A DNA stretch of 63,606 nt from Chthoniobacteraceae bacterium (GCA_037190965.1 JBBCKI010000047.1:1-63606), one strand, 5' to 3'; positions 1 to 63,606 are shown, numbered from the stretch's first letter. Notes: generated by a model from the sequence alone, not told the origin. Made by a program: numbers and translations.

Positions 1-2655
1 TCTGTCGCGGCCTCTCATGAGGAAAAAAGCGAAGCAGAGTCGCTGGCCAGGATGGGAGTCGACCTCGTCTCGGGTGCCATCCTTAGCGCAACAGAAGATC
101 CTGCCCGGGTCTGGTATAGCCAGCCGGGCGCCCTGACAGTATCGAGCACCACGGATCTTCGGAGCAAAACAACCGTTGCCCTTCACTCCGGTGTTCCTGC
201 CAGCTACGACCCGGCCAATACCCCTACCTGGTCAAGTCCAGCGGAACTGAACGTATTGACCTTCCTTTCCCAGCAACCCCTTGTTACCGCAGATCCTGCA
301 ACGGGTAGCGCGATTCCCATGCCACTGCGGTGGGTGTACGTCCGAAAGGATGGTAGCTTTGACTCATCGGATATCCCCAATACCACGAATGCCACCAACC
401 CGCTCATAGGGCGGTTCGCTTTCTGGATGGACGACGAATCGGCCAAGATCAACCTTAATACCGCCTGGAAACGCAATCCGCCTGCGACGGTAATTACCAA
501 CCCTCTTCCTTTGGCTCATCCTTCCCAAGTCAGCCTCAAGGCCCTTTCCGGGTTTACCGAGGCAATGGCCGACCAGCTTCATCAGTTCATTACCCCGTCT
601 CATAACTACACGGACTTGCCTGCCGCGCTTCGTTTTCTCAATTCTCCGGAAGAAATCCGATCCCTCGATCGGATCCATAACACGACAGACTTCAGCTCTG
701 CGTTGATGAAAAGCCGTTTTGAAGTAACCACGCGCAATTCTTCTCCCGAACTTAACGTCTTCAACGAACCGCGGATCGTTCTCACCACGCAGGAAGAGTA
801 TGCCCCGCGTAACGCCGACGGAAGTGTTATGAAGGACAAAGATGGAGTTCCTTACTTTCTCGACATCCTCACAGACAACAAAGCCGAGCCGCGCATTGAC
901 AACGTCGATCAGAATAAGTTGAGCAAGATCATGATGAGACTGATAAAGGATCTGAAGCGGACCGATTGGCCCATGACCTCGGAAGCATCCAGCTTTCATC
1001 AGAAGTATTTTAACAATGATCATGCAACGGCTCAATTTGCCTTGAATATCATTGAATACGTGCGAAGTGCAGAGTCTTCGCAGACCCTCGTCGAACCGAT
1101 TCGCGGCAAGCTGGATGGAACGGGTGCTGCGATGAAATTTATTGGGAATGCCGTCAGTCAGACATCAATCAAAGGGGTTACCCGGAAATTTTTTATAACC
1201 GAAGTTGGTTGCTGGGCGGCGGCCGCCAAGGATACTGAGGGGACATTTAGCGGGCGAACCAAGTTACGATTGATTTTTGAACTCCACCTTCCCAAAAATT
1301 TCGGAGTTCCTGCCATAGACCTCACCAATATTGACGGAAAGCGGATCTATGTCTACCTGTCCGACCTCTTCCTCAATGACCCTAACGTCGTCGTTCGCTT
1401 TATGGATAGCAACGGGGCACTCGTGCCGGCGGGTAACCTCATTCGTTTGGATTCTGCTGAAGTAAGCGGGGGGACTACCCTTGCCGCAGGCGGTTACGCG
1501 AAGTTCGCTTTTACCTTTTATGTGAATGACGTCCCCAATACCTCTTCGATAGGTTATTTTGGGGGGCGAACTGCCCTCGTCCTGGTTGCCGATCCGACGA
1601 TGACGAATAAGTACCTTCAGGATGTCGTCTCGCACCGGATGGAGGTTGCTCCAGTATGGGATAGTGGTTTTACTCTTACTCCGGAAACTACTCGTGAAGA
1701 ACACGAAAAGCAGTTTCCGACCTATCAGATCGGAGACCCAATCCTTAATGGCAATCGCTACAATTGGAAAGATAAGGTTTACCAGCAGTTGGGTAAGCCC
1801 CCTCACGAGAATTTTTACCTGTCTGACCCAACCGGCACGGATCGACAGGATGTTGACGATAATGGTCAGGAGACCAATCTGGGAGTTCGGATGCCGGCTC
1901 CCAAAGGATCCGCTGCCAATCCTGACGGGATCGTTTATTCCGTCGGCGAACTCGGCTTTATCCATACCGGAATTCAGCCCGATGCGGGCGTCCCGGCCTT
2001 GAAGGCGGTTCGTCATCGGACGCTCCATCTTCAGCCCGAAGGAGATCCCAAGAAGGTTCCCGACTGGGCTTTGCTTGACCTGTTCAGGGCACCTCTGAAG
2101 ACCGGCGGCAATGCACAAGGGGTGCTTAGACCGTCCAAGGACGCCATCGCCGGACGAGTCAATATCAACAGCCGGATTGTCCCATTTGGAATGGAAGAGA
2201 GCCAGCGCCCTGCCAAAACCAATGAGTTGGTGCGGAACAATGCCCTTAAGGCTGCCCTGGTGAATGCATCGAAGAATGAAAATGGCGATTCGTTATCCCT
2301 TGAGGATGCCGGAACGATTGCATCAAACATTTACTCCCAGCAACTTGCAGAGGGGGCGGCGGCTTATAGGGCGGCGGGCGTTTCCGGCTACAGTATGCCA
2401 GCGGAGATCGCGCAGATAAAAGGCGTCGCTGACGGAGGGGAATCCAGTGAATTCCTCATTCGCTCCATTATTGATCAACTGAGTGCCCGAGGGAATGTTT
2501 TTACGATCTATAGCGTTGGCCAGGTTCTGAAGCAGACGCCGCGTGGGAGTATTGTTGTCACCTCAGAGCAGCGTTTGAAGAGCAGCGTTGAACGCTACGT
2601 TGATGGGAGTCAAACCAAACTTCGCCAAGTAAGCCTGGAGTCTCTGGTTCCCTAA
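1..2655 (+). CDS. Verru_Chthon cassette protein A-like large pseudopilin (GspK/PilX-like), 5'-truncated by the window edge
   Basis: The frame is open from base 1 (SVAASHEEKSEAESLAR then M at 52), so the true start lies upstream. It shares blocks with the A protein at 46944-50927: SQPG, MPLRWVYV, NPLIGRFAFWMDDESAKINLNTA, SPELNVFNEPRI, PDWALLDLF, AGRVNIN, GNVFTIY, VERY. Confidence 0.85.
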   Translation, partial: SVAASHEEKSEAESLARMGVDLVSGAILSATEDPARVWYSQPGALTVSSTTDLRSKTTVALHSGVPASYDPANTPTWSSPAELNVLTFLSQQPLVTADPATGSAIPMPLRWVYVRKDGSFDSSDIPNTTNATNPLIGRFAFWMDDESAKINLNTAWKRNPPATVITNPLPLAHPSQVSLKALSGFTEAMADQLHQFITPSHNYTDLPAALRFLNSPEEIRSLDRIHNTTDFSSALMKSRFEVTTRNSSPELNVFNEPRIVLTTQEEYAPRNADGSVMKDKDGVPYFLDILTDNKAEPRIDNVDQNKLSKIMMRLIKDLKRTDWPMTSEASSFHQKYFNNDHATAQFALNIIEYVRSAESSQTLVEPIRGKLDGTGAAMKFIGNAVSQTSIKGVTRKFFITEVGCWAAAAKDTEGTFSGRTKLRLIFELHLPKNFGVPAIDLTNIDGKRIYVYLSDLFLNDPNVVVRFMDSNGALVPAGNLIRLDSAEVSGGTTLAAGGYAKFAFTFYVNDVPNTSSIGYFGGRTALVLVADPTMTNKYLQDVVSHRMEVAPVWDSGFTLTPETTREEHEKQFPTYQIGDPILNGNRYNWKDKVYQQLGKPPHENFYLSDPTGTDRQDVDDNGQETNLGVRMPAPKGSAANPDGIVYSVGELGFIHTGIQPDAGVPALKAVRHRTLHLQPEGDPKKVPDWALLDLFRAPLKTGGNAQGVLRPSKDAIAGRVNINSRIVPFGMEESQRPAKTNELVRNNALKAALVNASKNENGDSLSLEDAGTIASNIYSQQLAEGAAAYRAAGVSGYSMPAEIAQIKGVADGGESSEFLIRSIIDQLSARGNVFTIYSVGQVLKQTPRGSIVVTSEQRLKSSVERYVDGSQTKLRQVSLESLVP

Positions 2656-2831
2656 TGCCTATTTGGAAAGAGTTTGTGACGCTATCAATCACTGGCGGAG
2701 AAAGTCGCCGCAACAGTTGCAGAAATGCCGTGCTCCCTTGCTGAGTCTCCCTGCCACCGACAAAATCCTCGCTTCAGAGAAACGCCGCTCTCGGCTGAAT
2801 AAGCAGGCCCCACTACTTGAAGTCACCAATT

Positions 2832-5297
2832 ATGATGGAAATGAAACATACCACCTCAAGATTCACTTCGCTATCCTTTGCTAAACCTTGGCGGAGCCTA
2901 ACGGCAACGTTCATCATCTCTCTGGCGGCGTGGGCTTCGCCGCTGCAAGCCGCAAGTCTCGATACACTAAACGTTGGCATTCTGGCAGGAAGTGCGACAC
3001 AGAAGGAGTTTGATGGCGCTTTCCAAGAATTGAGTTCGAAGCCGGTTATTTACAGCGATGACGCGGAGGGCTGGGAAGCCCTTTTGAAGGATCTCGATAA
3101 GCATGACGTGCTCCTTGGCTCACCCGGATTGACGAATCATCTGCCAAAGGCTGACGGTTCCTCGGAGGCTATTCAAAAGGCAGAGGCTCTCCGCGCTTTC
3201 ATGGAAAGGGGCGGGGCCATCGTCCTGACGGAGGCCGTCCATCCGGCACAGCTTCAGTGGCTTTCGTTATTAAACCCCGCGTTTGAAGTGACGCCGTCTG
3301 TACTTAAAAATGTGCCTGATAAGGCGGCCGTCGAGGAGACGGCCAATCCACCTCACCCTTTTAGGATCCTGCCCGGTAAACTTGGCGATACCGGCAAGCC
3401 AACGATATGCTTTGGCCTAAAGAGCGCAAAAGAGTGGGAGCAAATCGCCCGTTTCGCAGGACAACCGTGCATTATGGTCAAACGATTCGGAAAGGGTTTT
3501 GTTGTTCTATCCACCCTCCGCCACCCCAATGCGGAACTCGTCAAGAATACGGCAACGATGCTACAATTGCAGAGAATGGGGGTATCATTCCGGTCGGTGG
3601 AACTCGACTTTGATGGAGCCAAAAACTTCTTCAACCCCAAGACGATTGCGCCGGGCCGGGGGAAGGTATTTGTTAATTTGAGAAACACATCCACGGAACC
3701 TATCTCCGTCACCGGCGTTCTCCGGATGTCCAACGGGAAGGAAAGCAGGACTGTTACTCGAACAAACACCAATGCCGCTCCCGACAAGGCCCTCAAGATG
3801 GATATCCCCGTGATGGCCGACCTCAGGGGAGATGTCACGCTGGAGGTTGCTCTTATTGACCCTGCCGACAAGTCGGAGATTCCCCTGTTCAGCGATAAAG
3901 CGGAACTCCCTCAATATTCGACCGTGGTGCCTCCTGCCTACCGGGGCATGATCTCGACCGCACGGCGGGATAGGAACATCCACTTCAAGATGCGTTTCTC
4001 CCCCGTTGCGGAGAATGTCACAGGATTGCCGCTGACCTTGACGATTACAGGGCCAGACGGGCGACAGGTGTCCAGAAAGCAGATGTCGGTGCCGTCTGAG
4101 GAGTTTGCAGTCGTCATGGACCTTCCGGAGAATGCGCCAAAGGGCGAATACAAGATCACCGGCGTGACCAAACGCCCCGGAAACATCGAAGAAAAGGCTG
4201 AGGGAACCTTCAAGATTGTCCCTGTCCGCAAAGGGCAGGTCTTTGTCGATCAGGACGGCGTGCTCTTGAAAGACGGTAAGCCATTCTTCCCAATCGGCAT
4301 CTATCACGTCGCAAGTGACCAAATTGATGAAGCCGCCGCGATCGGCTTCAATATGTTCCAGTTATGGGCATGGGATGCTACACCGGAGAATATGAATCGT
4401 TTGGGAGAGAAAGGGATCTCTGTGTTGTGGGAGGGGCAAGCGTGGGGCAGGGCCGTAACGCTCGCGCCCTCAGCGTTGAAAGACAATCAACCTTTTCAGA
4501 AGGAACTGGCTATCCAGCGGGAAATCGCGGCCAATTTCAAGACGCATCCCGCGCTGGATATGTGGTATGTCGCCGACGAACCCTCGCCCACGGCCCTCCC
4601 GGCGTTGAGGATGATCAATAAGACGTGGCACGAGGTCGATGAAGACCATCCTACCTACCTCGTCGCAACAGGCAACTACGGTTACCTTCAGGAGGCATGC
4701 GATGTCCTCGGCATCGACGTCTACCTGGTTTACCGGGGGGACCGGAAGCCCCTTTCAACCATTGCTGATGCAACCGATGATGCATTGCGAGGGGTCGATT
4801 ATCGGAAGCCGGTCATCGCCATCCCTCAGGCATTTGGCAATAACGAGCGCCATCATGAAAAGCCTGAAGACGTCCGCGCAATCTCTTATCTGCATCTGAC
4901 GCATGGCGTAAAAGGGGTTATTTGGTATTGCTGGAAGGAAACCGGGGATAAAACCGGGAATGAAGGCATGGGTTTCCATCCTGAAACCCAGAAGGTCGTC
5001 AAAGAGCTGGTCAGCGAGATCAAAACCTTCGCTCCTGCATTGCTGGAGCCAGGGGTTCGACAGCTCAAGTCGAGCGATGGAAAGGTCCACGCGCTAATCG
5101 CTGGCAGCGATTCCACCGGCAGATACCTCCTGTTCGTCAACAGTGAGGAAACCGCCTCTGATGCAGTGCTTCAGGTTCCGGAACTTTCAGGCAAGAGGCT
5201 CAAAGAACTTTTCGGCACTCCTGCCGCGGAGGTAAGGAACGGCAACCTTCAAATGAAGGTTGCTCCTCTGGCGACGGGGGTCTTCCAAATCAGATAA
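2832..5297 (+). CDS. Secreted multidomain protein with C-terminal glycoside-hydrolase-like TIM barrel
   Basis: Signal-peptide-like N-terminus (..LAAWASPLQA|AS) and beta-rich middle domains. The C-terminal part carries DGVLLKDGKPFFPIGIY, GFN, WYVADEP, DVLGIDVY and HGVKGVIWY, typical of GH-like (beta/alpha)8 barrels. Start is ATG 2832, 2835 or 2841. Confidence 0.65.
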   Translation: MMEMKHTTSRFTSLSFAKPWRSLTATFIISLAAWASPLQAASLDTLNVGILAGSATQKEFDGAFQELSSKPVIYSDDAEGWEALLKDLDKHDVLLGSPGLTNHLPKADGSSEAIQKAEALRAFMERGGAIVLTEAVHPAQLQWLSLLNPAFEVTPSVLKNVPDKAAVEETANPPHPFRILPGKLGDTGKPTICFGLKSAKEWEQIARFAGQPCIMVKRFGKGFVVLSTLRHPNAELVKNTATMLQLQRMGVSFRSVELDFDGAKNFFNPKTIAPGRGKVFVNLRNTSTEPISVTGVLRMSNGKESRTVTRTNTNAAPDKALKMDIPVMADLRGDVTLEVALIDPADKSEIPLFSDKAELPQYSTVVPPAYRGMISTARRDRNIHFKMRFSPVAENVTGLPLTLTITGPDGRQVSRKQMSVPSEEFAVVMDLPENAPKGEYKITGVTKRPGNIEEKAEGTFKIVPVRKGQVFVDQDGVLLKDGKPFFPIGIYHVASDQIDEAAAIGFNMFQLWAWDATPENMNRLGEKGISVLWEGQAWGRAVTLAPSALKDNQPFQKELAIQREIAANFKTHPALDMWYVADEPSPTALPALRMINKTWHEVDEDHPTYLVATGNYGYLQEACDVLGIDVYLVYRGDRKPLSTIADATDDALRGVDYRKPVIAIPQAFGNNERHHEKPEDVRAISYLHLTHGVKGVIWYCWKETGDKTGNEGMGFHPETQKVVKELVSEIKTFAPALLEPGVRQLKSSDGKVHALIAGSDSTGRYLLFVNSEETASDAVLQVPELSGKRLKELFGTPAAEVRNGNLQMKVAPLATGVFQIR

Positions 5298-5514
5298 CTG
5301 GTGGCTAATGGGTGTTGAGCCTCTTCCAATGTCCGCCGATCGCGCAACGACAATGGGTCCAGCGGGATCGGCGGTATATGGATGAACGGGTTCAGGGGCG
5401 TCTCTGCATAGCGGGGCTAGAGATTCAGAGATCGCCTCGCCGCTATTCAGACACCTATGCCCATCCTTTTACTCAACTGCCATTTCCGCCCCTTAGTAAG
5501 TCTTGAACAAATTC

Positions 5515-7398
5515 ATGAAACCAAAAGAGTTCGCATATCTGATCTCCGCTGAATCGATAGTGTTGCTTCCTGGCTTGGAGGTATTGTCCGGCGATCTCCC
5601 CATTGTGCTTGATGGTAATGGTATTCCCATTGAGTTCACCCCTTCCCGCGAAAGGAACGGCTTTCAGGTGGTCCATCAAGGTACACTGGTCAAGATCGCC
5701 TATAGGAGGCCCTGTGATGCTTATCGAGCCCTGGCAAGTCTTTTGGCCGACTTGTGTCCCGTGGGTGGGGAATACGAGCGGGACTGTGCATTCGACTCGC
5801 TGGGAGTTATGGTCGATGTATCACGCAATGCGGTTTTGAAGGTCGATGCGCTCGAAACGGTGCTGCGGCGCTTGGCATTGATGGGGATCAACAGCGTCCA
5901 ACTTTATACCGAGGATGTCTATACCATTCCTGGCGAACCTTTCTTTGGATACGGGCGGGGAGCCTATACTCCGGAGGAACTCCGTGCGATTGACGGGTAT
6001 GGACGCCGCTTGGGAATCGAACTAGTGCCCTGCATTCAAACGCTTGGACACCTCGAGCAGATCCTCCAGTGGCCTGCTTATAGGGACTTGGCGGATACGG
6101 GCTGCGTTCTGTTGGCGGAACATGAGCCGACCTATGCCTTGTTGGAGAAAAAACTTGATCAGGTCTCTTCCTGCTTCTCTAGCCGAAGGATTCACATTGG
6201 GATGGATGAAGCGCACGGTGTAGGGTTGGGGCGATATCGGCAGATTCATGGGGAAAAGAGGGCCTTTGATATTCTGAGCGACCATTTGAAGCGCGTGACG
6301 AGCCTGTGCGCGGAGCGGGGACTGAAGCCAATGATGTGGAGCGATATGTTCTTTCGCCTAGGCTCCGTGAATAACGACTATTACGATGTAAAATCCGAGG
6401 TGCCTGCTGAAGTGATTGAGCATATTCCACGGGAGACGGCTATGGTGTATTGGGACTACTACCACGAGGAACCGTCGTTTTATGAAGAATGGATTGCGCG
6501 GCATCGCCGAATGGGCAAAGAGCCGATATTGGCCACCGGAGCCTGGACGTGGGGGCGCTTCTGGACCTGCATGGACCGGGTGATTCGAACAAACTCCGCT
6601 GGAATGGCAGCCGCCCGGAAGCAGGGGCTGCGTGATGTCTTCATTACCGCCTGGGGAGACGATGGCGCCGAGTGTCATCCCGCCTCCATGTTCGCCAGCA
6701 TCCAGTATTTTGCCGAATTTGCCTATAACGAAACGGCAGATCCGGACACGCTTGAAAAGCTATTCGCGGTTGGGTCTGGCGGCATATATTCAGGCTACGT
6801 AGAAGCGTCTGGAGTGGATACGATACCACGTATCAAGGGGTGCCCGTTGCCGGAGGCGAATTTCGGAAAATGGATTCTTTGGCACGATCCGATTCTGGGC
6901 TTCCTGGCGCCCCAAATTCCGGAGGAACTGCCGCTGCATTACGGAACGCACTCGTCGAAACTGGCTTCGCTGGCGCAGCACGACCGTTCTGGAGCCCTCG
7001 ATTTCCCGGCGTTGCTCTCGCGCGTGCTGGCAGGTAAGGCACAGTTACATCTCGAAGTTCGCGCCCATTATCAAAGTGGCGATACGGCCGCTATGCGTCT
7101 GTTGCTTGACGAAGCGCTTGAGCCGACTCTTGAGGCGATGACTGCGCTGTGGGATCTCCACCAGGAGGTCTGGAGCCAGTGGTATAAGCCGTTTGGGTGG
7201 GAGGTGATTGAAAGCCGTTACGCTACAGTATGCGCACGGCTTCGGCGCCTTGGCAAGATGATGAGCGATTACCTGAAAGATCCGACCATTCGCTATGAAG
7301 AGTTCGAGTATGAACTGCAGCGCGTCTATCCCGAAGAGAGTTACCCTCAGATGTATTTTACTCATAAGAGAACAGTAACGGCGAGCGCGAGTTTTTGA
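5515..7398 (+). CDS. GH20 beta-N-acetylhexosaminidase (GcnA/HEXDC-like), no signal peptide
   Basis: GVMVDVSRNAV, LYTED, PCIQTLGHLE, the catalytic HIGMDEA motif, MWSDM, VYWDYY and TAWGDDGAE. Confidence 0.9.
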   Translation: MKPKEFAYLISAESIVLLPGLEVLSGDLPIVLDGNGIPIEFTPSRERNGFQVVHQGTLVKIAYRRPCDAYRALASLLADLCPVGGEYERDCAFDSLGVMVDVSRNAVLKVDALETVLRRLALMGINSVQLYTEDVYTIPGEPFFGYGRGAYTPEELRAIDGYGRRLGIELVPCIQTLGHLEQILQWPAYRDLADTGCVLLAEHEPTYALLEKKLDQVSSCFSSRRIHIGMDEAHGVGLGRYRQIHGEKRAFDILSDHLKRVTSLCAERGLKPMMWSDMFFRLGSVNNDYYDVKSEVPAEVIEHIPRETAMVYWDYYHEEPSFYEEWIARHRRMGKEPILATGAWTWGRFWTCMDRVIRTNSAGMAAARKQGLRDVFITAWGDDGAECHPASMFASIQYFAEFAYNETADPDTLEKLFAVGSGGIYSGYVEASGVDTIPRIKGCPLPEANFGKWILWHDPILGFLAPQIPEELPLHYGTHSSKLASLAQHDRSGALDFPALLSRVLAGKAQLHLEVRAHYQSGDTAAMRLLLDEALEPTLEAMTALWDLHQEVWSQWYKPFGWEVIESRYATVCARLRRLGKMMSDYLKDPTIRYEEFEYELQRVYPEESYPQMYFTHKRTVTASASF

Positions 7399-7879
7399 CG
7401 CTTGAAGAAGGCGCCTTGGTGCGCCGCCCGGCAATGCCATGATTCAGCGATGAAATTCCAATCATGGTCTCCATTGATCAACATCGTAGAATACTCATCC
7501 CAGTTTTGAGGAGAACCAAACGCTGTGATTTACAGCCTCTTAATGGGATCGCAGTAATAATGCGCCAACGGAGGCTAGATTGATTCAAAGAGAGTCGGGC
7601 TGTAGCAGGTTGTCCCTGGTGCAAACATCCGGGGTTAAAGAAGAGGAAACGTCAACAAGCCAACAAAAAGAAGAACAATGTAATATCACCCGGCCTTCTC
7701 ACTTGACCACACTCATAGCAGCCCCACAATGACAGTGGGAAACCGCCTTTCGCCCAACCAAAAGCTGAACTGCTCCGGGCAACTCAGAAGAATCCAGACC
7801 GCAGGGTCGTACTTTTTCTTCAATTCCTCCTCAACCGGCCTGATTCCCTTTACTTCCCGACGAGGCTGATCCCGTGCGT

Positions 7880-8285
7880 AGCCAGTGCGCCTTTCGGGAG
7901 GAGATCGACGTGGAGGGTAATGAAACGGTGCTGATGGAGCTTGAGGATAACACGCTTTATCAGTTACGGCCAGTGTCAGTACACGCCGGATTACCACCGC
8001 AGCTTTACCTTTATTGGGACCAAGGGCCGCATGGAGTGCTTCGAACCGCAAACCCAGCGGAGCGGCTAGCAGAAGGATTTCCGGATCGAAGTTCTTTTCC
8101 GCCAAAAGAACAACAGGCGAACGGAGCGCTTTGACTTGAGCACCTTCGGGCATGGCGGTGCGGACTCGGCCATGATCGATGCTTGGCTGGATGACCTCGT
8201 TCAGAACCGGTACGATGAATCGAACCCCATCGCAGGGAGGCAGAGCGCGGCCGTAGGGTGCCTTGCGACGGAGAGCCTCAGGGAA
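7880..8285 (+). pseudogene. C-terminal fragment of a Gfo/Idh/MocA-type oxidoreductase
   Basis: Stitched translation: CAFREEIDVEGNETVLMELED [frameshift ~7953-7956] ISYGQCQYTPDYHRSFTFIGTKGRME..[TAG 8067-8069]..FGHGGADSAMI..GRQSAAVGCLATESLRE. There is no N-terminal Rossmann domain. Confidence 0.7.
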
Positions 8286-8319
8286 GCAACGATTGGAGGG
8301 GCGTTCCGCCGCTTCCCTA

Positions 8320-8523
8320 TTCATCGGCATAACTGGGCGCATTGCAGGGGGGAGCACATTCACCACACCCGGCGTTAATCTTCCCCGTGACGGCGTTAAT
8401 CTCGGGGCTTCGGTCAACGTGATCGGCTCGCAGCGCGTGGAGGTAGGGCTTCGGTATGACGCCGAAATCGCCCCGGATCACATTCGCCATTCGGCAGTTG
8501 CCGAAGCGCGCTTCAAATTCTAA
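8320..8523 (+). pseudogene. C-terminal fragment of an autotransporter-type outer-membrane beta-barrel
   Basis: FTTPGVNLPRDGVNLGASVNV..VGLRYDAEI..HSAVAEARFKF-stop shows amphipathic strands and a terminal Phe (BAM signal). There is no start or upstream barrel; it abuts the oxidoreductase remnant. Confidence 0.65.
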
Positions 8524-8590
8524 CGAACCAGGACGCTTTCATCAGCGCTCTCGTTTATGGGACCCTTCAAGATGCGAACTAAATACTGAT

Positions 8591-9643
8591 TTACGGGAAA
8601 GCCGGATCTTTCACCGGTGATTGCTCACGCACAGTTGGCCCCGCATACCAGATTCCCTCCGCCAGGATGCTCAACGGCTTGTCGGGCAGGCCCGTTTCAT
8701 TCCGGTGAATCATCCCCACCACGGTTTCCACGGAGATTCGCCCGATCCTGAGATGGTCTTCATCGATGCCGGTGATGCCTTTGTCGTTGAAGAGAATGTT
8801 CGGCACCGCGAGGCCGATGTCTGCCGGTACGGAGAGTCCCTCGGCCTCCAACCATTCGAGCACGGTTCTGGAACAGGTGGTCGCGACGATCAGCGCTTCC
8901 GGACGCTCCTGGCGCAACCATTGGAGGAAACCTTCGCGGTTGAAATCGCGGAGCAGCAGGGGCGCGCAACGTTCGTGTTCCTCCAGAAGCTCCAACTGGG
9001 CAACATGAAACGCCCCTAGATAATTGTGATCCACCCGCACGTCATTGTCGGCGGGCATGGCGAGCCCGATGCGCCGGTAGCCGAGGGCATGGAGGTGATG
9101 CACCGTCTGTTTCATGTTGCGATATTGATGGTTCATCACCACGTGCAGCCGTGGCTTGACCAATGAATAGCCCAGGGCGACCGCCGAAAAGTTCTCCCAC
9201 TCCAGCGTGATCTCGCCCTGCGCCGTTGGCAGCGGCCCGACAATCAACCCCTGAACGCCACGGTTCTTCAGGATCGCGGAGGCTCTTCCCGGGCTCAAGC
9301 CGGGTTCATTGATCCAGAAGTCCTCCAGGTGATAGCCGAGTTCCTCAGCCCTTACTTGCGCTCCCTGGAAGTAGCCGTCGCAATGAGGGTCGGTCTGGTG
9401 TCGTGAGAAAAAGGAAAGCCATGCCAGAACTCCCTGGAACCGGTGCGCCGCGTTATCCACCCGGTAGGCATTGAGCGCGGCAAGGGCGGGGTCGGGCCTG
9501 TAGCCGTGCTCGCGCGCGAGGGCGACGATACGGTCACGGGTTTCCGCAGGGATCGAGGAATGCCCGCGCAAGGCGAGCGAGACGGTCATGGGCGAGACAC
9601 CCGCAAGACGGGCGATATCGCGTTGGGAGAGGCGCTCTTTCAC
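8591..9643 (-). CDS. LacI-family transcriptional regulator
   Basis: N-terminal HTH (SQRDIARLAGVSPMTVSLALR..YRPD) and sugar-binding domain (LGYRRIGL, GLSVPADIG). The GTG start overlaps the upstream paralog's stop. Confidence 0.92.
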   Translation of the reverse strand: MKERLSQRDIARLAGVSPMTVSLALRGHSSIPAETRDRIVALAREHGYRPDPALAALNAYRVDNAAHRFQGVLAWLSFFSRHQTDPHCDGYFQGAQVRAEELGYHLEDFWINEPGLSPGRASAILKNRGVQGLIVGPLPTAQGEITLEWENFSAVALGYSLVKPRLHVVMNHQYRNMKQTVHHLHALGYRRIGLAMPADNDVRVDHNYLGAFHVAQLELLEEHERCAPLLLRDFNREGFLQWLRQERPEALIVATTCSRTVLEWLEAEGLSVPADIGLAVPNILFNDKGITGIDEDHLRIGRISVETVVGMIHRNETGLPDKPLSILAEGIWYAGPTVREQSPVKDPAFP

Positions 9644-10713
9644 GGCTTGTTCGCTGCGGGGGTGGAGGAGGGGTTGGACGCCTTCCTGCGCACGGTTTTA
9701 CCGGGGAACCAGACCCCCTCCGTCAACAGGCTCCAGGGTCGCACGGGAATGCCCTGTTCGCTCCGGTGGATCATCCCTACCACCGCGTCCACGGTCATCC
9801 CGCCCACCATGTGAACGTCTTCATTCATCCCGGAAAGGGTGGTGTCACCGAATGGGGTTGCCGCGACCGCCAGCCCCACCTGCTTCGGAACGGCAATGCC
9901 ATCGGCCTTGAGCCATTCCTTGACCTGGTACGCCGAACCGGCAGAGGCGATCACCGCATCGGGGCGCTCGCGCCCAAACCAGCCGCGGAAGACCGAGGAA
10001 GTAAAATGCGGGGCGAGTAGCGGCTCAAGCCGGGCTGTGCCGGGAGGAAGCTCGCATTGGGCGACCAGGTAGCCGCCAAGGTAATTGTGGTCCACCCGCT
10101 CATCATTGGCCGAGGGCATGGCAAGCCCGATGCGCCGGTAGCCGAGCGCAAAGAGACGATGTACCGTGTGCTTCATGTTTCGGCTCTGATGATTCATGAC
10201 AACATGCAGGTGCGGCTCGGCCAAAGAATAGCCCAGCGTGACGACGGCGAAATGCCGCCAGTCGAGATGAATGACACTATGCGGTTTAGGCAAGGGCGCG
10301 ACGATGAGGCCGCGCACGCCGCGTGCGAGCAGGATCTGCGTTGCCCGCGCAGGGGTCAGGCCCGGTTCAGCCATCCAGAAATCTTCCAGTTGGTAGCCAT
10401 ATTGTTCCGCCTTGGCGCAGGCGCCGCGATAGTAGCCCTCCATCTGGATCATCTCCCGCCAGCCGGTGCGGGTCGGGAAGTAAGTCAGCCATCCGATGAC
10501 GCCCTGGAACTGCTTCCTGCTGCTGCTTACCCGGTAGGCATTGAGCGCGGCCAGCGCGGGGTCCGGGCGGTAATGATGCTGATGGGCGAGATCGCTGATG
10601 CGCTGTCTTGTCTCCAGGGGAATGGAGGGATGCCCGCGCAAGGCGAGAGAAACGGTCATGGGGGAGACTCCAGCCAGCCGGGCCAGGTCCCGCTGGGAGA
10701 CGCGCTGCTTCAT
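9640..10713 (-). CDS. LacI-family transcriptional regulator (paralog of 8591-9643)
   Basis: HTH SQRDLARLAGVSPMTVSLALR, LGYRRIGL. ATG 10713 was chosen by alignment with the paralog's N-terminus. Confidence 0.92.
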   Translation of the reverse strand: MKQRVSQRDLARLAGVSPMTVSLALRGHPSIPLETRQRISDLAHQHHYRPDPALAALNAYRVSSSRKQFQGVIGWLTYFPTRTGWREMIQMEGYYRGACAKAEQYGYQLEDFWMAEPGLTPARATQILLARGVRGLIVAPLPKPHSVIHLDWRHFAVVTLGYSLAEPHLHVVMNHQSRNMKHTVHRLFALGYRRIGLAMPSANDERVDHNYLGGYLVAQCELPPGTARLEPLLAPHFTSSVFRGWFGRERPDAVIASAGSAYQVKEWLKADGIAVPKQVGLAVAATPFGDTTLSGMNEDVHMVGGMTVDAVVGMIHRSEQGIPVRPWSLLTEGVWFPGKTVRRKASNPSSTPAANKP

Positions 10714-10771
10714 GGTTCGAGCACCATACATCCGATTGCCGGGGGGCAAACCTCTTTTTGACGAAGAGTCA

Positions 10772-10790
10772 CTTTACAGAAACAGCAGCG
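10772..10790 (+). promoter_or_regulatory. Motif-1 copy (CTTTACAGAAACAGCAGCG) in the divergent lacI/operon spacer
   Basis: Matches the copies at 15655 and 28003; lies 65 bp before the downstream ATG. Confidence 0.6.
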
Positions 10791-10836
10791 GGGGAGTTTC
10801 GCGGAGACGCGGCCGGTTGTAAATCGAGGGCGTTGT

Positions 10837-12384
10837 ATGACCTCTCCCGAGAATGCCTTTGACCCGAAATCCGAAGTTGATCGCGGCGATCTGACGCAAT
10901 TTGCTGACCGCGAATGCCCTTCGTCAGGGCTCGCCGTATCTAAAGATACGCCTCGCCCTTCCTCGAGTCATCGCGACTCAGCCTCTTGCGCCAGCTCATC
11001 CGCTCCAAAATCGGATTTCGGGTTTGATGTGATCGTTTGTGGTGGCGGCCCTTCCGGCGTCGCTGCGGCTGTCAGCGCCGCGCGGCGCGGAGCCCGCACC
11101 CTGCTGGTGGAACGCTATGGGTTTTGCGGAGGCATGGCGACGGTTGGACTCGTCAATCCCTGGGCCGGGCATGCCTATCACGATCCTCTTGATCCTGCCA
11201 GCGGCCGCCCCGGCTCGCTCATCGGCGGGATCTTCAAGGAGGTCTGTATCAAGCTTGCCAAGGGGGGAGGCTACGGCTCGGCGCTTTCCGACGCTGCGTT
11301 CGACGAAGAGCTTCTCAAGCGGGTCTACGACGCGCTCCTCGTGGAGGCAGGTGTCGTGGTCCGTTATCACACCTATCTTCAGGCCGTTCACCAGGAAGAG
11401 GGGCGGTTGACCGCGATCGACGTCATCTCCAAGGGAGGCGCGGAAACCTTTACGGCCAAGAGCTTCGTGGATTGTTCCGGCGATGCCGACCTCGCCGCTC
11501 TGGCCGGTTGCCGTTTCAGCATCGGGCGGCCCGAGGACGGGCTCATGCAGGCAATGACGGTCAGCTTCCGCATGGCGAATGTCGACAAGAGGGAGATGAT
11601 CGAAACCGGGGTGCTGCGCAAGGCGCGTGCGCTGGTGGAGCCTTATTTCCAGGAGGCGCTGGCCAAGGGCGAGCTTCACTATCCTTATCGCAATTTCATC
11701 CATTTCTATGACTACCCGCGCGCGGGAGTGCTGCATTTCAACATGACGCGCATCACCTGCGTCTCGGGGTTATCGGCGGCGGATCTCACCCACGCGGAGA
11801 TCGAGGGCCGCCGCCAGGCCTGCCTCATGGGCGACTGGTTGGTGAAGTCGGTGCCGTACTTCCGCGATGCCTATGTCGAGAAGATCGCCTGCCAGGTTGG
11901 CGTACGTGAGACGCGCCATATCCACGGCCTCTACACCATGACGCAGGAGGACATCGTCGCCGCCCGCAAGTTCTCCGACGGGATCACCCGGTCGCGCTAC
12001 TTTATCGACATCCATAACCCCGCCGGGGCGAAGGATATCCACCAGCAGGACGGCGGCAAAGGAAAGATCAAGGCTGAGTTCGGCCCGCCCGCCGGGGATT
12101 TCTATGAGGTTCCCTTCCGTAGCCTCGTCACGCGCGATTGCAGGAATCTCGCCGTGGCATGCCGCGCGCTTTCCGCCACGCATGAAGCCGCCGCCGCCGT
12201 TCGGGTGATGGCGACGATGCACGGGGTGGGAGAAGCCGCGGGGATTGCCGCTGCCGAAGCTGCGAAGCAGGGCCGCGACCTCGTCGATATCCCCGGCGAA
12301 TGGGTTCGCTCCCAGATCCCTTACCTCTCCGAAGCGCCCGATTTCGGCGTTCCTTGGAACCTTCAACCCGTCTGTGCTAATTAA
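10837..12384 (+). CDS. FAD-dependent oxidoreductase (FAD_oxidored-type)
   Basis: DVIVCGGGPSGVAAA dinucleotide-binding motif, GGMATVG, FVDCSGDADLA, GVRETRHI, YEVPFRSL, GEAAG. The low-complexity N-terminus makes the start uncertain. Confidence 0.88.
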   Translation: MTSPENAFDPKSEVDRGDLTQFADRECPSSGLAVSKDTPRPSSSHRDSASCASSSAPKSDFGFDVIVCGGGPSGVAAAVSAARRGARTLLVERYGFCGGMATVGLVNPWAGHAYHDPLDPASGRPGSLIGGIFKEVCIKLAKGGGYGSALSDAAFDEELLKRVYDALLVEAGVVVRYHTYLQAVHQEEGRLTAIDVISKGGAETFTAKSFVDCSGDADLAALAGCRFSIGRPEDGLMQAMTVSFRMANVDKREMIETGVLRKARALVEPYFQEALAKGELHYPYRNFIHFYDYPRAGVLHFNMTRITCVSGLSAADLTHAEIEGRRQACLMGDWLVKSVPYFRDAYVEKIACQVGVRETRHIHGLYTMTQEDIVAARKFSDGITRSRYFIDIHNPAGAKDIHQQDGGKGKIKAEFGPPAGDFYEVPFRSLVTRDCRNLAVACRALSATHEAAAAVRVMATMHGVGEAAGIAAAEAAKQGRDLVDIPGEWVRSQIPYLSEAPDFGVPWNLQPVCAN

Positions 12385-12388
12385 TCCT

Positions 12389-13285
12389 ATGTCCACCCCA
12401 GATTCCCCGAAGGGCGTCATCGTTCCGATCATCACTCCTTTCACCAGCACGGGAGCCATCGACTGGCCTTCGTATGAACAGGTGCTCGAGCATGTCATCG
12501 AGGGGGGCGTCGATGCCATCTTCGTCCTCGGGACAACCGGCGAAGGCACCAGCCTCGGCAACGAGGAGAAGCGCGCGCTCGTCAAATTCACCTGCGAGAA
12601 GGCCGCCAAGCGGTGCCAGATTTATGTCGGCGTCATGGACAATAGCCTGATCGAATCGATCCGGTTGACCGAGTTCTCCGCGGCTTGCGGGGCGGACGCG
12701 ACGGTGATCGTCCCGTCGCCCTATTTCCCGGCGGGAGTGAAGGAGCAGATCGCATTCTTCCGTGAGTTCGTGGACGCGTCCAAGCTTCCCGTCATTCTTT
12801 ACAACATCCCGCAGATGACCAAGACGGCGCTCGCGCCGGAGGTCTTCGATGCCCTGCTTGATGATCCGCGTATCATCGGGCTCAAGGACAGCTCCGGCAA
12901 CATGGTTTATTTCCGCCGCCTCCAGCACATCGCCAGGCGTCGGCGCGGCTTTGCCATGCTGATCGGCTCGGAGGAACTCCTCGCCGAGAGCGTCCTGCTG
13001 GGCGCGGCAGGCGGGGTCACGGGAGGAGCCAACGTCTTCCCCGAGCTTCTTCGGGATCTCTATAGAGCCGCGGTGAATCGCGATTTCAACGTGATTGAAT
13101 CGCTTCAGAACCGGCTCATGAATGTGAGCTGCAAGCTTTATAGCTACGGCAATGGCGGTTACATCATCGCCGGGATCAAGGCGATGCTCAAGGCCAAGGG
13201 GCTTTGCGAGTCCAACGTGCTTCGCCCCTTGTTGCCAGCCGACGCGGGTCTTGCAAAAATCGCCCGCGAGCTTCTGGAACAATAA
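12389..13285 (+). CDS. DHDPS/N-acetylneuraminate lyase family class I aldolase
   Basis: ITPF, GTTGE, YNIP and Schiff-base lysine in GLKDSSG. The context suggests sugar-acid catabolism rather than DapA. Confidence 0.9.
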   Translation: MSTPDSPKGVIVPIITPFTSTGAIDWPSYEQVLEHVIEGGVDAIFVLGTTGEGTSLGNEEKRALVKFTCEKAAKRCQIYVGVMDNSLIESIRLTEFSAACGADATVIVPSPYFPAGVKEQIAFFREFVDASKLPVILYNIPQMTKTALAPEVFDALLDDPRIIGLKDSSGNMVYFRRLQHIARRRRGFAMLIGSEELLAESVLLGAAGGVTGGANVFPELLRDLYRAAVNRDFNVIESLQNRLMNVSCKLYSYGNGGYIIAGIKAMLKAKGLCESNVLRPLLPADAGLAKIARELLEQ

Positions 13286-13316
13286 GGCGATAACGTTTCG
13301 ATTCCCCCCCACCATC

Positions 13317-14873
13317 ATGGCGCTTCATCCTGCGGACATTGTCGTCATCGCATTCTACTTCATCTCGACCCTGGCCCTCGGGTTTTGGGTTTCGAGAAGG
13401 AACAAAAACGTCGATCAATACTTCCTCGGAGGCCGGAGCTTCCCGGGTTGGGCCGTCGGCGTCAGTTTCATCGGCGCGATGGTCAGTTCGGTGACCTTCA
13501 TCGCGCTTCCTGCCGACGCCTTCAAGACGGCGTGGGTTCGGTTCCTGCCGAACCTCGGGTTCCCCATTATCGTCATCCTCTCCGCCTATCTGTTCATCCC
13601 GTTCTTCAGGCGGGGCACGATCACGTCGGCCTATCAATACCTCGAGGTCCGCTTCGGGCGATCCATTTCGCTCTATTGCGCCATCATCTTCCTGCTCGGG
13701 CAGATCGTTCGCACCTCCACGGTGGTTTACCTGGTGGCATTGTTGATGGCGACGCTCACCGGCATCCGCCTGGAATGGTGCCTCCTCACGGCGGGCGGCA
13801 TCACGGCTGTTTATACCGTGAAGGGAGGATTCACCGCAGTAATCTGGACCGACGTCGCCCAGACGGTGATCCTGGTGATCGGCGCGATCACTAGTGTCTA
13901 CTTTATCGTGGACGCGGTACCGGGCGGCCTCGCGCAGATCTGGACGGAGGCCTCAGCGGCAGGAAAGCTTTCCTTCGGAGATCTCAACACCCAGACCGGC
14001 CAGATCGAACCGCTGACGACCGGCTTTTCCCTGTCGGAAAAAACCGGGTTGATGCTGGTCCTCGTCGGCTTCATGTCGGCGCTCTCCGGCAAGCTGAACC
14101 AGGAGAGCGTCCAGCGGTGGTGCTCGGCGAAGTCGGCCAAGGAAGCCACGAAATCAATGTATGTGCTCGGCCTCGGCTCTCTCCCGATCTGGGCCTGCTT
14201 CATGTTCATCGGGACCTGCCTCTGGGTCTATTACCAGCACTCCCCCAGTGAAATCTCCACCGCCATCCTCGCGGGGAAGAGGAAGGCTGAAGAGATCTTT
14301 CCTCACTTCATTACCACCGCGATGCCTCCCGGCTTCTGCGGGCTCCTGATCGCGGCAGCTCTCGCGGCGGCGATGTCCACGCTCAGCAGCGCGATCAACT
14401 GCGCCAGCATGGTGGTGGTGCAGGATATTTACGGATTTTTCGTCAAAGGCCGGGATTCCCGGCACTACTTCCGCGTCGGCATTACGAGTTCGCTGATCAT
14501 CTCGATCCTCATGATTGGCGGCGCGTGGCTCTTTCATATCTCCGATACCAAAACGCTCACGGACTTCAATATCATCGTCACCACGCTGCTGGGTGGCGGA
14601 ACGGCCGGGGCTTTTCTCCTCGGGATGTTCACGCGCCGTGGCGATGTCCGTGCGGTGACCGCCGGGATCGTGGCCGCGCTGATCTTCACCGTCTATGCGA
14701 TGCTGGCGCAATTCGGCACCGTGCCCAAGGTGATCGATACCTACTACTCCGCGATCATCGCCAACCTGATCGTGTTGGCGGTCGGCTACCTGGCGGCCCT
14801 CCTGATGCCTGCCCCACAGAGGGATCTCACAAACCTCACGGTGTGGGATCAGTCCAAACAATCCATGGTTTAA
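13317..14873 (+). CDS. Sodium:solute symporter (SSS family, SiaT-like)
   Basis: YFLGGRSFP, SAYQYLEVRFG, GGFTAVIWTD, VQR, AAMSTLSSAIN and many transmembrane segments. Confidence 0.92.
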   Translation: MALHPADIVVIAFYFISTLALGFWVSRRNKNVDQYFLGGRSFPGWAVGVSFIGAMVSSVTFIALPADAFKTAWVRFLPNLGFPIIVILSAYLFIPFFRRGTITSAYQYLEVRFGRSISLYCAIIFLLGQIVRTSTVVYLVALLMATLTGIRLEWCLLTAGGITAVYTVKGGFTAVIWTDVAQTVILVIGAITSVYFIVDAVPGGLAQIWTEASAAGKLSFGDLNTQTGQIEPLTTGFSLSEKTGLMLVLVGFMSALSGKLNQESVQRWCSAKSAKEATKSMYVLGLGSLPIWACFMFIGTCLWVYYQHSPSEISTAILAGKRKAEEIFPHFITTAMPPGFCGLLIAAALAAAMSTLSSAINCASMVVVQDIYGFFVKGRDSRHYFRVGITSSLIISILMIGGAWLFHISDTKTLTDFNIIVTTLLGGGTAGAFLLGMFTRRGDVRAVTAGIVAALIFTVYAMLAQFGTVPKVIDTYYSAIIANLIVLAVGYLAALLMPAPQRDLTNLTVWDQSKQSMV

Positions 14874-14885
14874 CCCCACCGGATC

Positions 14886-15647
14886 ATGATGAAAAATACC
14901 TCACTCCTACTGCTGGCTGCCTTCGCCCTTCGGGCTGCACCACTGAATGCAGCCGGGCCGATCTCCGCCTGGGAATTCAATGAAGAGAATGGAGCCCAGC
15001 GGCTCATTGACTCCGCCGGTAGCTCAAGCGGCACCCTCGTCGACGTCACCTTCGAGAAAAGCGAGATCGGCTCCGGCAACGTGGCGGTTTTTAACGGAGC
15101 GACCTCCAAGGTGGTCTTCGACCCCTACGGTGAATCCAAATGGAGGAACTTCGAGCGTGGGAATTTCACCGTGACCGGCTGCTTCCGGTTGCTCCGTAAC
15201 GACGCGCGGGAAGACATGCCGCTGATCATCGCCGGAAACGCCCGCAGCAAGTCGGGTTGGGCGTTGCAGGTGGGGCGCGCGGATCGCACTCGCAAGGGCG
15301 CTCTTTTTTTCACGGTGGGGGGTGCGGTGGATAAGGAAGTAGTCCTTGTCCAATCCTTGAAGCGGGTGGATGACGGCGCATGGCATTGGTTCGCAGCCGT
15401 GGTTCGCGACGAAGCGGCGGAACTTTACGTCGATGGTGTCCTGCAAGGGCGAACTCCCTTCAACCCGAGCACCAACTCCAGCCCGGGTGCCTCACCGGTG
15501 ATGTTCGGCTCCAACGGGAAGGTGTTTTTCAACGGCAAGCTGGATCGAATCCGCCTTTACGGCGACGCGCTCAGCGAAGTCCTCGATGGTTCGAAGAAGC
15601 TCTCCGGCGGCGAGCTTCATGATGACTGGTCCGCCTCTTCGCGTTAA
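14886..15647 (+). CDS. Secreted LamG/concanavalin A-like domain protein
   Basis: Signal peptide; WEFNE, FNG, DGAWH, LYVDG, FNGKLDRIRLYGDALS. Confidence 0.85.
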   Translation: MMKNTSLLLLAAFALRAAPLNAAGPISAWEFNEENGAQRLIDSAGSSSGTLVDVTFEKSEIGSGNVAVFNGATSKVVFDPYGESKWRNFERGNFTVTGCFRLLRNDAREDMPLIIAGNARSKSGWALQVGRADRTRKGALFFTVGGAVDKEVVLVQSLKRVDDGAWHWFAAVVRDEAAELYVDGVLQGRTPFNPSTNSSPGASPVMFGSNGKVFFNGKLDRIRLYGDALSEVLDGSKKLSGGELHDDWSASSR

Positions 15648-15654
15648 CTCCCGG

Positions 15655-15673
15655 CTTTATAGATAAAGTGGCG
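15655..15673 (+). promoter_or_regulatory. Motif-1 copy (CTTTATAGATAAAGTGGCG), palindromic core CTTTAT-AG-ATAAAG
   Basis: Intergenic, 90 bp before the ATG at 15745; aligns with the 10772 and 28003 copies. Confidence 0.6.
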
Positions 15674-15744
15674 CGTCCGTTTACTTGGGAGGAGAGCGGG
15701 CGCACCTTACATTTGCTTCTCCCTTCTTGTTTGCTTTGTATACG

Positions 15745-16935
15745 ATGAAAAAGCCCCTTCCCCTCCTTGCCCTTGCGGCCTTTCTGGCAGCCCCGTTCAG
15801 CGGGGTGAGCGCGGTGGTCCCCAATGTTGAAAACGTGGTGGTTTACCATAACCCCGCCGAATTCGCCGGATGGCCTGCCAATGAAGGCATGTGGTCCTGG
15901 GGCGATGAGTTGCTCGTCGCCTTCGAGGTCGCAAAATACGTCGAAGTTGAGAAGGACCACAGCATCGATCGGGACAGCCCGAAACGGATCGTTTTCGCCC
16001 GGAGTCTCGATGGCGGCAAAACGTGGAAGGCGGAAGAACATCCGGCCATTGGCGTGCCGGAGTATCTCGGTGAGCCCGACAAGCACAAGCAGGATCGCCC
16101 CGGCCTCAAGGCTCCGGTGGCTTCTCCCGGCGGGATCGATTTCACTCACCCGGATTTCGCCCTGAAAGTGCGCGGCGGTGTCTTCAACGTCTCCACCGAT
16201 CGCGGCCGCACCTGGTCCGACCCTTATATCTTCCCCGAGTTCGATTTCAGCTCGGAAGCTCGCACCAGCTATATCGTGACGGGCAAGGATTCGTGCAAGT
16301 TTTTCATTACCGGCCGCATCTCCGAGGAAGGGGTCAAGTATGCCCGCTCCGGCGTGGTGGAGAGCACGGATGGCGGAAAGACCTTCCAGTTCCTCGGTTG
16401 GATTGGAAGCGAAGTGGGCGAACAGCTCAGCCAGCGCAACGAGGGAGCGGATGAGCCGAAGAAGGAAGAAGCCGGCAACGAAAACATCTTCTCCATCATG
16501 CCCAGTGCCGTGCGGATCGGCGGCGATCACTACGTTGCCGCGGTGCGCCAGCGCATCGGACGCAAAAAGTGGACAGGCATCTTCGAGTCCGTCGATGGCG
16601 GCAAGACCTGGCGCAAGCTCGGTGATCTTGAAAAAGGCTCGAGCAACCCGGCCACTCTCGTGAAGCTTGAAGATGGTACGATCGTCGCCGTCTATGGCAA
16701 CCGCCGCAAGCGGCCGCTCGGAGTCTCGGGCAAGATCAGCAAAGACAACGGCAAAACGTGGTCCGAGGAAGTGAACCTTCGCGAGGATGCCCGCAAGTGG
16801 GACATTGGCTATAGCCGCGCCGTGGTCCGTCCTGACGGCACGGTAGTCTCTGTCTATTACTATACCACCGAAGAACTCCCGCAGAATTTCATCGGTGCTT
16901 CCCTTTGGAAGCCCGTGGTGACGAAAGCCAAATAG
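15745..16935 (+). CDS. Secreted BNR/Asp-box beta-propeller (sialidase-like) protein
   Basis: Signal peptide; five Asp boxes (SLDGGKTW, STDRGRTW, STDGGKTF, SVDGGKTW, SKDNGKTW); DIGYS..DG..V.VYY C-terminus. Confidence 0.85.
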   Translation: MKKPLPLLALAAFLAAPFSGVSAVVPNVENVVVYHNPAEFAGWPANEGMWSWGDELLVAFEVAKYVEVEKDHSIDRDSPKRIVFARSLDGGKTWKAEEHPAIGVPEYLGEPDKHKQDRPGLKAPVASPGGIDFTHPDFALKVRGGVFNVSTDRGRTWSDPYIFPEFDFSSEARTSYIVTGKDSCKFFITGRISEEGVKYARSGVVESTDGGKTFQFLGWIGSEVGEQLSQRNEGADEPKKEEAGNENIFSIMPSAVRIGGDHYVAAVRQRIGRKKWTGIFESVDGGKTWRKLGDLEKGSSNPATLVKLEDGTIVAVYGNRRKRPLGVSGKISKDNGKTWSEEVNLREDARKWDIGYSRAVVRPDGTVVSVYYYTTEELPQNFIGASLWKPVVTKAK

Positions 16936-16954
16936 AACGCTCTCGAATCGTTCA

Positions 16955-18064
16955 ATGCCCCCCATGTCGCTCACTAGAACATTACTTGTTGGTGCTTTTT
17001 TGGCGCTCACTCCCGTTCATGCGGCGGAGCCGATCCGGAACGTGGTGGTCTATCATAACCCGGCGCATTTCGCCGGGTGGCCTGCCAACGAAGGGATGTG
17101 GAGCTGGGGGGACGAGATCCTCGTCGGCTTCAATCTTGGGCGATTCGAGGAGCGCGGGGAGAAGCATAGTCTTGCCGGGGACGAATGGGTAGCCTTTGCC
17201 CGCAGCCTTGACGGCGGGGTGAGCTGGAAGATTGAGGAGCACGCCGAGGTGCGTGCTCCCAAGGCCTTTGGACGGCAAACGTTGCCACCGTTTCCGGAGG
17301 AGGTCGACTTCACGCATCCCGATTTCGTGATGAAGACGCGCGGAAAGATCGCGTTTCTTTCCAGAGACCGCGGGCATCATTGGAGCGGGCCGTATCGTCT
17401 TCCCGAGACCGGGCAGGACATCAACGCCCGCACCAGCTATCTCGTCACCGGTCCAAAGTCAGCCCTCTTCTTCCTCCCCGCGAATGTGAGTGATAAACGG
17501 GGGAAGCGGAGCCGCTCCTTCGTGGCGGAGACCACCGACGGCGGCCAGACGCTTCAGTTTCTCTCGTGGATCGGCGAAGATCTCGCGGACACCCATCCGG
17601 AAGAGGAGATCAAGGATGCCGGGGTCTTCTTTTCCACCATGCCCGCCGCAGTCCGGCTGGAGGATGGCCGCCTTATCTGTTCGGTGAGAAACCGGGTCAA
17701 CCGCAAGAAGTGGACTGACATCCATGAATCCAGGGATGGCGGCAGGACCTGGAGCAAGGTCAGCGAACTGGAGAAAGGCTCCACCAACCCGGCGGCCCTC
17801 GTCTCGCTTGGTGGCGAAAAGCTGGTTGCCGTCTATGGCAACCGCAGGAAGTCTCCCGCAGGCCTCGCGGCGAAAGAAAGCACCGATGGCGGGCGGACAT
17901 GGTCTGAAGAACGGGTGCTTCGCGAGGATGGCCGCAAGTGGGACCTTGGCTATACCCGCGCCGCGCTCCGGCCCGATGGCACCGTCGTCATTCTTTACTA
18001 CTACACCACGGAAGCGCTCCCCGAGCAGCACATTGGGGCCACGCTCTGGAAACCTTCTCTCTAG
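16955..18064 (+). CDS. Secreted BNR/Asp-box beta-propeller (sialidase-like) protein, tandem paralog
   Basis: Signal peptide; Asp boxes SLDGGVSW, SRDRGHHW, TTDGGQTL, SRDGGRTW, STDGGRTW; shares NVVVYHNPAxFAGWPANEGMWSWGDE with the upstream gene. Confidence 0.85.
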   Translation: MPPMSLTRTLLVGAFLALTPVHAAEPIRNVVVYHNPAHFAGWPANEGMWSWGDEILVGFNLGRFEERGEKHSLAGDEWVAFARSLDGGVSWKIEEHAEVRAPKAFGRQTLPPFPEEVDFTHPDFVMKTRGKIAFLSRDRGHHWSGPYRLPETGQDINARTSYLVTGPKSALFFLPANVSDKRGKRSRSFVAETTDGGQTLQFLSWIGEDLADTHPEEEIKDAGVFFSTMPAAVRLEDGRLICSVRNRVNRKKWTDIHESRDGGRTWSKVSELEKGSTNPAALVSLGGEKLVAVYGNRRKSPAGLAAKESTDGGRTWSEERVLREDGRKWDLGYTRAALRPDGTVVILYYYTTEALPEQHIGATLWKPSL

Positions 18065-18068
18065 TCAC

Positions 18069-19097
18069 ATGTCTCTTTCCAATCCCTTCGCCCATCCTGT
18101 CAAGCTCATTCTGGATACAGATATGGGCAATGACATCGATGACGCACTTGCCCTGGCGATGATCCACTCGTTGCAATCCCGTGGGGAGTGCGAACTGCTT
18201 GGGGTGGTCACCAGTAAAGACAACCCGATGTCCGCGCCGTTTATCGATATGATCAACTGCTTCTACGGTCGCCCCGAGATTCCGGTCGGGGCCGTCAGGA
18301 ATGGGGTCACGCCGGAGGAGAAGACCTTCCTGCGCCCGATTCTTGAGGCGAAGAATGATGACGGCTCACCGCGCTTCCCGCGTCACCTGAATTCCAACGA
18401 GGATGCCCCCGAGGCGGTCGGATTGCTTCGCCGGCTCCTTGCGGCGCAGGAAGATCAATCGGTGGTGATCATCATGATCGGATTCTCCACCAACATGGCG
18501 CGCCTGCTCGCATCGGGGCCGGATGCGGCATCCCTGCTTACGGGGCGGGAGCTCCTGTTGCAAAAGGTGCGCTTCATTTCCGCGATGGCCGGCCGCTTCA
18601 ACGATTATAACACCGAAGGAGAACGCGTTTCCCGCAGGGAGTATAATATCATTATGGATCTCCCGGCGGCCCGTGAATTCTTCGGCAACTGTCCGTTGCC
18701 GATCGTGTTCAGCGGCGAGGAAATCGGTCGTGCTGTTCTCTATCCATTCGACAGTATCGATAGGGATTTTACCTGGAGTGATCGAAATCCGATTACGGAA
18801 GGCTACCGGCTTTTCCGCCCCATGCCACACGACCGGCCTAGTTGGGATCAAACTTCGGTGCTTCAGGCCGTGCGTCCCGAGGCCGACTATTTCAAACTCT
18901 CCGAGCCGGGCTGCGTAGTATTTGATCACGAAGGAGGCACGACGCTTGCTCCCCAAACGGAGGGGCTCCACCGTCATCTTATTCTCGAAGCCGGCGAATC
19001 GGAACGCGTGGTCGACGTGATCGTCGAACTCTGCATCCAACCGCCGGACAAACCAGTGGAATCACTAGCGGAACCCGCCTACGTTCCGCTGGAATAA
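18069..19097 (+). CDS. Nucleoside hydrolase (IU-NH family)
   Basis: N-terminal Ca2+-binding DTDMGNDIDD motif, IPVG, MAG, EYNI, SWDQ. Confidence 0.9.
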   Translation: MSLSNPFAHPVKLILDTDMGNDIDDALALAMIHSLQSRGECELLGVVTSKDNPMSAPFIDMINCFYGRPEIPVGAVRNGVTPEEKTFLRPILEAKNDDGSPRFPRHLNSNEDAPEAVGLLRRLLAAQEDQSVVIIMIGFSTNMARLLASGPDAASLLTGRELLLQKVRFISAMAGRFNDYNTEGERVSRREYNIIMDLPAAREFFGNCPLPIVFSGEEIGRAVLYPFDSIDRDFTWSDRNPITEGYRLFRPMPHDRPSWDQTSVLQAVRPEADYFKLSEPGCVVFDHEGGTTLAPQTEGLHRHLILEAGESERVVDVIVELCIQPPDKPVESLAEPAYVPLE

Positions 19098-19120
19098 CCC
19101 CCATCCTTCCATCCCCCCCG

Positions 19121-19852
19121 ATGACCAGGTCCTTCGCATTCTCCAGATCCCGCCGCTCTCGGGCCGATATGGCCTCAGGCTTTACATTAATCGAGCTGCT
19201 GGCTGTGATGGCGGTGATTGCCGTCCTGGCTGTATTGGTCGTCTCTTTAACGCCAGGCACGCGATCCGCGGTGCTCTTTAATAAAAATATTTCAAATGTT
19301 GCCAGCCTGTTAGAGCAGGCTCGGCAGACGGCGGTCACCCAGAATAGCTATGTCTATGTCGGAATGCTCAGCCCCGGCGCGGCGGATGTCGCCGTCGCGA
19401 ACCAGGATAAGCCCGGGACTTATGTCGCCGCGTTTATCTCCTCCGATGGGACTGACGTTTTGCGATCGGTTAATCAGGTGCAGGTGGGCGGGGGAACGAT
19501 CCAGCTCCTTGACCGCATCCAGAAGCTTGCCTCGCTGGCTTTCGAGGAGACGCTTCCTGCCGGGAACGCCTTAAATGGATCGCTCAATCCCGCCATGGCC
19601 AGCAAGCCGGGAACCGTCTGGAGCGTGAAGACCCAGGCGGGGAGTGCCGTGGCCGTCATTACTTTCGATCGAATCATCAAGTTCACACCGCAGGGAGCCG
19701 CGCGGATCGGCAACGCCCCGGTCGAGGCCGTGGAGATTGTCGTCCGCCCCAGCCATGGAGGCGTTGCCTCCCAGCTCGAGGCCATGCAGGCAGGTGTGAT
19801 CCGCATCAACGGATTGACGGGAAAAATCGATGTCCATCAACCGGGTGCCTGA
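19121..19852 (+). CDS. Prepilin-like protein, Verru_Chthon D-like (GspH/FimT-like)
   Basis: Class III signal G|FTLIELL followed by a hydrophobic helix, LEQARQTA, FTPQG, INGLTG. Confidence 0.85.
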   Translation: MTRSFAFSRSRRSRADMASGFTLIELLAVMAVIAVLAVLVVSLTPGTRSAVLFNKNISNVASLLEQARQTAVTQNSYVYVGMLSPGAADVAVANQDKPGTYVAAFISSDGTDVLRSVNQVQVGGGTIQLLDRIQKLASLAFEETLPAGNALNGSLNPAMASKPGTVWSVKTQAGSAVAVITFDRIIKFTPQGAARIGNAPVEAVEIVVRPSHGGVASQLEAMQAGVIRINGLTGKIDVHQPGA

Positions 19853-19856
19853 TCTC

Positions 19857-20360
19857 ATGATAAAGCGTCTCTTAAAAATCTTTCCCGAAGGCACTGGTGC
19901 GCTGTGGCCCCAACCACGAAGCGCATTCAGTCTTGTCGAAGTGACGATGGCCCTTGGGATCACCGCCTTCTGTCTCCTCTCGTTGCTCTCTCTCCTTTCC
20001 GTCGGCATGAAGAGCAACCGCGAGTCCCGCGATATTGTGGATGCCTCCGCGACTGCTTCGCTATTGCTTGAAGTGAGGCGTTCCGCCCCGCTTCTGACGA
20101 CGGGAGCCCTTGCGAATTGGGCCATCCCCGCCATCCCTTCCGGAATTGTGGTGGCGACCAATGCCACCCCGCTGCTGATTGATACGGAAGGCAAAGTGGT
20201 GACGACGGATCCCGCTTTCGCCTTAACCTACCGGTTGCAGCGCGTGGCCGCGGATTCGCCCCTTTGCAAAGTGTTCCTGCGCCTGAGCACCCCTGCCAAG
20301 GCGACTCAGGCTTCATCCCAAACCCATTACGAGGTCGTCACCTCGATCCGCGTGCCATGA
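19857..20360 (+). CDS. Prepilin-like protein, Verru_Chthon B-like (GspI/PilV-like)
   Basis: A|FSLVEVTMALGITAFCL..LLSVG, matching FSLVEVTLALGIVAFAF..LVPVG of 51986-52573. Confidence 0.85.
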   Translation: MIKRLLKIFPEGTGALWPQPRSAFSLVEVTMALGITAFCLLSLLSLLSVGMKSNRESRDIVDASATASLLLEVRRSAPLLTTGALANWAIPAIPSGIVVATNATPLLIDTEGKVVTTDPAFALTYRLQRVAADSPLCKVFLRLSTPAKATQASSQTHYEVVTSIRVP

Positions 20361-21157
20361 TTGCAAGTCTTGCCCAGATTCAGCGGCGGTGGCTTTCGCG
20401 AAAGGCTTTCACCCTCGTGGAGTTGTTGGTCGCGATGGCCGTGCTGACGTTGATCATGATGCTCTTCACGCAGGTGCTTAACAGCGTCTCGGGAGCTTAC
20501 ACCCGGGGACGCAACGATGCTGAGAGTTATTCCACGGGGCGCGCATTGCTGGATGCCGTCGGGCGCGATCTCCAATGTGCGTTCATCCGGGAGGATCTTG
20601 TGAGCTTCCCCGAGGCGGGCAATTCCAGAAGGCTCGCCTTTTACACCGCGCAGGCAGGAATCGCCGATGATCCCGTGGCCATTCGCGATCTGAGCTTTGT
20701 CGAGTATTACCAAAGCCAGGAGGCGGACAGCGCGGCTTTGATCCGAGCGGATGCGGATATCGAGTGGAGCTCCGTGGAGAAGGTCGCCTTCGGTTCCACG
20801 GCTCCGCCATTGCTGACACCCCGGACGCTCTCCAATGGCATTCTCGCATTTGACTATCGTTTCGTCACTAGTGACGGCGTAGCGGCCCGCAAACCCGGAA
20901 AGCCGTCATCGGTGATCGCCGTGCGCATCAGCCTCGCCGTCGCGGATCCCAAGACCATGCAGGTCATTCGGAGGATCAATGCGCTCAGCAGCATGAAGAC
21001 CGCGTTGAAAACCGCAGTGGAGGAAGAAACGCTCTTAAGTGCAAGATCCGCCTGGGAAGCATGGATCAACACCGCCAGCTATCCAGGCGGCGTGCTGGGC
21101 GGAATCCGCTTTTTTGAACGGGTTGTCCCTCTGAACCCACAAGCCACCCTGGAGTAA
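20357..21157 (+). CDS. Prepilin-like protein, Verru_Chthon C-like (GspJ/PilW-like)
   Basis: A|FTLVELLVAMAV plus hydrophobic helix; ATGA overlap with the upstream gene. Confidence 0.85.
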   Translation: MIASLAQIQRRWLSRKAFTLVELLVAMAVLTLIMMLFTQVLNSVSGAYTRGRNDAESYSTGRALLDAVGRDLQCAFIREDLVSFPEAGNSRRLAFYTAQAGIADDPVAIRDLSFVEYYQSQEADSAALIRADADIEWSSVEKVAFGSTAPPLLTPRTLSNGILAFDYRFVTSDGVAARKPGKPSSVIAVRISLAVADPKTMQVIRRINALSSMKTALKTAVEEETLLSARSAWEAWINTASYPGGVLGGIRFFERVVPLNPQATLE

Positions 21158-21162
21158 ACAAA

Positions 21163-24100
21163 ATGCTGATCCCCCCTTTCTTCTCCCCGCCAGTATTCTC
21201 CCGGAGATCCCGCCGGGGCGTGGCCCTCGTGATCGTTCTTTCAGTCATCGTGCTGGCCTCGGTGCTCGTGCTTTCGTACCTGACGACCAGCCGCTTTGAA
21301 CTTGCCTCCAGCAGTACCTATTCACGCTCCCTCGTGGCCGATGAACTGGCAAGAGGAGCGGTGGAGGAAATCGTCGAGGGATTTCGTACCGAAGCCCGGC
21401 AGGCCGTGTTGGCTTCCACGGACTCCAACAAACTCGGCCTCCTGCCGCTTCGGTTGGGAGTCACGGAGCTGGACGCCCGGAAGTCGCCGGTGATCCGGCG
21501 AAGCGTCAACATGGCCGATGGCGCTTACACATCAGCTTTTTCTGCCGCCGGTGTGACCACACCCCCCGCCAACATGGCATCCTCGCTCTCAAGCACCACG
21601 CCGAATGCGGACGGGCGTAAACTTTCTGAAGCCCGCTGGCGGGTGCCCCAGCTTTTGGAGGCGACGGCTGCGATGCCTCTCCCCGATTGGATCTATATGA
21701 CCCGCCAAGGGCCCAAGAAGGTCACGGATTCTGATGTTACGACCCTTCGAGGAGTTGCGAATACCGCAAACCTTGATGCCGCGGTGGGGCGTTATGCTTA
21801 CGTCATTTACGATACCGGTGGTTTGTTGGACGCCAATGTAGCCGGGAGTCCGGTGTCCGATGTAAAAGTGGGCCAGAAGGGCGCCACGGCTCTCGCCAAT
21901 CTGCTGCCGGTATTTCTTTCCTTCGGGGGCAACGCCTCCGGCGTTGAGTCATTCCTCCGCTGGCGCAATCCCACCCCAACCAGATACCTCGGCGATGTCT
22001 ATGGGGAGGATCCTCAGCCGGGGACTGCCGGGAAGGCCGGGGCTCTCGATGTCGGGTTCCGCAGGATCGCCGACGGAAATAACGTTTTCCTGAACCGGAT
22101 GGAGCTGCTCAAGTACGCTACCGATCACTCCGGCGTCTTCCCGGCAGGCTCTTTGCGCTTCTTCTCCACATTCTCCCGCGCTTCCAACGGACCGGAGATC
22201 AATGCCGCCATCCCGGGACGCACCGGGTACATCGCGGCAGCCACCAATGCGCAGATTCCTTATTATACGCTGGAGGGAGAATCCAAGACCTACGCCATCA
22301 AGGCAAGCGAGCCCTTTCTCCAGAGAAAATTCCCGCTCAGCCGCCTTCGGTGGTTTGAAAAGAAGGGTGTGGGCGGCAGCCCCGCCACGGCCTTCGAGGC
22401 CGCCATCAAACAACATTTCGGGCTGACCTGGGTTGCCAGCTATGCAACGGCGGGTATCACCGCGCCGGAGTTCTCCGGCAAGGGAGGCTACATTTACAGT
22501 TCGCCAATCGGATCGACAGCGGTGGCGTCGATCAAAACGTTGGCGCAGGTGGCCTCGGAGAACCGTGAGCCGGACTTCTTTGAATGGTTGAAAGCCGCCA
22601 TCAAACCCGAGTCTCTGGGCATCAGCGGGGGGAACTCCAACACGGCGGTCACCGCAGCGCAGGACTCCAGCGAGGATTTTCATATAATCCAGATCGGAGC
22701 CAATATCATCGATCAGGCTGATTCCGACGACATTCCGACGCTGATCGCTTCGCGCAGCGCCACCAATCGCAATGGGCAGGCGCTCGTGGCGTTCGGGGTG
22801 GAGAGCCTCCCTTACATCAACGAGGTCATGGTCTCATGGCATCGCCCCCAAAGCGACACCACAAAGTTCAATGGCTATCTTGAGTTCGAAATGTGGAACC
22901 CTCATCAGAACGCCTCGCGCGCTCCGCGCGACGAAGCGGGCAACAATATTACAGGCAACCGCTTTCGCGTGCGGGTAGTGGAGGGACGGCCTTGGGTTTA
23001 TCCTCGTTTGCGAATTCTGAACTCGGCCAACTCCGTTTTCAGCACCGTGGAAACGGCCGCTGCTGCCCGGAGGACCATTATTCCCAAGACTTTTACGGGA
23101 AGCCCGACCGACGATGCCGTGACCTTTTCTTACCAGGAGGCTGATTTCTCCGAGCCCCGCCTCCTGGGAGATAACGGATCGAACACGACGGTTATCGACA
23201 ACCGCATCGTTCGCTTTGGGCCGCCCCCCGAGACAGCGGGCTATAAAGGAATCTTCGCGGGAGGCGCGCAGGCTCCGGACCCGGTCTTCGCGGTGGGGAC
23301 CCGGATTCCCGCCACCGGCGTCGCCTCGGTGGTGGAAGACCCCGGGGTGCCAGGCTACTCCTATCCGATTGGGGAGAAGTACTACAATGGCGCTTCATTT
23401 GTGTTCGTCAATTCCAGCGTGGTCAATCCCCCGTCAGAGCAACCTCAACCGCTGACCTTCGTGGCGGAAGTCCAGCTTTCCGACGGCAGTTGGGTGGCCT
23501 ACCAGACCATCGAAAGTTGGAACAACGCCGGAACCTCCCGCGAATATCCGGGCGGGAAGGAGCCGAGGCACTATGGGGCGTCGGGAAACTCGCCGGTCCT
23601 CAACTGGGAACCCAGCAACTGGCAGGGTGCCAGCAATCCCGACTGGACGAAGTGGAACTGGTCGAACCCCGGCCAGAGCGGCCCCCAAGGCCCTTATAGC
23701 ACCATTCTTACCGGCAACGTCACCGGCCGGGCTTATCGCGGCTGGGAGGATATCAACTACCATAACAGCCTGCTGAAAGCCGACCCACGCACGCGCCGGT
23801 TCGGGGTGCCGCTGGCCGTACGCCGGGCCTCTCCGGGTTTGAGTGTCAAGGATAGCGACACCTCCATCGACAAGGTGACCGACGGCTTCCCCGCCACGGG
23901 CCTCTCCAACTGGACCGGCGCGAGCGACCTCTTCGCGCTCGGGCAGAACATCGCTTCCTCCACGCTCAGGTACACGGATCGCGATAACATCCTGCGTCCC
24001 GCGGATTGGGCGGAACTCGGAGCATCGCTACCCACCATTCCCGGTCAGACCCCGGCCCGGCCCGTCGTGCTGAACCGGCCGTTCCGCTCGGTGGCGGAGC

Positions 24101-24672
24101 TTGGCTATGCTTTCCGGGATCTCCCCTGGAAGACCCTGGATCTCTTCTCCTCCCAAAGCGCGGATCTTCCCGTGCTGGATGTCTTCTGCATCGAGGAAAG
24201 CTATGCGGCCGCGGGAAAGGTGAACCCGAACTCCACGCGAACTGAAGTACTGGAAGCGATTCTTTCGGGCGCGTCGAATAACAGCGCAGAGTTCGCGCTG
24301 ACATCCGCCGGGGTCGTCGCGTCCGGCGCGACTCTCGCGAGCGAATTGGCTGCCGCGATCTCCGGCAGCGATGCGGGTGCCGTTCGGAAGGCCAGCCAAC
24401 TCGCAGAGCGACTGACGGCCAATAATACCTACAAGGCGGTTTCCAACAAAATTCACCGCGAAGCTTACGCCCGTGCCCTCGCCGGGTCCACCGACGCCCG
24501 CACCTGGAATCTCATGATAGACATCATCGCACAGGCTGGGCGTCTTCCCGCCAGCGCCACCAAGCTGAGCCAGTTCAAGATGACCGGCGAGCGGCGATAC
24601 TGGGCGCATGTGGCGATCGATCGGGTCACGGGGAAAGTCATCGATATGCAATTGGAGCCGGTTTATGAATAA
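21163..24672 (+). CDS. Large pseudopilin-like protein, Verru_Chthon A-like (GspK/PilX-like)
   Basis: RRG|VALVIVL signal with no Glu5; PDWIY, VGRYAY..D, LDVF, AGKVNPN, RTWNLMIDIIAQ blocks are homologous to the other A proteins. Confidence 0.85.
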   Translation: MLIPPFFSPPVFSRRSRRGVALVIVLSVIVLASVLVLSYLTTSRFELASSSTYSRSLVADELARGAVEEIVEGFRTEARQAVLASTDSNKLGLLPLRLGVTELDARKSPVIRRSVNMADGAYTSAFSAAGVTTPPANMASSLSSTTPNADGRKLSEARWRVPQLLEATAAMPLPDWIYMTRQGPKKVTDSDVTTLRGVANTANLDAAVGRYAYVIYDTGGLLDANVAGSPVSDVKVGQKGATALANLLPVFLSFGGNASGVESFLRWRNPTPTRYLGDVYGEDPQPGTAGKAGALDVGFRRIADGNNVFLNRMELLKYATDHSGVFPAGSLRFFSTFSRASNGPEINAAIPGRTGYIAAATNAQIPYYTLEGESKTYAIKASEPFLQRKFPLSRLRWFEKKGVGGSPATAFEAAIKQHFGLTWVASYATAGITAPEFSGKGGYIYSSPIGSTAVASIKTLAQVASENREPDFFEWLKAAIKPESLGISGGNSNTAVTAAQDSSEDFHIIQIGANIIDQADSDDIPTLIASRSATNRNGQALVAFGVESLPYINEVMVSWHRPQSDTTKFNGYLEFEMWNPHQNASRAPRDEAGNNITGNRFRVRVVEGRPWVYPRLRILNSANSVFSTVETAAAARRTIIPKTFTGSPTDDAVTFSYQEADFSEPRLLGDNGSNTTVIDNRIVRFGPPPETAGYKGIFAGGAQAPDPVFAVGTRIPATGVASVVEDPGVPGYSYPIGEKYYNGASFVFVNSSVVNPPSEQPQPLTFVAEVQLSDGSWVAYQTIESWNNAGTSREYPGGKEPRHYGASGNSPVLNWEPSNWQGASNPDWTKWNWSNPGQSGPQGPYSTILTGNVTGRAYRGWEDINYHNSLLKADPRTRRFGVPLAVRRASPGLSVKDSDTSIDKVTDGFPATGLSNWTGASDLFALGQNIASSTLRYTDRDNILRPADWAELGASLPTIPGQTPARPVVLNRPFRSVAELGYAFRDLPWKTLDLFSSQSADLPVLDVFCIEESYAAAGKVNPNSTRTEVLEAILSGASNNSAEFALTSAGVVASGATLASELAAAISGSDAGAVRKASQLAERLTANNTYKAVSNKIHREAYARALAGSTDARTWNLMIDIIAQAGRLPASATKLSQFKMTGERRYWAHVAIDRVTGKVIDMQLEPVYE

Positions 24673-25333
24673 ATTCACATTGGGCTTTGTCGCGGGAATG
24701 TTCTTGCTCCTCGGAGCGGCTTCAGGAGCTGAACCCGCGCCCACTCCGCCCCTCCCGCCAGCGCCGTTGTTCCAACCTTTGGTACCGGAGAAAATCGTCT
24801 GCAAGGTGATCATCACCCGCCCCGCCTTGGAGCGGCTGGCGAAAGCGGGCAAACTCCCCACGGGGCTCCCCGGTCTTGAGAAAGAACGGGAGATCACCCC
24901 CGGGGAAAAAATCACGCGCGTCGCACAGAAGTTCACGGATGGTGGGAATCTCACCGCTTATTATACCGAAGGGATGGCCCTGGTGGAGAACGCCAAAGGG
25001 AACCCCGAGATTCACAAACCCAAGGGAGAAACCTGGGAGCTGGATCTTTCGGAAACCAGCTTCCCGGAACTTGCCTGGGTGACCGAAACGGCTTACAAAG
25101 GAGTTGAGAAGCGAGGAGATCATGAGTTTCATTGCTATGAAGGCAATGATGCGCATTCCCGCCCGCAGCGGCTCTATGTCCACCTCCATAACCTGATGCC
25201 CGCCCTTTTCGAGTCCGAGGCGGGGCGTTACGTCTATAGTTACCGAACCGGGAGCGGAGAGAAGATTTCCCTTCCGGCAAAGCTGACAGAAGCCTGGCAG
25301 ATCTATCGCAAGAACATGGGCCTCAAAAATTAG
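24665..25333 (+). CDS. Secreted hypothetical protein, cassette-associated
   Basis: Signal peptide and Pro-rich linker; start overlaps the A-protein stop (8 bp). Confidence 0.7.
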   Translation: MNKFTLGFVAGMFLLLGAASGAEPAPTPPLPPAPLFQPLVPEKIVCKVIITRPALERLAKAGKLPTGLPGLEKEREITPGEKITRVAQKFTDGGNLTAYYTEGMALVENAKGNPEIHKPKGETWELDLSETSFPELAWVTETAYKGVEKRGDHEFHCYEGNDAHSRPQRLYVHLHNLMPALFESEAGRYVYSYRTGSGEKISLPAKLTEAWQIYRKNMGLKN

Positions 25334-25350
25334 TATTAGTCAATTCCCGC

Positions 25351-26304
25351 ATGAAAATCGCAGTCGCAGGCAGCCTTAACATGGACATGGTGGTTCGAAC
25401 CGCCGACTTTCCGCGGCCCGGAGAGACGATCTTCGGCAAGGACTTCGTCACCGGATGTGGCGGCAAGGGGGCCAATCAGGCCGTTGGATGCGGAAGGCTC
25501 GGCGCGGAGGTGGCGATGGTGGGGTGCGTCGGGGCGGATGACTTTGGAAGACAGCTCGTCACGGCCATGCAGGCCGCCGGGGTCAGTTCCGACCATGTTG
25601 TCGCCGTGGAAGGTGAACGGAGCGGCTGTGCGCTGATCACGATCGCCAGTGATTCCCAGAATAGTATTGTCGTCGTTCCCGGAGCCAATGCCCGCTTTGG
25701 CGTGGCTGAGGTCGACGCCGCCCGCCCGATGCTCGACGAGGCAGGCGTTCTCCTGCTGCAACTCGAAACCCCGGTCGCAACCAATCGTGCCGCCGCCCGG
25801 ATGGTTCGCGCTTCAGGAGGGACGGTTATTCTTGATCCCGCACCGGCCAACGCCTTCCGCCCGGAACTGATGGAATCGGTGGATATCATCACTCCCAACC
25901 GGACTGAAGCGGAAGCGCTCACCGGCATGACCATCGAAACCGAGGAAGAGATCTCCCGCGCGATCGACAAGCTTTGCGAGAACTGGCCCGGCACCGTCAT
26001 CCTCAAGATGGGCGAGAAGGGGGCTTATTGGAAATCGCGCGGAGAGTCGGATCTGCATTGGGCACCGCCCTTCCGGGTCCGTCCCATCGATACCGTCGCA
26101 GCAGGGGATGCCTTTAACGCGGGTCTTGCGGTCGCGCTCTCCGAGGGCAAGGAGCTGCCCGTAGCCATCGATTGGGCATCGGCCGCCGGAGCCTTGTGTG
26201 TTACCCGCCGTGGTGCGCAGGAGGCGATGCCGACCCGCGACGAAGTGCTTGCCATTCTTTCCGCCCCGAGACCGAAGGGCTCCGCAGGACCTGCCTTGGG
26301 TTGA
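25351..26304 (+). CDS. rbsK: Ribokinase (PfkB family)
   Basis: GSLNMD, GGKGANQA, GADDFG, LQLE, DPAPA, PNRTE, DTVAAGDAF. Confidence 0.88.
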   Translation: MKIAVAGSLNMDMVVRTADFPRPGETIFGKDFVTGCGGKGANQAVGCGRLGAEVAMVGCVGADDFGRQLVTAMQAAGVSSDHVVAVEGERSGCALITIASDSQNSIVVVPGANARFGVAEVDAARPMLDEAGVLLLQLETPVATNRAAARMVRASGGTVILDPAPANAFRPELMESVDIITPNRTEAEALTGMTIETEEEISRAIDKLCENWPGTVILKMGEKGAYWKSRGESDLHWAPPFRVRPIDTVAAGDAFNAGLAVALSEGKELPVAIDWASAAGALCVTRRGAQEAMPTRDEVLAILSAPRPKGSAGPALG

Positions 26305-26312
26305 TCTCTTCC

Positions 26313-27923
26313 ATGAAAAGGCTCGTCAGTTCCCTATCGCTAGTCATCGCCATCGTCCAAAACCCGCCGACGGGATGGAGCGACGTCCGGATGCCCGGAA
26401 TTTTTGGAGACCATATGGTGCTCCAGCAGGGGCAGGATCTTCCCGTTTGGGGAAATGCCGATCCGGGTGAAAGCGTCACGGTTTCCATCGAAGGCCGCAC
26501 CGCCACCATCACCGCCGACGCGGAAGGAAAGTGGCGCGTAAAGCTCGCTCCGTTTCCGGTTAGCAAAACCGGGTCGCAGCTGAAGGTTAGCGGAAAGAAT
26601 GAACTCGTCTTCAATGATGTGCTGGTGGGCGATGTCTGGCTCTGCTCCGGGCAGTCGAACATGGCGTTCTTCATGTACGAGGCCGCCGATACCGAAACGG
26701 CGATTGCCCAGGCGCAGAACCCGGAGATTCGCTTTTTCGTCGTCGGCAAACGCATCGCCTTTGCCCCGGAGACGGAGCAGCCCGGCAAATGGGTCGTCTG
26801 CACTCCCGAGACCGCCCGCAAGTTCTCCGCCGTCGGGTACTTCTTTGGGCGCGAGATCTTTGAGACTCAGAAAATCCCCGTCGGCCTGGTTGGAAGCTAC
26901 TGGGGCGGCACCCCCGCCGAGGCATGGACGAGCCTTGAGGCATTGAAGGCGAACCCCGCCCTGGCTCACTATGCGACGACTTTCGAAGAGACCAGGGCCA
27001 ACCGCGAAGCTTTGAGAAGACGTTACGATGAGGAGACGCTCCCCCGCTGGAAAGAAGCGGTCGAAGCATGGCGTCGTGAGCACGAGGAGCCGCACAAACA
27101 GAAGCTCGCCGCCTGGGAGGCCGAAGCCGCCACGGCGAAAAGCCTGGGGCAGCCGATCCCGCCCAAACCGGTCCTCAAGGTCATGGTCCCGAGGCAGCCT
27201 CGGTCCGTGGATGGAAACCCACGCCACCCTTCCGTGCTCTTCAACGGAATGATCAACGCCATCGTTCCCTATGCGATCCGTGGAGTCATCTGGTATCAAG
27301 GCGAGGGGAATGCCACCGATGCCCAGACCAGCGCGCTCTATGCCACGCTCTTCCCTGCAATGGTGGCGGACTGGCGGGTCCGGTGGGGGCAGGGGGATTT
27401 TCCATTCTTCTACGTGCAGCTTGCGGGCTTCGGAAGAGGCACCTTTTTTCCGGAGCTTCGCGAGTCGCAAAGGAAGTCACTCGTCATTCCGAATTCCGCC
27501 ATGGCGGTTGCGATCGACGTGGGCGAAAAGGGAGATATCCATCCGAAGAACAAGCACGATGTGGGGCATCGCCTGGCGCTTGCCGCGCGGCATAAGGTCT
27601 ATGGCGAGAAGTTGGTCCCCGCAGGGCCCCTTTATCGATCCATGAATGTCGAGGGTTCAAAGATTCGCCTTCGGTTTGACCATGTCGGGAGCGGGCTCGC
27701 CGTGAGCGAATCTTCTTCGAGCAAGGCGTTGAAAGGATTTGAAGTCTCCGGAGGCGATGGAGTCTTCATGGAAGCCAGCGCCCGGATTGATGGGGACACC
27801 GTCGTTGTGGAAAGCGGCAGCATCCCCCGGCCCACGGCGGTGCGGTATGGGTGGAGACCGTTCCCTGATGTCAATTTAATCAACCGCGAAGGGTTGCCCG
27901 CCGCTCCCTTCCTTGCAGACTAG
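26313..27923 (+). CDS. Sialate O-acetylesterase (SASA) family, secreted
   Basis: FGDHMVLQ, GDVWLCSGQSNM, WGGTPAEAW, WYQGE, DIHPKNK, GLPAAPF. Confidence 0.92.
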   Translation: MKRLVSSLSLVIAIVQNPPTGWSDVRMPGIFGDHMVLQQGQDLPVWGNADPGESVTVSIEGRTATITADAEGKWRVKLAPFPVSKTGSQLKVSGKNELVFNDVLVGDVWLCSGQSNMAFFMYEAADTETAIAQAQNPEIRFFVVGKRIAFAPETEQPGKWVVCTPETARKFSAVGYFFGREIFETQKIPVGLVGSYWGGTPAEAWTSLEALKANPALAHYATTFEETRANREALRRRYDEETLPRWKEAVEAWRREHEEPHKQKLAAWEAEAATAKSLGQPIPPKPVLKVMVPRQPRSVDGNPRHPSVLFNGMINAIVPYAIRGVIWYQGEGNATDAQTSALYATLFPAMVADWRVRWGQGDFPFFYVQLAGFGRGTFFPELRESQRKSLVIPNSAMAVAIDVGEKGDIHPKNKHDVGHRLALAARHKVYGEKLVPAGPLYRSMNVEGSKIRLRFDHVGSGLAVSESSSSKALKGFEVSGGDGVFMEASARIDGDTVVVESGSIPRPTAVRYGWRPFPDVNLINREGLPAAPFLAD

Positions 27924-28002
27924 TCTTTTTATCAGTTCTGTCCCCGGCGCTTTCAGTGGCTGCCGGAATGCCAATGGCCGCGCTGTTGGGCGGGTGAAGG
28001 CA

Positions 28003-28021
28003 CTTTACAGAAATAGTAACG
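28003..28021 (+). promoter_or_regulatory. Motif-1 copy (CTTTACAGAAATAGTAACG)
   Basis: CACTTTACAGAAA is identical to 10770-10782; lies 83 bp before ATG 28086. Confidence 0.6.
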
Positions 28022-28085
28022 GTGCTCTTGGTCGCAGCAGCATCGAATGAAAAAGTCTCCCCTAACCCCCGAAAAAATCGAAATC

Positions 28086-29360
28086 ATGAAAATCAACTCA
28101 AAGTTGGCGCTACCAAAATCTTTGATCGCAGCCGCATTCATGGCCGCCGGCATGATGAATGCCTCTGCAGCAAGTGGCACCTGGATTAGTCTCGGCGGTA
28201 CCGATTGGAGCGGCGTCTGGAGTGATTCAACCCGCTGGAGCGGCAATGTGATTGCCGATGGCGCAGGGTCCATTGCGGATCTCGCCTCGGTGGGCATCAC
28301 CTCCGCAGGCATGACGGTGACCATCGACGGCACCTCCCGGACGGTGGGAAAACTCTACATCGGCGATGCGAATGGTACCGCCGGTTCTGCAACGGTTGCC
28401 GGTAGTGATGGCGGAACATTGATTTTTGATAACAACGGGAGCAACGCTTTGTTGCGCATGGGGAACCAAGTTGGCGGAGGCGGTTCTTCCTCCGGCAATC
28501 CGGTTTCCACTATTAGCGCGGCGGTTGGCTTAAGCGACTCTCTGGATATCGAGAACAACTTCAGTCTCGCGAGCGCATCCATGAGGGTGAGCGGCAATAT
28601 CAGCGCCAATACCGCAGGGACGAAGACCATTACCCATATCACGAATGCGGGCAATCGAGGCAATGCGGGTGTTATTCTAAGCGGCATAATTTCTAACGGC
28701 GCAGGTTCTATCGCGATTGTCCAAAACAGCACCACCGGGAACATGACCCTCACCCGGGCCAACAGCTACACCGGTGGTACCACCATTACCGCCGGAACGC
28801 TCCTGTTGACCGGAACGGGAACGGTAGGAGCCGGGAATGTGCATGTCGGCTCAGCGGGAACCTGGGACGTATCCGGGATCACGGCGGGGGTCTACTCCAT
28901 GACCTCCATGCAGACCTTGAGCGGCTCCGGAACGATCAACGCCGCGGGGAAGGGCATCTTCCTCGCCGGAACGCTGGCCTCCAGGGATCTCGACGTCATC
29001 GGAGACTTCACGTTGACGAGCACCGCTAACGTCGATGTCGACGTCACCGGTCTTGGTCTGTCGGATCAGTTTACCGTTTCCGGGATGCTGACTTTGGGGG
29101 GTACTTTGAACCTGAATACCACCTACACCGCCCAGTTGGGCGATGTCGTCACGCTGTTTGATGCGGGTCTCTTCAACGGAGCCTTCAACAGCTTTACCGG
29201 GCTCGATCTTGGCAGTGGTTTGGCTTGGGACGTGAGCCGGGTCGGAATCGACGGTTCGATCACCGTCATTCCCGAGCCGGGGACCCTTTCGCTGGTCGCC
29301 CTCGCGGGAATCGCCGGGATGGTTGTCCGCTCCCGCGTGGCTCGTCTGCGCCGCTCCTAA
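28086..29360 (+). CDS. PEP-CTERM surface protein with autotransporter-associated beta-strand repeat
   Basis: Signal peptide; G/T/S/N-rich; MTLTRANSYTGGTTITAGTL repeat; C-terminal VIPEPGT + transmembrane segment + basic tail. Confidence 0.9.
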   Translation: MKINSKLALPKSLIAAAFMAAGMMNASAASGTWISLGGTDWSGVWSDSTRWSGNVIADGAGSIADLASVGITSAGMTVTIDGTSRTVGKLYIGDANGTAGSATVAGSDGGTLIFDNNGSNALLRMGNQVGGGGSSSGNPVSTISAAVGLSDSLDIENNFSLASASMRVSGNISANTAGTKTITHITNAGNRGNAGVILSGIISNGAGSIAIVQNSTTGNMTLTRANSYTGGTTITAGTLLLTGTGTVGAGNVHVGSAGTWDVSGITAGVYSMTSMQTLSGSGTINAAGKGIFLAGTLASRDLDVIGDFTLTSTANVDVDVTGLGLSDQFTVSGMLTLGGTLNLNTTYTAQLGDVVTLFDAGLFNGAFNSFTGLDLGSGLAWDVSRVGIDGSITVIPEPGTLSLVALAGIAGMVVRSRVARLRRS

Positions 29361-29365
29361 AATTC

Positions 29366-29409
29366 ATGACCGATGCGGTCGGGAGCCCCCCCCGGCCGAC
29401 ATCGGTCAT
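29366..29409 (+). terminator. Hairpin just after the PEP-CTERM stop, probable terminator
   Basis: Imperfect inverted repeat ATGACCGATGCGGTCGG ... CCGGCCGACATCGGTCAT followed by TTCT (short U tract). Confidence 0.5.
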
Positions 29410-29603
29410 TTCTATCCCCGCAAGGAGGCTTGCGCAGCATCGCTCGGGCGGTCTGCCGCTGCAGATGGGCGGGCGCTCGATTTCCCTGAGTTCGGTGGGA
29501 GCCGCCGCCAAGTTGCAGAAGAAAGAATATAAAGAGAGAGCTCGCGCGGAAGATTGGAAGATTGCTACTATTCTTTTGGGTTAGGAGCACCTCCTTTGGA
29601 CCA

Positions 29604-30569
29604 ATGACGACAAACGCTAAACTCAGGATTGCCCTCTATGGGGCAAACGGCCACCAGCTACAACACCTGCTTGCCACGCCGCAGGCGCGCGTAGAGGTAA
29701 TCGCGGTCTGTGGGATCAATGCTCCGGCAGGGGCCGGAATTTCGCCTCGGGAATATGGATCGCTGGATGCGGTGCTGACTGATGACGCCGTGGACTTGGT
29801 CTCACTTTGCTCACCGCGCCGGGCCGATCAGGCTGAGGAGGCGATCCGTTGCCTGCGGGCGGGAAAGCATGTTCTCGCCGAAAAGCCGGCCGCTCTCTCC
29901 GAGGCACAGCTCGATGAGATTCTTCGTGTAGCGGAAGCGACCGGGCGTTGTTTTCGGGAAATGGGCGGCACAGTTTTTGACCAGCCCTACCTGGCGATGC
30001 GGGAATGCGTCCAAAGAGGAGAACTGGGGGAGATCGTTCAGGTGTTCGCGCAGAAGTCGTACCCTTATTACCCGGGCCGTCCGCAAAACGAAGCGGTGGA
30101 TGGAGGGCTTTTCCTTCAATGTGGCATTCATGCCGCTCGGATGATCGAACACGTGAGCGGGAAAAAAATCGTCTCGCTCTGTCGCACGGAAACCGGCTTG
30201 GGCAACCCTGTTCAGGGCGGTTTACGCATGGCCGCTGCCTTTCAAGGGCAGTTGGAGAATGGCGCCATCGCCAGCGCCATCGCCAATTACTTGAACCCGC
30301 CGGGTACCGGGCGTTGGGGGAACGAGACGCTACGGGTCTTCGGGACTCGCGGCATGGTGGAAGCGACCGATGGCGGTACGCGGACAAGGCTGGTTGTCGG
30401 AGAGGAGGACCGGGGCGCACTGCCGACCGCAGTTTCGACCGATTCGTATTTCTCGCTGCTTGCGGCCCATTTGCTCGACGGCATTCCCATGCCGCTTTCG
30501 CTGGAGGAGGAACTGCACCCGTTACGCGCTCTGCTGAGGGCGGAGAGTTTTGAGACCCCGCGCCCGTAA
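29604..30569 (+). CDS. Gfo/Idh/MocA-family oxidoreductase
   Basis: AGKHVLAEKP, GELGEIVQV, GIHA, VFGTRG. Confidence 0.85.
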   Translation: MTTNAKLRIALYGANGHQLQHLLATPQARVEVIAVCGINAPAGAGISPREYGSLDAVLTDDAVDLVSLCSPRRADQAEEAIRCLRAGKHVLAEKPAALSEAQLDEILRVAEATGRCFREMGGTVFDQPYLAMRECVQRGELGEIVQVFAQKSYPYYPGRPQNEAVDGGLFLQCGIHAARMIEHVSGKKIVSLCRTETGLGNPVQGGLRMAAAFQGQLENGAIASAIANYLNPPGTGRWGNETLRVFGTRGMVEATDGGTRTRLVVGEEDRGALPTAVSTDSYFSLLAAHLLDGIPMPLSLEEELHPLRALLRAESFETPRP

Positions 30570-30597
30570 GCCCGGTCGGCAGCAATGATCGCTGGCA

Positions 30598-32862
30598 TTA
30601 CAGGTTCAGCGCTCGCGTTTCTCCCTCTCGCGGGGCTGCCGGGGAGATGCCGCGGGTCTTCACCAATCGATAAGCGGAACTCCAGTCGGGACGGTCTTTC
30701 ACTTCCAGGAACAACGTGAAAAGCGGTCCCTCGAATTCGGGAAGCACGCACTGGGCGCGAGGCCCCCTGCAGTTCGTGTTGGGCAAAATCGGGCCTGGGA
30801 GCCAACTCAGAAGATGACGACGAAGTCCATCCTGTTCCAGCCAGACGCTGACCTCCATCGGCTCCAGAGCATCCGGACCGTCGTGCAGGAGCCAGATTTC
30901 CGGGTCGAAAAGCTCGCCCGGCGTCCATGAGAATTTGCGGATGCGGGCGCTGGCAAGGGTGGGGCGGCAAGCTTCACCGACGGCGGCGAGGGCGGGTTTG
31001 GGCACGCAGGGCCAGGCGACCAGGCTGTTGTTGGCGGCAGTGGGCCACGGTTCGTTGAAGCACCAGTTCAACGCCATGCTGGCCACGGGCTTCTGTCGGC
31101 GGGCTTCTTCGTAAAGTCCCTGATAACCCGCCGATTGGAGCAGTTGGCCGCGCTCAACAAGTTCCTCCAGCGTTGAGCAAGGGCCAAAATAGTGCTCAAT
31201 CTCCGGGAGGTTCAGCCAGCTTTCGGACATCCAGACGCCGAAGGCGTGATGACTTTCCCAGGTGGTGCCGCGCCGGGGCGGCCAGAGTTCGGCCTCGGGC
31301 AAAATCCGCTTGAGCACCTCCAAGGGGGCGGGGGCGGGGCAACCGAACTCCGAGTAAGCGGTGCAGGATGCCTTTTGGAAAACGGCCCAGGCCTCCTCTC
31401 CGGTTTGTGGATCGCGAAAAACATAGTGGCCGTGCCCCATCCCGTCGATGGGCGCTGTTGGCAGGAATGGGGTGGCCGGATCGAGATCGAAGGTGTTCCG
31501 GTTGAGCAGCCGCAGGGCGTGCGACTGGTCGGTCATCCCCGACCAGTTGTTGAAGAGTTCGTTGCCGCCACACCAGAGGACTAGCGAAGGGTGCCGCCGG
31601 ATGCGCAGGATCAAGCTGCGCGATTCCTGATCGAGCTCGGCGAGATAGGCCGCGGTATCGGGATAGTCATTGCAGGCGAGCGGAAATTCCTGCCACACCA
31701 TGATGCCGAGTTCGTCGCAAAGCTCGTAAAACGACTCCTTCAGAGCGGGAGCGCCGCCCCATAGACGCAGGATGTTAAGGTGATTCCGGCGAACCAGTTG
31801 GAGTTGCTCTTCATAGTGCGCCCGCTCAAGGCGGCCGGGAAAAATGTCGGGGCAAACCCAGTTGGAGCCCTTCGCAAAAAGGCGGCGGCCGTTGATTTCC
31901 AGCGTGATCGGGGGGCGGCTGCGGGACTTGGGAAACGTGTTGGGCATCTCCCACTCGCCGGGAGCCATCACTAGTCGGACCTGCCGGAAGCCGATCCGGT
32001 GACAATGCCGGTCGCAGACCTCGCCTTCGGAGGCTTTTAAGATAATCTCCGAGTGGTAGAGCGACGGCGATCCCTGGTCGTGCGGCCACCATGGCTGGAT
32101 AGCCTCCAGCGAAAATTCGATGGCGCGGCGCGACTGCCCTTGCTCGATCTTCTCTTCACAAGAAAGAACGCGTTTTTCTTCGGGGTCGATCAAGTGCCAC
32201 TCGAGCGTCATGCCCTTCCGGGCGGGAGCATTCAGGACGACTTGCAGTTGGCCCTGTGCCGCGCGGCAGTCTTCGCTCAAGGCATAGCTGATCTGTGGTG
32301 GCTGAGAGAAATGGAGCGGCGAGCGCACCTCCAAAAAGGTCTCCTGCCACAAACCGAGCGGAATCAGTCGGGGGTGAAAATCCCAGCCATAGGAAACCGC
32401 AGGCTTGCACGACTCGCGGGCCTGCGAACGCCCGTGCGGCGCGCCGGGCGCCTTTGGGGCCGGATGGATGAGGACGTCGAGTTGCACACCCGGGTGCCAG
32501 CGTTCCGTGACGTCGAGCTCAATCGGTGTCTGCATCCCGGTATGCTGGAGCAGTCGTTCGCCGTTCAGGGAAACTTCGCAAGCATAGTCGACACCCTGAA
32601 GAACCAGGAATAGCCGCTCATCAGGCTGGAGCGGCGGCACCTCACCCGGGATGGCGCGGTACTGCCACGCCGAGTTCTCCATCTCCTGCCAGGCATTGAG
32701 ATGGGGGCCTTCCTGATAGTCCGGAAGCTGGTGCGCAGCGGCCCAGTCGAGCTGAACAGCGCCGGGAACCGTGGCGGGAATCCAATGTTCCGCCTGTTCG
32801 GCGGAGTTGGCGCCTTTAATACGGGAGAGCTTCCAACGGAGGAGATAACGGGAGCGTGGCAT
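30598..32862 (-). CDS. GH2 beta-mannosidase-like glycoside hydrolase
   Basis: ATVPG, YGWDF, KGSNW, LRLWGG, CDELGIMVWQEF, LWCGGNE (acid/base), SEFG (nucleophile); no signal peptide. Confidence 0.9.
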   Translation of the reverse strand: MPRSRYLLRWKLSRIKGANSAEQAEHWIPATVPGAVQLDWAAAHQLPDYQEGPHLNAWQEMENSAWQYRAIPGEVPPLQPDERLFLVLQGVDYACEVSLNGERLLQHTGMQTPIELDVTERWHPGVQLDVLIHPAPKAPGAPHGRSQARESCKPAVSYGWDFHPRLIPLGLWQETFLEVRSPLHFSQPPQISYALSEDCRAAQGQLQVVLNAPARKGMTLEWHLIDPEEKRVLSCEEKIEQGQSRRAIEFSLEAIQPWWPHDQGSPSLYHSEIILKASEGEVCDRHCHRIGFRQVRLVMAPGEWEMPNTFPKSRSRPPITLEINGRRLFAKGSNWVCPDIFPGRLERAHYEEQLQLVRRNHLNILRLWGGAPALKESFYELCDELGIMVWQEFPLACNDYPDTAAYLAELDQESRSLILRIRRHPSLVLWCGGNELFNNWSGMTDQSHALRLLNRNTFDLDPATPFLPTAPIDGMGHGHYVFRDPQTGEEAWAVFQKASCTAYSEFGCPAPAPLEVLKRILPEAELWPPRRGTTWESHHAFGVWMSESWLNLPEIEHYFGPCSTLEELVERGQLLQSAGYQGLYEEARRQKPVASMALNWCFNEPWPTAANNSLVAWPCVPKPALAAVGEACRPTLASARIRKFSWTPGELFDPEIWLLHDGPDALEPMEVSVWLEQDGLRRHLLSWLPGPILPNTNCRGPRAQCVLPEFEGPLFTLFLEVKDRPDWSSAYRLVKTRGISPAAPREGETRALNL

Positions 32863-32877
32863 GAGGCGAAGAGGAAA

Positions 32878-35568
32878 CTAGAAAGTCGCACAAAGGGTCA
32901 GAATTTCCTTTGCCCCAAGGGTGAGCCGTTCGCCCGTCACTTCGCACACCCGTTCGCCTCGCAGGTTGGTGGTGTACCAGGCAGTTGCCCCGGAGAGGGT
33001 TACCTCGGCGGGAGCCGCGGCGGGGTTGAAGACGCGGAAGAACCAGGATGCCTCGCTCCCTCGGAAGGAGGCGGAAAGGACCACGTCACCCTCGACTTTC
33101 GGCAGCGCGCCGGATGGCACGAGGGCGGGTGCCGCAACGGCGCGCAGATCCGCCGCGTCGAGATACAAGCTTCTCACCGGTGCCGCCACGCTCTGGGCGA
33201 GCCGGAAGAGTTCCGCTCCCGGCGGGGTTGCGCCCAAAGGTTTGAGGGCGAGCCGGAGACGGTGGATGCCCTGGATCTGGCCGCCCTCGTTTCCGTCGGT
33301 AAAGACGGCGCGCCGGAAGGCACGCAACAGCGTAACGCACAGCGGGCGATCCGGCTGGTCGAGAACGGCGCTTTCGTATTGCCCGGGAGCGATGAGCGCC
33401 AGGCCGCGATGGCCGTCGGAAATGGCGACCCAGTTTTGCTGGGGCGTCATTTCCACCTGAATTTCCCGCAGGAGATGGTTTCCTTCGCGCAGTTTCACGG
33501 GCCGTTCCACGGCATCAAAAGGCGTGTCGCTCCAGAAACTTTCCGCCTTCTGAAGCCCCGTGGGACAGAGGAGACGCAGGCGATGATCGCGGACATGATT
33601 ATGAATCGTCGTCTCGACTTCCGCATGGGCCTGGCCCTTGCGAAGCGTGACGTGGTGTTCGACGACGAACGGGACAAGCCGCCCGCTCCTTTCGTTGCGC
33701 TGAAAGTCGAACGACTCAGGCACCAGCCATTCGACTCGCAAATGCAGCCGCGCAAGGAGCGGTCCGTTCTCGGTGAGGCCGAAGGAGACGTTTCCGCCCG
33801 TGGAGAGATAGGCGCGGTCCTGGAGGGCTACTCCGTGGAACCAGCCGTCGCCGATGTCGGCGGTATCCTCCATCGCGAGCAGGCCGTGGTACTCCCCGCC
33901 TGTCTGCAGATCCTTGAGCGAGAGCGTGCCCTCGCTCGAGGCGGTAATCTCCAGAAATTCGTTGCGTAACTGGTTGCGCGCGACGCCGATCGCTCCCTCG
34001 GGAGCGATGCGGGTTGGCCCGGAGGCACGCCGCAGCACAAAGTGGCGCGCCTCGCGGGGTTCAAGCGAAGTATCCAGCGCAATCCGGATGCCTTGCCGCT
34101 CTTCGGGGGAAGGGAAATGATTCCTGGGAATCCTCAGGTGGGTTGTGCTCGGGAGGACTTGGAGAAGTTGGTAGGCGACTTCATTCCCCTCAAGGTCATA
34201 GACTCGCAGGGAAGGCTTGGATTCGAACCCGAAGAATTCGCTGAACTGCGGCCAATCTTTTGGCAACCGCGCGGAAACCTCCGGGATGAGCTGCACCGTT
34301 CCTCCTGCGGGAGCGAAGAGGCTAAGGCCAATCTCGCTCTCGGCAACCTGCCCGCGCAATGATGCGGCGCTAAAGCCACCCAAGGCGCGGTCGAGATAAT
34401 ACTCGGCAATCTGGCGGCTCTGCTCGAAGCGGTACGGCATCGCGTCATGCGTCTCGTCGGGGCTGCATCCGCAGATGCTGTCATGGGGATGATTCTTGAG
34501 CAGGTATTCCCATGCGAGCGTGATCGCGGTGCGCGGATACTCGAGCCCGAGTACGGCACTGGCGGCGGCGCACCAATGCTCCAGCCATAAGGTTAGCAAG
34601 GTTTCCCCCGCATGGTTGGCTTGTTTCAGCGGGATGCGGCTGCTGCCCACGCCGGGGATCAGCCAGCCATAAGTCTCCATCGCTGCGGGTTCGCGAAGCT
34701 CGCCTTTTACTGTCGGGAGCGACGGCGGCAACTCTTTGCAAAGCGCCTCGATAAAGGCATCGAGCGTGGAGACCCGGATCAGCTCGCGCCCCGCCAGCGC
34801 GTTCAGACGCTGCGCCATTTCAAGAATGGCAGGGTCGAATTCCATGTGGTCGCCGCCGTCAAACCAGAGCATCGGCCGCGCTTCGGGCCCAGGGGAGGTT
34901 TTTTCCAGGTAGGTCAGCGCGTTGGCAACCATCCCTTCCACTCCGGGGATGACGTCGGGCTTATTGGCGGAGCGCACGTCGAAATCGAAGTCGGTATAGC
35001 CATTTTCCGGAAAGCAGTGGACGATGATGCGGGAGCCGTCGGCCCCCTCCCAATGGAAGAGGGGACCCTGCGAGAGATCCACACCCCGCCAGAGAATCGC
35101 GTTATTGATCCGCAGCTTGGAGAGGATCTGCGGCATCTGGCTGTTGTGGCCGAAAATGTCGCAAAGCCAGCCAACGCGACTCGTTTGCCCAAAGGCTTCC
35201 GCGCGCTCCATCCCCAACAGAAAGTTTCTGACTAGTGATTCGCCGCTCACGAGAAACTCATCCGGCAGGTTGTACCACGGGCCCACTTTGAAGCGACCCG
35301 CAGCCACGAGGCTTCGGACCAGCGCCTCCTTCTCGGGGCGAATCTGCAAATAGTCTTCAACGGGAATAAACTGGCCGTCGAGCTGGTAAAATGGCAGGCG
35401 GCCTGACTCCAGTTCGCTAAACACCTGGTCCAGCATACCGACGAGTTTTCCGCGGAACTTCTGGAAAGAGAAATACCATTCCCGGTCCCAATGGGAGCTG
35501 GAAACAAGATGGATCGTACCGGGGAAGTCTTTGAGCGAGGATGGGGTGTTCATGGAGAAAGAAGGCAT
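32878..35568 (-). CDS. GH38 alpha-mannosidase-like glycoside hydrolase
   Basis: SHWDREW, LDGQ, GESLVRN, DIFGH (nucleophile), HPHDSICGCS; no signal peptide. Confidence 0.92.
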   Translation of the reverse strand: MPSFSMNTPSSLKDFPGTIHLVSSSHWDREWYFSFQKFRGKLVGMLDQVFSELESGRLPFYQLDGQFIPVEDYLQIRPEKEALVRSLVAAGRFKVGPWYNLPDEFLVSGESLVRNFLLGMERAEAFGQTSRVGWLCDIFGHNSQMPQILSKLRINNAILWRGVDLSQGPLFHWEGADGSRIIVHCFPENGYTDFDFDVRSANKPDVIPGVEGMVANALTYLEKTSPGPEARPMLWFDGGDHMEFDPAILEMAQRLNALAGRELIRVSTLDAFIEALCKELPPSLPTVKGELREPAAMETYGWLIPGVGSSRIPLKQANHAGETLLTLWLEHWCAAASAVLGLEYPRTAITLAWEYLLKNHPHDSICGCSPDETHDAMPYRFEQSRQIAEYYLDRALGGFSAASLRGQVAESEIGLSLFAPAGGTVQLIPEVSARLPKDWPQFSEFFGFESKPSLRVYDLEGNEVAYQLLQVLPSTTHLRIPRNHFPSPEERQGIRIALDTSLEPREARHFVLRRASGPTRIAPEGAIGVARNQLRNEFLEITASSEGTLSLKDLQTGGEYHGLLAMEDTADIGDGWFHGVALQDRAYLSTGGNVSFGLTENGPLLARLHLRVEWLVPESFDFQRNERSGRLVPFVVEHHVTLRKGQAHAEVETTIHNHVRDHRLRLLCPTGLQKAESFWSDTPFDAVERPVKLREGNHLLREIQVEMTPQQNWVAISDGHRGLALIAPGQYESAVLDQPDRPLCVTLLRAFRRAVFTDGNEGGQIQGIHRLRLALKPLGATPPGAELFRLAQSVAAPVRSLYLDAADLRAVAAPALVPSGALPKVEGDVVLSASFRGSEASWFFRVFNPAAAPAEVTLSGATAWYTTNLRGERVCEVTGERLTLGAKEILTLCATF

Positions 35569-35659
35569 GGCGGGGGGTGAGGAAGCGGGAGCTTCCTGGA
35601 CTTGGAATTGAGTTGTCGGCGACGACCGCCGGGGCCGCTGGCGTTCACCAGCGGGCTGC

Positions 35660-36703
35660 TCAGCTTGCGGGCAGCGTGCTCTTACCCTGGTGAAAGTGGC
35701 AGGGCATAAGGATCAGCCGAGGCGTATCTTCCGGGTGGTCGAGCCGGTGGGCAATACGACGGAGGGCGGCTGCGCCGATCTGCTCTTCGCGCACTTCCGT
35801 CGTCGTCAATTCAGGACAGTTCGAGTTGGTAAACGACCGCTGGTGAAAGCCGGTGACCGCGACATCCTCGGGGATGCGGATGCCGCGTTTCATCAACTCC
35901 AGGCAAAGGAAATGGGCCAACGCATCGTTGGCGCATATCCATGCCTTTACTCCTCGCTTGATGAGCTCGACGACGCGGTCATAAGCCTTTTCGTCATCAT
36001 GAGGAGAACCGACCAATGCCAGGGAAGGCGCGACTTCGACCACGTTCTCCTGCGAGAAAGGAAGGCCGAAGCTCACCATGGTTTCCGCATAGGCGGCAAA
36101 CCGGGAGCGCGACCAACTTGCGGGGGGAATCAGCCCGAAAAAGCCGATCTGGGAATGTCCCGTCTGCTGCAAATGCGAGACCAGCCCGTGGGTGCCACCG
36201 ACATGGTCGATGCCGATCACGTCGATCGGCAAATCGGGGTAGTGCATGATGATCGACACCGTGGGCCACTTACGGCTGAGAACCTGCACCACTTCCTCTG
36301 GCCATTTGTAAATCAATACAATTCCGGCCACCAGCCCCATTCGCAGCGAGGGTGGCTGGTGCTTCGGGCTGAGAATATTGCGGCTTTCAGCCAAGGGAGC
36401 CACATGCGAAATAAGGGAGAAATTGAACGGCACCGCCGCCCGGCTCATTCCGGCAAGAAAGCCTGCGGGAGCCGCGTCGGCCCCGAGGGTCAGCATCAGG
36501 ATATTACGCGGTGCGGGCGGCGCTTCGGCATTTTTTTTGCGGGGCGCCACGTATCCCAGGGAACTCGCCTCTTTCAGCACCTTGTCGCGCGTGGCCGGGT
36601 GAATACCAGGCACGTTGCGCAGCGCTCGGGAAACGGTGGAAATAGCCAGCCCCAACCGCTTGGCAATATCTTCCAGCGCGACAGCGGATTCGGAGTGGTT
36701 CAT
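35660..36703 (-). CDS. LacI-family transcriptional regulator
   Basis: LEDIAKRLGLAISTVSRAL HTH, GHSQIGF, CAND, IPEDVAVTGF. Confidence 0.92.
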   Translation of the reverse strand: MNHSESAVALEDIAKRLGLAISTVSRALRNVPGIHPATRDKVLKEASSLGYVAPRKKNAEAPPAPRNILMLTLGADAAPAGFLAGMSRAAVPFNFSLISHVAPLAESRNILSPKHQPPSLRMGLVAGIVLIYKWPEEVVQVLSRKWPTVSIIMHYPDLPIDVIGIDHVGGTHGLVSHLQQTGHSQIGFFGLIPPASWSRSRFAAYAETMVSFGLPFSQENVVEVAPSLALVGSPHDDEKAYDRVVELIKRGVKAWICANDALAHFLCLELMKRGIRIPEDVAVTGFHQRSFTNSNCPELTTTEVREEQIGAAALRRIAHRLDHPEDTPRLILMPCHFHQGKSTLPAS

Positions 36704-36706
36704 TGC

Positions 36707-36960
36707 AACGAGACGTATTCGAAAACGCCAAATAAGAGAAGAAAATTTTCGAAAATTTGCAAAGCATCTTTTCGCCTTTCTTTAGCTGAAGGCTTGGCCG
36801 AAGGGATGAAAATAAAGCCGGAAAAGGCCTGCATCCCTTGTGAAGGTAATGGGAAGCGCTTCTTTACTGATTGCTGAATCACGGGTGCGCAAGCAGGCGG
36901 GGGATGGGAATTTGGTTCCTGCAAAATTTAGCAAACGAAAGGAAAATTTAGAAAATTAAA
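36707..36960. promoter_or_regulatory. Motif-2 operator-like array in the divergent lacI/PEP-CTERM spacer
   Basis: Perfect 16-bp palindrome AAATTTTCGAAAATTT (36743-36758), TTCGAAAAC (36718), and GCAAAATTTAGCAAA..GAAAATTTAGAAAATT (36921-36957). Confidence 0.65.
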
Positions 36961-36991
36961 TTGACGTTTCCCGGAAGCGAAGATTACTAAT
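36961..36991 (+). promoter_or_regulatory. Possible sigma70-type promoter for the 37063-45165 operon
   Basis: TTGACG followed 18 bp later by TACTAAT, directly downstream of an AT-rich motif-2 tract. The -10 match is imperfect. Confidence 0.4.
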
Positions 36992-37062
36992 AGAGGGAAT
37001 CAACAGGAATGGAGCTAAGGTTGTTCCATGAATCCTGATTAGATATCTGCCCCCGTGTTCCT

Positions 37063-38844
37063 ATGAGAATTCCCCCCCAATTCCCGTCTGTTGCCGGTTT
37101 CCGCCCTCTTGTTTCCTCTCAGTCAGGAAAGAGCCCGAGCAGTCGAGCATGGTTGCGTTTGCTGACCTGCTGCCTGGTGGCGGGAGCCGCCGCCCCCGCG
37201 GTGGCTCAGCAGAATGGCACCTGGTCGCTCGCTTCCGGCAGCGGCAACTGGAGCGATGCCGCCAATTGGAATGGAGGGCCGGTCGCCAACGGCACGGGAG
37301 GAACGGCATTCTTCAATGCCGTGGATCTGACTTCCGATGTTACCGTGCATCTCGATTCGGCGCGGACGATCAGCATTATCCGCTTTCAGGATACCGCCTC
37401 TCCTTTTGCCGCCTATACTATTGATAACAACGGCAATGCTGCCAACACCTTGACACTCGATGGCGCGGCGACGATCTCCGTGGGCGCCTCGACCACAGCC
37501 ACCATTTCCGCAAGCATTACAGGGACTTCGGGGTTGGTTTTTTCGGGCTCGTCAACTTCGGGAGTATTAATTCTCTCCGGAAATAACACTTATTCCGGCG
37601 TGACAAATATTACCGGCGGCTCGACCGGCATGTTGCAGATTGACGCCGACAGCCGCCTCGGGTCCAGCACTCTGTCAATCAGTGCCCAGAATGGCGGAAT
37701 CCGCTATGGCGCCGCTTTCAATGACCTTCGTGACATCGCCTTTACGGCCAATGGGGGGCGCATCGATACCAACGGCTTCGATGTGACCTACAGCTCGACT
37801 TTGTCAGGCGTCGTCTCCGGCAACTTCACCAAAACGGGGAATGGCACGTTAACGTTGGCGGGCAACAACAACATCACCGGGACGGGGGGCGTGGCCGTGC
37901 TGGGTGGCGCGTTGCAGATCGATTCCGACGCGCGGTTGGGCGGCGGCACCGGCGCTCTCAATTTCCAAAACAGAAGCGGGATCCGCTATGGAGCGGCCTT
38001 CAACAATCTGCGTTCCATCACGCTGGCCGCGAGCGGCGGTTCGCTTGATACGAACGGCTTCGACGTTTCCTACAGCAATGTGATCTCGGGGAGCGGCCCT
38101 TTCGTAAAGAGAGGGGCTGGCGGCCTTACGTTCACCACCAACCAGACCTTTACCGGAGCAACCACCATCGAAGCCGGGACGCTGATCGTCAACGGCTCAA
38201 TGGCCAGTAGCGGAATCACGGTGGGTAATATTAGCAGCCTTTCCACCTCCGCCGTGCTGGCCGGAGGCGGAACGGTGGGGAATGTCATCGTGGGAGCGGC
38301 TGCAAATAATACCGGCGCCACGTTGAGACCCGGGAACGGAAAGGGGATTTCCAGTGGGACGACTCTGAACACAGGCAACCTTACTTTTAGGACCGGTGCA
38401 CACCTGGCCATGCAGTTGGGGCGAACCAGCGGGGGCTCATCGCTGGCTGGAGACGTTTCCGACCATGTGAGCGTTACCGGGACGGTTTCGCTCTCCGGTG
38501 ATCTGCAATTGAGTCTTCTCACCGGCACCGGGTATCAGCTCAAACAGAATGACGTGTTGTACCTGATCCTCAACGACGGCAGCGACGCGGTCACGGGGAT
38601 CTTCCAATCCCTGAACGGTCAGGCAATGAATTTGAGCGAAGGAGCCACGTTCAGCTTCGATTCCGCCATCTGGTCCATCAGCTATATTGCCAACGGCGAC
38701 GGCGGCCTGGTGGGCAATGATGTGGCGCTGACGCTGACGACGGTGATTCCCGAACCCGGAACCCTGCCGCTTGTGTTAGCAGGTGTGGGGGCGCTCCTGT
38801 TCCTCAGTCAACGCCGGCGGCGGTTGGCTATGACTAACCCGTAG
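37063..38844 (+). CDS. PEP-CTERM surface protein with autotransporter-associated beta-strand repeats
   Basis: Extended signal (..AAAPAVA|QQ); repeats LILSGNNTYSG, KTGNGTLTLAGNN, KRGAGGLTFTTNQTFTGATTIEAGTL; VIPEPGT + transmembrane segment + RRRR. Confidence 0.92.
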   Translation: MRIPPQFPSVAGFRPLVSSQSGKSPSSRAWLRLLTCCLVAGAAAPAVAQQNGTWSLASGSGNWSDAANWNGGPVANGTGGTAFFNAVDLTSDVTVHLDSARTISIIRFQDTASPFAAYTIDNNGNAANTLTLDGAATISVGASTTATISASITGTSGLVFSGSSTSGVLILSGNNTYSGVTNITGGSTGMLQIDADSRLGSSTLSISAQNGGIRYGAAFNDLRDIAFTANGGRIDTNGFDVTYSSTLSGVVSGNFTKTGNGTLTLAGNNNITGTGGVAVLGGALQIDSDARLGGGTGALNFQNRSGIRYGAAFNNLRSITLAASGGSLDTNGFDVSYSNVISGSGPFVKRGAGGLTFTTNQTFTGATTIEAGTLIVNGSMASSGITVGNISSLSTSAVLAGGGTVGNVIVGAAANNTGATLRPGNGKGISSGTTLNTGNLTFRTGAHLAMQLGRTSGGSSLAGDVSDHVSVTGTVSLSGDLQLSLLTGTGYQLKQNDVLYLILNDGSDAVTGIFQSLNGQAMNLSEGATFSFDSAIWSISYIANGDGGLVGNDVALTLTTVIPEPGTLPLVLAGVGALLFLSQRRRRLAMTNP

Positions 38845-38870
38845 ACCGCAAGTGATTTCTCTTCAATACC

Positions 38871-39488
38871 ATGAGACTATTTAGATTTTACCGGCTATAC
38901 GCTTTCGGCGCGACTCTCGCTTTGGCAAACCTCCTTTCGGTAAACGCTTCCGCAACAGAGATGGGCGAAGAGGCAAAAGGGCCTCTCCCTTCTGATTGTG
39001 CGATTCGTCTGGTCCGCTCGGAAGGCATGCCCGACGAGCCCTGGAGGCATCAGATTTTCCAGAACGCGATCAGTCTCGCACCGGGCGGAGACTATACCCT
39101 GACGTTCTGGGCAAAGGCGTCGGGAGAATTCAAACTTGCCGTCTCCACCAAGGTCAGTGCTCCGCCATGGAATTACTTCGGCTTGCGCGACACCGCGCAG
39201 TTGACGACAAATTGGCGGCGTTACCAGTTCCGCTTCAGTGCCGAAGGGGCCGTCGAGGGGCAGTCCCGCGTCACTTTCAGCTACCATGCACCCGAACCGG
39301 GCGAAATCTGGATCACGGGTGTCCAGGTGCTACCTACCGGTGTGAAAGCGGGAGAGCAGGAGAATCTGATCGCCAATGGCAACTTCGCCGACGGGATGAT
39401 GCACTGGTACCTCGGCGGCAAACAGCCCGGCGTTTTTGATGCGATGATGGAAATGATTCCCGAAGGAGAGGCCGCCGCCACTCCGTAA
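38871..39488 (+). CDS. Secreted CBM4/9-like carbohydrate-binding protein
   Basis: Signal peptide; PW..Q, YTLTFWAKA, PW, LTTNWRRY, ENLIANGNF. Confidence 0.75.
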   Translation: MRLFRFYRLYAFGATLALANLLSVNASATEMGEEAKGPLPSDCAIRLVRSEGMPDEPWRHQIFQNAISLAPGGDYTLTFWAKASGEFKLAVSTKVSAPPWNYFGLRDTAQLTTNWRRYQFRFSAEGAVEGQSRVTFSYHAPEPGEIWITGVQVLPTGVKAGEQENLIANGNFADGMMHWYLGGKQPGVFDAMMEMIPEGEAAATP

Positions 39489-39642
39489 CGGAAATCCTGA
39501 CTTTCTTTTAGGCCCGGAGCGGCCGGGCATTCTCGCCTCTCCGGAAAAAACCAAATCCCCCTTGTGTTCTTTTGCGGGCCTAACCTCCGAGAGAGGTTGA
39601 GCGTGCGATGGATGCGCGACGGCCTTTATTGATCCAATTACG

Positions 39643-41646
39643 ATGCGGATTTTCTCCACTCTGGTTGTTCTGGGCAGCAGCCTTCTTCATTCAGTTCTCA
39701 ACCCTTCCGTCGCGCTGGCGGCGTCATCGCCCGAGCTCCCGGCCTTGAGCGTCAAAGGCGAGGACTTCGTCGATCCGGCGGGCTCTCCCGTTCGTTTCTG
39801 GGGCGTCAATCTCGTTGGCGTTTACCCGGAGAAGGAACGAGCCGACGCCATGGCGGCTTACCTTGCCGCGTTGCAGGTGAACCTGGTGCGCCCGCATCAC
39901 CTTCTACGGCCCAGCCTCGACTGGAATCCGAAAATGCAGAGCGGCTCGCTATTGAGTTACCGCAATAACTCGCGCGAATTCGACCCGGTGGCGCTGGACC
40001 GCTTCGATTACCTGAACGCGGCCCTCCGCCGCCACGGAATCTACCTTGCGTTCTCCGCCCATTTCAGCCGCCGTTACCTGACAGGCGACGTCGACATCCT
40101 CAAAACCGATGATAAAGACCGCTTGGCCTGGATGGCGGGCATACGGGAAATGATGGGATGGAACTGGAAGAAGAGCATCGACCCGCTCAAGATGCTGCCG
40201 GTGATCGACGAGCGGGCTGCACTGCTGACCGAGGAGTTCGTGAAGAAACTGCTCACCCATGTCAATCCTTACACGGGCATCGCTTATGGCGTGGATCCTC
40301 AGGTGTTGACGATGGAGATCGCCAATGAGGCTTCCACCGAGTACGGCATCATCTGCGGCAATCGCTTTCCCGACTATTGGCAAGCCCGGTTGGTGGAAAA
40401 GTGGGAGGCCTTCGCCAGGGCGGAATCGATCGAGCCCGGGGATCTCTACAAACCTGCCAACGACAAGGTGAAGGACGCGCGCGCCCGCTTCTTGCGCAAA
40501 CTGGACGAAGACTATGCAAAACGGATCACCGCCGTAATCCGGGACACGGGGTGCAAAACGGCAATCACCTACTCCAATCTCTGGCGTGGAGAGGCCGCCG
40601 CCGAGATGCATGCCCGTACCGCCGATTTTATCGAGGATCACAATTATATGAACCCGATGGTGGCGGGGGGACTGACCGATGGCATCTATGACCTGAGCCG
40701 GAGCGCCTTGGTCAACAAGCCCTTCTTCATTGGCGAGCTGAACCAGGCGGAAGGCAGCGCCAATATCGCGCGGCAGGGCCCGGAGCGCACGATGCTGCCG
40801 CTGGCGATCAGCGCCTATGGATCGCTGCACAACTGGAGCGGCGTCGTCTGGTTTGCCTGGATGCACGGCGACACGATGCAGGCGGAGGACGGCTGGTCCA
40901 ACAACGAAGGCCGGGTGGCTAGTCTGGGAAATATGATTAGCGATGGGATGATGATCGATCACTTGCGTACGACCGGCATGATCTTCCGCAAGGGACTCGT
41001 TGCTAAAAGCAAGGAGCCGGTGACGCTTACTGTCGATTCGCCCTTTACGGCGGGCGATTACAACGGGCTCATGCGCGGAAAGTATGCGTACCGTCCCGGC
41101 TGGCAGGCGGTGCACGCGGTTCGCAAGACCTTCGGCCCTGTTCCGGAAGAACAGACGAACGCGCAATGGATGAAGCAGTCGCCTCCCAATCCGGCAGTCT
41201 CCGATACGGGAGAGATTGTCCGGGATATCGAGCGCAAGCAGTTGACCGTTGCCGCTCCCAAGGCGGAGGCTTTCAGCGGCTATCTTGATGACAAGGCGCC
41301 TGCGGGGCTCAAGCGCCTTGAGCTGAAGGGGAGCGGATTTGCCGCCGTCGTGGTGGTGGCCAGTGACGATAAGGCACTGCCCGAAAGCGAGCGCCTCATC
41401 ATCAGCCGCACAGGCTTGAATGCCGCAAAGTCCGAAACGGCAGAGCCGCGTGTGATCCTTCGCGGGTTGAAGCCGGCGGCGAGCGGGCAACACTGGACCG
41501 TCCGGCTGACCCGTCCGCGCCCTGCCGCCGCATTGATGAAAGATTTCACGGGACAGGAAGATCAGAAGTTGCAACCCACCGCCGATGGATCGCTGGAACT
41601 TCCGTTGGCACAATGGCACGAATGCGAGTTGATCTTGAAAAAGTAG
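39643..41646 (+). CDS. Secreted clan GH-A (GH5-like) glycoside hydrolase
   Basis: Signal peptide; RFWGVN, NLVRPHH, LLTHVNPYTG, EIANE (acid/base), IGELN (nucleophile). Confidence 0.75.
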   Translation: MRIFSTLVVLGSSLLHSVLNPSVALAASSPELPALSVKGEDFVDPAGSPVRFWGVNLVGVYPEKERADAMAAYLAALQVNLVRPHHLLRPSLDWNPKMQSGSLLSYRNNSREFDPVALDRFDYLNAALRRHGIYLAFSAHFSRRYLTGDVDILKTDDKDRLAWMAGIREMMGWNWKKSIDPLKMLPVIDERAALLTEEFVKKLLTHVNPYTGIAYGVDPQVLTMEIANEASTEYGIICGNRFPDYWQARLVEKWEAFARAESIEPGDLYKPANDKVKDARARFLRKLDEDYAKRITAVIRDTGCKTAITYSNLWRGEAAAEMHARTADFIEDHNYMNPMVAGGLTDGIYDLSRSALVNKPFFIGELNQAEGSANIARQGPERTMLPLAISAYGSLHNWSGVVWFAWMHGDTMQAEDGWSNNEGRVASLGNMISDGMMIDHLRTTGMIFRKGLVAKSKEPVTLTVDSPFTAGDYNGLMRGKYAYRPGWQAVHAVRKTFGPVPEEQTNAQWMKQSPPNPAVSDTGEIVRDIERKQLTVAAPKAEAFSGYLDDKAPAGLKRLELKGSGFAAVVVVASDDKALPESERLIISRTGLNAAKSETAEPRVILRGLKPAASGQHWTVRLTRPRPAAALMKDFTGQEDQKLQPTADGSLELPLAQWHECELILKK

Positions 41647-41648
41647 GA

Positions 41649-42776
41649 ATGGCACCCGCTGTGCAGCCCGTTGCGCGCGCGATTCCGGCGGAGAGCGGCG
41701 CTGCTGCCCCACCGGTTCAGCCGCTCCGGCCTCTTCAGCCCTTAAAGCTGGGGATGATCGGCCTCAACTTTGGCGGTTACATTGCCGAGACATTGGCGGC
41801 GAGCCCAACCAAGGCGTTCTTTCAGTTGGCAGCGGTGTGCGATCAAGACTCTGCGCGTGCCGATGAGTTTGGCCGACGCAATGGAGTCAAGGCGTACCAT
41901 TCCCTGGAAGCATTGCTGGCCGACGAGGAGATTCCTGTCGTTGCGCTCTTCACCAGCCCCTCGGGGCGTGCCGATCTCCTGCGCCGGATCATTCGGGCAG
42001 GCAAGGATGTGATGACCACAAAGCCCTTCGAGCTCGACTCCCGCGCCGCCCGCAGCGTGCTGGAGGAGGCCCAATCGTTGGGCCGCGTGATCCATCTCAA
42101 TTCCCCGCCGCCGGAGATTCCCGCTTACCTTCGCCAGATCGAGCACTGGCGGCGGGAGTACGATCTGGGCCAGCCGGTTCATTGCCGCGGGGAAATGCTG
42201 GTTTCATACCGGGAAAAGGCCGATGGCCGATGGCTGGACAATCCTGCTCTCTGCCCCGCCGGGCCGATCTTCCGGCTTGGTATTTACACCATGAACGACC
42301 TGGTGCGTCTCTTTGGGCAGGTGCACGAGGTGCAGGTCATGACCAGCCGCCTTTTCACCGGTCGGCCCACGCCGGACAACGCGCAGCTCAACCTCCGTTT
42401 CGGGAACGGCGCGCTTGGGTCAATCTACGCTAGTTTTTGCGTCGACAATGGCCAGCACTATGCCAACTCGCTCGTGTTGCATTACGAACGGGGAACGATT
42501 TTCCGCAACGTCCTGCCCGTTGGCTATGGAAAGGCGGAAGGAAGTTCGCGCCTGTTGCTGATGGCGACCCAAGGGAACCACGAGGTCGTCGTGAAGGAAC
42601 TGGAACTCCCCGAGATTTGCGGAAGCTATCAATGGGAATCTTTCCACCGCGCCGTAATGGAGCGACGCCCGCTCGCGGACTTTGAAAACATCGTGCACGG
42701 CATCGGGATCGTGGAGGCCGTGGTGCGAAGCGAGCAGAGCGGGGGAACGGAACCCGTGTTGCCGTTTGCGGCGTAG
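41649..42776 (+). CDS. Gfo/Idh/MocA-family oxidoreductase
   Basis: LGMIGLNFG, AVCD, AGKDVMTTKPF (TKP in place of EKP). Exact start uncertain. Confidence 0.85.
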   Translation: MAPAVQPVARAIPAESGAAAPPVQPLRPLQPLKLGMIGLNFGGYIAETLAASPTKAFFQLAAVCDQDSARADEFGRRNGVKAYHSLEALLADEEIPVVALFTSPSGRADLLRRIIRAGKDVMTTKPFELDSRAARSVLEEAQSLGRVIHLNSPPPEIPAYLRQIEHWRREYDLGQPVHCRGEMLVSYREKADGRWLDNPALCPAGPIFRLGIYTMNDLVRLFGQVHEVQVMTSRLFTGRPTPDNAQLNLRFGNGALGSIYASFCVDNGQHYANSLVLHYERGTIFRNVLPVGYGKAEGSSRLLLMATQGNHEVVVKELELPEICGSYQWESFHRAVMERRPLADFENIVHGIGIVEAVVRSEQSGGTEPVLPFAA

Positions 42777-42817
42777 ATCGCCCCCCTATACCAAGACACT
42801 CAAAGAACCCGCCTATC

Positions 42818-44185
42818 ATGAATTCTTCCGTTCCGCCACCGCTTGCAGGGCTTTGCACGTATGAAGCCGGAGCCTGTCCCGGGCTCTCCGTCGACACTAC
42901 CGTCGAGCGGTTGCGGCGCTATGTCTATTTAAAGTCACAGCTTGTGTTCACGATGGCGGCGCACTTCAACGCCATCGCGGAATGGGAGGTGAAAGGAGCC
43001 CTCTCGCTTCATCTCTGGCAGGACGCGGAGCATAGTGCCTGGTTCCGCAAGCGTGTGACGGAGATGCGTACGCCGCCCCACCATCTGGACAAGGTGCCTG
43101 ACGACGCATTGGAGAACTTCGTCGAGGAACTCAAGCGTTCGGAGAACACGCTGGAGTTGCTCATCGGAATTTATGAGGTGCTCAAGCCCGCCTGCCTTGC
43201 CGCCTTTCGTGAGCATCTCTCGCAAGCGAACAAGCTGGCCGACCACCCAACGCTTCGATGTTTGCGGATGGTTGTTGCCGAGGAAGAGGAGCAGATCGCG
43301 TGGGGCCAAGCGGCGCTGCAGTCGCAGCTCGTTCGCGAGGGATGTCTGCCCGGAGATGCCGCATTGGACGCGTGGCGAAACCACCTGCGGGCCTGTCTTG
43401 CGGCGGCGGGGGGAGTTCATGGCGATCAGCCCAGGCAGGAGATTGGCGATGCGTCGCTGTCTCGACGGGGGCGGCCTTTCGAAATCAACCGCGTACCCCG
43501 GCGGGACCGCCGGTTTGCGAATGTCTGGCGCTCCCGGGGAGTTGTGCCCGGAGCGGATCGCCCCGTGCATGAGCGCCTTTGGTGGATGCTCAATGTCCGG
43601 CTTCAGGAGATGCACGTTTCGGAACTGATCGCCTCCACGCTTTGCGACTGGCAGGGGCAACCCTGGGAGTTCTATCACGATCTGGCGCGGCATCTCTGGG
43701 ACGAGACACGGCACTGCATGCTCGGCGAAATTGCGTTCGCCTCGCAGGGGATCGATTTCACTTCGATGCCGGCGCATACCGGCTTTGCCGAATATGCCAA
43801 TTCACTGCCGCCCGCGGATCGTTACTCGTTTCTTTGGGGAATCGAGCAGGGCTTGATGGGAAAGACCGGCAAGCAGGCAGAGGTCGCTCTGGCCAAGGCT
43901 GGCGGCGACGAGCTTGCGACGATGTTCCAGGACTTCGACTGGGCTGATGAGGTGCTCCATGCCCAGATCGGCCGTCGCTGGCTGGAGTCGTACTACGGAT
44001 CGCGCGAGGCGATGAATGCCGCTTACAGCCGGGTACGGCCCGGTTACGACGCGATGAAGGAGGAAGATCTCGCCCAGCCCGGACGCGACTGGTGGCCTTC
44101 GTTTTACCGGGAGCATCTCCAAGCTAAAAACCCTTCGCTTGGCGCGGCGGACGAAGAGGGTGAAGGAAAGGCGCAAACCCCGTGA
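42818..44185 (+). CDS. Tandem ferritin-like (diiron-carboxylate, DUF455-like) protein
   Basis: All-helical. C-terminal half has E(QEMH)..WDETRH..IE..DEVLH; N-terminal half has degenerate WQDAEH..EEEEQ. Confidence 0.7.
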   Translation: MNSSVPPPLAGLCTYEAGACPGLSVDTTVERLRRYVYLKSQLVFTMAAHFNAIAEWEVKGALSLHLWQDAEHSAWFRKRVTEMRTPPHHLDKVPDDALENFVEELKRSENTLELLIGIYEVLKPACLAAFREHLSQANKLADHPTLRCLRMVVAEEEEQIAWGQAALQSQLVREGCLPGDAALDAWRNHLRACLAAAGGVHGDQPRQEIGDASLSRRGRPFEINRVPRRDRRFANVWRSRGVVPGADRPVHERLWWMLNVRLQEMHVSELIASTLCDWQGQPWEFYHDLARHLWDETRHCMLGEIAFASQGIDFTSMPAHTGFAEYANSLPPADRYSFLWGIEQGLMGKTGKQAEVALAKAGGDELATMFQDFDWADEVLHAQIGRRWLESYYGSREAMNAAYSRVRPGYDAMKEEDLAQPGRDWWPSFYREHLQAKNPSLGAADEEGEGKAQTP

Positions 44186-45165
44186 TCGCCGGAGGCGCTC
44201 CTGAGCCTCCGGAGGTGGTTGCCGTCGGTTGCATTGCCGCAGACATCGCGGTCGCGGGCACGCCTCGCGGAGTGCAACCGGGCCAGACCGGTTTCGTGCG
44301 ATCGATCACGCCGCTCCTGGGCGGCAATCCGACCAACATGGCTTCGGGCCTTGCGCGGCTGGGGCATCGGGTGGCAGTGGTGGGCGGAATTGGAGAGGAC
44401 GCCTTCGGTCGCCTCATCGCCGATCGGCTCACGGTGTGCGGCGTGGATACCCGCCTGCTGCGCATGGAGCCGGGGCTTGCGACTTCGGCCACGCTCGCGA
44501 TGGTTCACCCATCGGGGGAGAGAACGCTCTACCATTTTCGAGGCAGCAATGATTGGCTGGATGAAGCGGCCCTGGCACCGGCCCTAGGCACGGGTGCGAA
44601 GATTTTTTCCGCTGGTGGGTTGGAACTTTTGCCAGCGATGCGTGGAGCTCCCGCGGGCCGGATTTTTGAAGGAGCCCGGCGTGCCGGCATGATGACGGTG
44701 CTCGATACAACCTTCGACCCCGATGGCGAATGGCTGCCTGCCATCGGGGAGGCCTTGCCATGGGTGGATCTGCTCCTGACGAGCATGGGCGAAGCCGCGC
44801 ACTATGCCGGGAGCCATGACCCCTTGGCGGTGCAGCGCTTTTTCCGGCGTCATGGAGCGCGGCGGGTGGTGATCAAAGATGGCGCGCAAGGGTGTTACGT
44901 GCCCAGCGACGATTCACTGTGGCAGGTGCCGCCACCGGAGGTGCAGGCCATCGATACTACGGGAGCGGGCGACAACTTTGGAGCCGGGTTTATTGCCGGA
45001 GTGCTGCGCGGCTTTTCGTCCTTGGACGCAGCGCGCCTGGGTGTGACGTGCGGCGCGCTTTCGACCGAGAGCCTCGGTGGCGAAGCGCCCTACCGCGATT
45101 TTGGGCTCGTCTGGGAAAGGGCTCGCAAGCTGCAAGCATCGTGCCTCGGACCGTGTGCGGAGTGA
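44182..45165 (+). CDS. PfkB-family carbohydrate kinase
   Basis: GGNPTNMA, GEDAFG, GERT, DTTGAGDNF; GTG start overlaps the upstream stop. Confidence 0.9.
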   Translation: MIAGGAPEPPEVVAVGCIAADIAVAGTPRGVQPGQTGFVRSITPLLGGNPTNMASGLARLGHRVAVVGGIGEDAFGRLIADRLTVCGVDTRLLRMEPGLATSATLAMVHPSGERTLYHFRGSNDWLDEAALAPALGTGAKIFSAGGLELLPAMRGAPAGRIFEGARRAGMMTVLDTTFDPDGEWLPAIGEALPWVDLLLTSMGEAAHYAGSHDPLAVQRFFRRHGARRVVIKDGAQGCYVPSDDSLWQVPPPEVQAIDTTGAGDNFGAGFIAGVLRGFSSLDAARLGVTCGALSTESLGGEAPYRDFGLVWERARKLQASCLGPCAE

Positions 45166-45186
45166 GTTTCAATCACCCCGCTTCCC

Positions 45187-46311
45187 TTACTTCGTCCGTT
45201 CCAGTAACGCCGCCACGGGAACCAGCGCAAGGTCCACGCTCCCCAGCACGTTGGTAGTGTAGCAAATATATTGGTCGTTCATGCAAAACTGGGGATGGGG
45301 ATGAATATGGTAGCGGCTGCGCGGATAAGGCAGGCGCGGGAGATCGGAGACGATGCTGACTTCCCGCCCCGTGCCAATATGATAGAAAGCGACACGCCAG
45401 AAGTCGGGGTTGATGTGGGAGGGGTTGACGTCACCCACCAGCCAACGGCTCTCGCGATCGCTATGCGAATGGGTATGCCCGTTGGGCCAGACATTCGTTC
45501 GCTTGCCGGTTACGATATCCACCTTCTCCGTTCCTTGCCGGTAATCGATATACCAGACATGGCGACCGTCGGCATCCCACCATTCATGGCCCCGGAGATT
45601 GGAAGGCGACTCGGGAAAGATAGGTCGGGCGGTTTCGCCCCGGCGCAGGAGCCAAAGCCGATCCTCCACCTCGCCCTTGATGCCGGTGGCCGCGTCAAAC
45701 CAGCTATCCTGCGCAATGAGAAGGAGGTCGGAATCGGTGGGGCTGAACTGGACGTGGTTATAGCCGCGGTCGAACTTCTGCCAGAGGCGGAAAGGGGAAC
45801 CGTCGACGGGCATATCTCCCAATAACCATTCATTGCCGATTTGCGCGTCGATGGAGAATGACTTGCGATCGACGGATAGGGTCAGGTGGGTAGCGATGCG
45901 CAGGGGGCGACGGTCGCGGGCGAGTTCATTAGGGAACTCGTTGACGAGGACGGCGTCCTGCCCCGGGTGGGGGCCGCGTTTCCAGAGGCCAAGCCCGGTG
46001 GTCCAATAGACCTCGCCTGTTTCCTTGTCCACATAGGGCGAGGCATCCATGAACTGCGTGTCGGAGAAATGGCGAAGCTCTTGCTCCTCAAAGTCTGCCA
46101 CGGCCAACTGTCGTCCGTAATAAGCGTCTCCGCCGGGAGGAAAGGTGCAATAGAACCAGAGATAGCGGCCATCGTGGGTGAAGCTCGGGTTCGTAAAATA
46201 AAACGATTGCTGAATGGGCGCTACCCGCCGGGAGAGGATGAAGCTTTCAACGCCGGAAACGGGGTCTTTCCAGCGGGTGAATAAAGGGGAGTTTTCGAGG
46301 CACAGGTTCAT
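45187..46311 (-). CDS. Oligogalacturonate lyase (PL22)-like beta-propeller, cytoplasmic
   Basis: DPVSG, YFTNPSF, NHVQFSPTD, RLW, GHEWW, HSH, HPHPQF; no signal peptide. It is the last gene of the cassette-3 operon. Confidence 0.75.
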   Translation of the reverse strand: MNLCLENSPLFTRWKDPVSGVESFILSRRVAPIQQSFYFTNPSFTHDGRYLWFYCTFPPGGDAYYGRQLAVADFEEQELRHFSDTQFMDASPYVDKETGEVYWTTGLGLWKRGPHPGQDAVLVNEFPNELARDRRPLRIATHLTLSVDRKSFSIDAQIGNEWLLGDMPVDGSPFRLWQKFDRGYNHVQFSPTDSDLLLIAQDSWFDAATGIKGEVEDRLWLLRRGETARPIFPESPSNLRGHEWWDADGRHVWYIDYRQGTEKVDIVTGKRTNVWPNGHTHSHSDRESRWLVGDVNPSHINPDFWRVAFYHIGTGREVSIVSDLPRLPYPRSRYHIHPHPQFCMNDQYICYTTNVLGSVDLALVPVAALLERTK

Positions 46312-46317
46312 GGGTGA

Positions 46318-46947
46318 TCAGGGTCGGTAAAGTTGGGTGTAGCCGTTCCAGGGGTCGATCTGCAACGTGGCAAAATTGGGAGGAAGATCCGTGCGATTGT
46401 CGCCCGCGTTGGCGTGGTGCAGGGTCACAAACCATTGCTGGCCTGCCACGGAGAGATCCGCAGAGCCGTCGGAGCGGTAAGTGAACGCGCGGGCTTCATA
46501 GTTGGTTCCAATTCCGGGAAGCGAGATCTGGGGATCGTTGGAAGTCCACTGCTTCACTCGCGTCGGCCCGAGAAGGGGGGAAAGCGTGGCGCTGGAATCG
46601 AGGATGATCAGCCCCGGCAGGCGGTGGAGTTTCCCTAGTGCTTTCGGAGGCCCATTCTCGACGATCTCAAACGCCTGCACCCCCTGGAAATACGAGGCGG
46701 TTACTCCCGAGGCCGGAGCAGTAAACTTGTAGAAGCGAACCTCCACGGCCCGGTTCCTGGCCAGAGTGGCTTGCCGGGCCAGGTGAAGCTGGTCCGCGAT
46801 AATCTGCGCGCCTTGCGTCAGCTGGAAGCCTTGCAGGGTGGAATTAAGGGCGGGAACGGCGGCAACGAGGAGGATCCCGATGATCGCCAGTACCATCAGG
46901 ATCTCGATCAGTGTAAAGCCGAAGCGGAGGGGGCGGCGGCGCTTCAT
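46318..46947 (-). CDS. Verru_Chthon cassette protein D (GspH/FimT-like prepilin)
   Basis: G|FTLIEIL, LARQATLARNRAVEVRFYK, PPNFATLQIDPWNG..YRP; ATGA overlap with gene A. Confidence 0.9.
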   Translation of the reverse strand: MKRRRPLRFGFTLIEILMVLAIIGILLVAAVPALNSTLQGFQLTQGAQIIADQLHLARQATLARNRAVEVRFYKFTAPASGVTASYFQGVQAFEIVENGPPKALGKLHRLPGLIILDSSATLSPLLGPTRVKQWTSNDPQISLPGIGTNYEARAFTYRSDGSADLSVAGQQWFVTLHHANAGDNRTDLPPNFATLQIDPWNGYTQLYRP

Positions 46948-49900
46948 GGGATGAAGGTGGTCGATTTCAAGGTGCGGATTTTGTAAAAATCCTCGGCGGT
47001 GGCGGAGGGGTCCGTTGCGAAATCGGGGAGGTTTGAGCTGCCGGTGCCGATATAGCGTTCCACCGTCGTAGCCCCGCGATATTCCCCTCCCACCTGGTCT
47101 CTTCCTTCCACCCATTGGTTCACCGGTGTGCTTGGGACTTTCTTGAGCGCCTGCACGCGCACGTGAATGGTATAGGTATTCGACTTGGTAGTCAGCCGGG
47201 GATAGAGATCGCCATAAGGTCTTTCTCTCACGTTGTCGCCGGTAAGCTGGAAGCCCTTGCCGCCGGGGCCGCCGGTTTTCCACCAGGTCGCAACCGTGCT
47301 ATAGGTCGGTTCGGTAATTGTCGAAGCATAGTTCTTGCCGGCAATCTTTCTGGGCACCAGGTAAATCCCGCAAATTTCGGAGGCCGACCGAAAGATATCT
47401 CCCGCTTGGAAGCGGCGCTCGAAGCCTTCAAGGGTTCCGCCGCTTTCTTTTGGGTTGATCTCATAGCGGAGTTCGAACGGATGAGCCAACCCCTCCTTGT
47501 AGGCGCGTTCCGAACCGGAGACGGCGGTCGAGGCCGTCGTGGGAATCGCCATCATGCGCGTTGATTTGAGCACGGCCTGCACCCCCGTGCTGCGGGTGAT
47601 ATAGGTAAAAGGCATGATCTGGTAGTTCATGTTGATCTTCCCCGCCGTGGAGAAGGGTTCGCTGATTGCATAGGGCTCCACAATAGGCATGTGGAAAAGA
47701 TCGAGCATCAGGTGATCAGGCGGCGTGGTATAAGGCGGGCCGGAGGCGGGATTTCCGAGGCCCGGATGACCGGAACCTGCCGCCGGATTGGCGGCGAAAA
47801 GCAACGTTTGCCATGGTTTCTGGTTGTCGGCATTGGCGGGATCGATGCCCGTCGGGAGCGAGCCGAACATAACGGCGGAGGAGACTTGCCGATTGGGGGA
47901 GAAGGTGACTTCGGTGGTGGCCCGGTAATCCGATCCTTGGTTGTAGCGATTGAGCCCTCGTGAATAGTAGCCCCCGGTCATGGTGCCGCTTGTCACGGCA
48001 CCGCCGATGCTGGTGAAATTGCTGGCGGTATCGCTGTTGCCCTCATCGGGTTTGTTGACGTAGGGGCCGTCTTCGATCGTGCCGGTCATGTTATCCCAGT
48101 CACCGGGCGCTCCGTTGGAATTGAGCGCGGCAGTCAGCCCTTTTGGGACGGCGGGATTGCTTCCAATCCGGTATTCGCCTGCGCCGCTTCCCATGTAGCC
48201 CGAGAGCAGCGTTTGCGGGATGAGGAAGCCGGAGACCGTCGCCGTGCTCATGCGGAGATTGGTGTCGGCGCTCGCATGGGAGTCGATGTCATAAGAGTTT
48301 CCGAGGCCCTCCGCAGTGGCATCGTAGCCAAACTGGGGGTCGGAGCTGTAAGCGCCATCCCGCAAGCTGTGGGAAAAGCGAATCGCCGGGTTTTGATACC
48401 CCTCCGAAGGCTGAAAGTAGGTGCTGGGAACCACCTTGAGCGCCGCATAGACCCGGAGATCCCCTCCGGCGGGACCGTCGGGCCGCGCCTCGACACTGCG
48501 GACGACGTCCTTGGTGTCGTCCTGCCTCATGATCAGCCGAAGGCGGAACTCCTTGTCCGTATTTTTATTGGGCGCGGCGGCGCTGCCGAGGCGCGTGTTG
48601 AAGTCATGGAAGCCTGCCCCCGGCTGGGTCGTCGGAATGGGGAGCCCTTTGGCTTCGGGGAAGTGCATATGGATTGTCTGCAGTAGCGCACCCGGGGATG
48701 CGCCGGCCCCGGCATGAATTTGGATAGTGATGTCGCCGCCGCTGAAGTCGAACGTGGTCGCGTCCATCGGCACTTCCACCGCGCTGCTCACAAAAGGATA
48801 GTGGATCTTGGGGTCCGGCGTGGCTCCCGAGGCGGGAATCGATTTTGTGCCATCGGTTCCATCGACTCCCAGGCCCACGTTGGCGGCATAGCGAAAGGCC
48901 GCTTTCAGGCCAAGAAAGGCGGTCGTATTCCCTGCGGTGTTGTTATTGTACCCCGAAAAGCCAACCCTGCCTGTCACCCAGTTATCGGCAGGCTCCGGAA
49001 AGCCAAGCGGTGCATAGACCTGACTGGGGGCCTGCCCCCCGTCGGTATTCACGCCGATCCGGAACGGAGCCGCGCTTGGCGGGTTGAGGCCGCTGATCAC
49101 GTAATGAACATTCGGACTCCACGTGGGAAGCCCCGGGGAAGGGGTGAACGGTTCGAGAATAATCAAAGCCCGGATCTGCGGTGGCAGGGGCGCGTTATTT
49201 TTATCGATCGTAGGATTGGAACGATAGAAGACGACCGCGGCTTCCGTGATGGTGGCAAAGCGGCCGAAGCCCCGTGTTCCATTCCCCGGCTCCAAAGGAA
49301 CGACCTGCCCTTCTCCCGGGTCGCCCTGTTTTGGGGCATAGTTGTAGGAAGGATCTCCCGGGGCGATCGGAGTGCCGTACGAGTTGATGCCACTGCGCAT
49401 CATGTCGAGCATCTCGGTGAGCACTTGTTTGCGCGTGTTCGGATACTTCGCGTCGAATCGTCCTCCAAGGCCGGGAATGGATTGAGAGGTGAGCCGGTCG
49501 AGGTAGCCGTAAAGCTGCTGGTTGCGCGAGACGTTGTTCCAGTCCATGGCCGGGTCCTGGCTGGAGGAGGGCTGGCTCGAACCGTAGGCGCTGTACCGCT
49601 GGAAATAGTATGGCATTCCCCCAATTTCGGAGCAGAACGCGATCAGCCGGTCTTTGGCATTGCGCTCCGTTTTATTGCTCTGGAGAGGCCACAGGGTCAT
49701 TCTCGGCTGGCCGAAGAGATTGATCTCCGGGGCCCGGCTTTGGGCGGTGATGAAAAATTTCGCTTTCTGCAGAACCGTATGATCGATGGCCCCGAGATTC
49801 GTCTCGCGGAGGCTTGGGTCGGCGGTGGTGGCTTTGAAGAGGAGTTCGTCGGTGGACGCGTAGAGGCGATCCCCGTCGGGTTCGATCGGGCTGGAGAAGC

Positions 49901-50927
49901 CGCTGGCCGCGTTGTTAATCGTGCCACCCTCCGTGCCGCCATGCCGGATGCGCGGAGCGAGATCGTAATAGGTTTTGAGCGTGGTGCCGGAGGGCAGGAG
50001 CGGGCCGAAGACGGTGCTGAGGCTGGTCATCGCCGGATGCCCCGGATATCGCTGGAACTCGTTTTGCGCCGGGATGGAGGTGGAGAACTTCTGCTCCGTG
50101 GCGGTATTCGCCCAGGGGCGATCCCAGAAGGTTCCCTCCGAGGCGGTATTGAGGTTGACCTTGCTGGTTTCGTCGTCCGTCCAGAAAGCGATGCGGCCGA
50201 CGATCGGGTTTGCTTTTGAAGGAACGTTGACCCCAAAGGTCACGACGTTGTTGCTGCTGCTCACGGGAACGGCGAGCTTGCCATCCTGCAAGACGTAGAG
50301 CCAGCGCAGCGGCATCGGCAGCCGTTGATCATCGGCTGCACCGCCCGGAAGCACAACGCCGCCCACAGCGGCCTTGTAGTCGAACCCTTCCACGCTCTGG
50401 GCTGCATTGGCGGCCTTTGCGCGCGGGTCGACGACCGGAAAGTAGAGGTTGCCCTGTTCGCGCCGCACGGGGCTGTTGAGATCGGTAAACAGGCCCGCCT
50501 TGGCGGCGGTGTTCCAATCCGGATCGGGCAGTTCCGCGGCAAGATCGAAGGAGGTGCCGCTGACGATCAACGGGTTGGAAGAATAGAGCTTATAGTATTT
50601 GCCTGGCTTGCCGTCGGTGCCGTAGGTGCGAATCATCCCGGGTTGGGAAGCCCAGGCGAGCAGACCGCTTTGATCCTTGCCCCGGGTCGCTTCGGTAATC
50701 TGGCCAATGGCGAGTTGCACTGCGGAATCGGCGAGCTGTTTGACGGCGCCTTCGTTCGAATAGTTTGCCGCCGAGTTCGATTCGGTGGCGATGCTGGCAA
50801 AAAAAGCAACGATGAGAACCGAAATGAGGACCAGAAAGGAAAGCACGATGACGAGCACGACGCCGCGACGGCGGGCTCCGGCCAAGCCGGCTTGCGCGAA
50901 GGATGAACGGTATGGGAAAGGGCTCAT
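46944..50927 (-). CDS. Verru_Chthon cassette protein A (large GspK/PilX-like protein)
   Basis: RRG|VVLVIVL (no Glu5), WASQPGMIRTY, NPIVGRIAFWTDDETSKVNLNTASEG, QNEFQRYPGHPA, FSPNRQVSSAVMFGSLP, EPYAISEPFSTAGKINMN, YPRLTTKSNTY. Confidence 0.92.
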   Translation of the reverse strand: MSPFPYRSSFAQAGLAGARRRGVVLVIVLSFLVLISVLIVAFFASIATESNSAANYSNEGAVKQLADSAVQLAIGQITEATRGKDQSGLLAWASQPGMIRTYGTDGKPGKYYKLYSSNPLIVSGTSFDLAAELPDPDWNTAAKAGLFTDLNSPVRREQGNLYFPVVDPRAKAANAAQSVEGFDYKAAVGGVVLPGGAADDQRLPMPLRWLYVLQDGKLAVPVSSSNNVVTFGVNVPSKANPIVGRIAFWTDDETSKVNLNTASEGTFWDRPWANTATEQKFSTSIPAQNEFQRYPGHPAMTSLSTVFGPLLPSGTTLKTYYDLAPRIRHGGTEGGTINNAASGFSSPIEPDGDRLYASTDELLFKATTADPSLRETNLGAIDHTVLQKAKFFITAQSRAPEINLFGQPRMTLWPLQSNKTERNAKDRLIAFCSEIGGMPYYFQRYSAYGSSQPSSSQDPAMDWNNVSRNQQLYGYLDRLTSQSIPGLGGRFDAKYPNTRKQVLTEMLDMMRSGINSYGTPIAPGDPSYNYAPKQGDPGEGQVVPLEPGNGTRGFGRFATITEAAVVFYRSNPTIDKNNAPLPPQIRALIILEPFTPSPGLPTWSPNVHYVISGLNPPSAAPFRIGVNTDGGQAPSQVYAPLGFPEPADNWVTGRVGFSGYNNNTAGNTTAFLGLKAAFRYAANVGLGVDGTDGTKSIPASGATPDPKIHYPFVSSAVEVPMDATTFDFSGGDITIQIHAGAGASPGALLQTIHMHFPEAKGLPIPTTQPGAGFHDFNTRLGSAAAPNKNTDKEFRLRLIMRQDDTKDVVRSVEARPDGPAGGDLRVYAALKVVPSTYFQPSEGYQNPAIRFSHSLRDGAYSSDPQFGYDATAEGLGNSYDIDSHASADTNLRMSTATVSGFLIPQTLLSGYMGSGAGEYRIGSNPAVPKGLTAALNSNGAPGDWDNMTGTIEDGPYVNKPDEGNSDTASNFTSIGGAVTSGTMTGGYYSRGLNRYNQGSDYRATTEVTFSPNRQVSSAVMFGSLPTGIDPANADNQKPWQTLLFAANPAAGSGHPGLGNPASGPPYTTPPDHLMLDLFHMPIVEPYAISEPFSTAGKINMNYQIMPFTYITRSTGVQAVLKSTRMMAIPTTASTAVSGSERAYKEGLAHPFELRYEINPKESGGTLEGFERRFQAGDIFRSASEICGIYLVPRKIAGKNYASTITEPTYSTVATWWKTGGPGGKGFQLTGDNVRERPYGDLYPRLTTKSNTYTIHVRVQALKKVPSTPVNQWVEGRDQVGGEYRGATTVERYIGTGSSNLPDFATDPSATAEDFYKIRTLKSTTFIP

Positions 50928-50928
50928 G

Positions 50929-52029
50929 CTAGCTTTGAGGCTCGGTGCTCCATTTCGCACCTTGGATCTGGACGTTGGTGGAGAAAACACGGTAGCCGAT
51001 GCGTCTGGAGATCAGCGTTCCCTCCAGGGTCTGGAGGTCCTCTTTAAAGCGGGCTGGTTCCTGAAACAGGGCGCTGAGCCCGAGATCGGGCATGGTAGCA
51101 TTCTCGTGCAGGCGTCGCGCCGAGGTGTCGTCGATGACGACCATCGTGACCTGCACGACGGGGGGAAGCTGGTTGCGGGAGTTGAGCCGGGCATCTGACT
51201 TTTCGACCGTGGAGTCGTAGAGATACCCCGGGGAAAGCGCCACACCGCCCGGATCCTGATCCGGCGTCAGGCGAGGGAGAATGACCAGCGCGATCACGTT
51301 TTCGGCAAGCACATGGACCGGGCGGTCCGCGCCGCTTTTCTTCAGCGGATCAGTGAACCACTGGCGGCCTGTATAGCTTGCGCTGAGCGGCTTTTTGTTT
51401 TGGTCGAGGCCCGAGGTATGGCGATAAATCGAAAGCGCATTGGTCGGCTCAATCAATTCACACAGGCGGAAGCGGTATTGCGGGGCGAGAAGCGCCGGGG
51501 TGATGATGCCGGGGCGGTAGGCCAGGTCATCGCCGAATTCGATGAAGTAGCCGAACATATTGAGCAGCGATTGAAGGCCCGCAGAATTGGCCGTCCCGGG
51601 TTCCGAAGCACCCAAGGGGGCCTGGAAGAAAAGACCGTGGCCCAGCCAGGTTTTTCCGGCGGGCGCAGTTCCCGCCAGTTCCGCCATCGGCCCGCTCAGA
51701 AAGCGAAGTTCCGATTGGCGAACGTAGGCGGCGGGAGCCAGGGGGTTATCATAGTCCAGGTAAGTATTCAGTGTCGCTTTGCCGAGGCGGCGCGTGATGG
51801 ATTCGAAAGCTCCGCGTCCTTTCTGGATCTGGTCGATTTTCCCGCTGGTGGAACGCCACAGCGTGGTGACCTGGTTTGTCATCGACAGGAGCACGATCAA
51901 AAGCATGGCTACAACCGCCAGAGAGACGAGCATCTCCACCAGCGTGAAAGCGGCGATGCGGGAGCTGACATCCCACGGGGGGCGATCACTCCCCCCGCGA
52001 TGCGGCGTAGGCGAAGTACCTTGAAACAT
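50929..52029 (-). CDS. Verru_Chthon cassette protein C (GspJ/PilW-like prepilin)
   Basis: A|FTLVEML, AFESITRRLGKATLNTY, YVRQSELRF, FFQAPLG, LAENVIAL, NQLPPVVQVTMV, AKWS. Start uncertain. Confidence 0.9.
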   Translation of the reverse strand: MFQGTSPTPHRGGSDRPPWDVSSRIAAFTLVEMLVSLAVVAMLLIVLLSMTNQVTTLWRSTSGKIDQIQKGRGAFESITRRLGKATLNTYLDYDNPLAPAAYVRQSELRFLSGPMAELAGTAPAGKTWLGHGLFFQAPLGASEPGTANSAGLQSLLNMFGYFIEFGDDLAYRPGIITPALLAPQYRFRLCELIEPTNALSIYRHTSGLDQNKKPLSASYTGRQWFTDPLKKSGADRPVHVLAENVIALVILPRLTPDQDPGGVALSPGYLYDSTVEKSDARLNSRNQLPPVVQVTMVVIDDTSARRLHENATMPDLGLSALFQEPARFKEDLQTLEGTLISRRIGYRVFSTNVQIQGAKWSTEPQS

Positions 52030-52573
52030 AGATTCCTTGGGATGGTTGCTCGACGATTCTGCCGAGCGAATCGATCTGCAAAGGCTTGCGCCCGGGATTC
52101 CGGACGATCTCGATGACAATGGTGGCCATACCCGAGAGATCGCCGCCCAGGACCGGCGAGGGAACCTGTGCCACCGTGTTCACTTCGTAGAGGACCTGCG
52201 ACATCTCCTCTGGGGTGAGCGGGTCGAGAGAAGTCCCTTTCACGGTCCCCTGTTCATCAAAATAACGAAGCGGCTGCTTCTCCTGAAGTTTGAGGAACCC
52301 CGTCTGCCGCACGTCGGAGGCAACCTGCTGCAGAATTTGCGATTTGATGGAATTTTCCATCGCGCCGCGAAAGTTGGTCAGCCCCACGGGTACCAGTCCG
52401 AGGACGCTGACAAAGGCGAAGGCCACGATGCCGAGAGCGAGCGTGACTTCTACGAGGCTGAACGCGCGATGGCCACGGAGCTTGCGCTGGCGACGGCGGG
52501 AGACGACCGCAAGCGGCCGCAAGAATCGGAGGGGAGTCTTCACGGGACGGGGGGAACTTCGACTACGCTCCAT
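51986..52573 (-). CDS. Verru_Chthon cassette protein B (GspI/PilV-like prepilin)
   Basis: A|FSLVEVTLALGIVAFAF..LVPVGL, SQILQQ, RYFDEQG. Confidence 0.9.
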   Translation of the reverse strand: MERSRSSPRPVKTPLRFLRPLAVVSRRRQRKLRGHRAFSLVEVTLALGIVAFAFVSVLGLVPVGLTNFRGAMENSIKSQILQQVASDVRQTGFLKLQEKQPLRYFDEQGTVKGTSLDPLTPEEMSQVLYEVNTVAQVPSPVLGGDLSGMATIVIEIVRNPGRKPLQIDSLGRIVEQPSQGIYVSRYFAYAASRGE

Positions 52574-52611
52574 AGTAAAGCAAATGGGAATGGATAGGTA
52601 AAGTCGTCATT

Positions 52612-52900
52612 CAAAAAACTTTCGAAATTTTGCGAAATTTTGCAAAGCTTCGAAAACCTCCAAAGAAAGGAAGGCAAACGAGGGAATATGATCTCGGCAG
52701 TCCCTATGATTGAGGATTCGATATGGGCTGATTTTCAGGAAGTTTCTGAGAAACCGGACGCGATTGGCATCGCTCCAAGCGAGGCTGTCGCGGAAGATCC
52801 TGAGGGCATTTTTTGCCTCGCTGCCGCTGCAGGCTAGCCGGCTTCGCAGGTTGATTTTCGAAAACGAGACGAAAATTCTGATTGCAATATTTCGGAAATA
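52612..52900. promoter_or_regulatory. Motif-2 operator-like arrays in the divergent cassette/SSS spacer
   Basis: TTTCGAAATTTTGCGAAATTTTGCAAAGCTTCGAAAA (52620-52656); TTTTCGAAAA palindrome (52855-52864); TATTTC-G-GAAATA (52888-52900). Confidence 0.65.
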
Positions 52901-53021
52901 AAGACAGAGCTTTTGCAGGCCGGGCAGGGAACCTTTCAGCGCGTCTCCCCCGACGAGAGGGCCAAGCCTTCTTTTCCCCGCCCGGCAATTCGCCTCGCTT
53001 ACCAATCAATTTCCCCCCCGA

Positions 53022-55079
53022 ATGAATCTGACTCTCCTCGATTTTGTGGTGATCGCGGTGCCGCTCATCCTAGTGATCGGTGTCTCCCTCTTCATGAAAC
53101 GGTATATGAGGAGCGTGGCTGATTTTCTGGCAGCCAACCGTTGCGCGGGACGTTATCTGATCTGCACTGCGATGGACGCCACCGGCGGAGGGGTGATCCT
53201 GCTGCTCATTAGCATGGAGGTCTTCTCGAAGGTCGGCTTTTCGCTCGTCTTCTGGAGTAAATCGGCGGAGGTCGTGACTTTTTTTCTGGGGATGCTCGGG
53301 TTGGTGACCTACCGCTTTCGCGAGACGCGGGCACTTACTTTTCACCAGTTCTTCGAGATCCGTTACAGCAAAGGGATCCGGGTTTTTGCCAGCGGGCTCA
53401 ATGTCTTTTCGGGGTTATTCAATTTTGGCGTCCAGCCTGCCGTCGGGGCGCGGTTCTTCGTCTACTTCTGCGGAATGCCGGAAGTCTTCGAATTGGCAGG
53501 AATGAAGCTGCCGACCTTTGCGGTGGTGATGGTGATCCTCATGGGGGTCTCGCTTTTTTTCGCCCTGACGGGCGGGCAAATCAGCGTGATGGTGACGGAC
53601 TGTCTGGAGGGTCTGATCTCCTCGCTTTTCTACCTGGTCGTCGCGATCTTCCTGATCTGCACGCTCACGGGGACCGAGGTTCGCGAGGCCCTGCTTTCCG
53701 GAGCCGCGGGGACGTCCTATGTCGACCCCTTCGACATTGGCGCCCGTACTGACTTCAACGGCTGGTATGTCATCTTCGGTATTTTTCTGAGCGTCTATTT
53801 CTATCGAGGCAACGCGTGGACGCAGGGCTTCGCGGCGGCGGCGAAAACGGCTCATGAGGGACGCATGGCGCAGATTCTCGGGAATTGGCGCGGCATGAGT
53901 TACGCCGCAATGGGGACGCTCGTCTCTATCGCAGCCTTCACGGTTCTGACTCATCCCGACTTTTCCGCGCAGCAGGCCGTCGTGGAGGAAGGGGTGCGGG
54001 GGATTAGCGATCAGGCAATGCAAGGGCAACTGCGGCTGCCAATGGCGCTGGGGCTTTTGCTCGCTCCGGGCGTCAAGGGGGCGTTCTGCGCGGTGCTCCT
54101 CTTCGGGGTCATCGCTTCACAGGGGGTGCAGCTTCACGGCTACGGCTCGACAATTCTCCAGGACGTGGTGCTTCCGATCCGGAAACGGCCGCTCGATGCC
54201 AAGAGTCATATCCGGTGGTTGCGGCTGACGGTGATGGGTGTGGCGGCGTTCGCTTGCACATTCAGCTATTTCTTCAAGCCGGTGGAGTATCTGGTAATGG
54301 TGGTGACCCTGATCGGGGCGATCTACCTTGGCGGCATTGGCCTGGTTGCCTGGGGGGGCTTGTATTGGAATCGTGGAACCACGGCGGGGGCGTGGGTGGC
54401 GATGGGGATCGGCGCTGTGTTTGGCGTGCTTTTCAATCTTGTTCAGCAGCTATGGAAACCGCTGCATCCCACCATGCTTTCATGGTTTGGCGTTGAAAGC
54501 CCGGTGGGGCGTTTCCTGGCGGCATACCCTGATGCCAGCCCCTTGAACGGCCAGCAGTTCACTGTCGTGACGGCTGTGACGGCTGGGACGGCATATGTGA
54601 TCGTTTCGCTGCTCACCTCTCGCAAGCCTTTCAATATGGATGCAATGCTTCATCGTGGCGCCTATCGATTGGAGCCGGAGGAAGGGGCCGCCGCCATTCC
54701 GGCCAAGAGATCGTGGTTTGCGCGTCTGGTAAATATTGACGAGCAGTTTACGCGGGGCGACAAGGTGCTGACCGTCGCGACGGTCATCTGGACACTTCTC
54801 TGGAAGGTGGTGGCGCTGGGCGTGCTGCTCTGGACATTATTTGTGGGCCGCCTTTCGCCCGACTGGTGGTTCGACTATTCGATGATTACCGGCGTCTACG
54901 TGACGTTGGGGGTTGGCTGTATCACGACTGTCTGGTTTCTTTTTGGGGCAAGCCGCGATCTGAAGGATCTCTTTGCGGCCCTGCGCGCGGCAAAACGAAG
55001 TGACGCCGACGACGGAACGGTCATCGAAAACCTTCATGCCGAGGAAGCAACATCCAAAGAGCCTGCGACGGGTGCGTGA
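53022..55079 (+). CDS. Sodium:solute symporter (SSS family)
   Basis: DFLAANRCAGRY, RFRETRALTFHQFFEIRYS, GGQISVMVTD, GGLYW and many transmembrane segments. Confidence 0.9.
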   Translation: MNLTLLDFVVIAVPLILVIGVSLFMKRYMRSVADFLAANRCAGRYLICTAMDATGGGVILLLISMEVFSKVGFSLVFWSKSAEVVTFFLGMLGLVTYRFRETRALTFHQFFEIRYSKGIRVFASGLNVFSGLFNFGVQPAVGARFFVYFCGMPEVFELAGMKLPTFAVVMVILMGVSLFFALTGGQISVMVTDCLEGLISSLFYLVVAIFLICTLTGTEVREALLSGAAGTSYVDPFDIGARTDFNGWYVIFGIFLSVYFYRGNAWTQGFAAAAKTAHEGRMAQILGNWRGMSYAAMGTLVSIAAFTVLTHPDFSAQQAVVEEGVRGISDQAMQGQLRLPMALGLLLAPGVKGAFCAVLLFGVIASQGVQLHGYGSTILQDVVLPIRKRPLDAKSHIRWLRLTVMGVAAFACTFSYFFKPVEYLVMVVTLIGAIYLGGIGLVAWGGLYWNRGTTAGAWVAMGIGAVFGVLFNLVQQLWKPLHPTMLSWFGVESPVGRFLAAYPDASPLNGQQFTVVTAVTAGTAYVIVSLLTSRKPFNMDAMLHRGAYRLEPEEGAAAIPAKRSWFARLVNIDEQFTRGDKVLTVATVIWTLLWKVVALGVLLWTLFVGRLSPDWWFDYSMITGVYVTLGVGCITTVWFLFGASRDLKDLFAALRAAKRSDADDGTVIENLHAEEATSKEPATGA

Positions 55080-55269
55080 TCGCCGCTGATCAGGCGTTCG
55101 ATCGATTCCGGAAAGCGGGAAATCCATTTTACACGCGGAAGCGGGAGAGGAGCCGATTTTGCTGCGGCTATGGTTCACTCTTCCCAATCTCTGTGGCGCC
55201 AGGGCTGGCAGCCGCGCGGGCCTGTGCCGCGGTTCAACCTTCACCGGGCGTTCACTGCCCGTGCTTGCC

Positions 55270-55860
55270 ATGGATAAGCGCACCACGGACGGTTTCACGG
55301 GCCGAATCGGCCGAATCGAGGAACTGATCCGTGTCCTTGATGGGAGTGCCGACAAAAGCGTTCGCTCGAATGCCGGCGAACTGGTGCGGGCTTTGCTGGA
55401 AATCCACGCGGCAGGAATGGAGCGGATGCTCGAAATTGTGGACGCAGCGGGCGCAGCCGGAGAAGCCGCCATTGCTGAGATGACCGCCGATGATCTCGTA
55501 TCGAACCTGATGTTGTTGCATGGCCTGCATCCGGTCGCATTGGAGACACGGGTGAGGCGCGCGCTTGATAGCGTTCGTCCACGGCTCGGATTGCATGGGG
55601 GAAACGTCGAACTGCTCGATGTGACGGAAAACGGTGAAATCCGGCTTCGATTGCAGGGGAATTGCCACGGCTGCCCCTCTTCTCAGGTTACGCTGAAATA
55701 TTTGATCGAAGAGGCCATTTATGCCGCGGCTCCCGATGCAAGCGGGATTGAAGTGGAAGGGGCAATCGGTGGCATAGCCGCAACGGAGAGAACCGTTCCG
55801 AAGTTTGCCGAATGCCCCCTACCGCAGGAAATAGATTCCATACCGAAGCAAGCCGTATGA
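55270..55860 (+). CDS. NifU-like (Nfu domain) protein of the group 1h hydrogenase cluster
   Basis: LLHGLHP, ALDSVRP.L..HGGNVEL, LQGNCHGCPSS (CxxC). Confidence 0.85.
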   Translation: MDKRTTDGFTGRIGRIEELIRVLDGSADKSVRSNAGELVRALLEIHAAGMERMLEIVDAAGAAGEAAIAEMTADDLVSNLMLLHGLHPVALETRVRRALDSVRPRLGLHGGNVELLDVTENGEIRLRLQGNCHGCPSSQVTLKYLIEEAIYAAAPDASGIEVEGAIGGIAATERTVPKFAECPLPQEIDSIPKQAV

Positions 55861-56048
55861 AAAAGCCGACTGAACCTGTGCATGTGCCCGGAACCATGAA
55901 GGGCGAGGAAATGGTTCTCCGCAAAGGCCGCGAGCCGGGACGGAGCACGAGAGCGAAAGCATACCGAAGCGCGCGCGATTCCACGGGAATCCGGGCGCGA
56001 AGCATGGGACCGATCGACCGGCGAATGCCGCAGATTCCCCCGGCTTAG
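55857..56048 (+). CDS. Small hypothetical protein in the hydrogenase operon
   Basis: ATGA-coupled to the nfu gene; HVPG..KGE, RSARDSTGI, PIDRRMP..PPA looks coding. Confidence 0.65.
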   Translation: MKKPTEPVHVPGTMKGEEMVLRKGREPGRSTRAKAYRSARDSTGIRARSMGPIDRRMPQIPPA

Positions 56049-56083
56049 ATTCAAGGGCGAGCCTTCCTCACCCCCGTGCGCCT

Positions 56084-56683
56084 ATGCATTCTCCGTTTTC
56101 CGCATTGCGTCGTTTCGCCCGCCCCGCCGCTCCGGAAGAGCGTTGCGAGCTTTGCGGCATGGTTCTGCCCGCGCGGCACAGGCACCTGCTTGCGATGGCA
56201 ACGCGCAAAGTGGCGTGCTCGTGCGATTCCTGTGCACTGCTTTTTCAGAACCCCCGCAACGGCCGCTTCAACTTGATCCCGCAAGAGGTGCGGGCCTTGT
56301 CTCACTTCGGGATGAGCGATGCCGAGTGGGAAGACCTGGCGTTGCCGATCAACATGGCCTTCTTCTTTCACAACGCCCCGGAGGGCAAAGTGACGGCGCT
56401 TTACCCGAGCCCCGCCGGGGCGACGGAATCACTCATTCCGCTCCAGAAGTGGGAGGCGTTGGCCGGGCTTGCGCCCGATGTCGAAGCGCTGCTCGTCAAT
56501 CGCGTCGGGTCTGCCAGGGAGGCCTTTATCGTTCCCATCGATGTTTGCTACGAACTCGTTGGCATCATTCGTCTCCATTGGCGGGGGCTGCATGGAGGCG
56601 AAGAGGTTTGGCAGGAGATCGACCGCTTCTTTGCCCGGCTGAAGGATGCCGCCGATCCGGCGAGGGAGGGCCATCATGCCTGA
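56084..56683 (+). CDS. Group 1h hydrogenase-associated protein (DUF5947-like)
   Basis: ERCELC..H.H..CSCDSCALLF metal-binding pattern, YPSPAGATES, PDVEALLV, W.G..GG. Confidence 0.8.
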   Translation: MHSPFSALRRFARPAAPEERCELCGMVLPARHRHLLAMATRKVACSCDSCALLFQNPRNGRFNLIPQEVRALSHFGMSDAEWEDLALPINMAFFFHNAPEGKVTALYPSPAGATESLIPLQKWEALAGLAPDVEALLVNRVGSAREAFIVPIDVCYELVGIIRLHWRGLHGGEEVWQEIDRFFARLKDAADPAREGHHA

Positions 56684-57344
56684 CCTCGGCTTCACCGTTA
56701 CCGGAGTCGAGCCCGCGGCCCATGGGCTGACACCGTTGTTGCATTTCAAGCTCAAGATCGACGCGGCCCCCTCCCAAGACGAAGACGGTGGGATCGCGAT
56801 GATCGAGAGCGTCATTCTTCAGGTGCAGATTCAAATTCAGTCGCACGGGCGGTCTTATAATCGCACGGAGAGGGAAAAGCTCGTGGAGCTCTTTGGCACG
56901 CCCGAGCGGTGGGGGCAGACGTTGAGGCCGATGCTGTGGGCTCACGCAAACACCACCGTGGGACGTTTCTCGGGCAGCATTGAAACGCAGCTTCCAGTCG
57001 CTTGCACCTACGATTTCAACATCGCGGCGACGAAATATTTCCATGCCCTGGAGGAGGGGGAGGTGCCCTTGTTGTTTCTCTTCAGCGGCACGATTTTCTA
57101 CGCTTCCCCAGGCGAAGGGCTCCAGGTGCAGCAGATCTCCTGGGAGAAAGAGTGTCTCTGGCGAATGCCCGCGTTGCGATGGCGGGAGCTTATGGAGTAT
57201 CACTACCCGAACAGCGCATGGATCTGCCTGCATCAGGATGTCTTTGAACGCCTCTGTGAATTCAAGCGCCGCTCGGGATGTGCGACCTGGGAGCAAGCGC
57301 TCGATCAACTACTCCTGCAAAAACCCGAACCTGCCGCACTATGA
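56676..57344 (+). CDS. Group 1h hydrogenase-associated protein (DUF6084-like)
   Basis: LFGTPERWGQTL, CTYDF, KYFHAL, PLLFLFSGT; GGAGGG ribosome-binding site upstream. Confidence 0.8.
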   Translation: MPDLGFTVTGVEPAAHGLTPLLHFKLKIDAAPSQDEDGGIAMIESVILQVQIQIQSHGRSYNRTEREKLVELFGTPERWGQTLRPMLWAHANTTVGRFSGSIETQLPVACTYDFNIAATKYFHALEEGEVPLLFLFSGTIFYASPGEGLQVQQISWEKECLWRMPALRWRELMEYHYPNSAWICLHQDVFERLCEFKRRSGCATWEQALDQLLLQKPEPAAL

Positions 57345-58684
57345 ATCGCGAGCTTGTCGAAAACCTCGTGAACGCCATCCTGTACGAAGGGCACATCCTC
57401 TATCCGTACCGGGCTTCATCCAGGAAGAACCGGCACCGCTTCCCATTCGGGCGCGTCTATCCGCGGGACTATAGTGTCGCACAGAACGGTGCGGAAGCGT
57501 GCGAGATCCACACCGAGTGCCTGCTGGAAGGATGGAGGGAAGACTCCATGTTGACGATTCGGGTCTCCTTTCTTCAGCCGATGGCGCGTGAGATTGGCGT
57601 TTCAAAGGAGACATCCGATGCGGAGCAGGAGATCGAGATCGTTCCCGAGCTGCGGGTGGACGGGGTTCGCTATCAAACATGGCATGAAGCGACCGAGCGA
57701 TGCCTCGAAATGAGGGCGAGCGTGAAGGAATTGACGGCATCTCGCCTGCTGGAATTTCGCTATCCCGCGACGCGCGGGTGCGAGCCGATCCCCGACAGAG
57801 AGGGGAAAGTGGTGGGAATCATTCAACGCCGACAGACGTCGATTGAGGGAAGGATCGAGGCAAGCGTGGAAAGACTGGATGCGGGGCTTCTGAAAGTCCG
57901 CGTTCATCTTCTCAATACCACACCGGTCCAGGCTGGCGACCTGGAGAATGGCGAGGCTATTCTCATGCGAACCTTCGCCTCCACGCATGCGCTCCTGCAT
58001 GTCGGAGGGGAGGGTCGGTTCATTTCACTCCTCGAGCCGCCCTCGCCGTACGCCGCCGCTGCCGCGCAATGCGGGAACCGAGGCGTCTGGCCGGTTCTCG
58101 TGGGAGACGACACAATTCCCGAACGCGACACGATCCTCTCCTCGCCCATCATTCTCTATGACTATCCCAAGATCGCCCCGGAAAGCCCGGGCGACCTTTT
58201 CGACGGCACGGAGATCGACGAGATCCTCACACTGCGTATCATGACCATGACGGACGAGGAGAAGAGCGAGATGCGCCACCTCGATGCCCATGCACGGCGC
58301 ATTCTCGAACGCACGGAAGGGATGTCCGCCGGACAGTTGATCGACTTGCACGGCGTTCTTCGCGATGTCTGCCCGGTGCGATCGCCCGGCGAAGCGTTCT
58401 TTAACCCCGCCGAGCGGCTGGAGAGCGCCGAAGTGGGCGGCGTCATGCTGAAGGCGGGGGATCGCGTCCGGCTTGCGCCCAAGAACCGCGCGGATGTGAT
58501 GGACATCGCTCTTGCGGGGCGAATCGGGATCATCGAAGCGGTTGAGCACGATGTTGAAAACCGCGTTCACTTCGCCGTGGTGATCGAGGACGACCCTGGC
58601 CGCGATCTGGGAATGACCCGCTACCCGGGGCATCGCTTCTTCTTCGGGTTGGATGAAGTCGAACCGCTGGAGGGTCCCTCATGA
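57341..58684 (+). CDS. Group 1h hydrogenase-associated hypothetical protein
   Basis: LYEGHILYPYR, WPVLVG, LSSPIILYDYP.IAPESPGDLFDGTEIDEILTLR, C-terminal DDPG..RFFF..DEVEPL. Confidence 0.8.
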   Translation: MNRELVENLVNAILYEGHILYPYRASSRKNRHRFPFGRVYPRDYSVAQNGAEACEIHTECLLEGWREDSMLTIRVSFLQPMAREIGVSKETSDAEQEIEIVPELRVDGVRYQTWHEATERCLEMRASVKELTASRLLEFRYPATRGCEPIPDREGKVVGIIQRRQTSIEGRIEASVERLDAGLLKVRVHLLNTTPVQAGDLENGEAILMRTFASTHALLHVGGEGRFISLLEPPSPYAAAAAQCGNRGVWPVLVGDDTIPERDTILSSPIILYDYPKIAPESPGDLFDGTEIDEILTLRIMTMTDEEKSEMRHLDAHARRILERTEGMSAGQLIDLHGVLRDVCPVRSPGEAFFNPAERLESAEVGGVMLKAGDRVRLAPKNRADVMDIALAGRIGIIEAVEHDVENRVHFAVVIEDDPGRDLGMTRYPGHRFFFGLDEVEPLEGPS

Positions 58685-59208
58685 AGCGCATCCTCGTGGC
58701 GGGCATCGGCAATATTTTCCTGGGCGATGACGCTTTTGGGGTAGAAGTTGCCCAGGCTTTGATGCGGCGTCCGCTGCCGGAAGAAGTTTCCGTGGTCGAT
58801 TTTGGCATTCGTGGCTACGATCTCGCCTATGCGCTGATGGACGGCTATGACGCCACGATCCTTGTCGATGCCATGGCGCGCGGCGAGCCGCCTGGCACGA
58901 TTTTTCTGATCGAACCCGATCCCGTGGAACCGGGCGCAGCCGGCGAGCCCCCTGCCATCGACGCTCACAGTATGAACCCGCTCCAGGTGCTCCGATTGGT
59001 GCGCGCGCTGGGCGGCGACGCGCCCCGGAATCTTTACCTCGTCGCCTGCGAACCGGCGGTGCTTGGCTCCGAGACGGGAGAGATCGCTTTGAGTTCCGTG
59101 GTGAGCGCGGCGGTCCCTTCGGCCATTGGAATGATCGAGATGCTGATTGGCGATCTGTTGGGAAAGAGCGGCGAAGAGAGAAGTCGAACCGCTATTTCAC
59201 CCGTCTGA
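58681..59208 (+). CDS. Hydrogenase maturation endopeptidase
   Basis: AGIGNIFLGDDAFG, DFGIRG, LVDA, DAHSM. Confidence 0.92.
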   Translation: MKRILVAGIGNIFLGDDAFGVEVAQALMRRPLPEEVSVVDFGIRGYDLAYALMDGYDATILVDAMARGEPPGTIFLIEPDPVEPGAAGEPPAIDAHSMNPLQVLRLVRALGGDAPRNLYLVACEPAVLGSETGEIALSSVVSAAVPSAIGMIEMLIGDLLGKSGEERSRTAISPV

Positions 59209-59227
59209 AAAAATGAAAGGAATCGAT

Positions 59228-59350
59228 ATGGGCTATCAAAAAAAAGACGCAACCTTGACGGTGTTTGGCCTCTTCATGCTGTTCGCTCTGGCCGTGGGAG
59301 CCTCGATGCTCCCCGAGTTGTGGCGATATTTGAAGATCCGGTCGATGTAG
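59228..59350 (+). CDS. Small membrane peptide (DUF6893-like)
   Basis: AAGGA ribosome-binding site; one transmembrane segment ending PELWRYLKIRSM; lies immediately before hhyS. Confidence 0.65.
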   Translation: MGYQKKDATLTVFGLFMLFALAVGASMLPELWRYLKIRSM

Positions 59351-59458
59351 GGGCCGGTCTGGCCCCTCAATGGCCAAATGGATGCACCCGAATCGACGCG
59401 GCCCAGCGAATCTCGCTATGACTCGTCATGCAAGGAGCGGCAACCGGGAATTCACACT

Positions 59459-60523
59459 ATGAAAGCTCTCGAAGTTTTTGCGAACCGTCCCCCCAAGGTG
59501 AAGGAGATTCACATCATCTGGATGACAACGGGACTTAGCTGCGACGGCGACTCCGTTTCGACGACGGCGGCCACGCAGCCGAGCCTCGAAGACGTCGTGA
59601 TGGGAGCCGTCCCGGGACTGCCCAAGGTGCATCTGCACAACCCGGTGTTGGCCTACGAAGTCGGCGCGGATTTCATGAAGTACTGGCACGAAGCCGCGGC
59701 GGGTTTGCTGGAACCATTCGTACTGGTTCTGGAGGGCTCGGTGCCGAACGAAGAGATCAAGGAGGAGGGATATTGGGCGGCGATGGGCACTGACCCTGCC
59801 ACGGGGCAGCCGATCACGACCAGCGAATGGATCGACCGCCTGGCACCGAAAGCATTGGCGGTGATCGCCGCCGGAACCTGCGCGACTTACGGCGGCATCC
59901 ATGCCATGGAGGGGAACCCGACCGGCGCGATGGGCCTCGCGGATTACCTCGGCTGGGGGTGGCGCTCCAAAGGCGGATTGCCGGTCGTCAATGTCCCCGG
60001 TTGCCCCGTTCAGCCCGATAATATGATGGAGACGCTTCTCTATCTCCTCTACCAGGTCGCCGGGCTCGCGCCGATGATTCCATTGGATGAACAGTTGCGC
60101 CCCACCTGGCTTTTCGGCAAGACCGTTCACGAAGGCTGCGACAGGGCCGGTTACTATGAACAGGGCGATTTTGCCCATGAATACGGTTCGCCAAAATGCC
60201 TGGTCAAGGTCGGTTGCTGGGGCCCGGTTGTGAACTGCAACGTGACGAAGCGGGGCTGGATGGGCGGCATCGGCGGTTGTCCTAATGTCGGCGGGATCTG
60301 CATCGGCTGCACGATGCCCGGTTTCCCTGATAAATTCATGCCCTTCATGGATGCCCCCCCCGGCTCCGCCCTCTCATCGAGAGTCGTTACCGTTTGGGGA
60401 GGGCTGCTCCGCGTCCTGCGCGGCTTCACCAACCGGACTGCCAACAAGGAGCCGAAATGGCGGCACCGCGGAGGCAGACTAACCACCGGCTACCAGCCTG
60501 TCTGGTACGATCACGGGAACTAA
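59459..60523 (+). CDS. hhyS: Group 1h [NiFe]-hydrogenase small subunit
   Basis: GLSCDGD, GTCATYGG, PGCP, HEGCDR..CLVKVGC, CNV..GCPNVGGICIGC; no Tat signal. Alternative start at 59378. Confidence 0.93.
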   Translation: MKALEVFANRPPKVKEIHIIWMTTGLSCDGDSVSTTAATQPSLEDVVMGAVPGLPKVHLHNPVLAYEVGADFMKYWHEAAAGLLEPFVLVLEGSVPNEEIKEEGYWAAMGTDPATGQPITTSEWIDRLAPKALAVIAAGTCATYGGIHAMEGNPTGAMGLADYLGWGWRSKGGLPVVNVPGCPVQPDNMMETLLYLLYQVAGLAPMIPLDEQLRPTWLFGKTVHEGCDRAGYYEQGDFAHEYGSPKCLVKVGCWGPVVNCNVTKRGWMGGIGGCPNVGGICIGCTMPGFPDKFMPFMDAPPGSALSSRVVTVWGGLLRVLRGFTNRTANKEPKWRHRGGRLTTGYQPVWYDHGN

Positions 60524-60536
60524 CAACCCCTCTCTT

Positions 60537-62345
60537 ATGCCAAAGATTACCTCGCCTGCCGAACAGAGAACCCAGGAGACAGGGACGATCCGCGAAATGT
60601 CGTGGGATCCGATCACGCGCATTGTCGGTAGCCTGGGGATTTATACCAAGATTGATTTCGAGGCCAAGAAGGTTCTCGAATGCCATAGCACCTCGTCGAT
60701 CTTTCGCGGCTACAGCATCTTCATGCAGAACAAGGACCCGCGAGATACGCATTTCATCACCAGCCGGATCTGCGGCATCTGCGGCGACAATCATGCCACC
60801 TGCTCGGTCTATGCGCAGAACATGGCCTACGGCATCAAGCCGCCGCCACTTGCCGAATGGATCATCAATCTCGGCGAAGCGGCGGAATACATGTTCGACC
60901 ATTGCATTTATCAGGACAACCTGGTGGGGGTCGATTTCTGCGAGATGATGGTCAGAGAGACCAACCCGGGCGTTTGGGAAAAGGCGGTGCGGACCCCGGC
61001 CCCGCACGCGGCCGATCACGGCTACAAGACCATCGGCGAGATCATGACGGCGTTGAACCCGTTTGAGGGAGCCTTCTACCGCGAGACTCTCCAGATGAGC
61101 CGTCTCTGCCGCGAGATGTTCTGCCTGATGGAGGGCCGCCACGTGCATCCTTCCACGCTCTACCCCGGCGGGGTGGGCACTGTTCCCTCCATCCAGGTCT
61201 TTACGGACTATCTTGTACGCCTGACCAGGTATGTCGAATTCATGAAACGGGTCGTCCCGCTGCATGACGACCTGTTCGACTTCTTCTACGAGGCGCTGCC
61301 GGGTTATGAAGCCGTGGGGCAGCGCCGCATCCTGCTCGGCTGCTGGGGCTCTTTCCAGGATCCCGATTCCTGCGACTATGATTACAGGACCATGGCGGAT
61401 TGGGGCCGGAAGATGTTTGTGACGCCCGGCATTATCGTCGACGGCAAGCTGATCACGACGAGTCTTGTCGATATCAACCTTGGGATGCGCATCCTTCTTG
61501 GCTCTTCCTATTACGAAGACTGGGAGGCAACCGGAGAGCAGTTCGTCACGCACGATCCGCTCGGCAATCCCATCGACAAGCGCCATCCGTGGAATCAGAC
61601 GACCATCCCCAAACCGCAGAAGCGCGACTTCAACGAAAACTATACATGGGTCATGTCACCGCGATGGTACGACGATCGCACGGGCGACCACCTGGCGCTC
61701 GATACCGGTGGCGGGCCGATTGCCCGGCTCTGGTCTACGGCTTTGGCGGGACTGGTCGATATCGGGTACGTCAAAGCGACCGGCAGCAGCGTGAAGATCA
61801 CGCTTCCGAAAACGATGACGAAGCCGGAAGTCGAGTTTGAATGGAAGATTCCCAAATGGAGCAACGCCATCGAACGCGACCGCGCCCGAACCTACTTCCA
61901 GGCCTACTCCGCCGCCTGCGCGCTCTATTTTCTGGAAAAAGCGATGGCCGAGGTCTACGCCGGGCGGACTCAAACTTTCACCCCCTTCAAGGTTCCCAAG
62001 GAGGCGATCGGCTGCGGCTTTCATGAGGCGGTGCGCGGCGTTCTGTCGCATCACATAGTCATCCGCAACGGGAAAGTGGCCAACTACCATCCTTACCCGC
62101 CGACGCCCTGGAATGCCTCGCCCCGCGATATCTACGGAACGCCCGGGCCTTACGAAGACGCCGTGCAGAACACGCCGATCTTTGAAGAGAACGGGCCGGA
62201 TAATTTCAAGGGGATCGATATCATGCGCGCGGTCCGAAGCTTCGACCCTTGTCTCCCGTGCGGCGTCCATATGTATCTAGGAGGCGGCAAGACTCTCAAG
62301 CAGCTCCACACCCCGACCGCCCTGGCCGGGCTGGCGAAACCTTAA
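60537..62345 (+). CDS. hhyL: Group 1h [NiFe]-hydrogenase large subunit
   Basis: WDPITRIVGSLG, L1 TSRICGICGDNH, L2 SFDPCLPCGVH followed by a cleavable C-terminal extension. Confidence 0.95.
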   Translation: MPKITSPAEQRTQETGTIREMSWDPITRIVGSLGIYTKIDFEAKKVLECHSTSSIFRGYSIFMQNKDPRDTHFITSRICGICGDNHATCSVYAQNMAYGIKPPPLAEWIINLGEAAEYMFDHCIYQDNLVGVDFCEMMVRETNPGVWEKAVRTPAPHAADHGYKTIGEIMTALNPFEGAFYRETLQMSRLCREMFCLMEGRHVHPSTLYPGGVGTVPSIQVFTDYLVRLTRYVEFMKRVVPLHDDLFDFFYEALPGYEAVGQRRILLGCWGSFQDPDSCDYDYRTMADWGRKMFVTPGIIVDGKLITTSLVDINLGMRILLGSSYYEDWEATGEQFVTHDPLGNPIDKRHPWNQTTIPKPQKRDFNENYTWVMSPRWYDDRTGDHLALDTGGGPIARLWSTALAGLVDIGYVKATGSSVKITLPKTMTKPEVEFEWKIPKWSNAIERDRARTYFQAYSAACALYFLEKAMAEVYAGRTQTFTPFKVPKEAIGCGFHEAVRGVLSHHIVIRNGKVANYHPYPPTPWNASPRDIYGTPGPYEDAVQNTPIFEENGPDNFKGIDIMRAVRSFDPCLPCGVHMYLGGGKTLKQLHTPTALAGLAKP

Positions 62346-62374
62346 ACCTACCATCAACTCGAACCTCCACCCCC

Positions 62375-63046
62375 ATGCTAACCATCCAATCCTCCCCCGA
62401 CGAAATCTACGACATCGAGCTGGAGCATAGTCTCCTCGAAGCCAACGAAAAACTGGCCATCGAAAACCGCGCCCTGCTCGACTGCCATGGCGTGACCGCC
62501 ATCGATCTGATGGGAGCCATCGGCTCGGGCAAGACCACGTTGATCACGAAGCTCGCGGCTATGCTGAAGGACCGCCTCGGAATCGCGGTATTCAATGGCG
62601 ATGCCACGACCAGCAGCGACGCCGACGCCATTGCGGCAATGGGGGTTCCCGTGGTCCAGATCGCAACCATCAACGGATGCCATCTGGACGCGAATGTCGT
62701 CGGGAAAGGGCTGCGAGGCATCGATCTCGAAGGGTTGAGGCTTCTCCTGATCGAAAATATCGGCAACCTGATCTGCCCCGCCGAGTTTCCGCTCGGTTCG
62801 AAGGCGCGCGTGGTGGTGATCAGCGTCACGGAAGGACCCTACATGGTGAAGAAGCACCCTCATATGTTCCTCGGCGCGCAGGTGGTGGTCATCAACAAGA
62901 TCGACCTGGCCGATGTGATGGGGGTGAGCGTCGATGCCCTGATCCGCGACGTGCATACGCTCAAGCCGGACATCCGCGTCATTCCTGCCAGTTGCCAGCA
63001 CGGGACAGGGTTGGAAGAGATCGCCGAGACGCTGCTGGCGCTTTAG
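62375..63046 (+). CDS. hypB: Hydrogenase nickel incorporation GTPase HypB
   Basis: P-loop GAIGSGKT, GCHLDA, ENIGNLICPA, SVTEG, NKID. Confidence 0.93.
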   Translation: MLTIQSSPDEIYDIELEHSLLEANEKLAIENRALLDCHGVTAIDLMGAIGSGKTTLITKLAAMLKDRLGIAVFNGDATTSSDADAIAAMGVPVVQIATINGCHLDANVVGKGLRGIDLEGLRLLLIENIGNLICPAEFPLGSKARVVVISVTEGPYMVKKHPHMFLGAQVVVINKIDLADVMGVSVDALIRDVHTLKPDIRVIPASCQHGTGLEEIAETLLAL

Positions 63047-63058
63047 ACCAGCGCGCCA

Positions 63059-63439
63059 ATGCACGAAATGTCGATCGCGGCGGCCCTCATGGAGCGGATG
63101 CTGGAGTTCACGCGGGAACACCCCGGAAAGCGTGTTCTCCAGGTGCGGCTCTCGGTCGGGGAATTAGCCGCCATCGAAGCGGAACAGTTGAGCTTCTGTT
63201 ACGGCGCGATCACGACGGGGACGGCGCTGGAAGGATCGTCGCTCGAGATCGAAACGAGTGGGGCGGTGATTCGATGCCCGCGCTGTTCCTATCTCGGCGC
63301 GCCGAAAACATGGGACGACGCGCTCGCCTTCGCGGCACCGCCGACGCTCTGCTGCCCCCGCTGTGGCTCGACGGCGGAGGCGATCCAGGGGCAGGAGTGC
63401 GCCATCAAAAGCGTGCAATACCAGGAGAATGCCGGTTGA
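63059..63439 (+). CDS. hypA: Hydrogenase nickel metallochaperone HypA
   Basis: MHEMSIA N-terminus and two CxxC pairs (CPRC, CPRC). Confidence 0.95.
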   Translation: MHEMSIAAALMERMLEFTREHPGKRVLQVRLSVGELAAIEAEQLSFCYGAITTGTALEGSSLEIETSGAVIRCPRCSYLGAPKTWDDALAFAAPPTLCCPRCGSTAEAIQGQECAIKSVQYQENAG

Positions 63440-63606
63440 TGATGAACACGCTCGGTTGTGTTTACGAACTGGGAAAGATTAGTACGTTCAAGAAAAGGCC
63501 GCCGAGTTGTTGAGAAGAAGAAATAGAGGGCCTATGGCCAAAGGCGGCGTCGTGGAACTCCGCCCTCCCTCTACCGCGCGGCAAGCGCGCGCAGGACGAA
63601 AGTTTT

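Follow-up and report, generated by a model that had tools for sequence, protein, structure and literature searches.

The tip of the type II secretion system (T2SS) pseudopilus is formed by GspH, GspI, GspJ and GspK, as represented by ETEC (3CI0) and by P. aeruginosa XcpVWX (5VTM). Precedents exist for one machine served by interchangeable minor-pilin sets: clusters 1–3 of Myxococcus xanthus (PMC7541494) and the two core sets of Synechocystis (PMC13759059) are described as four-subunit priming or tip sets serving motility, competence and adhesion, and the authors of the alternative minor-pilin work speculate that the substrate recognised may differ from tip to tip. GspK and PilX are given as the subunits without Glu5 (PMC7541494), and in cyanobacteria a PilX with a built-in capping domain is described as replacing PilY1 (PMC13759059). 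ComZ, at the tip of the Thermus thermophilus competence pilus (6QVI), combines a pilin fold with a very large inserted domain on an uptake filament.

A broader question is how large glycans pass the outer membrane without SusCD in Verrucomicrobia and Planctomycetes. Polysaccharide utilisation loci (PULs) of Bacteroidota combine SusC/SusD with a regulator, binding proteins, hydrolases and a transporter for each substrate. In Verrucomicrobia and Planctomycetes, labelled polysaccharides accumulate in the periplasm and bind pilus-like fibres, and the genes are largely unassigned. One report describes planctomycete pilus-like fibres carrying gold-labelled dextran (PMC5394234); another links a type IV-like pilus locus of Akkermansiaceae to mucin and fucoidan uptake (PMC13174399). 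The Verru_Chthon families are assigned no function by NCBIfam, and a literature search with their names and accessions found no paper.

Our window (the whole stretch of DNA analysed, 63,606 nt) is an entire contig (C47) of a 4.2-Mb genome from a soil metagenome; ORFs came from a simple gene caller, and Pfam tallies were counted by hand. Searches with the NCBIfam models for proteins A (TIGR02600), B (TIGR02598), C (TIGR02599) and D (TIGR02596), with curated cut-offs of 332.3, 51.4, 256.5 and 70 bits, recovered cassette genes at all three places named by the original prediction: a truncated A gene (cassette 1, 1–2655), a divergent five-gene set (cassette 2, 19121–25333) and one canonical Verru_Chthon set (cassette 3, 46318–52573). 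The genome as a whole holds about 17 cassettes, 14 complete and three at contig ends, compared with two or three sets in Myxococcus and Synechocystis. Cassette 2 and its surroundings comprise the following features.

8591–9643 and 9640–10749, − strand: two tandem LacI-family regulators, divergent from the cassette 2 operon (Pfam LacI and Peripla_BP_3)
10935..10950: palindrome CGTATCTAAAGATACG, candidate operator upstream of the long cassette 2 operon
10837..19097, + strand: upstream half of the operon (Pfam/NCBIfam; same strand, gaps ≤150 nt)
13152–14873, + strand: SSS symporter (Pfam/NCBIfam)
14886–15647, + strand: LamG protein (Pfam/NCBIfam)
19121..19852, + strand: protein D, GspH-like (TIGR02596 35.9 bits, TIGR01708 34.3 bits; GFTLIE motif; Pfam GspH E 0.004)
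19830..20360, + strand: protein B, GspI-like (TIGR02598 36.5 bits; AFSLVE motif)
20264..21157, + strand: protein C, GspJ-like (TIGR02599 44 bits; AFTLVE motif)
21163..24672, + strand: protein A, clade III, giant GspK-like cap (N-terminus RRGVALVIVL without Glu5; predicted fold)
24608..25333, + strand: fifth cassette gene, E, a small secreted protein (signal peptide; blastp links)
25351..30569, + strand: downstream half of the operon, with ribokinase, SASA esterase, PATR/PEP-CTERM protein and GFO/IDH/MocA oxidoreductase
25351–26304, + strand: PfkB kinase (Pfam/NCBIfam)
29562–30569, + strand: GFO/IDH/MocA oxidoreductase (Pfam/NCBIfam)

The four prepilin-type genes of cassette 2 lie in the order D-B-C-A (19121–24672), all fall below the NCBIfam cut-offs (A at 24.4 bits), and their matches to the Verru_Chthon models are confined to the N-terminal parts. 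By sequence, cassette 2 is a related but distinct clade, outside the Verru_Chthon family by NCBIfam's own threshold, whereas cassette 3 fits the family. The clade is large (1993 cluster representatives of its A protein at E ≤1e-3), and blastp shows that gene E is kept after A in other clade III sets, namely K12, K14 and K15 of this genome and X96, X98 and X100 of the genome G141 (E 1e-3 to 1e-34).

Prepilin motifs (G/A-F-T/S-L-[VI]-E) with Glu5 are present in proteins D, B and C, with matches to N_methyl models (Pfam, TIGR02532), while A has a GspK/PilX-type N-terminus in which Glu5 is absent. An AF2 model of cassette 2 A (pLDDT 88.2, pTM 0.89) found GspK (3ci0_K) as the best of 48,161 PDB chains, with a modest Z of 8.6, little higher than the best Z that models with no true match usually reach (rmsd 4.5, 256 of 280 GspK residues aligned). 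XcpX (5vtm_X) ranked second (Z 8.2, 231/259 aligned) and the giant-insert tip pilin ComZ third (Z 7.7), over a short alignment of 120 residues; unlike the four-gene cassette, ComZ is a single gene, and its ligand is DNA. Foldseek with the whole model gave no match at E ≤1e-3. Because the GspK alignment covers residues 29–1150 of A, roughly 900 inserted residues interrupt the pilin fold. A proteins here are 3–4.5 times longer than the T2SS subunit. A hypervariable stretch lies at about residues 600–850 (identity 6–17%, gaps 29–66%); the domain at 470–780 matched only Ig/FN3-like beta-sandwiches of a generic kind, with a best Z of 5.3 and none at Z ≥8. The best structural relatives of A are subunits of an export system and not adhesins, which counts against a glycan-binding reading.

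Profile comparison with the genome's own T2SS proteins (hhalign) paired D with GspH (probability 96.8), B with GspI (95.5, 116 columns) and C with GspJ (92.4), and mismatched pairings scored lower (80.6, 54.8 and 84.2). Because of the prepilin motifs of D, B and C, the GspK/PilX-type N-terminus of A and its GspK-like predicted fold, the cassettes are likely to be extra GspH-I-J-K-like tip sets, with D, B, C and A resembling GspH, I, J and K; the pseudopilin-tip identity proposed at the outset is thereby supported. This would place a catalogued, unstudied cassette structurally, as a predicted tip set whose cap is giant and variable. A could also be a membrane-anchored surface or periplasmic protein with a pilin-like anchor, D, B and C being accessory anchors rather than filament subunits. 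No GspI, GspJ or GspK family model (Pfam T2SSI/J/K, NCBIfam) reached threshold on A, B or C, D stayed below threshold with the GspH models (TIGR01708 34 bits against 80), and PDB sequence searches returned N-terminal helix similarity only. A non-filament role is nevertheless highly implausible, given that the four prepilin-type genes are co-linear and ordered as H-I-J-K, that the fold of A covers >90% of GspK, and that B aligns over its full length with a GspI-like protein. Searches of the window's cassette proteins and their neighbours for PilY1 Pfam domains (E ≤0.5 or 1e-5) found none, and A of cassette K11 matched PilX_N at E 0.26 only.

Cassette 2 is embedded in a long same-strand run of 14 genes that reaches 27923 at gaps ≤150 nt and 30569 at ≤300 nt. 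Its upstream half encodes an FAD oxidoreductase (PF12831), a DHDPS/NanA-like lyase, the SSS symporter, the LamG protein, two BNR_2 sialidase-like proteins and a nucleoside-hydrolase-like protein; the LamG and both BNR proteins carry signal peptides. No second copy of CGTATCTAAAGATACG occurs within the window. In Myxococcus and Synechocystis, as described, the alternative sets do not serve glycan operons with LacI-type regulators.

Cassette 3 adjoins a second sugar module (module 2), as follows.

30598..35568, − strand: GH2 and GH38 enzymes without signal peptides (Pfam; N-termini)
35660..36703, − strand: LacI-family regulator of module 2, 'LacI3' (Pfam LacI, Peripla_BP_3)
36743..36758: perfect palindrome AAATTTTCGAAAATTT, candidate operator, 39 nt upstream of the LacI3 start
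37063..45165, + strand: module 2, with PATR/PEP-CTERM, CBM4_9, secreted 667-aa unknown, GFO/IDH/MocA, DUF455-like and PfkB kinase genes
38871–39488, + strand: CBM4_9 protein (Pfam/NCBIfam)
41613–42776, + strand: GFO/IDH/MocA oxidoreductase (Pfam/NCBIfam)
44182–45165, + strand: PfkB kinase (Pfam/NCBIfam)
45187..46311, − strand: 374-aa protein, weakly oligogalacturonate-lyase-like (Pfam Pectate_lyase22 E 1.9e-4, below cut-off)
46318..47283, − strand: protein D, likely start near 46947 (TIGR02596 127.4 bits; GFTLIE motif)
46944..50990, − strand: protein A, canonical clade I (TIGR02600 1177.2 bits; N-terminus RRGVVLVIVL)
50929..52119, − strand: protein C (TIGR02599 312.4 bits)
51986..52573, − strand: protein B (TIGR02598 53.8 bits)
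52616..52866: operator-like palindromes AAACTTTCGAAATTTT (52616), TTTGCGAAATTTTGCAAA (52629) and GATTTTCGAAAACG (52853), related to the LacI3 site
53022..55079, + strand: SSS-like transporter, divergent from cassette 3 (Pfam SSF E 4.4e-6, a weak 26.3 bits against a cut-off of 22.8)

All four members of cassette 3, in the order B-C-A-D, exceed their cut-offs. The 374-aa protein is the fifth gene of the operon, 6 nt after protein D (run 45187–52543). Cassette 3 is a separate five-gene operon, convergent on the sugar genes and not in their transcription unit. The three palindromes upstream occupy the promoter region from which cassette 3 and the SSS-like gene diverge. Allowing ≤2 mismatches, the 14-mer of the LacI3 site gave three matches against 0.24 expected, and three of the four exact copies of TTTCGAAA in the window lie within the LacI3 and cassette 3 upstream intergenic regions.

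The truncated cassette 1 and its neighbours are given below.

1..2655, + strand: protein A, clade II type, 884 codons, 5′ end lost at the contig start (TIGR02600)
2817..5297, + strand: secreted 826-aa protein, weakly GH42/GH2-TIM-barrel-like (Pfam GH42 E 5.8e-5, GH2_C E 0.033; signal-peptide-like N-terminus)
5503..7398, + strand: GH20 hexosaminidase-like enzyme without signal peptide (Pfam Glyco_H_20C_C 1.1e-35, Glyco_hydro_20 7.2e-11)

The incomplete A gene scores 271.3 bits against the cut-off of 332.3, with HMM position 32 aligning at nt 7, and by blastp it groups with K7, K8, K10 and K11; B, C and D fall outside the contig. The claim that each cassette is wired into its own sugar module stands up well for cassette 2 alone, with its 14-gene run; cassette 3 has its own operon, and cassette 1 is fragmentary. 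The families on the predicted parts list of the modules are present by Pfam and NCBIfam, but they are common in the genome, and LacI, GFO, SSS and PfkB genes are not individually enriched near cassettes (p 0.2–0.4). That list includes secreted hydrolases; the GH2, GH38 and GH20 enzymes lack signal peptides and so do not qualify. Both PATR proteins, which we take to be PEP-CTERM proteins, end in IPEPGT, a hydrophobic stretch and an Arg-rich tail.

Strict CAZyme Pfam matches were found in 21 of 168 genes ≤8 kb from the 17 cassettes and in 4 of 201 control genes from 32 random 8-kb stretches of the same genome (OR 7.0, p = 8.7e-5), a contrast that is inflated because the control stretches include core housekeeping regions. 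With the window's three cassettes left out, the counts were 15/136 vs 4/201 (p = 5.5e-4), and at least one CAZyme occurred in 15 of 31 flanks vs 4 of 32 (p = 0.0025). Co-directional runs with CAZymes include 6 of 16 cassettes at gaps ≤150 nt and 8 of 16 at ≤300 nt; K9, K10, K11, K12 and K15 are tightly embedded on the same strand, where between a few and roughly 100 nt separate the genes. The enrichment was replicated in G141, a genome of another family (8/41 vs 1/57, p = 0.0037), but not in the same-family genomes G126 (4/73 vs 3/81) and G128 (0/23 vs 4/32; together 4/96 vs 7/113), where clade I cassettes sit among housekeeping genes. Pooling the three replicate genomes gave 12/137 vs 8/170 (p = 0.17), with at least one CAZyme at 6/13 vs 6/13 loci. 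Non-random placement near CAZymes, implicit in the original prediction, thus holds for this genome (about 7-fold) and G141 and fails in G126 and G128. The link does not extend to Verru_Chthon cassettes in general and depends on clade and genome, so general 'pilus PUL' claims need a phylogenetically controlled survey.

These data bear on the idea that the cassettes are general-purpose pilus tips (for surface adhesion, motility, or contact with DNA or prey) that have no role specific to glycans and lie near CAZymes because both are fast-turnover accessory genes gathering in flexible regions. The negative same-family genomes and the housekeeping-containing controls are in keeping with it, as are the integrase, transposase and RHS genes that adjoin K2, K4 and K10. 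So is the distribution of cassette 2 A: of 80 family genomes sampled, 78 had no ortholog at E ≤1e-60, among them five from the same genus, and the two matches have about 35% identity. We nonetheless regard general-purpose tips as improbable in view of the close same-strand embedding of five cassettes, the operator-like palindrome common to cassette 3 and LacI3 of the sugar module, and an enrichment that persists without the window's cassettes and returns in G141. In some genomes at least, the cassette is built into sugar-regulated operons, which supplies concrete genes, a variable domain and a putative operator as starting points.

One canonical gspG-H-I-J-K..M..D operon is present in the genome (contig C13), and its GspK has 293 aa. 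The machine genes comprise five GspE/PilB-type and four shorter ATPases, four platform genes and 4–5 secretins. No ATPase, platform or secretin gene lies inside any cassette, and 16 of the 17 have none beside them either; K13 comes nearest, with a GspE-type gene at a distance of 5.4 kb. About 17 tip sets thus face 4–5 assembly machines, all encoded elsewhere, as had been anticipated; in the T2SS comparison, the many copies away from assembly genes, often inside sugar operons, set the cassettes apart. Also as anticipated, none of the 50 window ORFs is a TonB-dependent receptor or ABC transporter. In contrast to SusC/SusD PULs, which share the combination of regulator, binding proteins, hydrolases and transporter, the window has no SusC-type receptor or SusD, and the genome holds one TonB-dependent receptor (PF00593, contig C62) and no SusD (PF07980).

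We tentatively propose that the cassettes supply alternative tips for a shared machine encoded elsewhere, with the giant variable A protein binding the glycan of the neighbouring operon. The minor pseudopilins D, B, C and A would form alternative tip (priming) complexes on a type II secretion/type IV filament machine, and the sets would be co-transcribed and co-regulated with sugar genes. B, C and A would come together as GspI-J-K do and prime a filament of short length, the variable middle of A being displayed at the tip and giving each filament a locus-specific ligand; each tip is thus likely to be adapted to the substrate of its operon. The ligand, we guess, is the polymer itself, which the tip would hold or reel in at the secretin, beside the exo-enzymes secreted from the locus and its PEP-CTERM surface proteins. 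Breakdown products would enter via the SSS symporter in this organism with its single TonB-dependent receptor. A stronger version is unlikely: in bacteria without SusCD and with hardly any TonB-dependent receptors, every glycan operon would come with a pilus tip of its own, and the giant variable A cap would act as the substrate-specific receptor on a retractile fibre that draws polysaccharide via the shared secretin to the periplasm, as a counterpart of SusCD built on pili. If true, this would be how the PVC group achieves 'selfish' glycan uptake, a route long sought.

The same tip anatomy could serve to select cargo, as a pseudopilus piston adapted to export the locus's own secreted enzymes, and the data fit glycan capture and enzyme export by the tip equally well. 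The cargo would be the BNR sialidase-like proteins, the SASA esterase, the LamG and CBM proteins, the 667-aa protein and perhaps the PEP-CTERM proteins. Export agrees with the T2SS tip subunits GspK and XcpX as top structural matches of A, with the D-B-C-A order of cassette 2 mirroring H-I-J-K in the genome's own T2SS operon, and with the signal peptides of several enzymes near cassettes; a general cargo adaptor would also suit those cassettes of G126 and G128 that lie away from glycan loci. To our knowledge, however, no T2SS requires a GspK of 800–1350 aa, and the genome already carries a canonical HIJK set. The giant variable cap also resembles ligand-binding tips of surface pili, namely ComZ and PilX with its built-in capping domain (PMC13759059). 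In favour of export, the literature adds a proposal that GspK contacts T2SS substrates (PMC7541494) and a pulG-like pseudopilin, with 67 homologues, in an alginate-induced cluster of Verruconatronum, whose authors propose T2SS export of alginases (PMC13274419). Taken as a whole, export is possible, if somewhat doubtful; if true, it would also be new, a secretion system retargeted by a pseudopilus tip swap.

Among glycan systems, the Akkermansia MUL loci (PMC13174399, PMC12418764) and the dextran-binding fibres of Planctomycetes (PMC5394234) resemble the tip-based capture that we favour, in that bacteria without SusCD link pilus-like filaments to polysaccharide binding or uptake. Compared by description, MUL2 combines a PilM-like protein with an archaeal-type pilin and is not a GspHIJK-like quartet. 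The secretin encoded on contig C13 gave a weak match to Amuc_1098_fam.

All three Verru_Chthon cassettes that the original prediction had placed in the window were found when its 50 candidate ORFs were scanned against NCBIfam and Pfam (A, B, C and D: TIGR02600, TIGR02598, TIGR02599 and TIGR02596):

1–2655: cassette 1, an A gene interrupted by the contig start
19121–24672, + strand: cassette 2, order D-B-C-A, the same four models matched weakly, each below its cut-off
46318–52573, – strand: cassette 3, order B-C-A-D, reaching the curated Verru_Chthon cut-offs in 4/4 genes

The window is the entire contig C47 of a 4.21-Mb genome (73 contigs, estimated 97% complete), and the public runs containing it are soil-metagenome DNA only, with no RNA run listed among them. 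The expected accompanying genes are present (LacI, SSS, LamG, CBM4_9, GFO/IDH/MocA, PfkB, GH20, two BNR_2, SASA, GH2 and GH38), each of the two PATR proteins terminates in a PEP-CTERM-type tail, and there were zero matches to TonB-dependent receptors or ABC transporters among the 50 ORFs. The hydrolases had been described as secreted; neighbouring enzymes with signal peptides do exist, but the lack of signal peptides in GH2, GH38 and GH20 suggests that these three are probably cytoplasmic. The genome is rich in glycoside hydrolases; a search of all its contigs returned one TonB-dependent receptor (C62:57294–58607) and zero SusD-like genes.

D, B and C carry prepilin motifs (G/A-F-T/S-L-[VI]-E), and the N-terminus of cassette-2 A, RRGVALVIVL, lacks Glu5, an absence described in passages of PMC7541494 as a hallmark of GspK and PilX. 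The AlphaFold2 model of this protein, built from 79 input sequences, was confident (pLDDT 88.2, pTM 0.89). A Foldseek search of the whole model against the PDB gave nothing at E ≤ 1e-3, its weak rows including three XcpX/GspK chains. Exhaustive structural alignment against 48,161 PDB representatives ranked GspK first (3ci0_K, Z 8.6, 256 of 280 residues aligned), XcpX second (5vtm_X, Z 8.2) and the giant-insert competence pilin ComZ third (Z 7.7), followed by other pilins. The GspK alignment spans residues 29 to 1150 of A; the pilin fold is therefore made by both ends of the protein, with an insertion of ~900 residues between them. PDB sequence searches with A, as a single sequence or a 79-row profile, gave no matches, and those with C, B and D gave N-terminal helix-level similarity only.

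A canonical operon elsewhere in the genome (C13:28390–36181, locus L121; gspG-H-I-J-K, one gene, gspM, one gene, gspD) encodes a GspK of normal size (293 aa); GspE/GspF-type genes lie apart from it at C3:83.7–88.6 kb, with a GspG-like pilin. When profiles of the D, B and C paralogues were compared with the GspH-, GspI- and GspJ-like proteins of the C13 operon, the matched pairs D–GspH, B–GspI and C–GspJ reached probabilities of 96.8, 95.5 and 92.4, and mismatched partners scored lower (80.6, 54.8 and 84.2). The matched signal comes mostly from the N-terminal helix, B vs. GspI being the exception with 116 columns aligned. The thresholds of the GspI, GspJ and GspK family models were not reached. 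We conclude that the cassettes are divergent GspH-I-J-K-type sets, outside those curated families.

Searching the whole genome with the four TIGR models gave 14 complete four-gene sets and three cut by contig ends. Their A proteins fall into three clades by all-against-all blastp, and the window carries one cassette from each.

Clades of A proteins in the genome
Clade I: canonical, 1190–1340 aa
Clade II: 810–1060 aa
Clade III: 1010–1160 aa, TIGR02600 match at the N-terminus only

Clade III is large: of 1.84 billion cluster representatives, 1993 matched the cassette-2 A query at E ≤ 1e-3. Its sets contain a fifth gene, encoding a small secreted protein, immediately after A, conserved between this genome and G141 (same order, another family); cassette 2 therefore extends over 19121–25333. 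Contig C38, which ends in B and C, was considered as the missing part of the window's cut A and rejected, having no sequence overlap and a different clade type. Cassettes turn over quickly. Among 80 genomes of the family, with at most nine candidates scored per genome, no cassette-2 A ortholog was found at E ≤ 1e-60 except at ~35% identity in two genomes; zero TIGR02600 matches at E ≤ 1e-20 in a phylum sample of 120 genomes carry little weight, being drawn from at most four scored candidates per genome.

A DUF4838 (GH-like) protein of 650–860 aa directly adjoins the clade-I cassettes K2, K3 and K5 and lies near K10 (genes at C24:8288–10864, C29:142306–144639, C50:9843–12167 and C44:14653–16596), often accompanied by a GFO/IDH/MocA gene. 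This recurrence suggests that cassette and DUF4838 gene were duplicated as a unit. Directly downstream of another cassette, K4 (C4:65674–71504), are integrase, SUKH immunity-type and RHS-repeat genes, which fits a location of cassettes in flexible regions. In G128, of the same family, a clade-I cassette lies between two giant PATR-repeat proteins (C2, ~1.35 Mb, L092/L093) of ~3000 aa and, for the second, which is cut at a sequence edge, more than 2600 aa.

Each cassette had been proposed to be the tip of a shared machine encoded elsewhere. No ATPase, platform or secretin gene lies inside any cassette of the genome, which encodes five GspE/PilB-type ATPases, four shorter ones that may be PilT-like from their length and coverage, four platform genes and 4–5 secretins. 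Cassettes account for 38 of its 71 prepilin-motif proteins and most machine loci lack a minor-pilin set of their own; an arrangement of many tips on few machines would therefore fit these counts. Myxococcus and Synechocystis are established cases in which alternative minor-pilin sets serve one machine (PMC7541494 and PMC13759059).

The proposal that each cassette is wired into a sugar module holds for cassette 2, but cassette 3 forms its own operon convergent on the module-2 sugar genes, and cassette 1 is a fragment. Cassette 2 occupies the middle of a 14-gene same-strand run (11029–27923), divergent from two LacI genes, that includes a NanA-like lyase, an SSS symporter, two BNR sialidase-like proteins and a sialate-esterase-type SASA, and looks like a nonulosonic-acid glycan operon from its gene content. 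The two BNR_2 genes (15685–18064) are tandem paralogues with near-identical mature N-termini, likely a recent duplication. No second copy of the palindrome beside the tandem LacI genes was found near cassettes 1 or 2.

Cassette 3 and a weakly PL22-like gene make up a five-gene operon (45187–52543). A perfect palindrome, AAATTTTCGAAAATTT, lies at 36743, 39 nt upstream of the module-2 LacI gene, and related palindromes occur at 52616, 52629 and 52853, in the promoter region from which cassette 3 and an SSS-like transporter gene diverge. Allowing up to two mismatches, the 14-mer occurs three times in the window vs. 0.24 expected, a count reached in 0 of 100 shuffles; three of the four exact window copies of TTTCGAAA fall in these LacI-upstream and cassette-3/SSS-like intergenic regions. 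We infer that the module-2 LacI protein would co-regulate cassette 3. The near-palindrome AAATTTCGAAAATT lies ~20 nt from six contig ends (C18:20, C39:20, C52:21, C62:16, C10:126200 and C50:70194) and seems to belong to a repeat at which the assembly breaks. Taking the motif for a LacI operator across the whole genome is less convincing for that reason.

For enrichment around cassettes, 3361 genes were called with a simple codon-usage caller, and genes whose midpoints fall no more than 8 kb from the edge of a cassette (168 genes, 31 flanks) were compared with 201 genes from 32 random 8-kb stretches (fixed seed), all scanned with Pfam at E ≤ 1e-6. Strict CAZymes comprised GH, CE and CBM families, DUF4838, GxGYxYP, BNR_2 and fucosidase, but not LamG, GDSL esterases or glycosyltransferases.

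Strict CAZymes near cassettes vs. controls (the control count of 4/201 conservatively takes in two beta-helix proteins)
All cassettes: 21/168 vs. 4/201, OR 7.0, p = 8.7e-5
Without the three window cassettes: 15/136 vs. 4/201, p = 5.5e-4
One or more CAZymes per flank or stretch: 15/31 vs. 4/32, p = 0.0025

Of the CAZyme, SSS and LacI genes expected near cassettes, CAZymes were enriched in this genome; the other gene types, taken singly, did not differ significantly between flanks and controls (LacI-type regulators 7 vs. 3, GFO 7 vs. 5, SSS 2 vs. 0, PfkB 2 vs. 0). PATR/PEP-CTERM proteins, considered as cassette-specific partners, were found in flanks and controls alike. Six of 16 cassettes share a same-strand run with a CAZyme at gaps of ≤150 nt, and 8/16 at ≤300 nt.

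Replication in three other genomes used TIGR02598 as cassette marker (13 cassettes, 137 flank genes, 170 control genes), with AXE1, GCE, BD-FAE, CBM9, GH5, GH31, GH57 and GH85 classed on the fly.

CAZymes in flanks vs. controls, replication genomes
G141 (same order, another family): 8/41 vs. 1/57, p = 0.0037
G126 (same family): 4/73 vs. 3/81, p = 0.71
G128 (same family): 0/23 vs. 4/32, p = 0.13
Pooled: 12/137 vs. 8/170, p = 0.17

The enrichment recurred in G141 but not in G126, G128 or the pooled set; cassettes are thus genuinely linked to glycan loci in some genomes and clades, but not as a general property. Seven of the nine cassettes in G126 and G128 are clade I, the other two being clade II and divergent, and their neighbours are housekeeping genes (glutamate synthase, PFOR, MoxR/VWA, DnaJ).

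That the tip would capture glycan is the reading we tentatively prefer. Consistent with it are the giant hypervariable cap formed by A (identity 6–17% and gaps 29–66% over residues 600–850 in 78 homologues), its ComZ-like architecture, the single TonB-dependent receptor and absent SusD of the genome, and precedents in the PVC group described in parts of PMC13174399 and PMC5394234. A role of the tip in enzyme export, which we consider somewhat less likely, would agree with T2SS subunits being the closest folds to A, with the secretion of enzymes adjoining the cassette, and with a T2SS proposal for Verruconatronum in a section of PMC13274419. The variable domain of A (residues 470–780), folded alone (pLDDT 76), matched only generic Ig/FN3-like beta-sandwiches (best Z 5.3), allowing no lectin or CBM assignment, and an ESM Atlas lookup returned unnamed clusters only; this predicted beta-sandwich neither supports nor excludes glycan binding.

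The Verru_Chthon families have been catalogued, and no paper naming the families or their accessions was found in the limited literature collection searched. What this analysis adds is that A is placed by structure as a giant GspK-like cap, together with its three clades and the fifth gene of clade III, the cassette copy number relative to machines, the embedding in operons with a shared palindrome, and the mixed outcome of replication.

The window also contains a [NiFe]-hydrogenase cluster (55159–63606), read from NCBIfam/Pfam matches, that runs from a NifU-like protein through DUF5947, DUF6084, an unassigned 447-aa protein, a HycI-type maturation protease and DUF6893 to the small and large hydrogenase subunits; it is possibly a high-affinity, soil-type H2 oxidiser.
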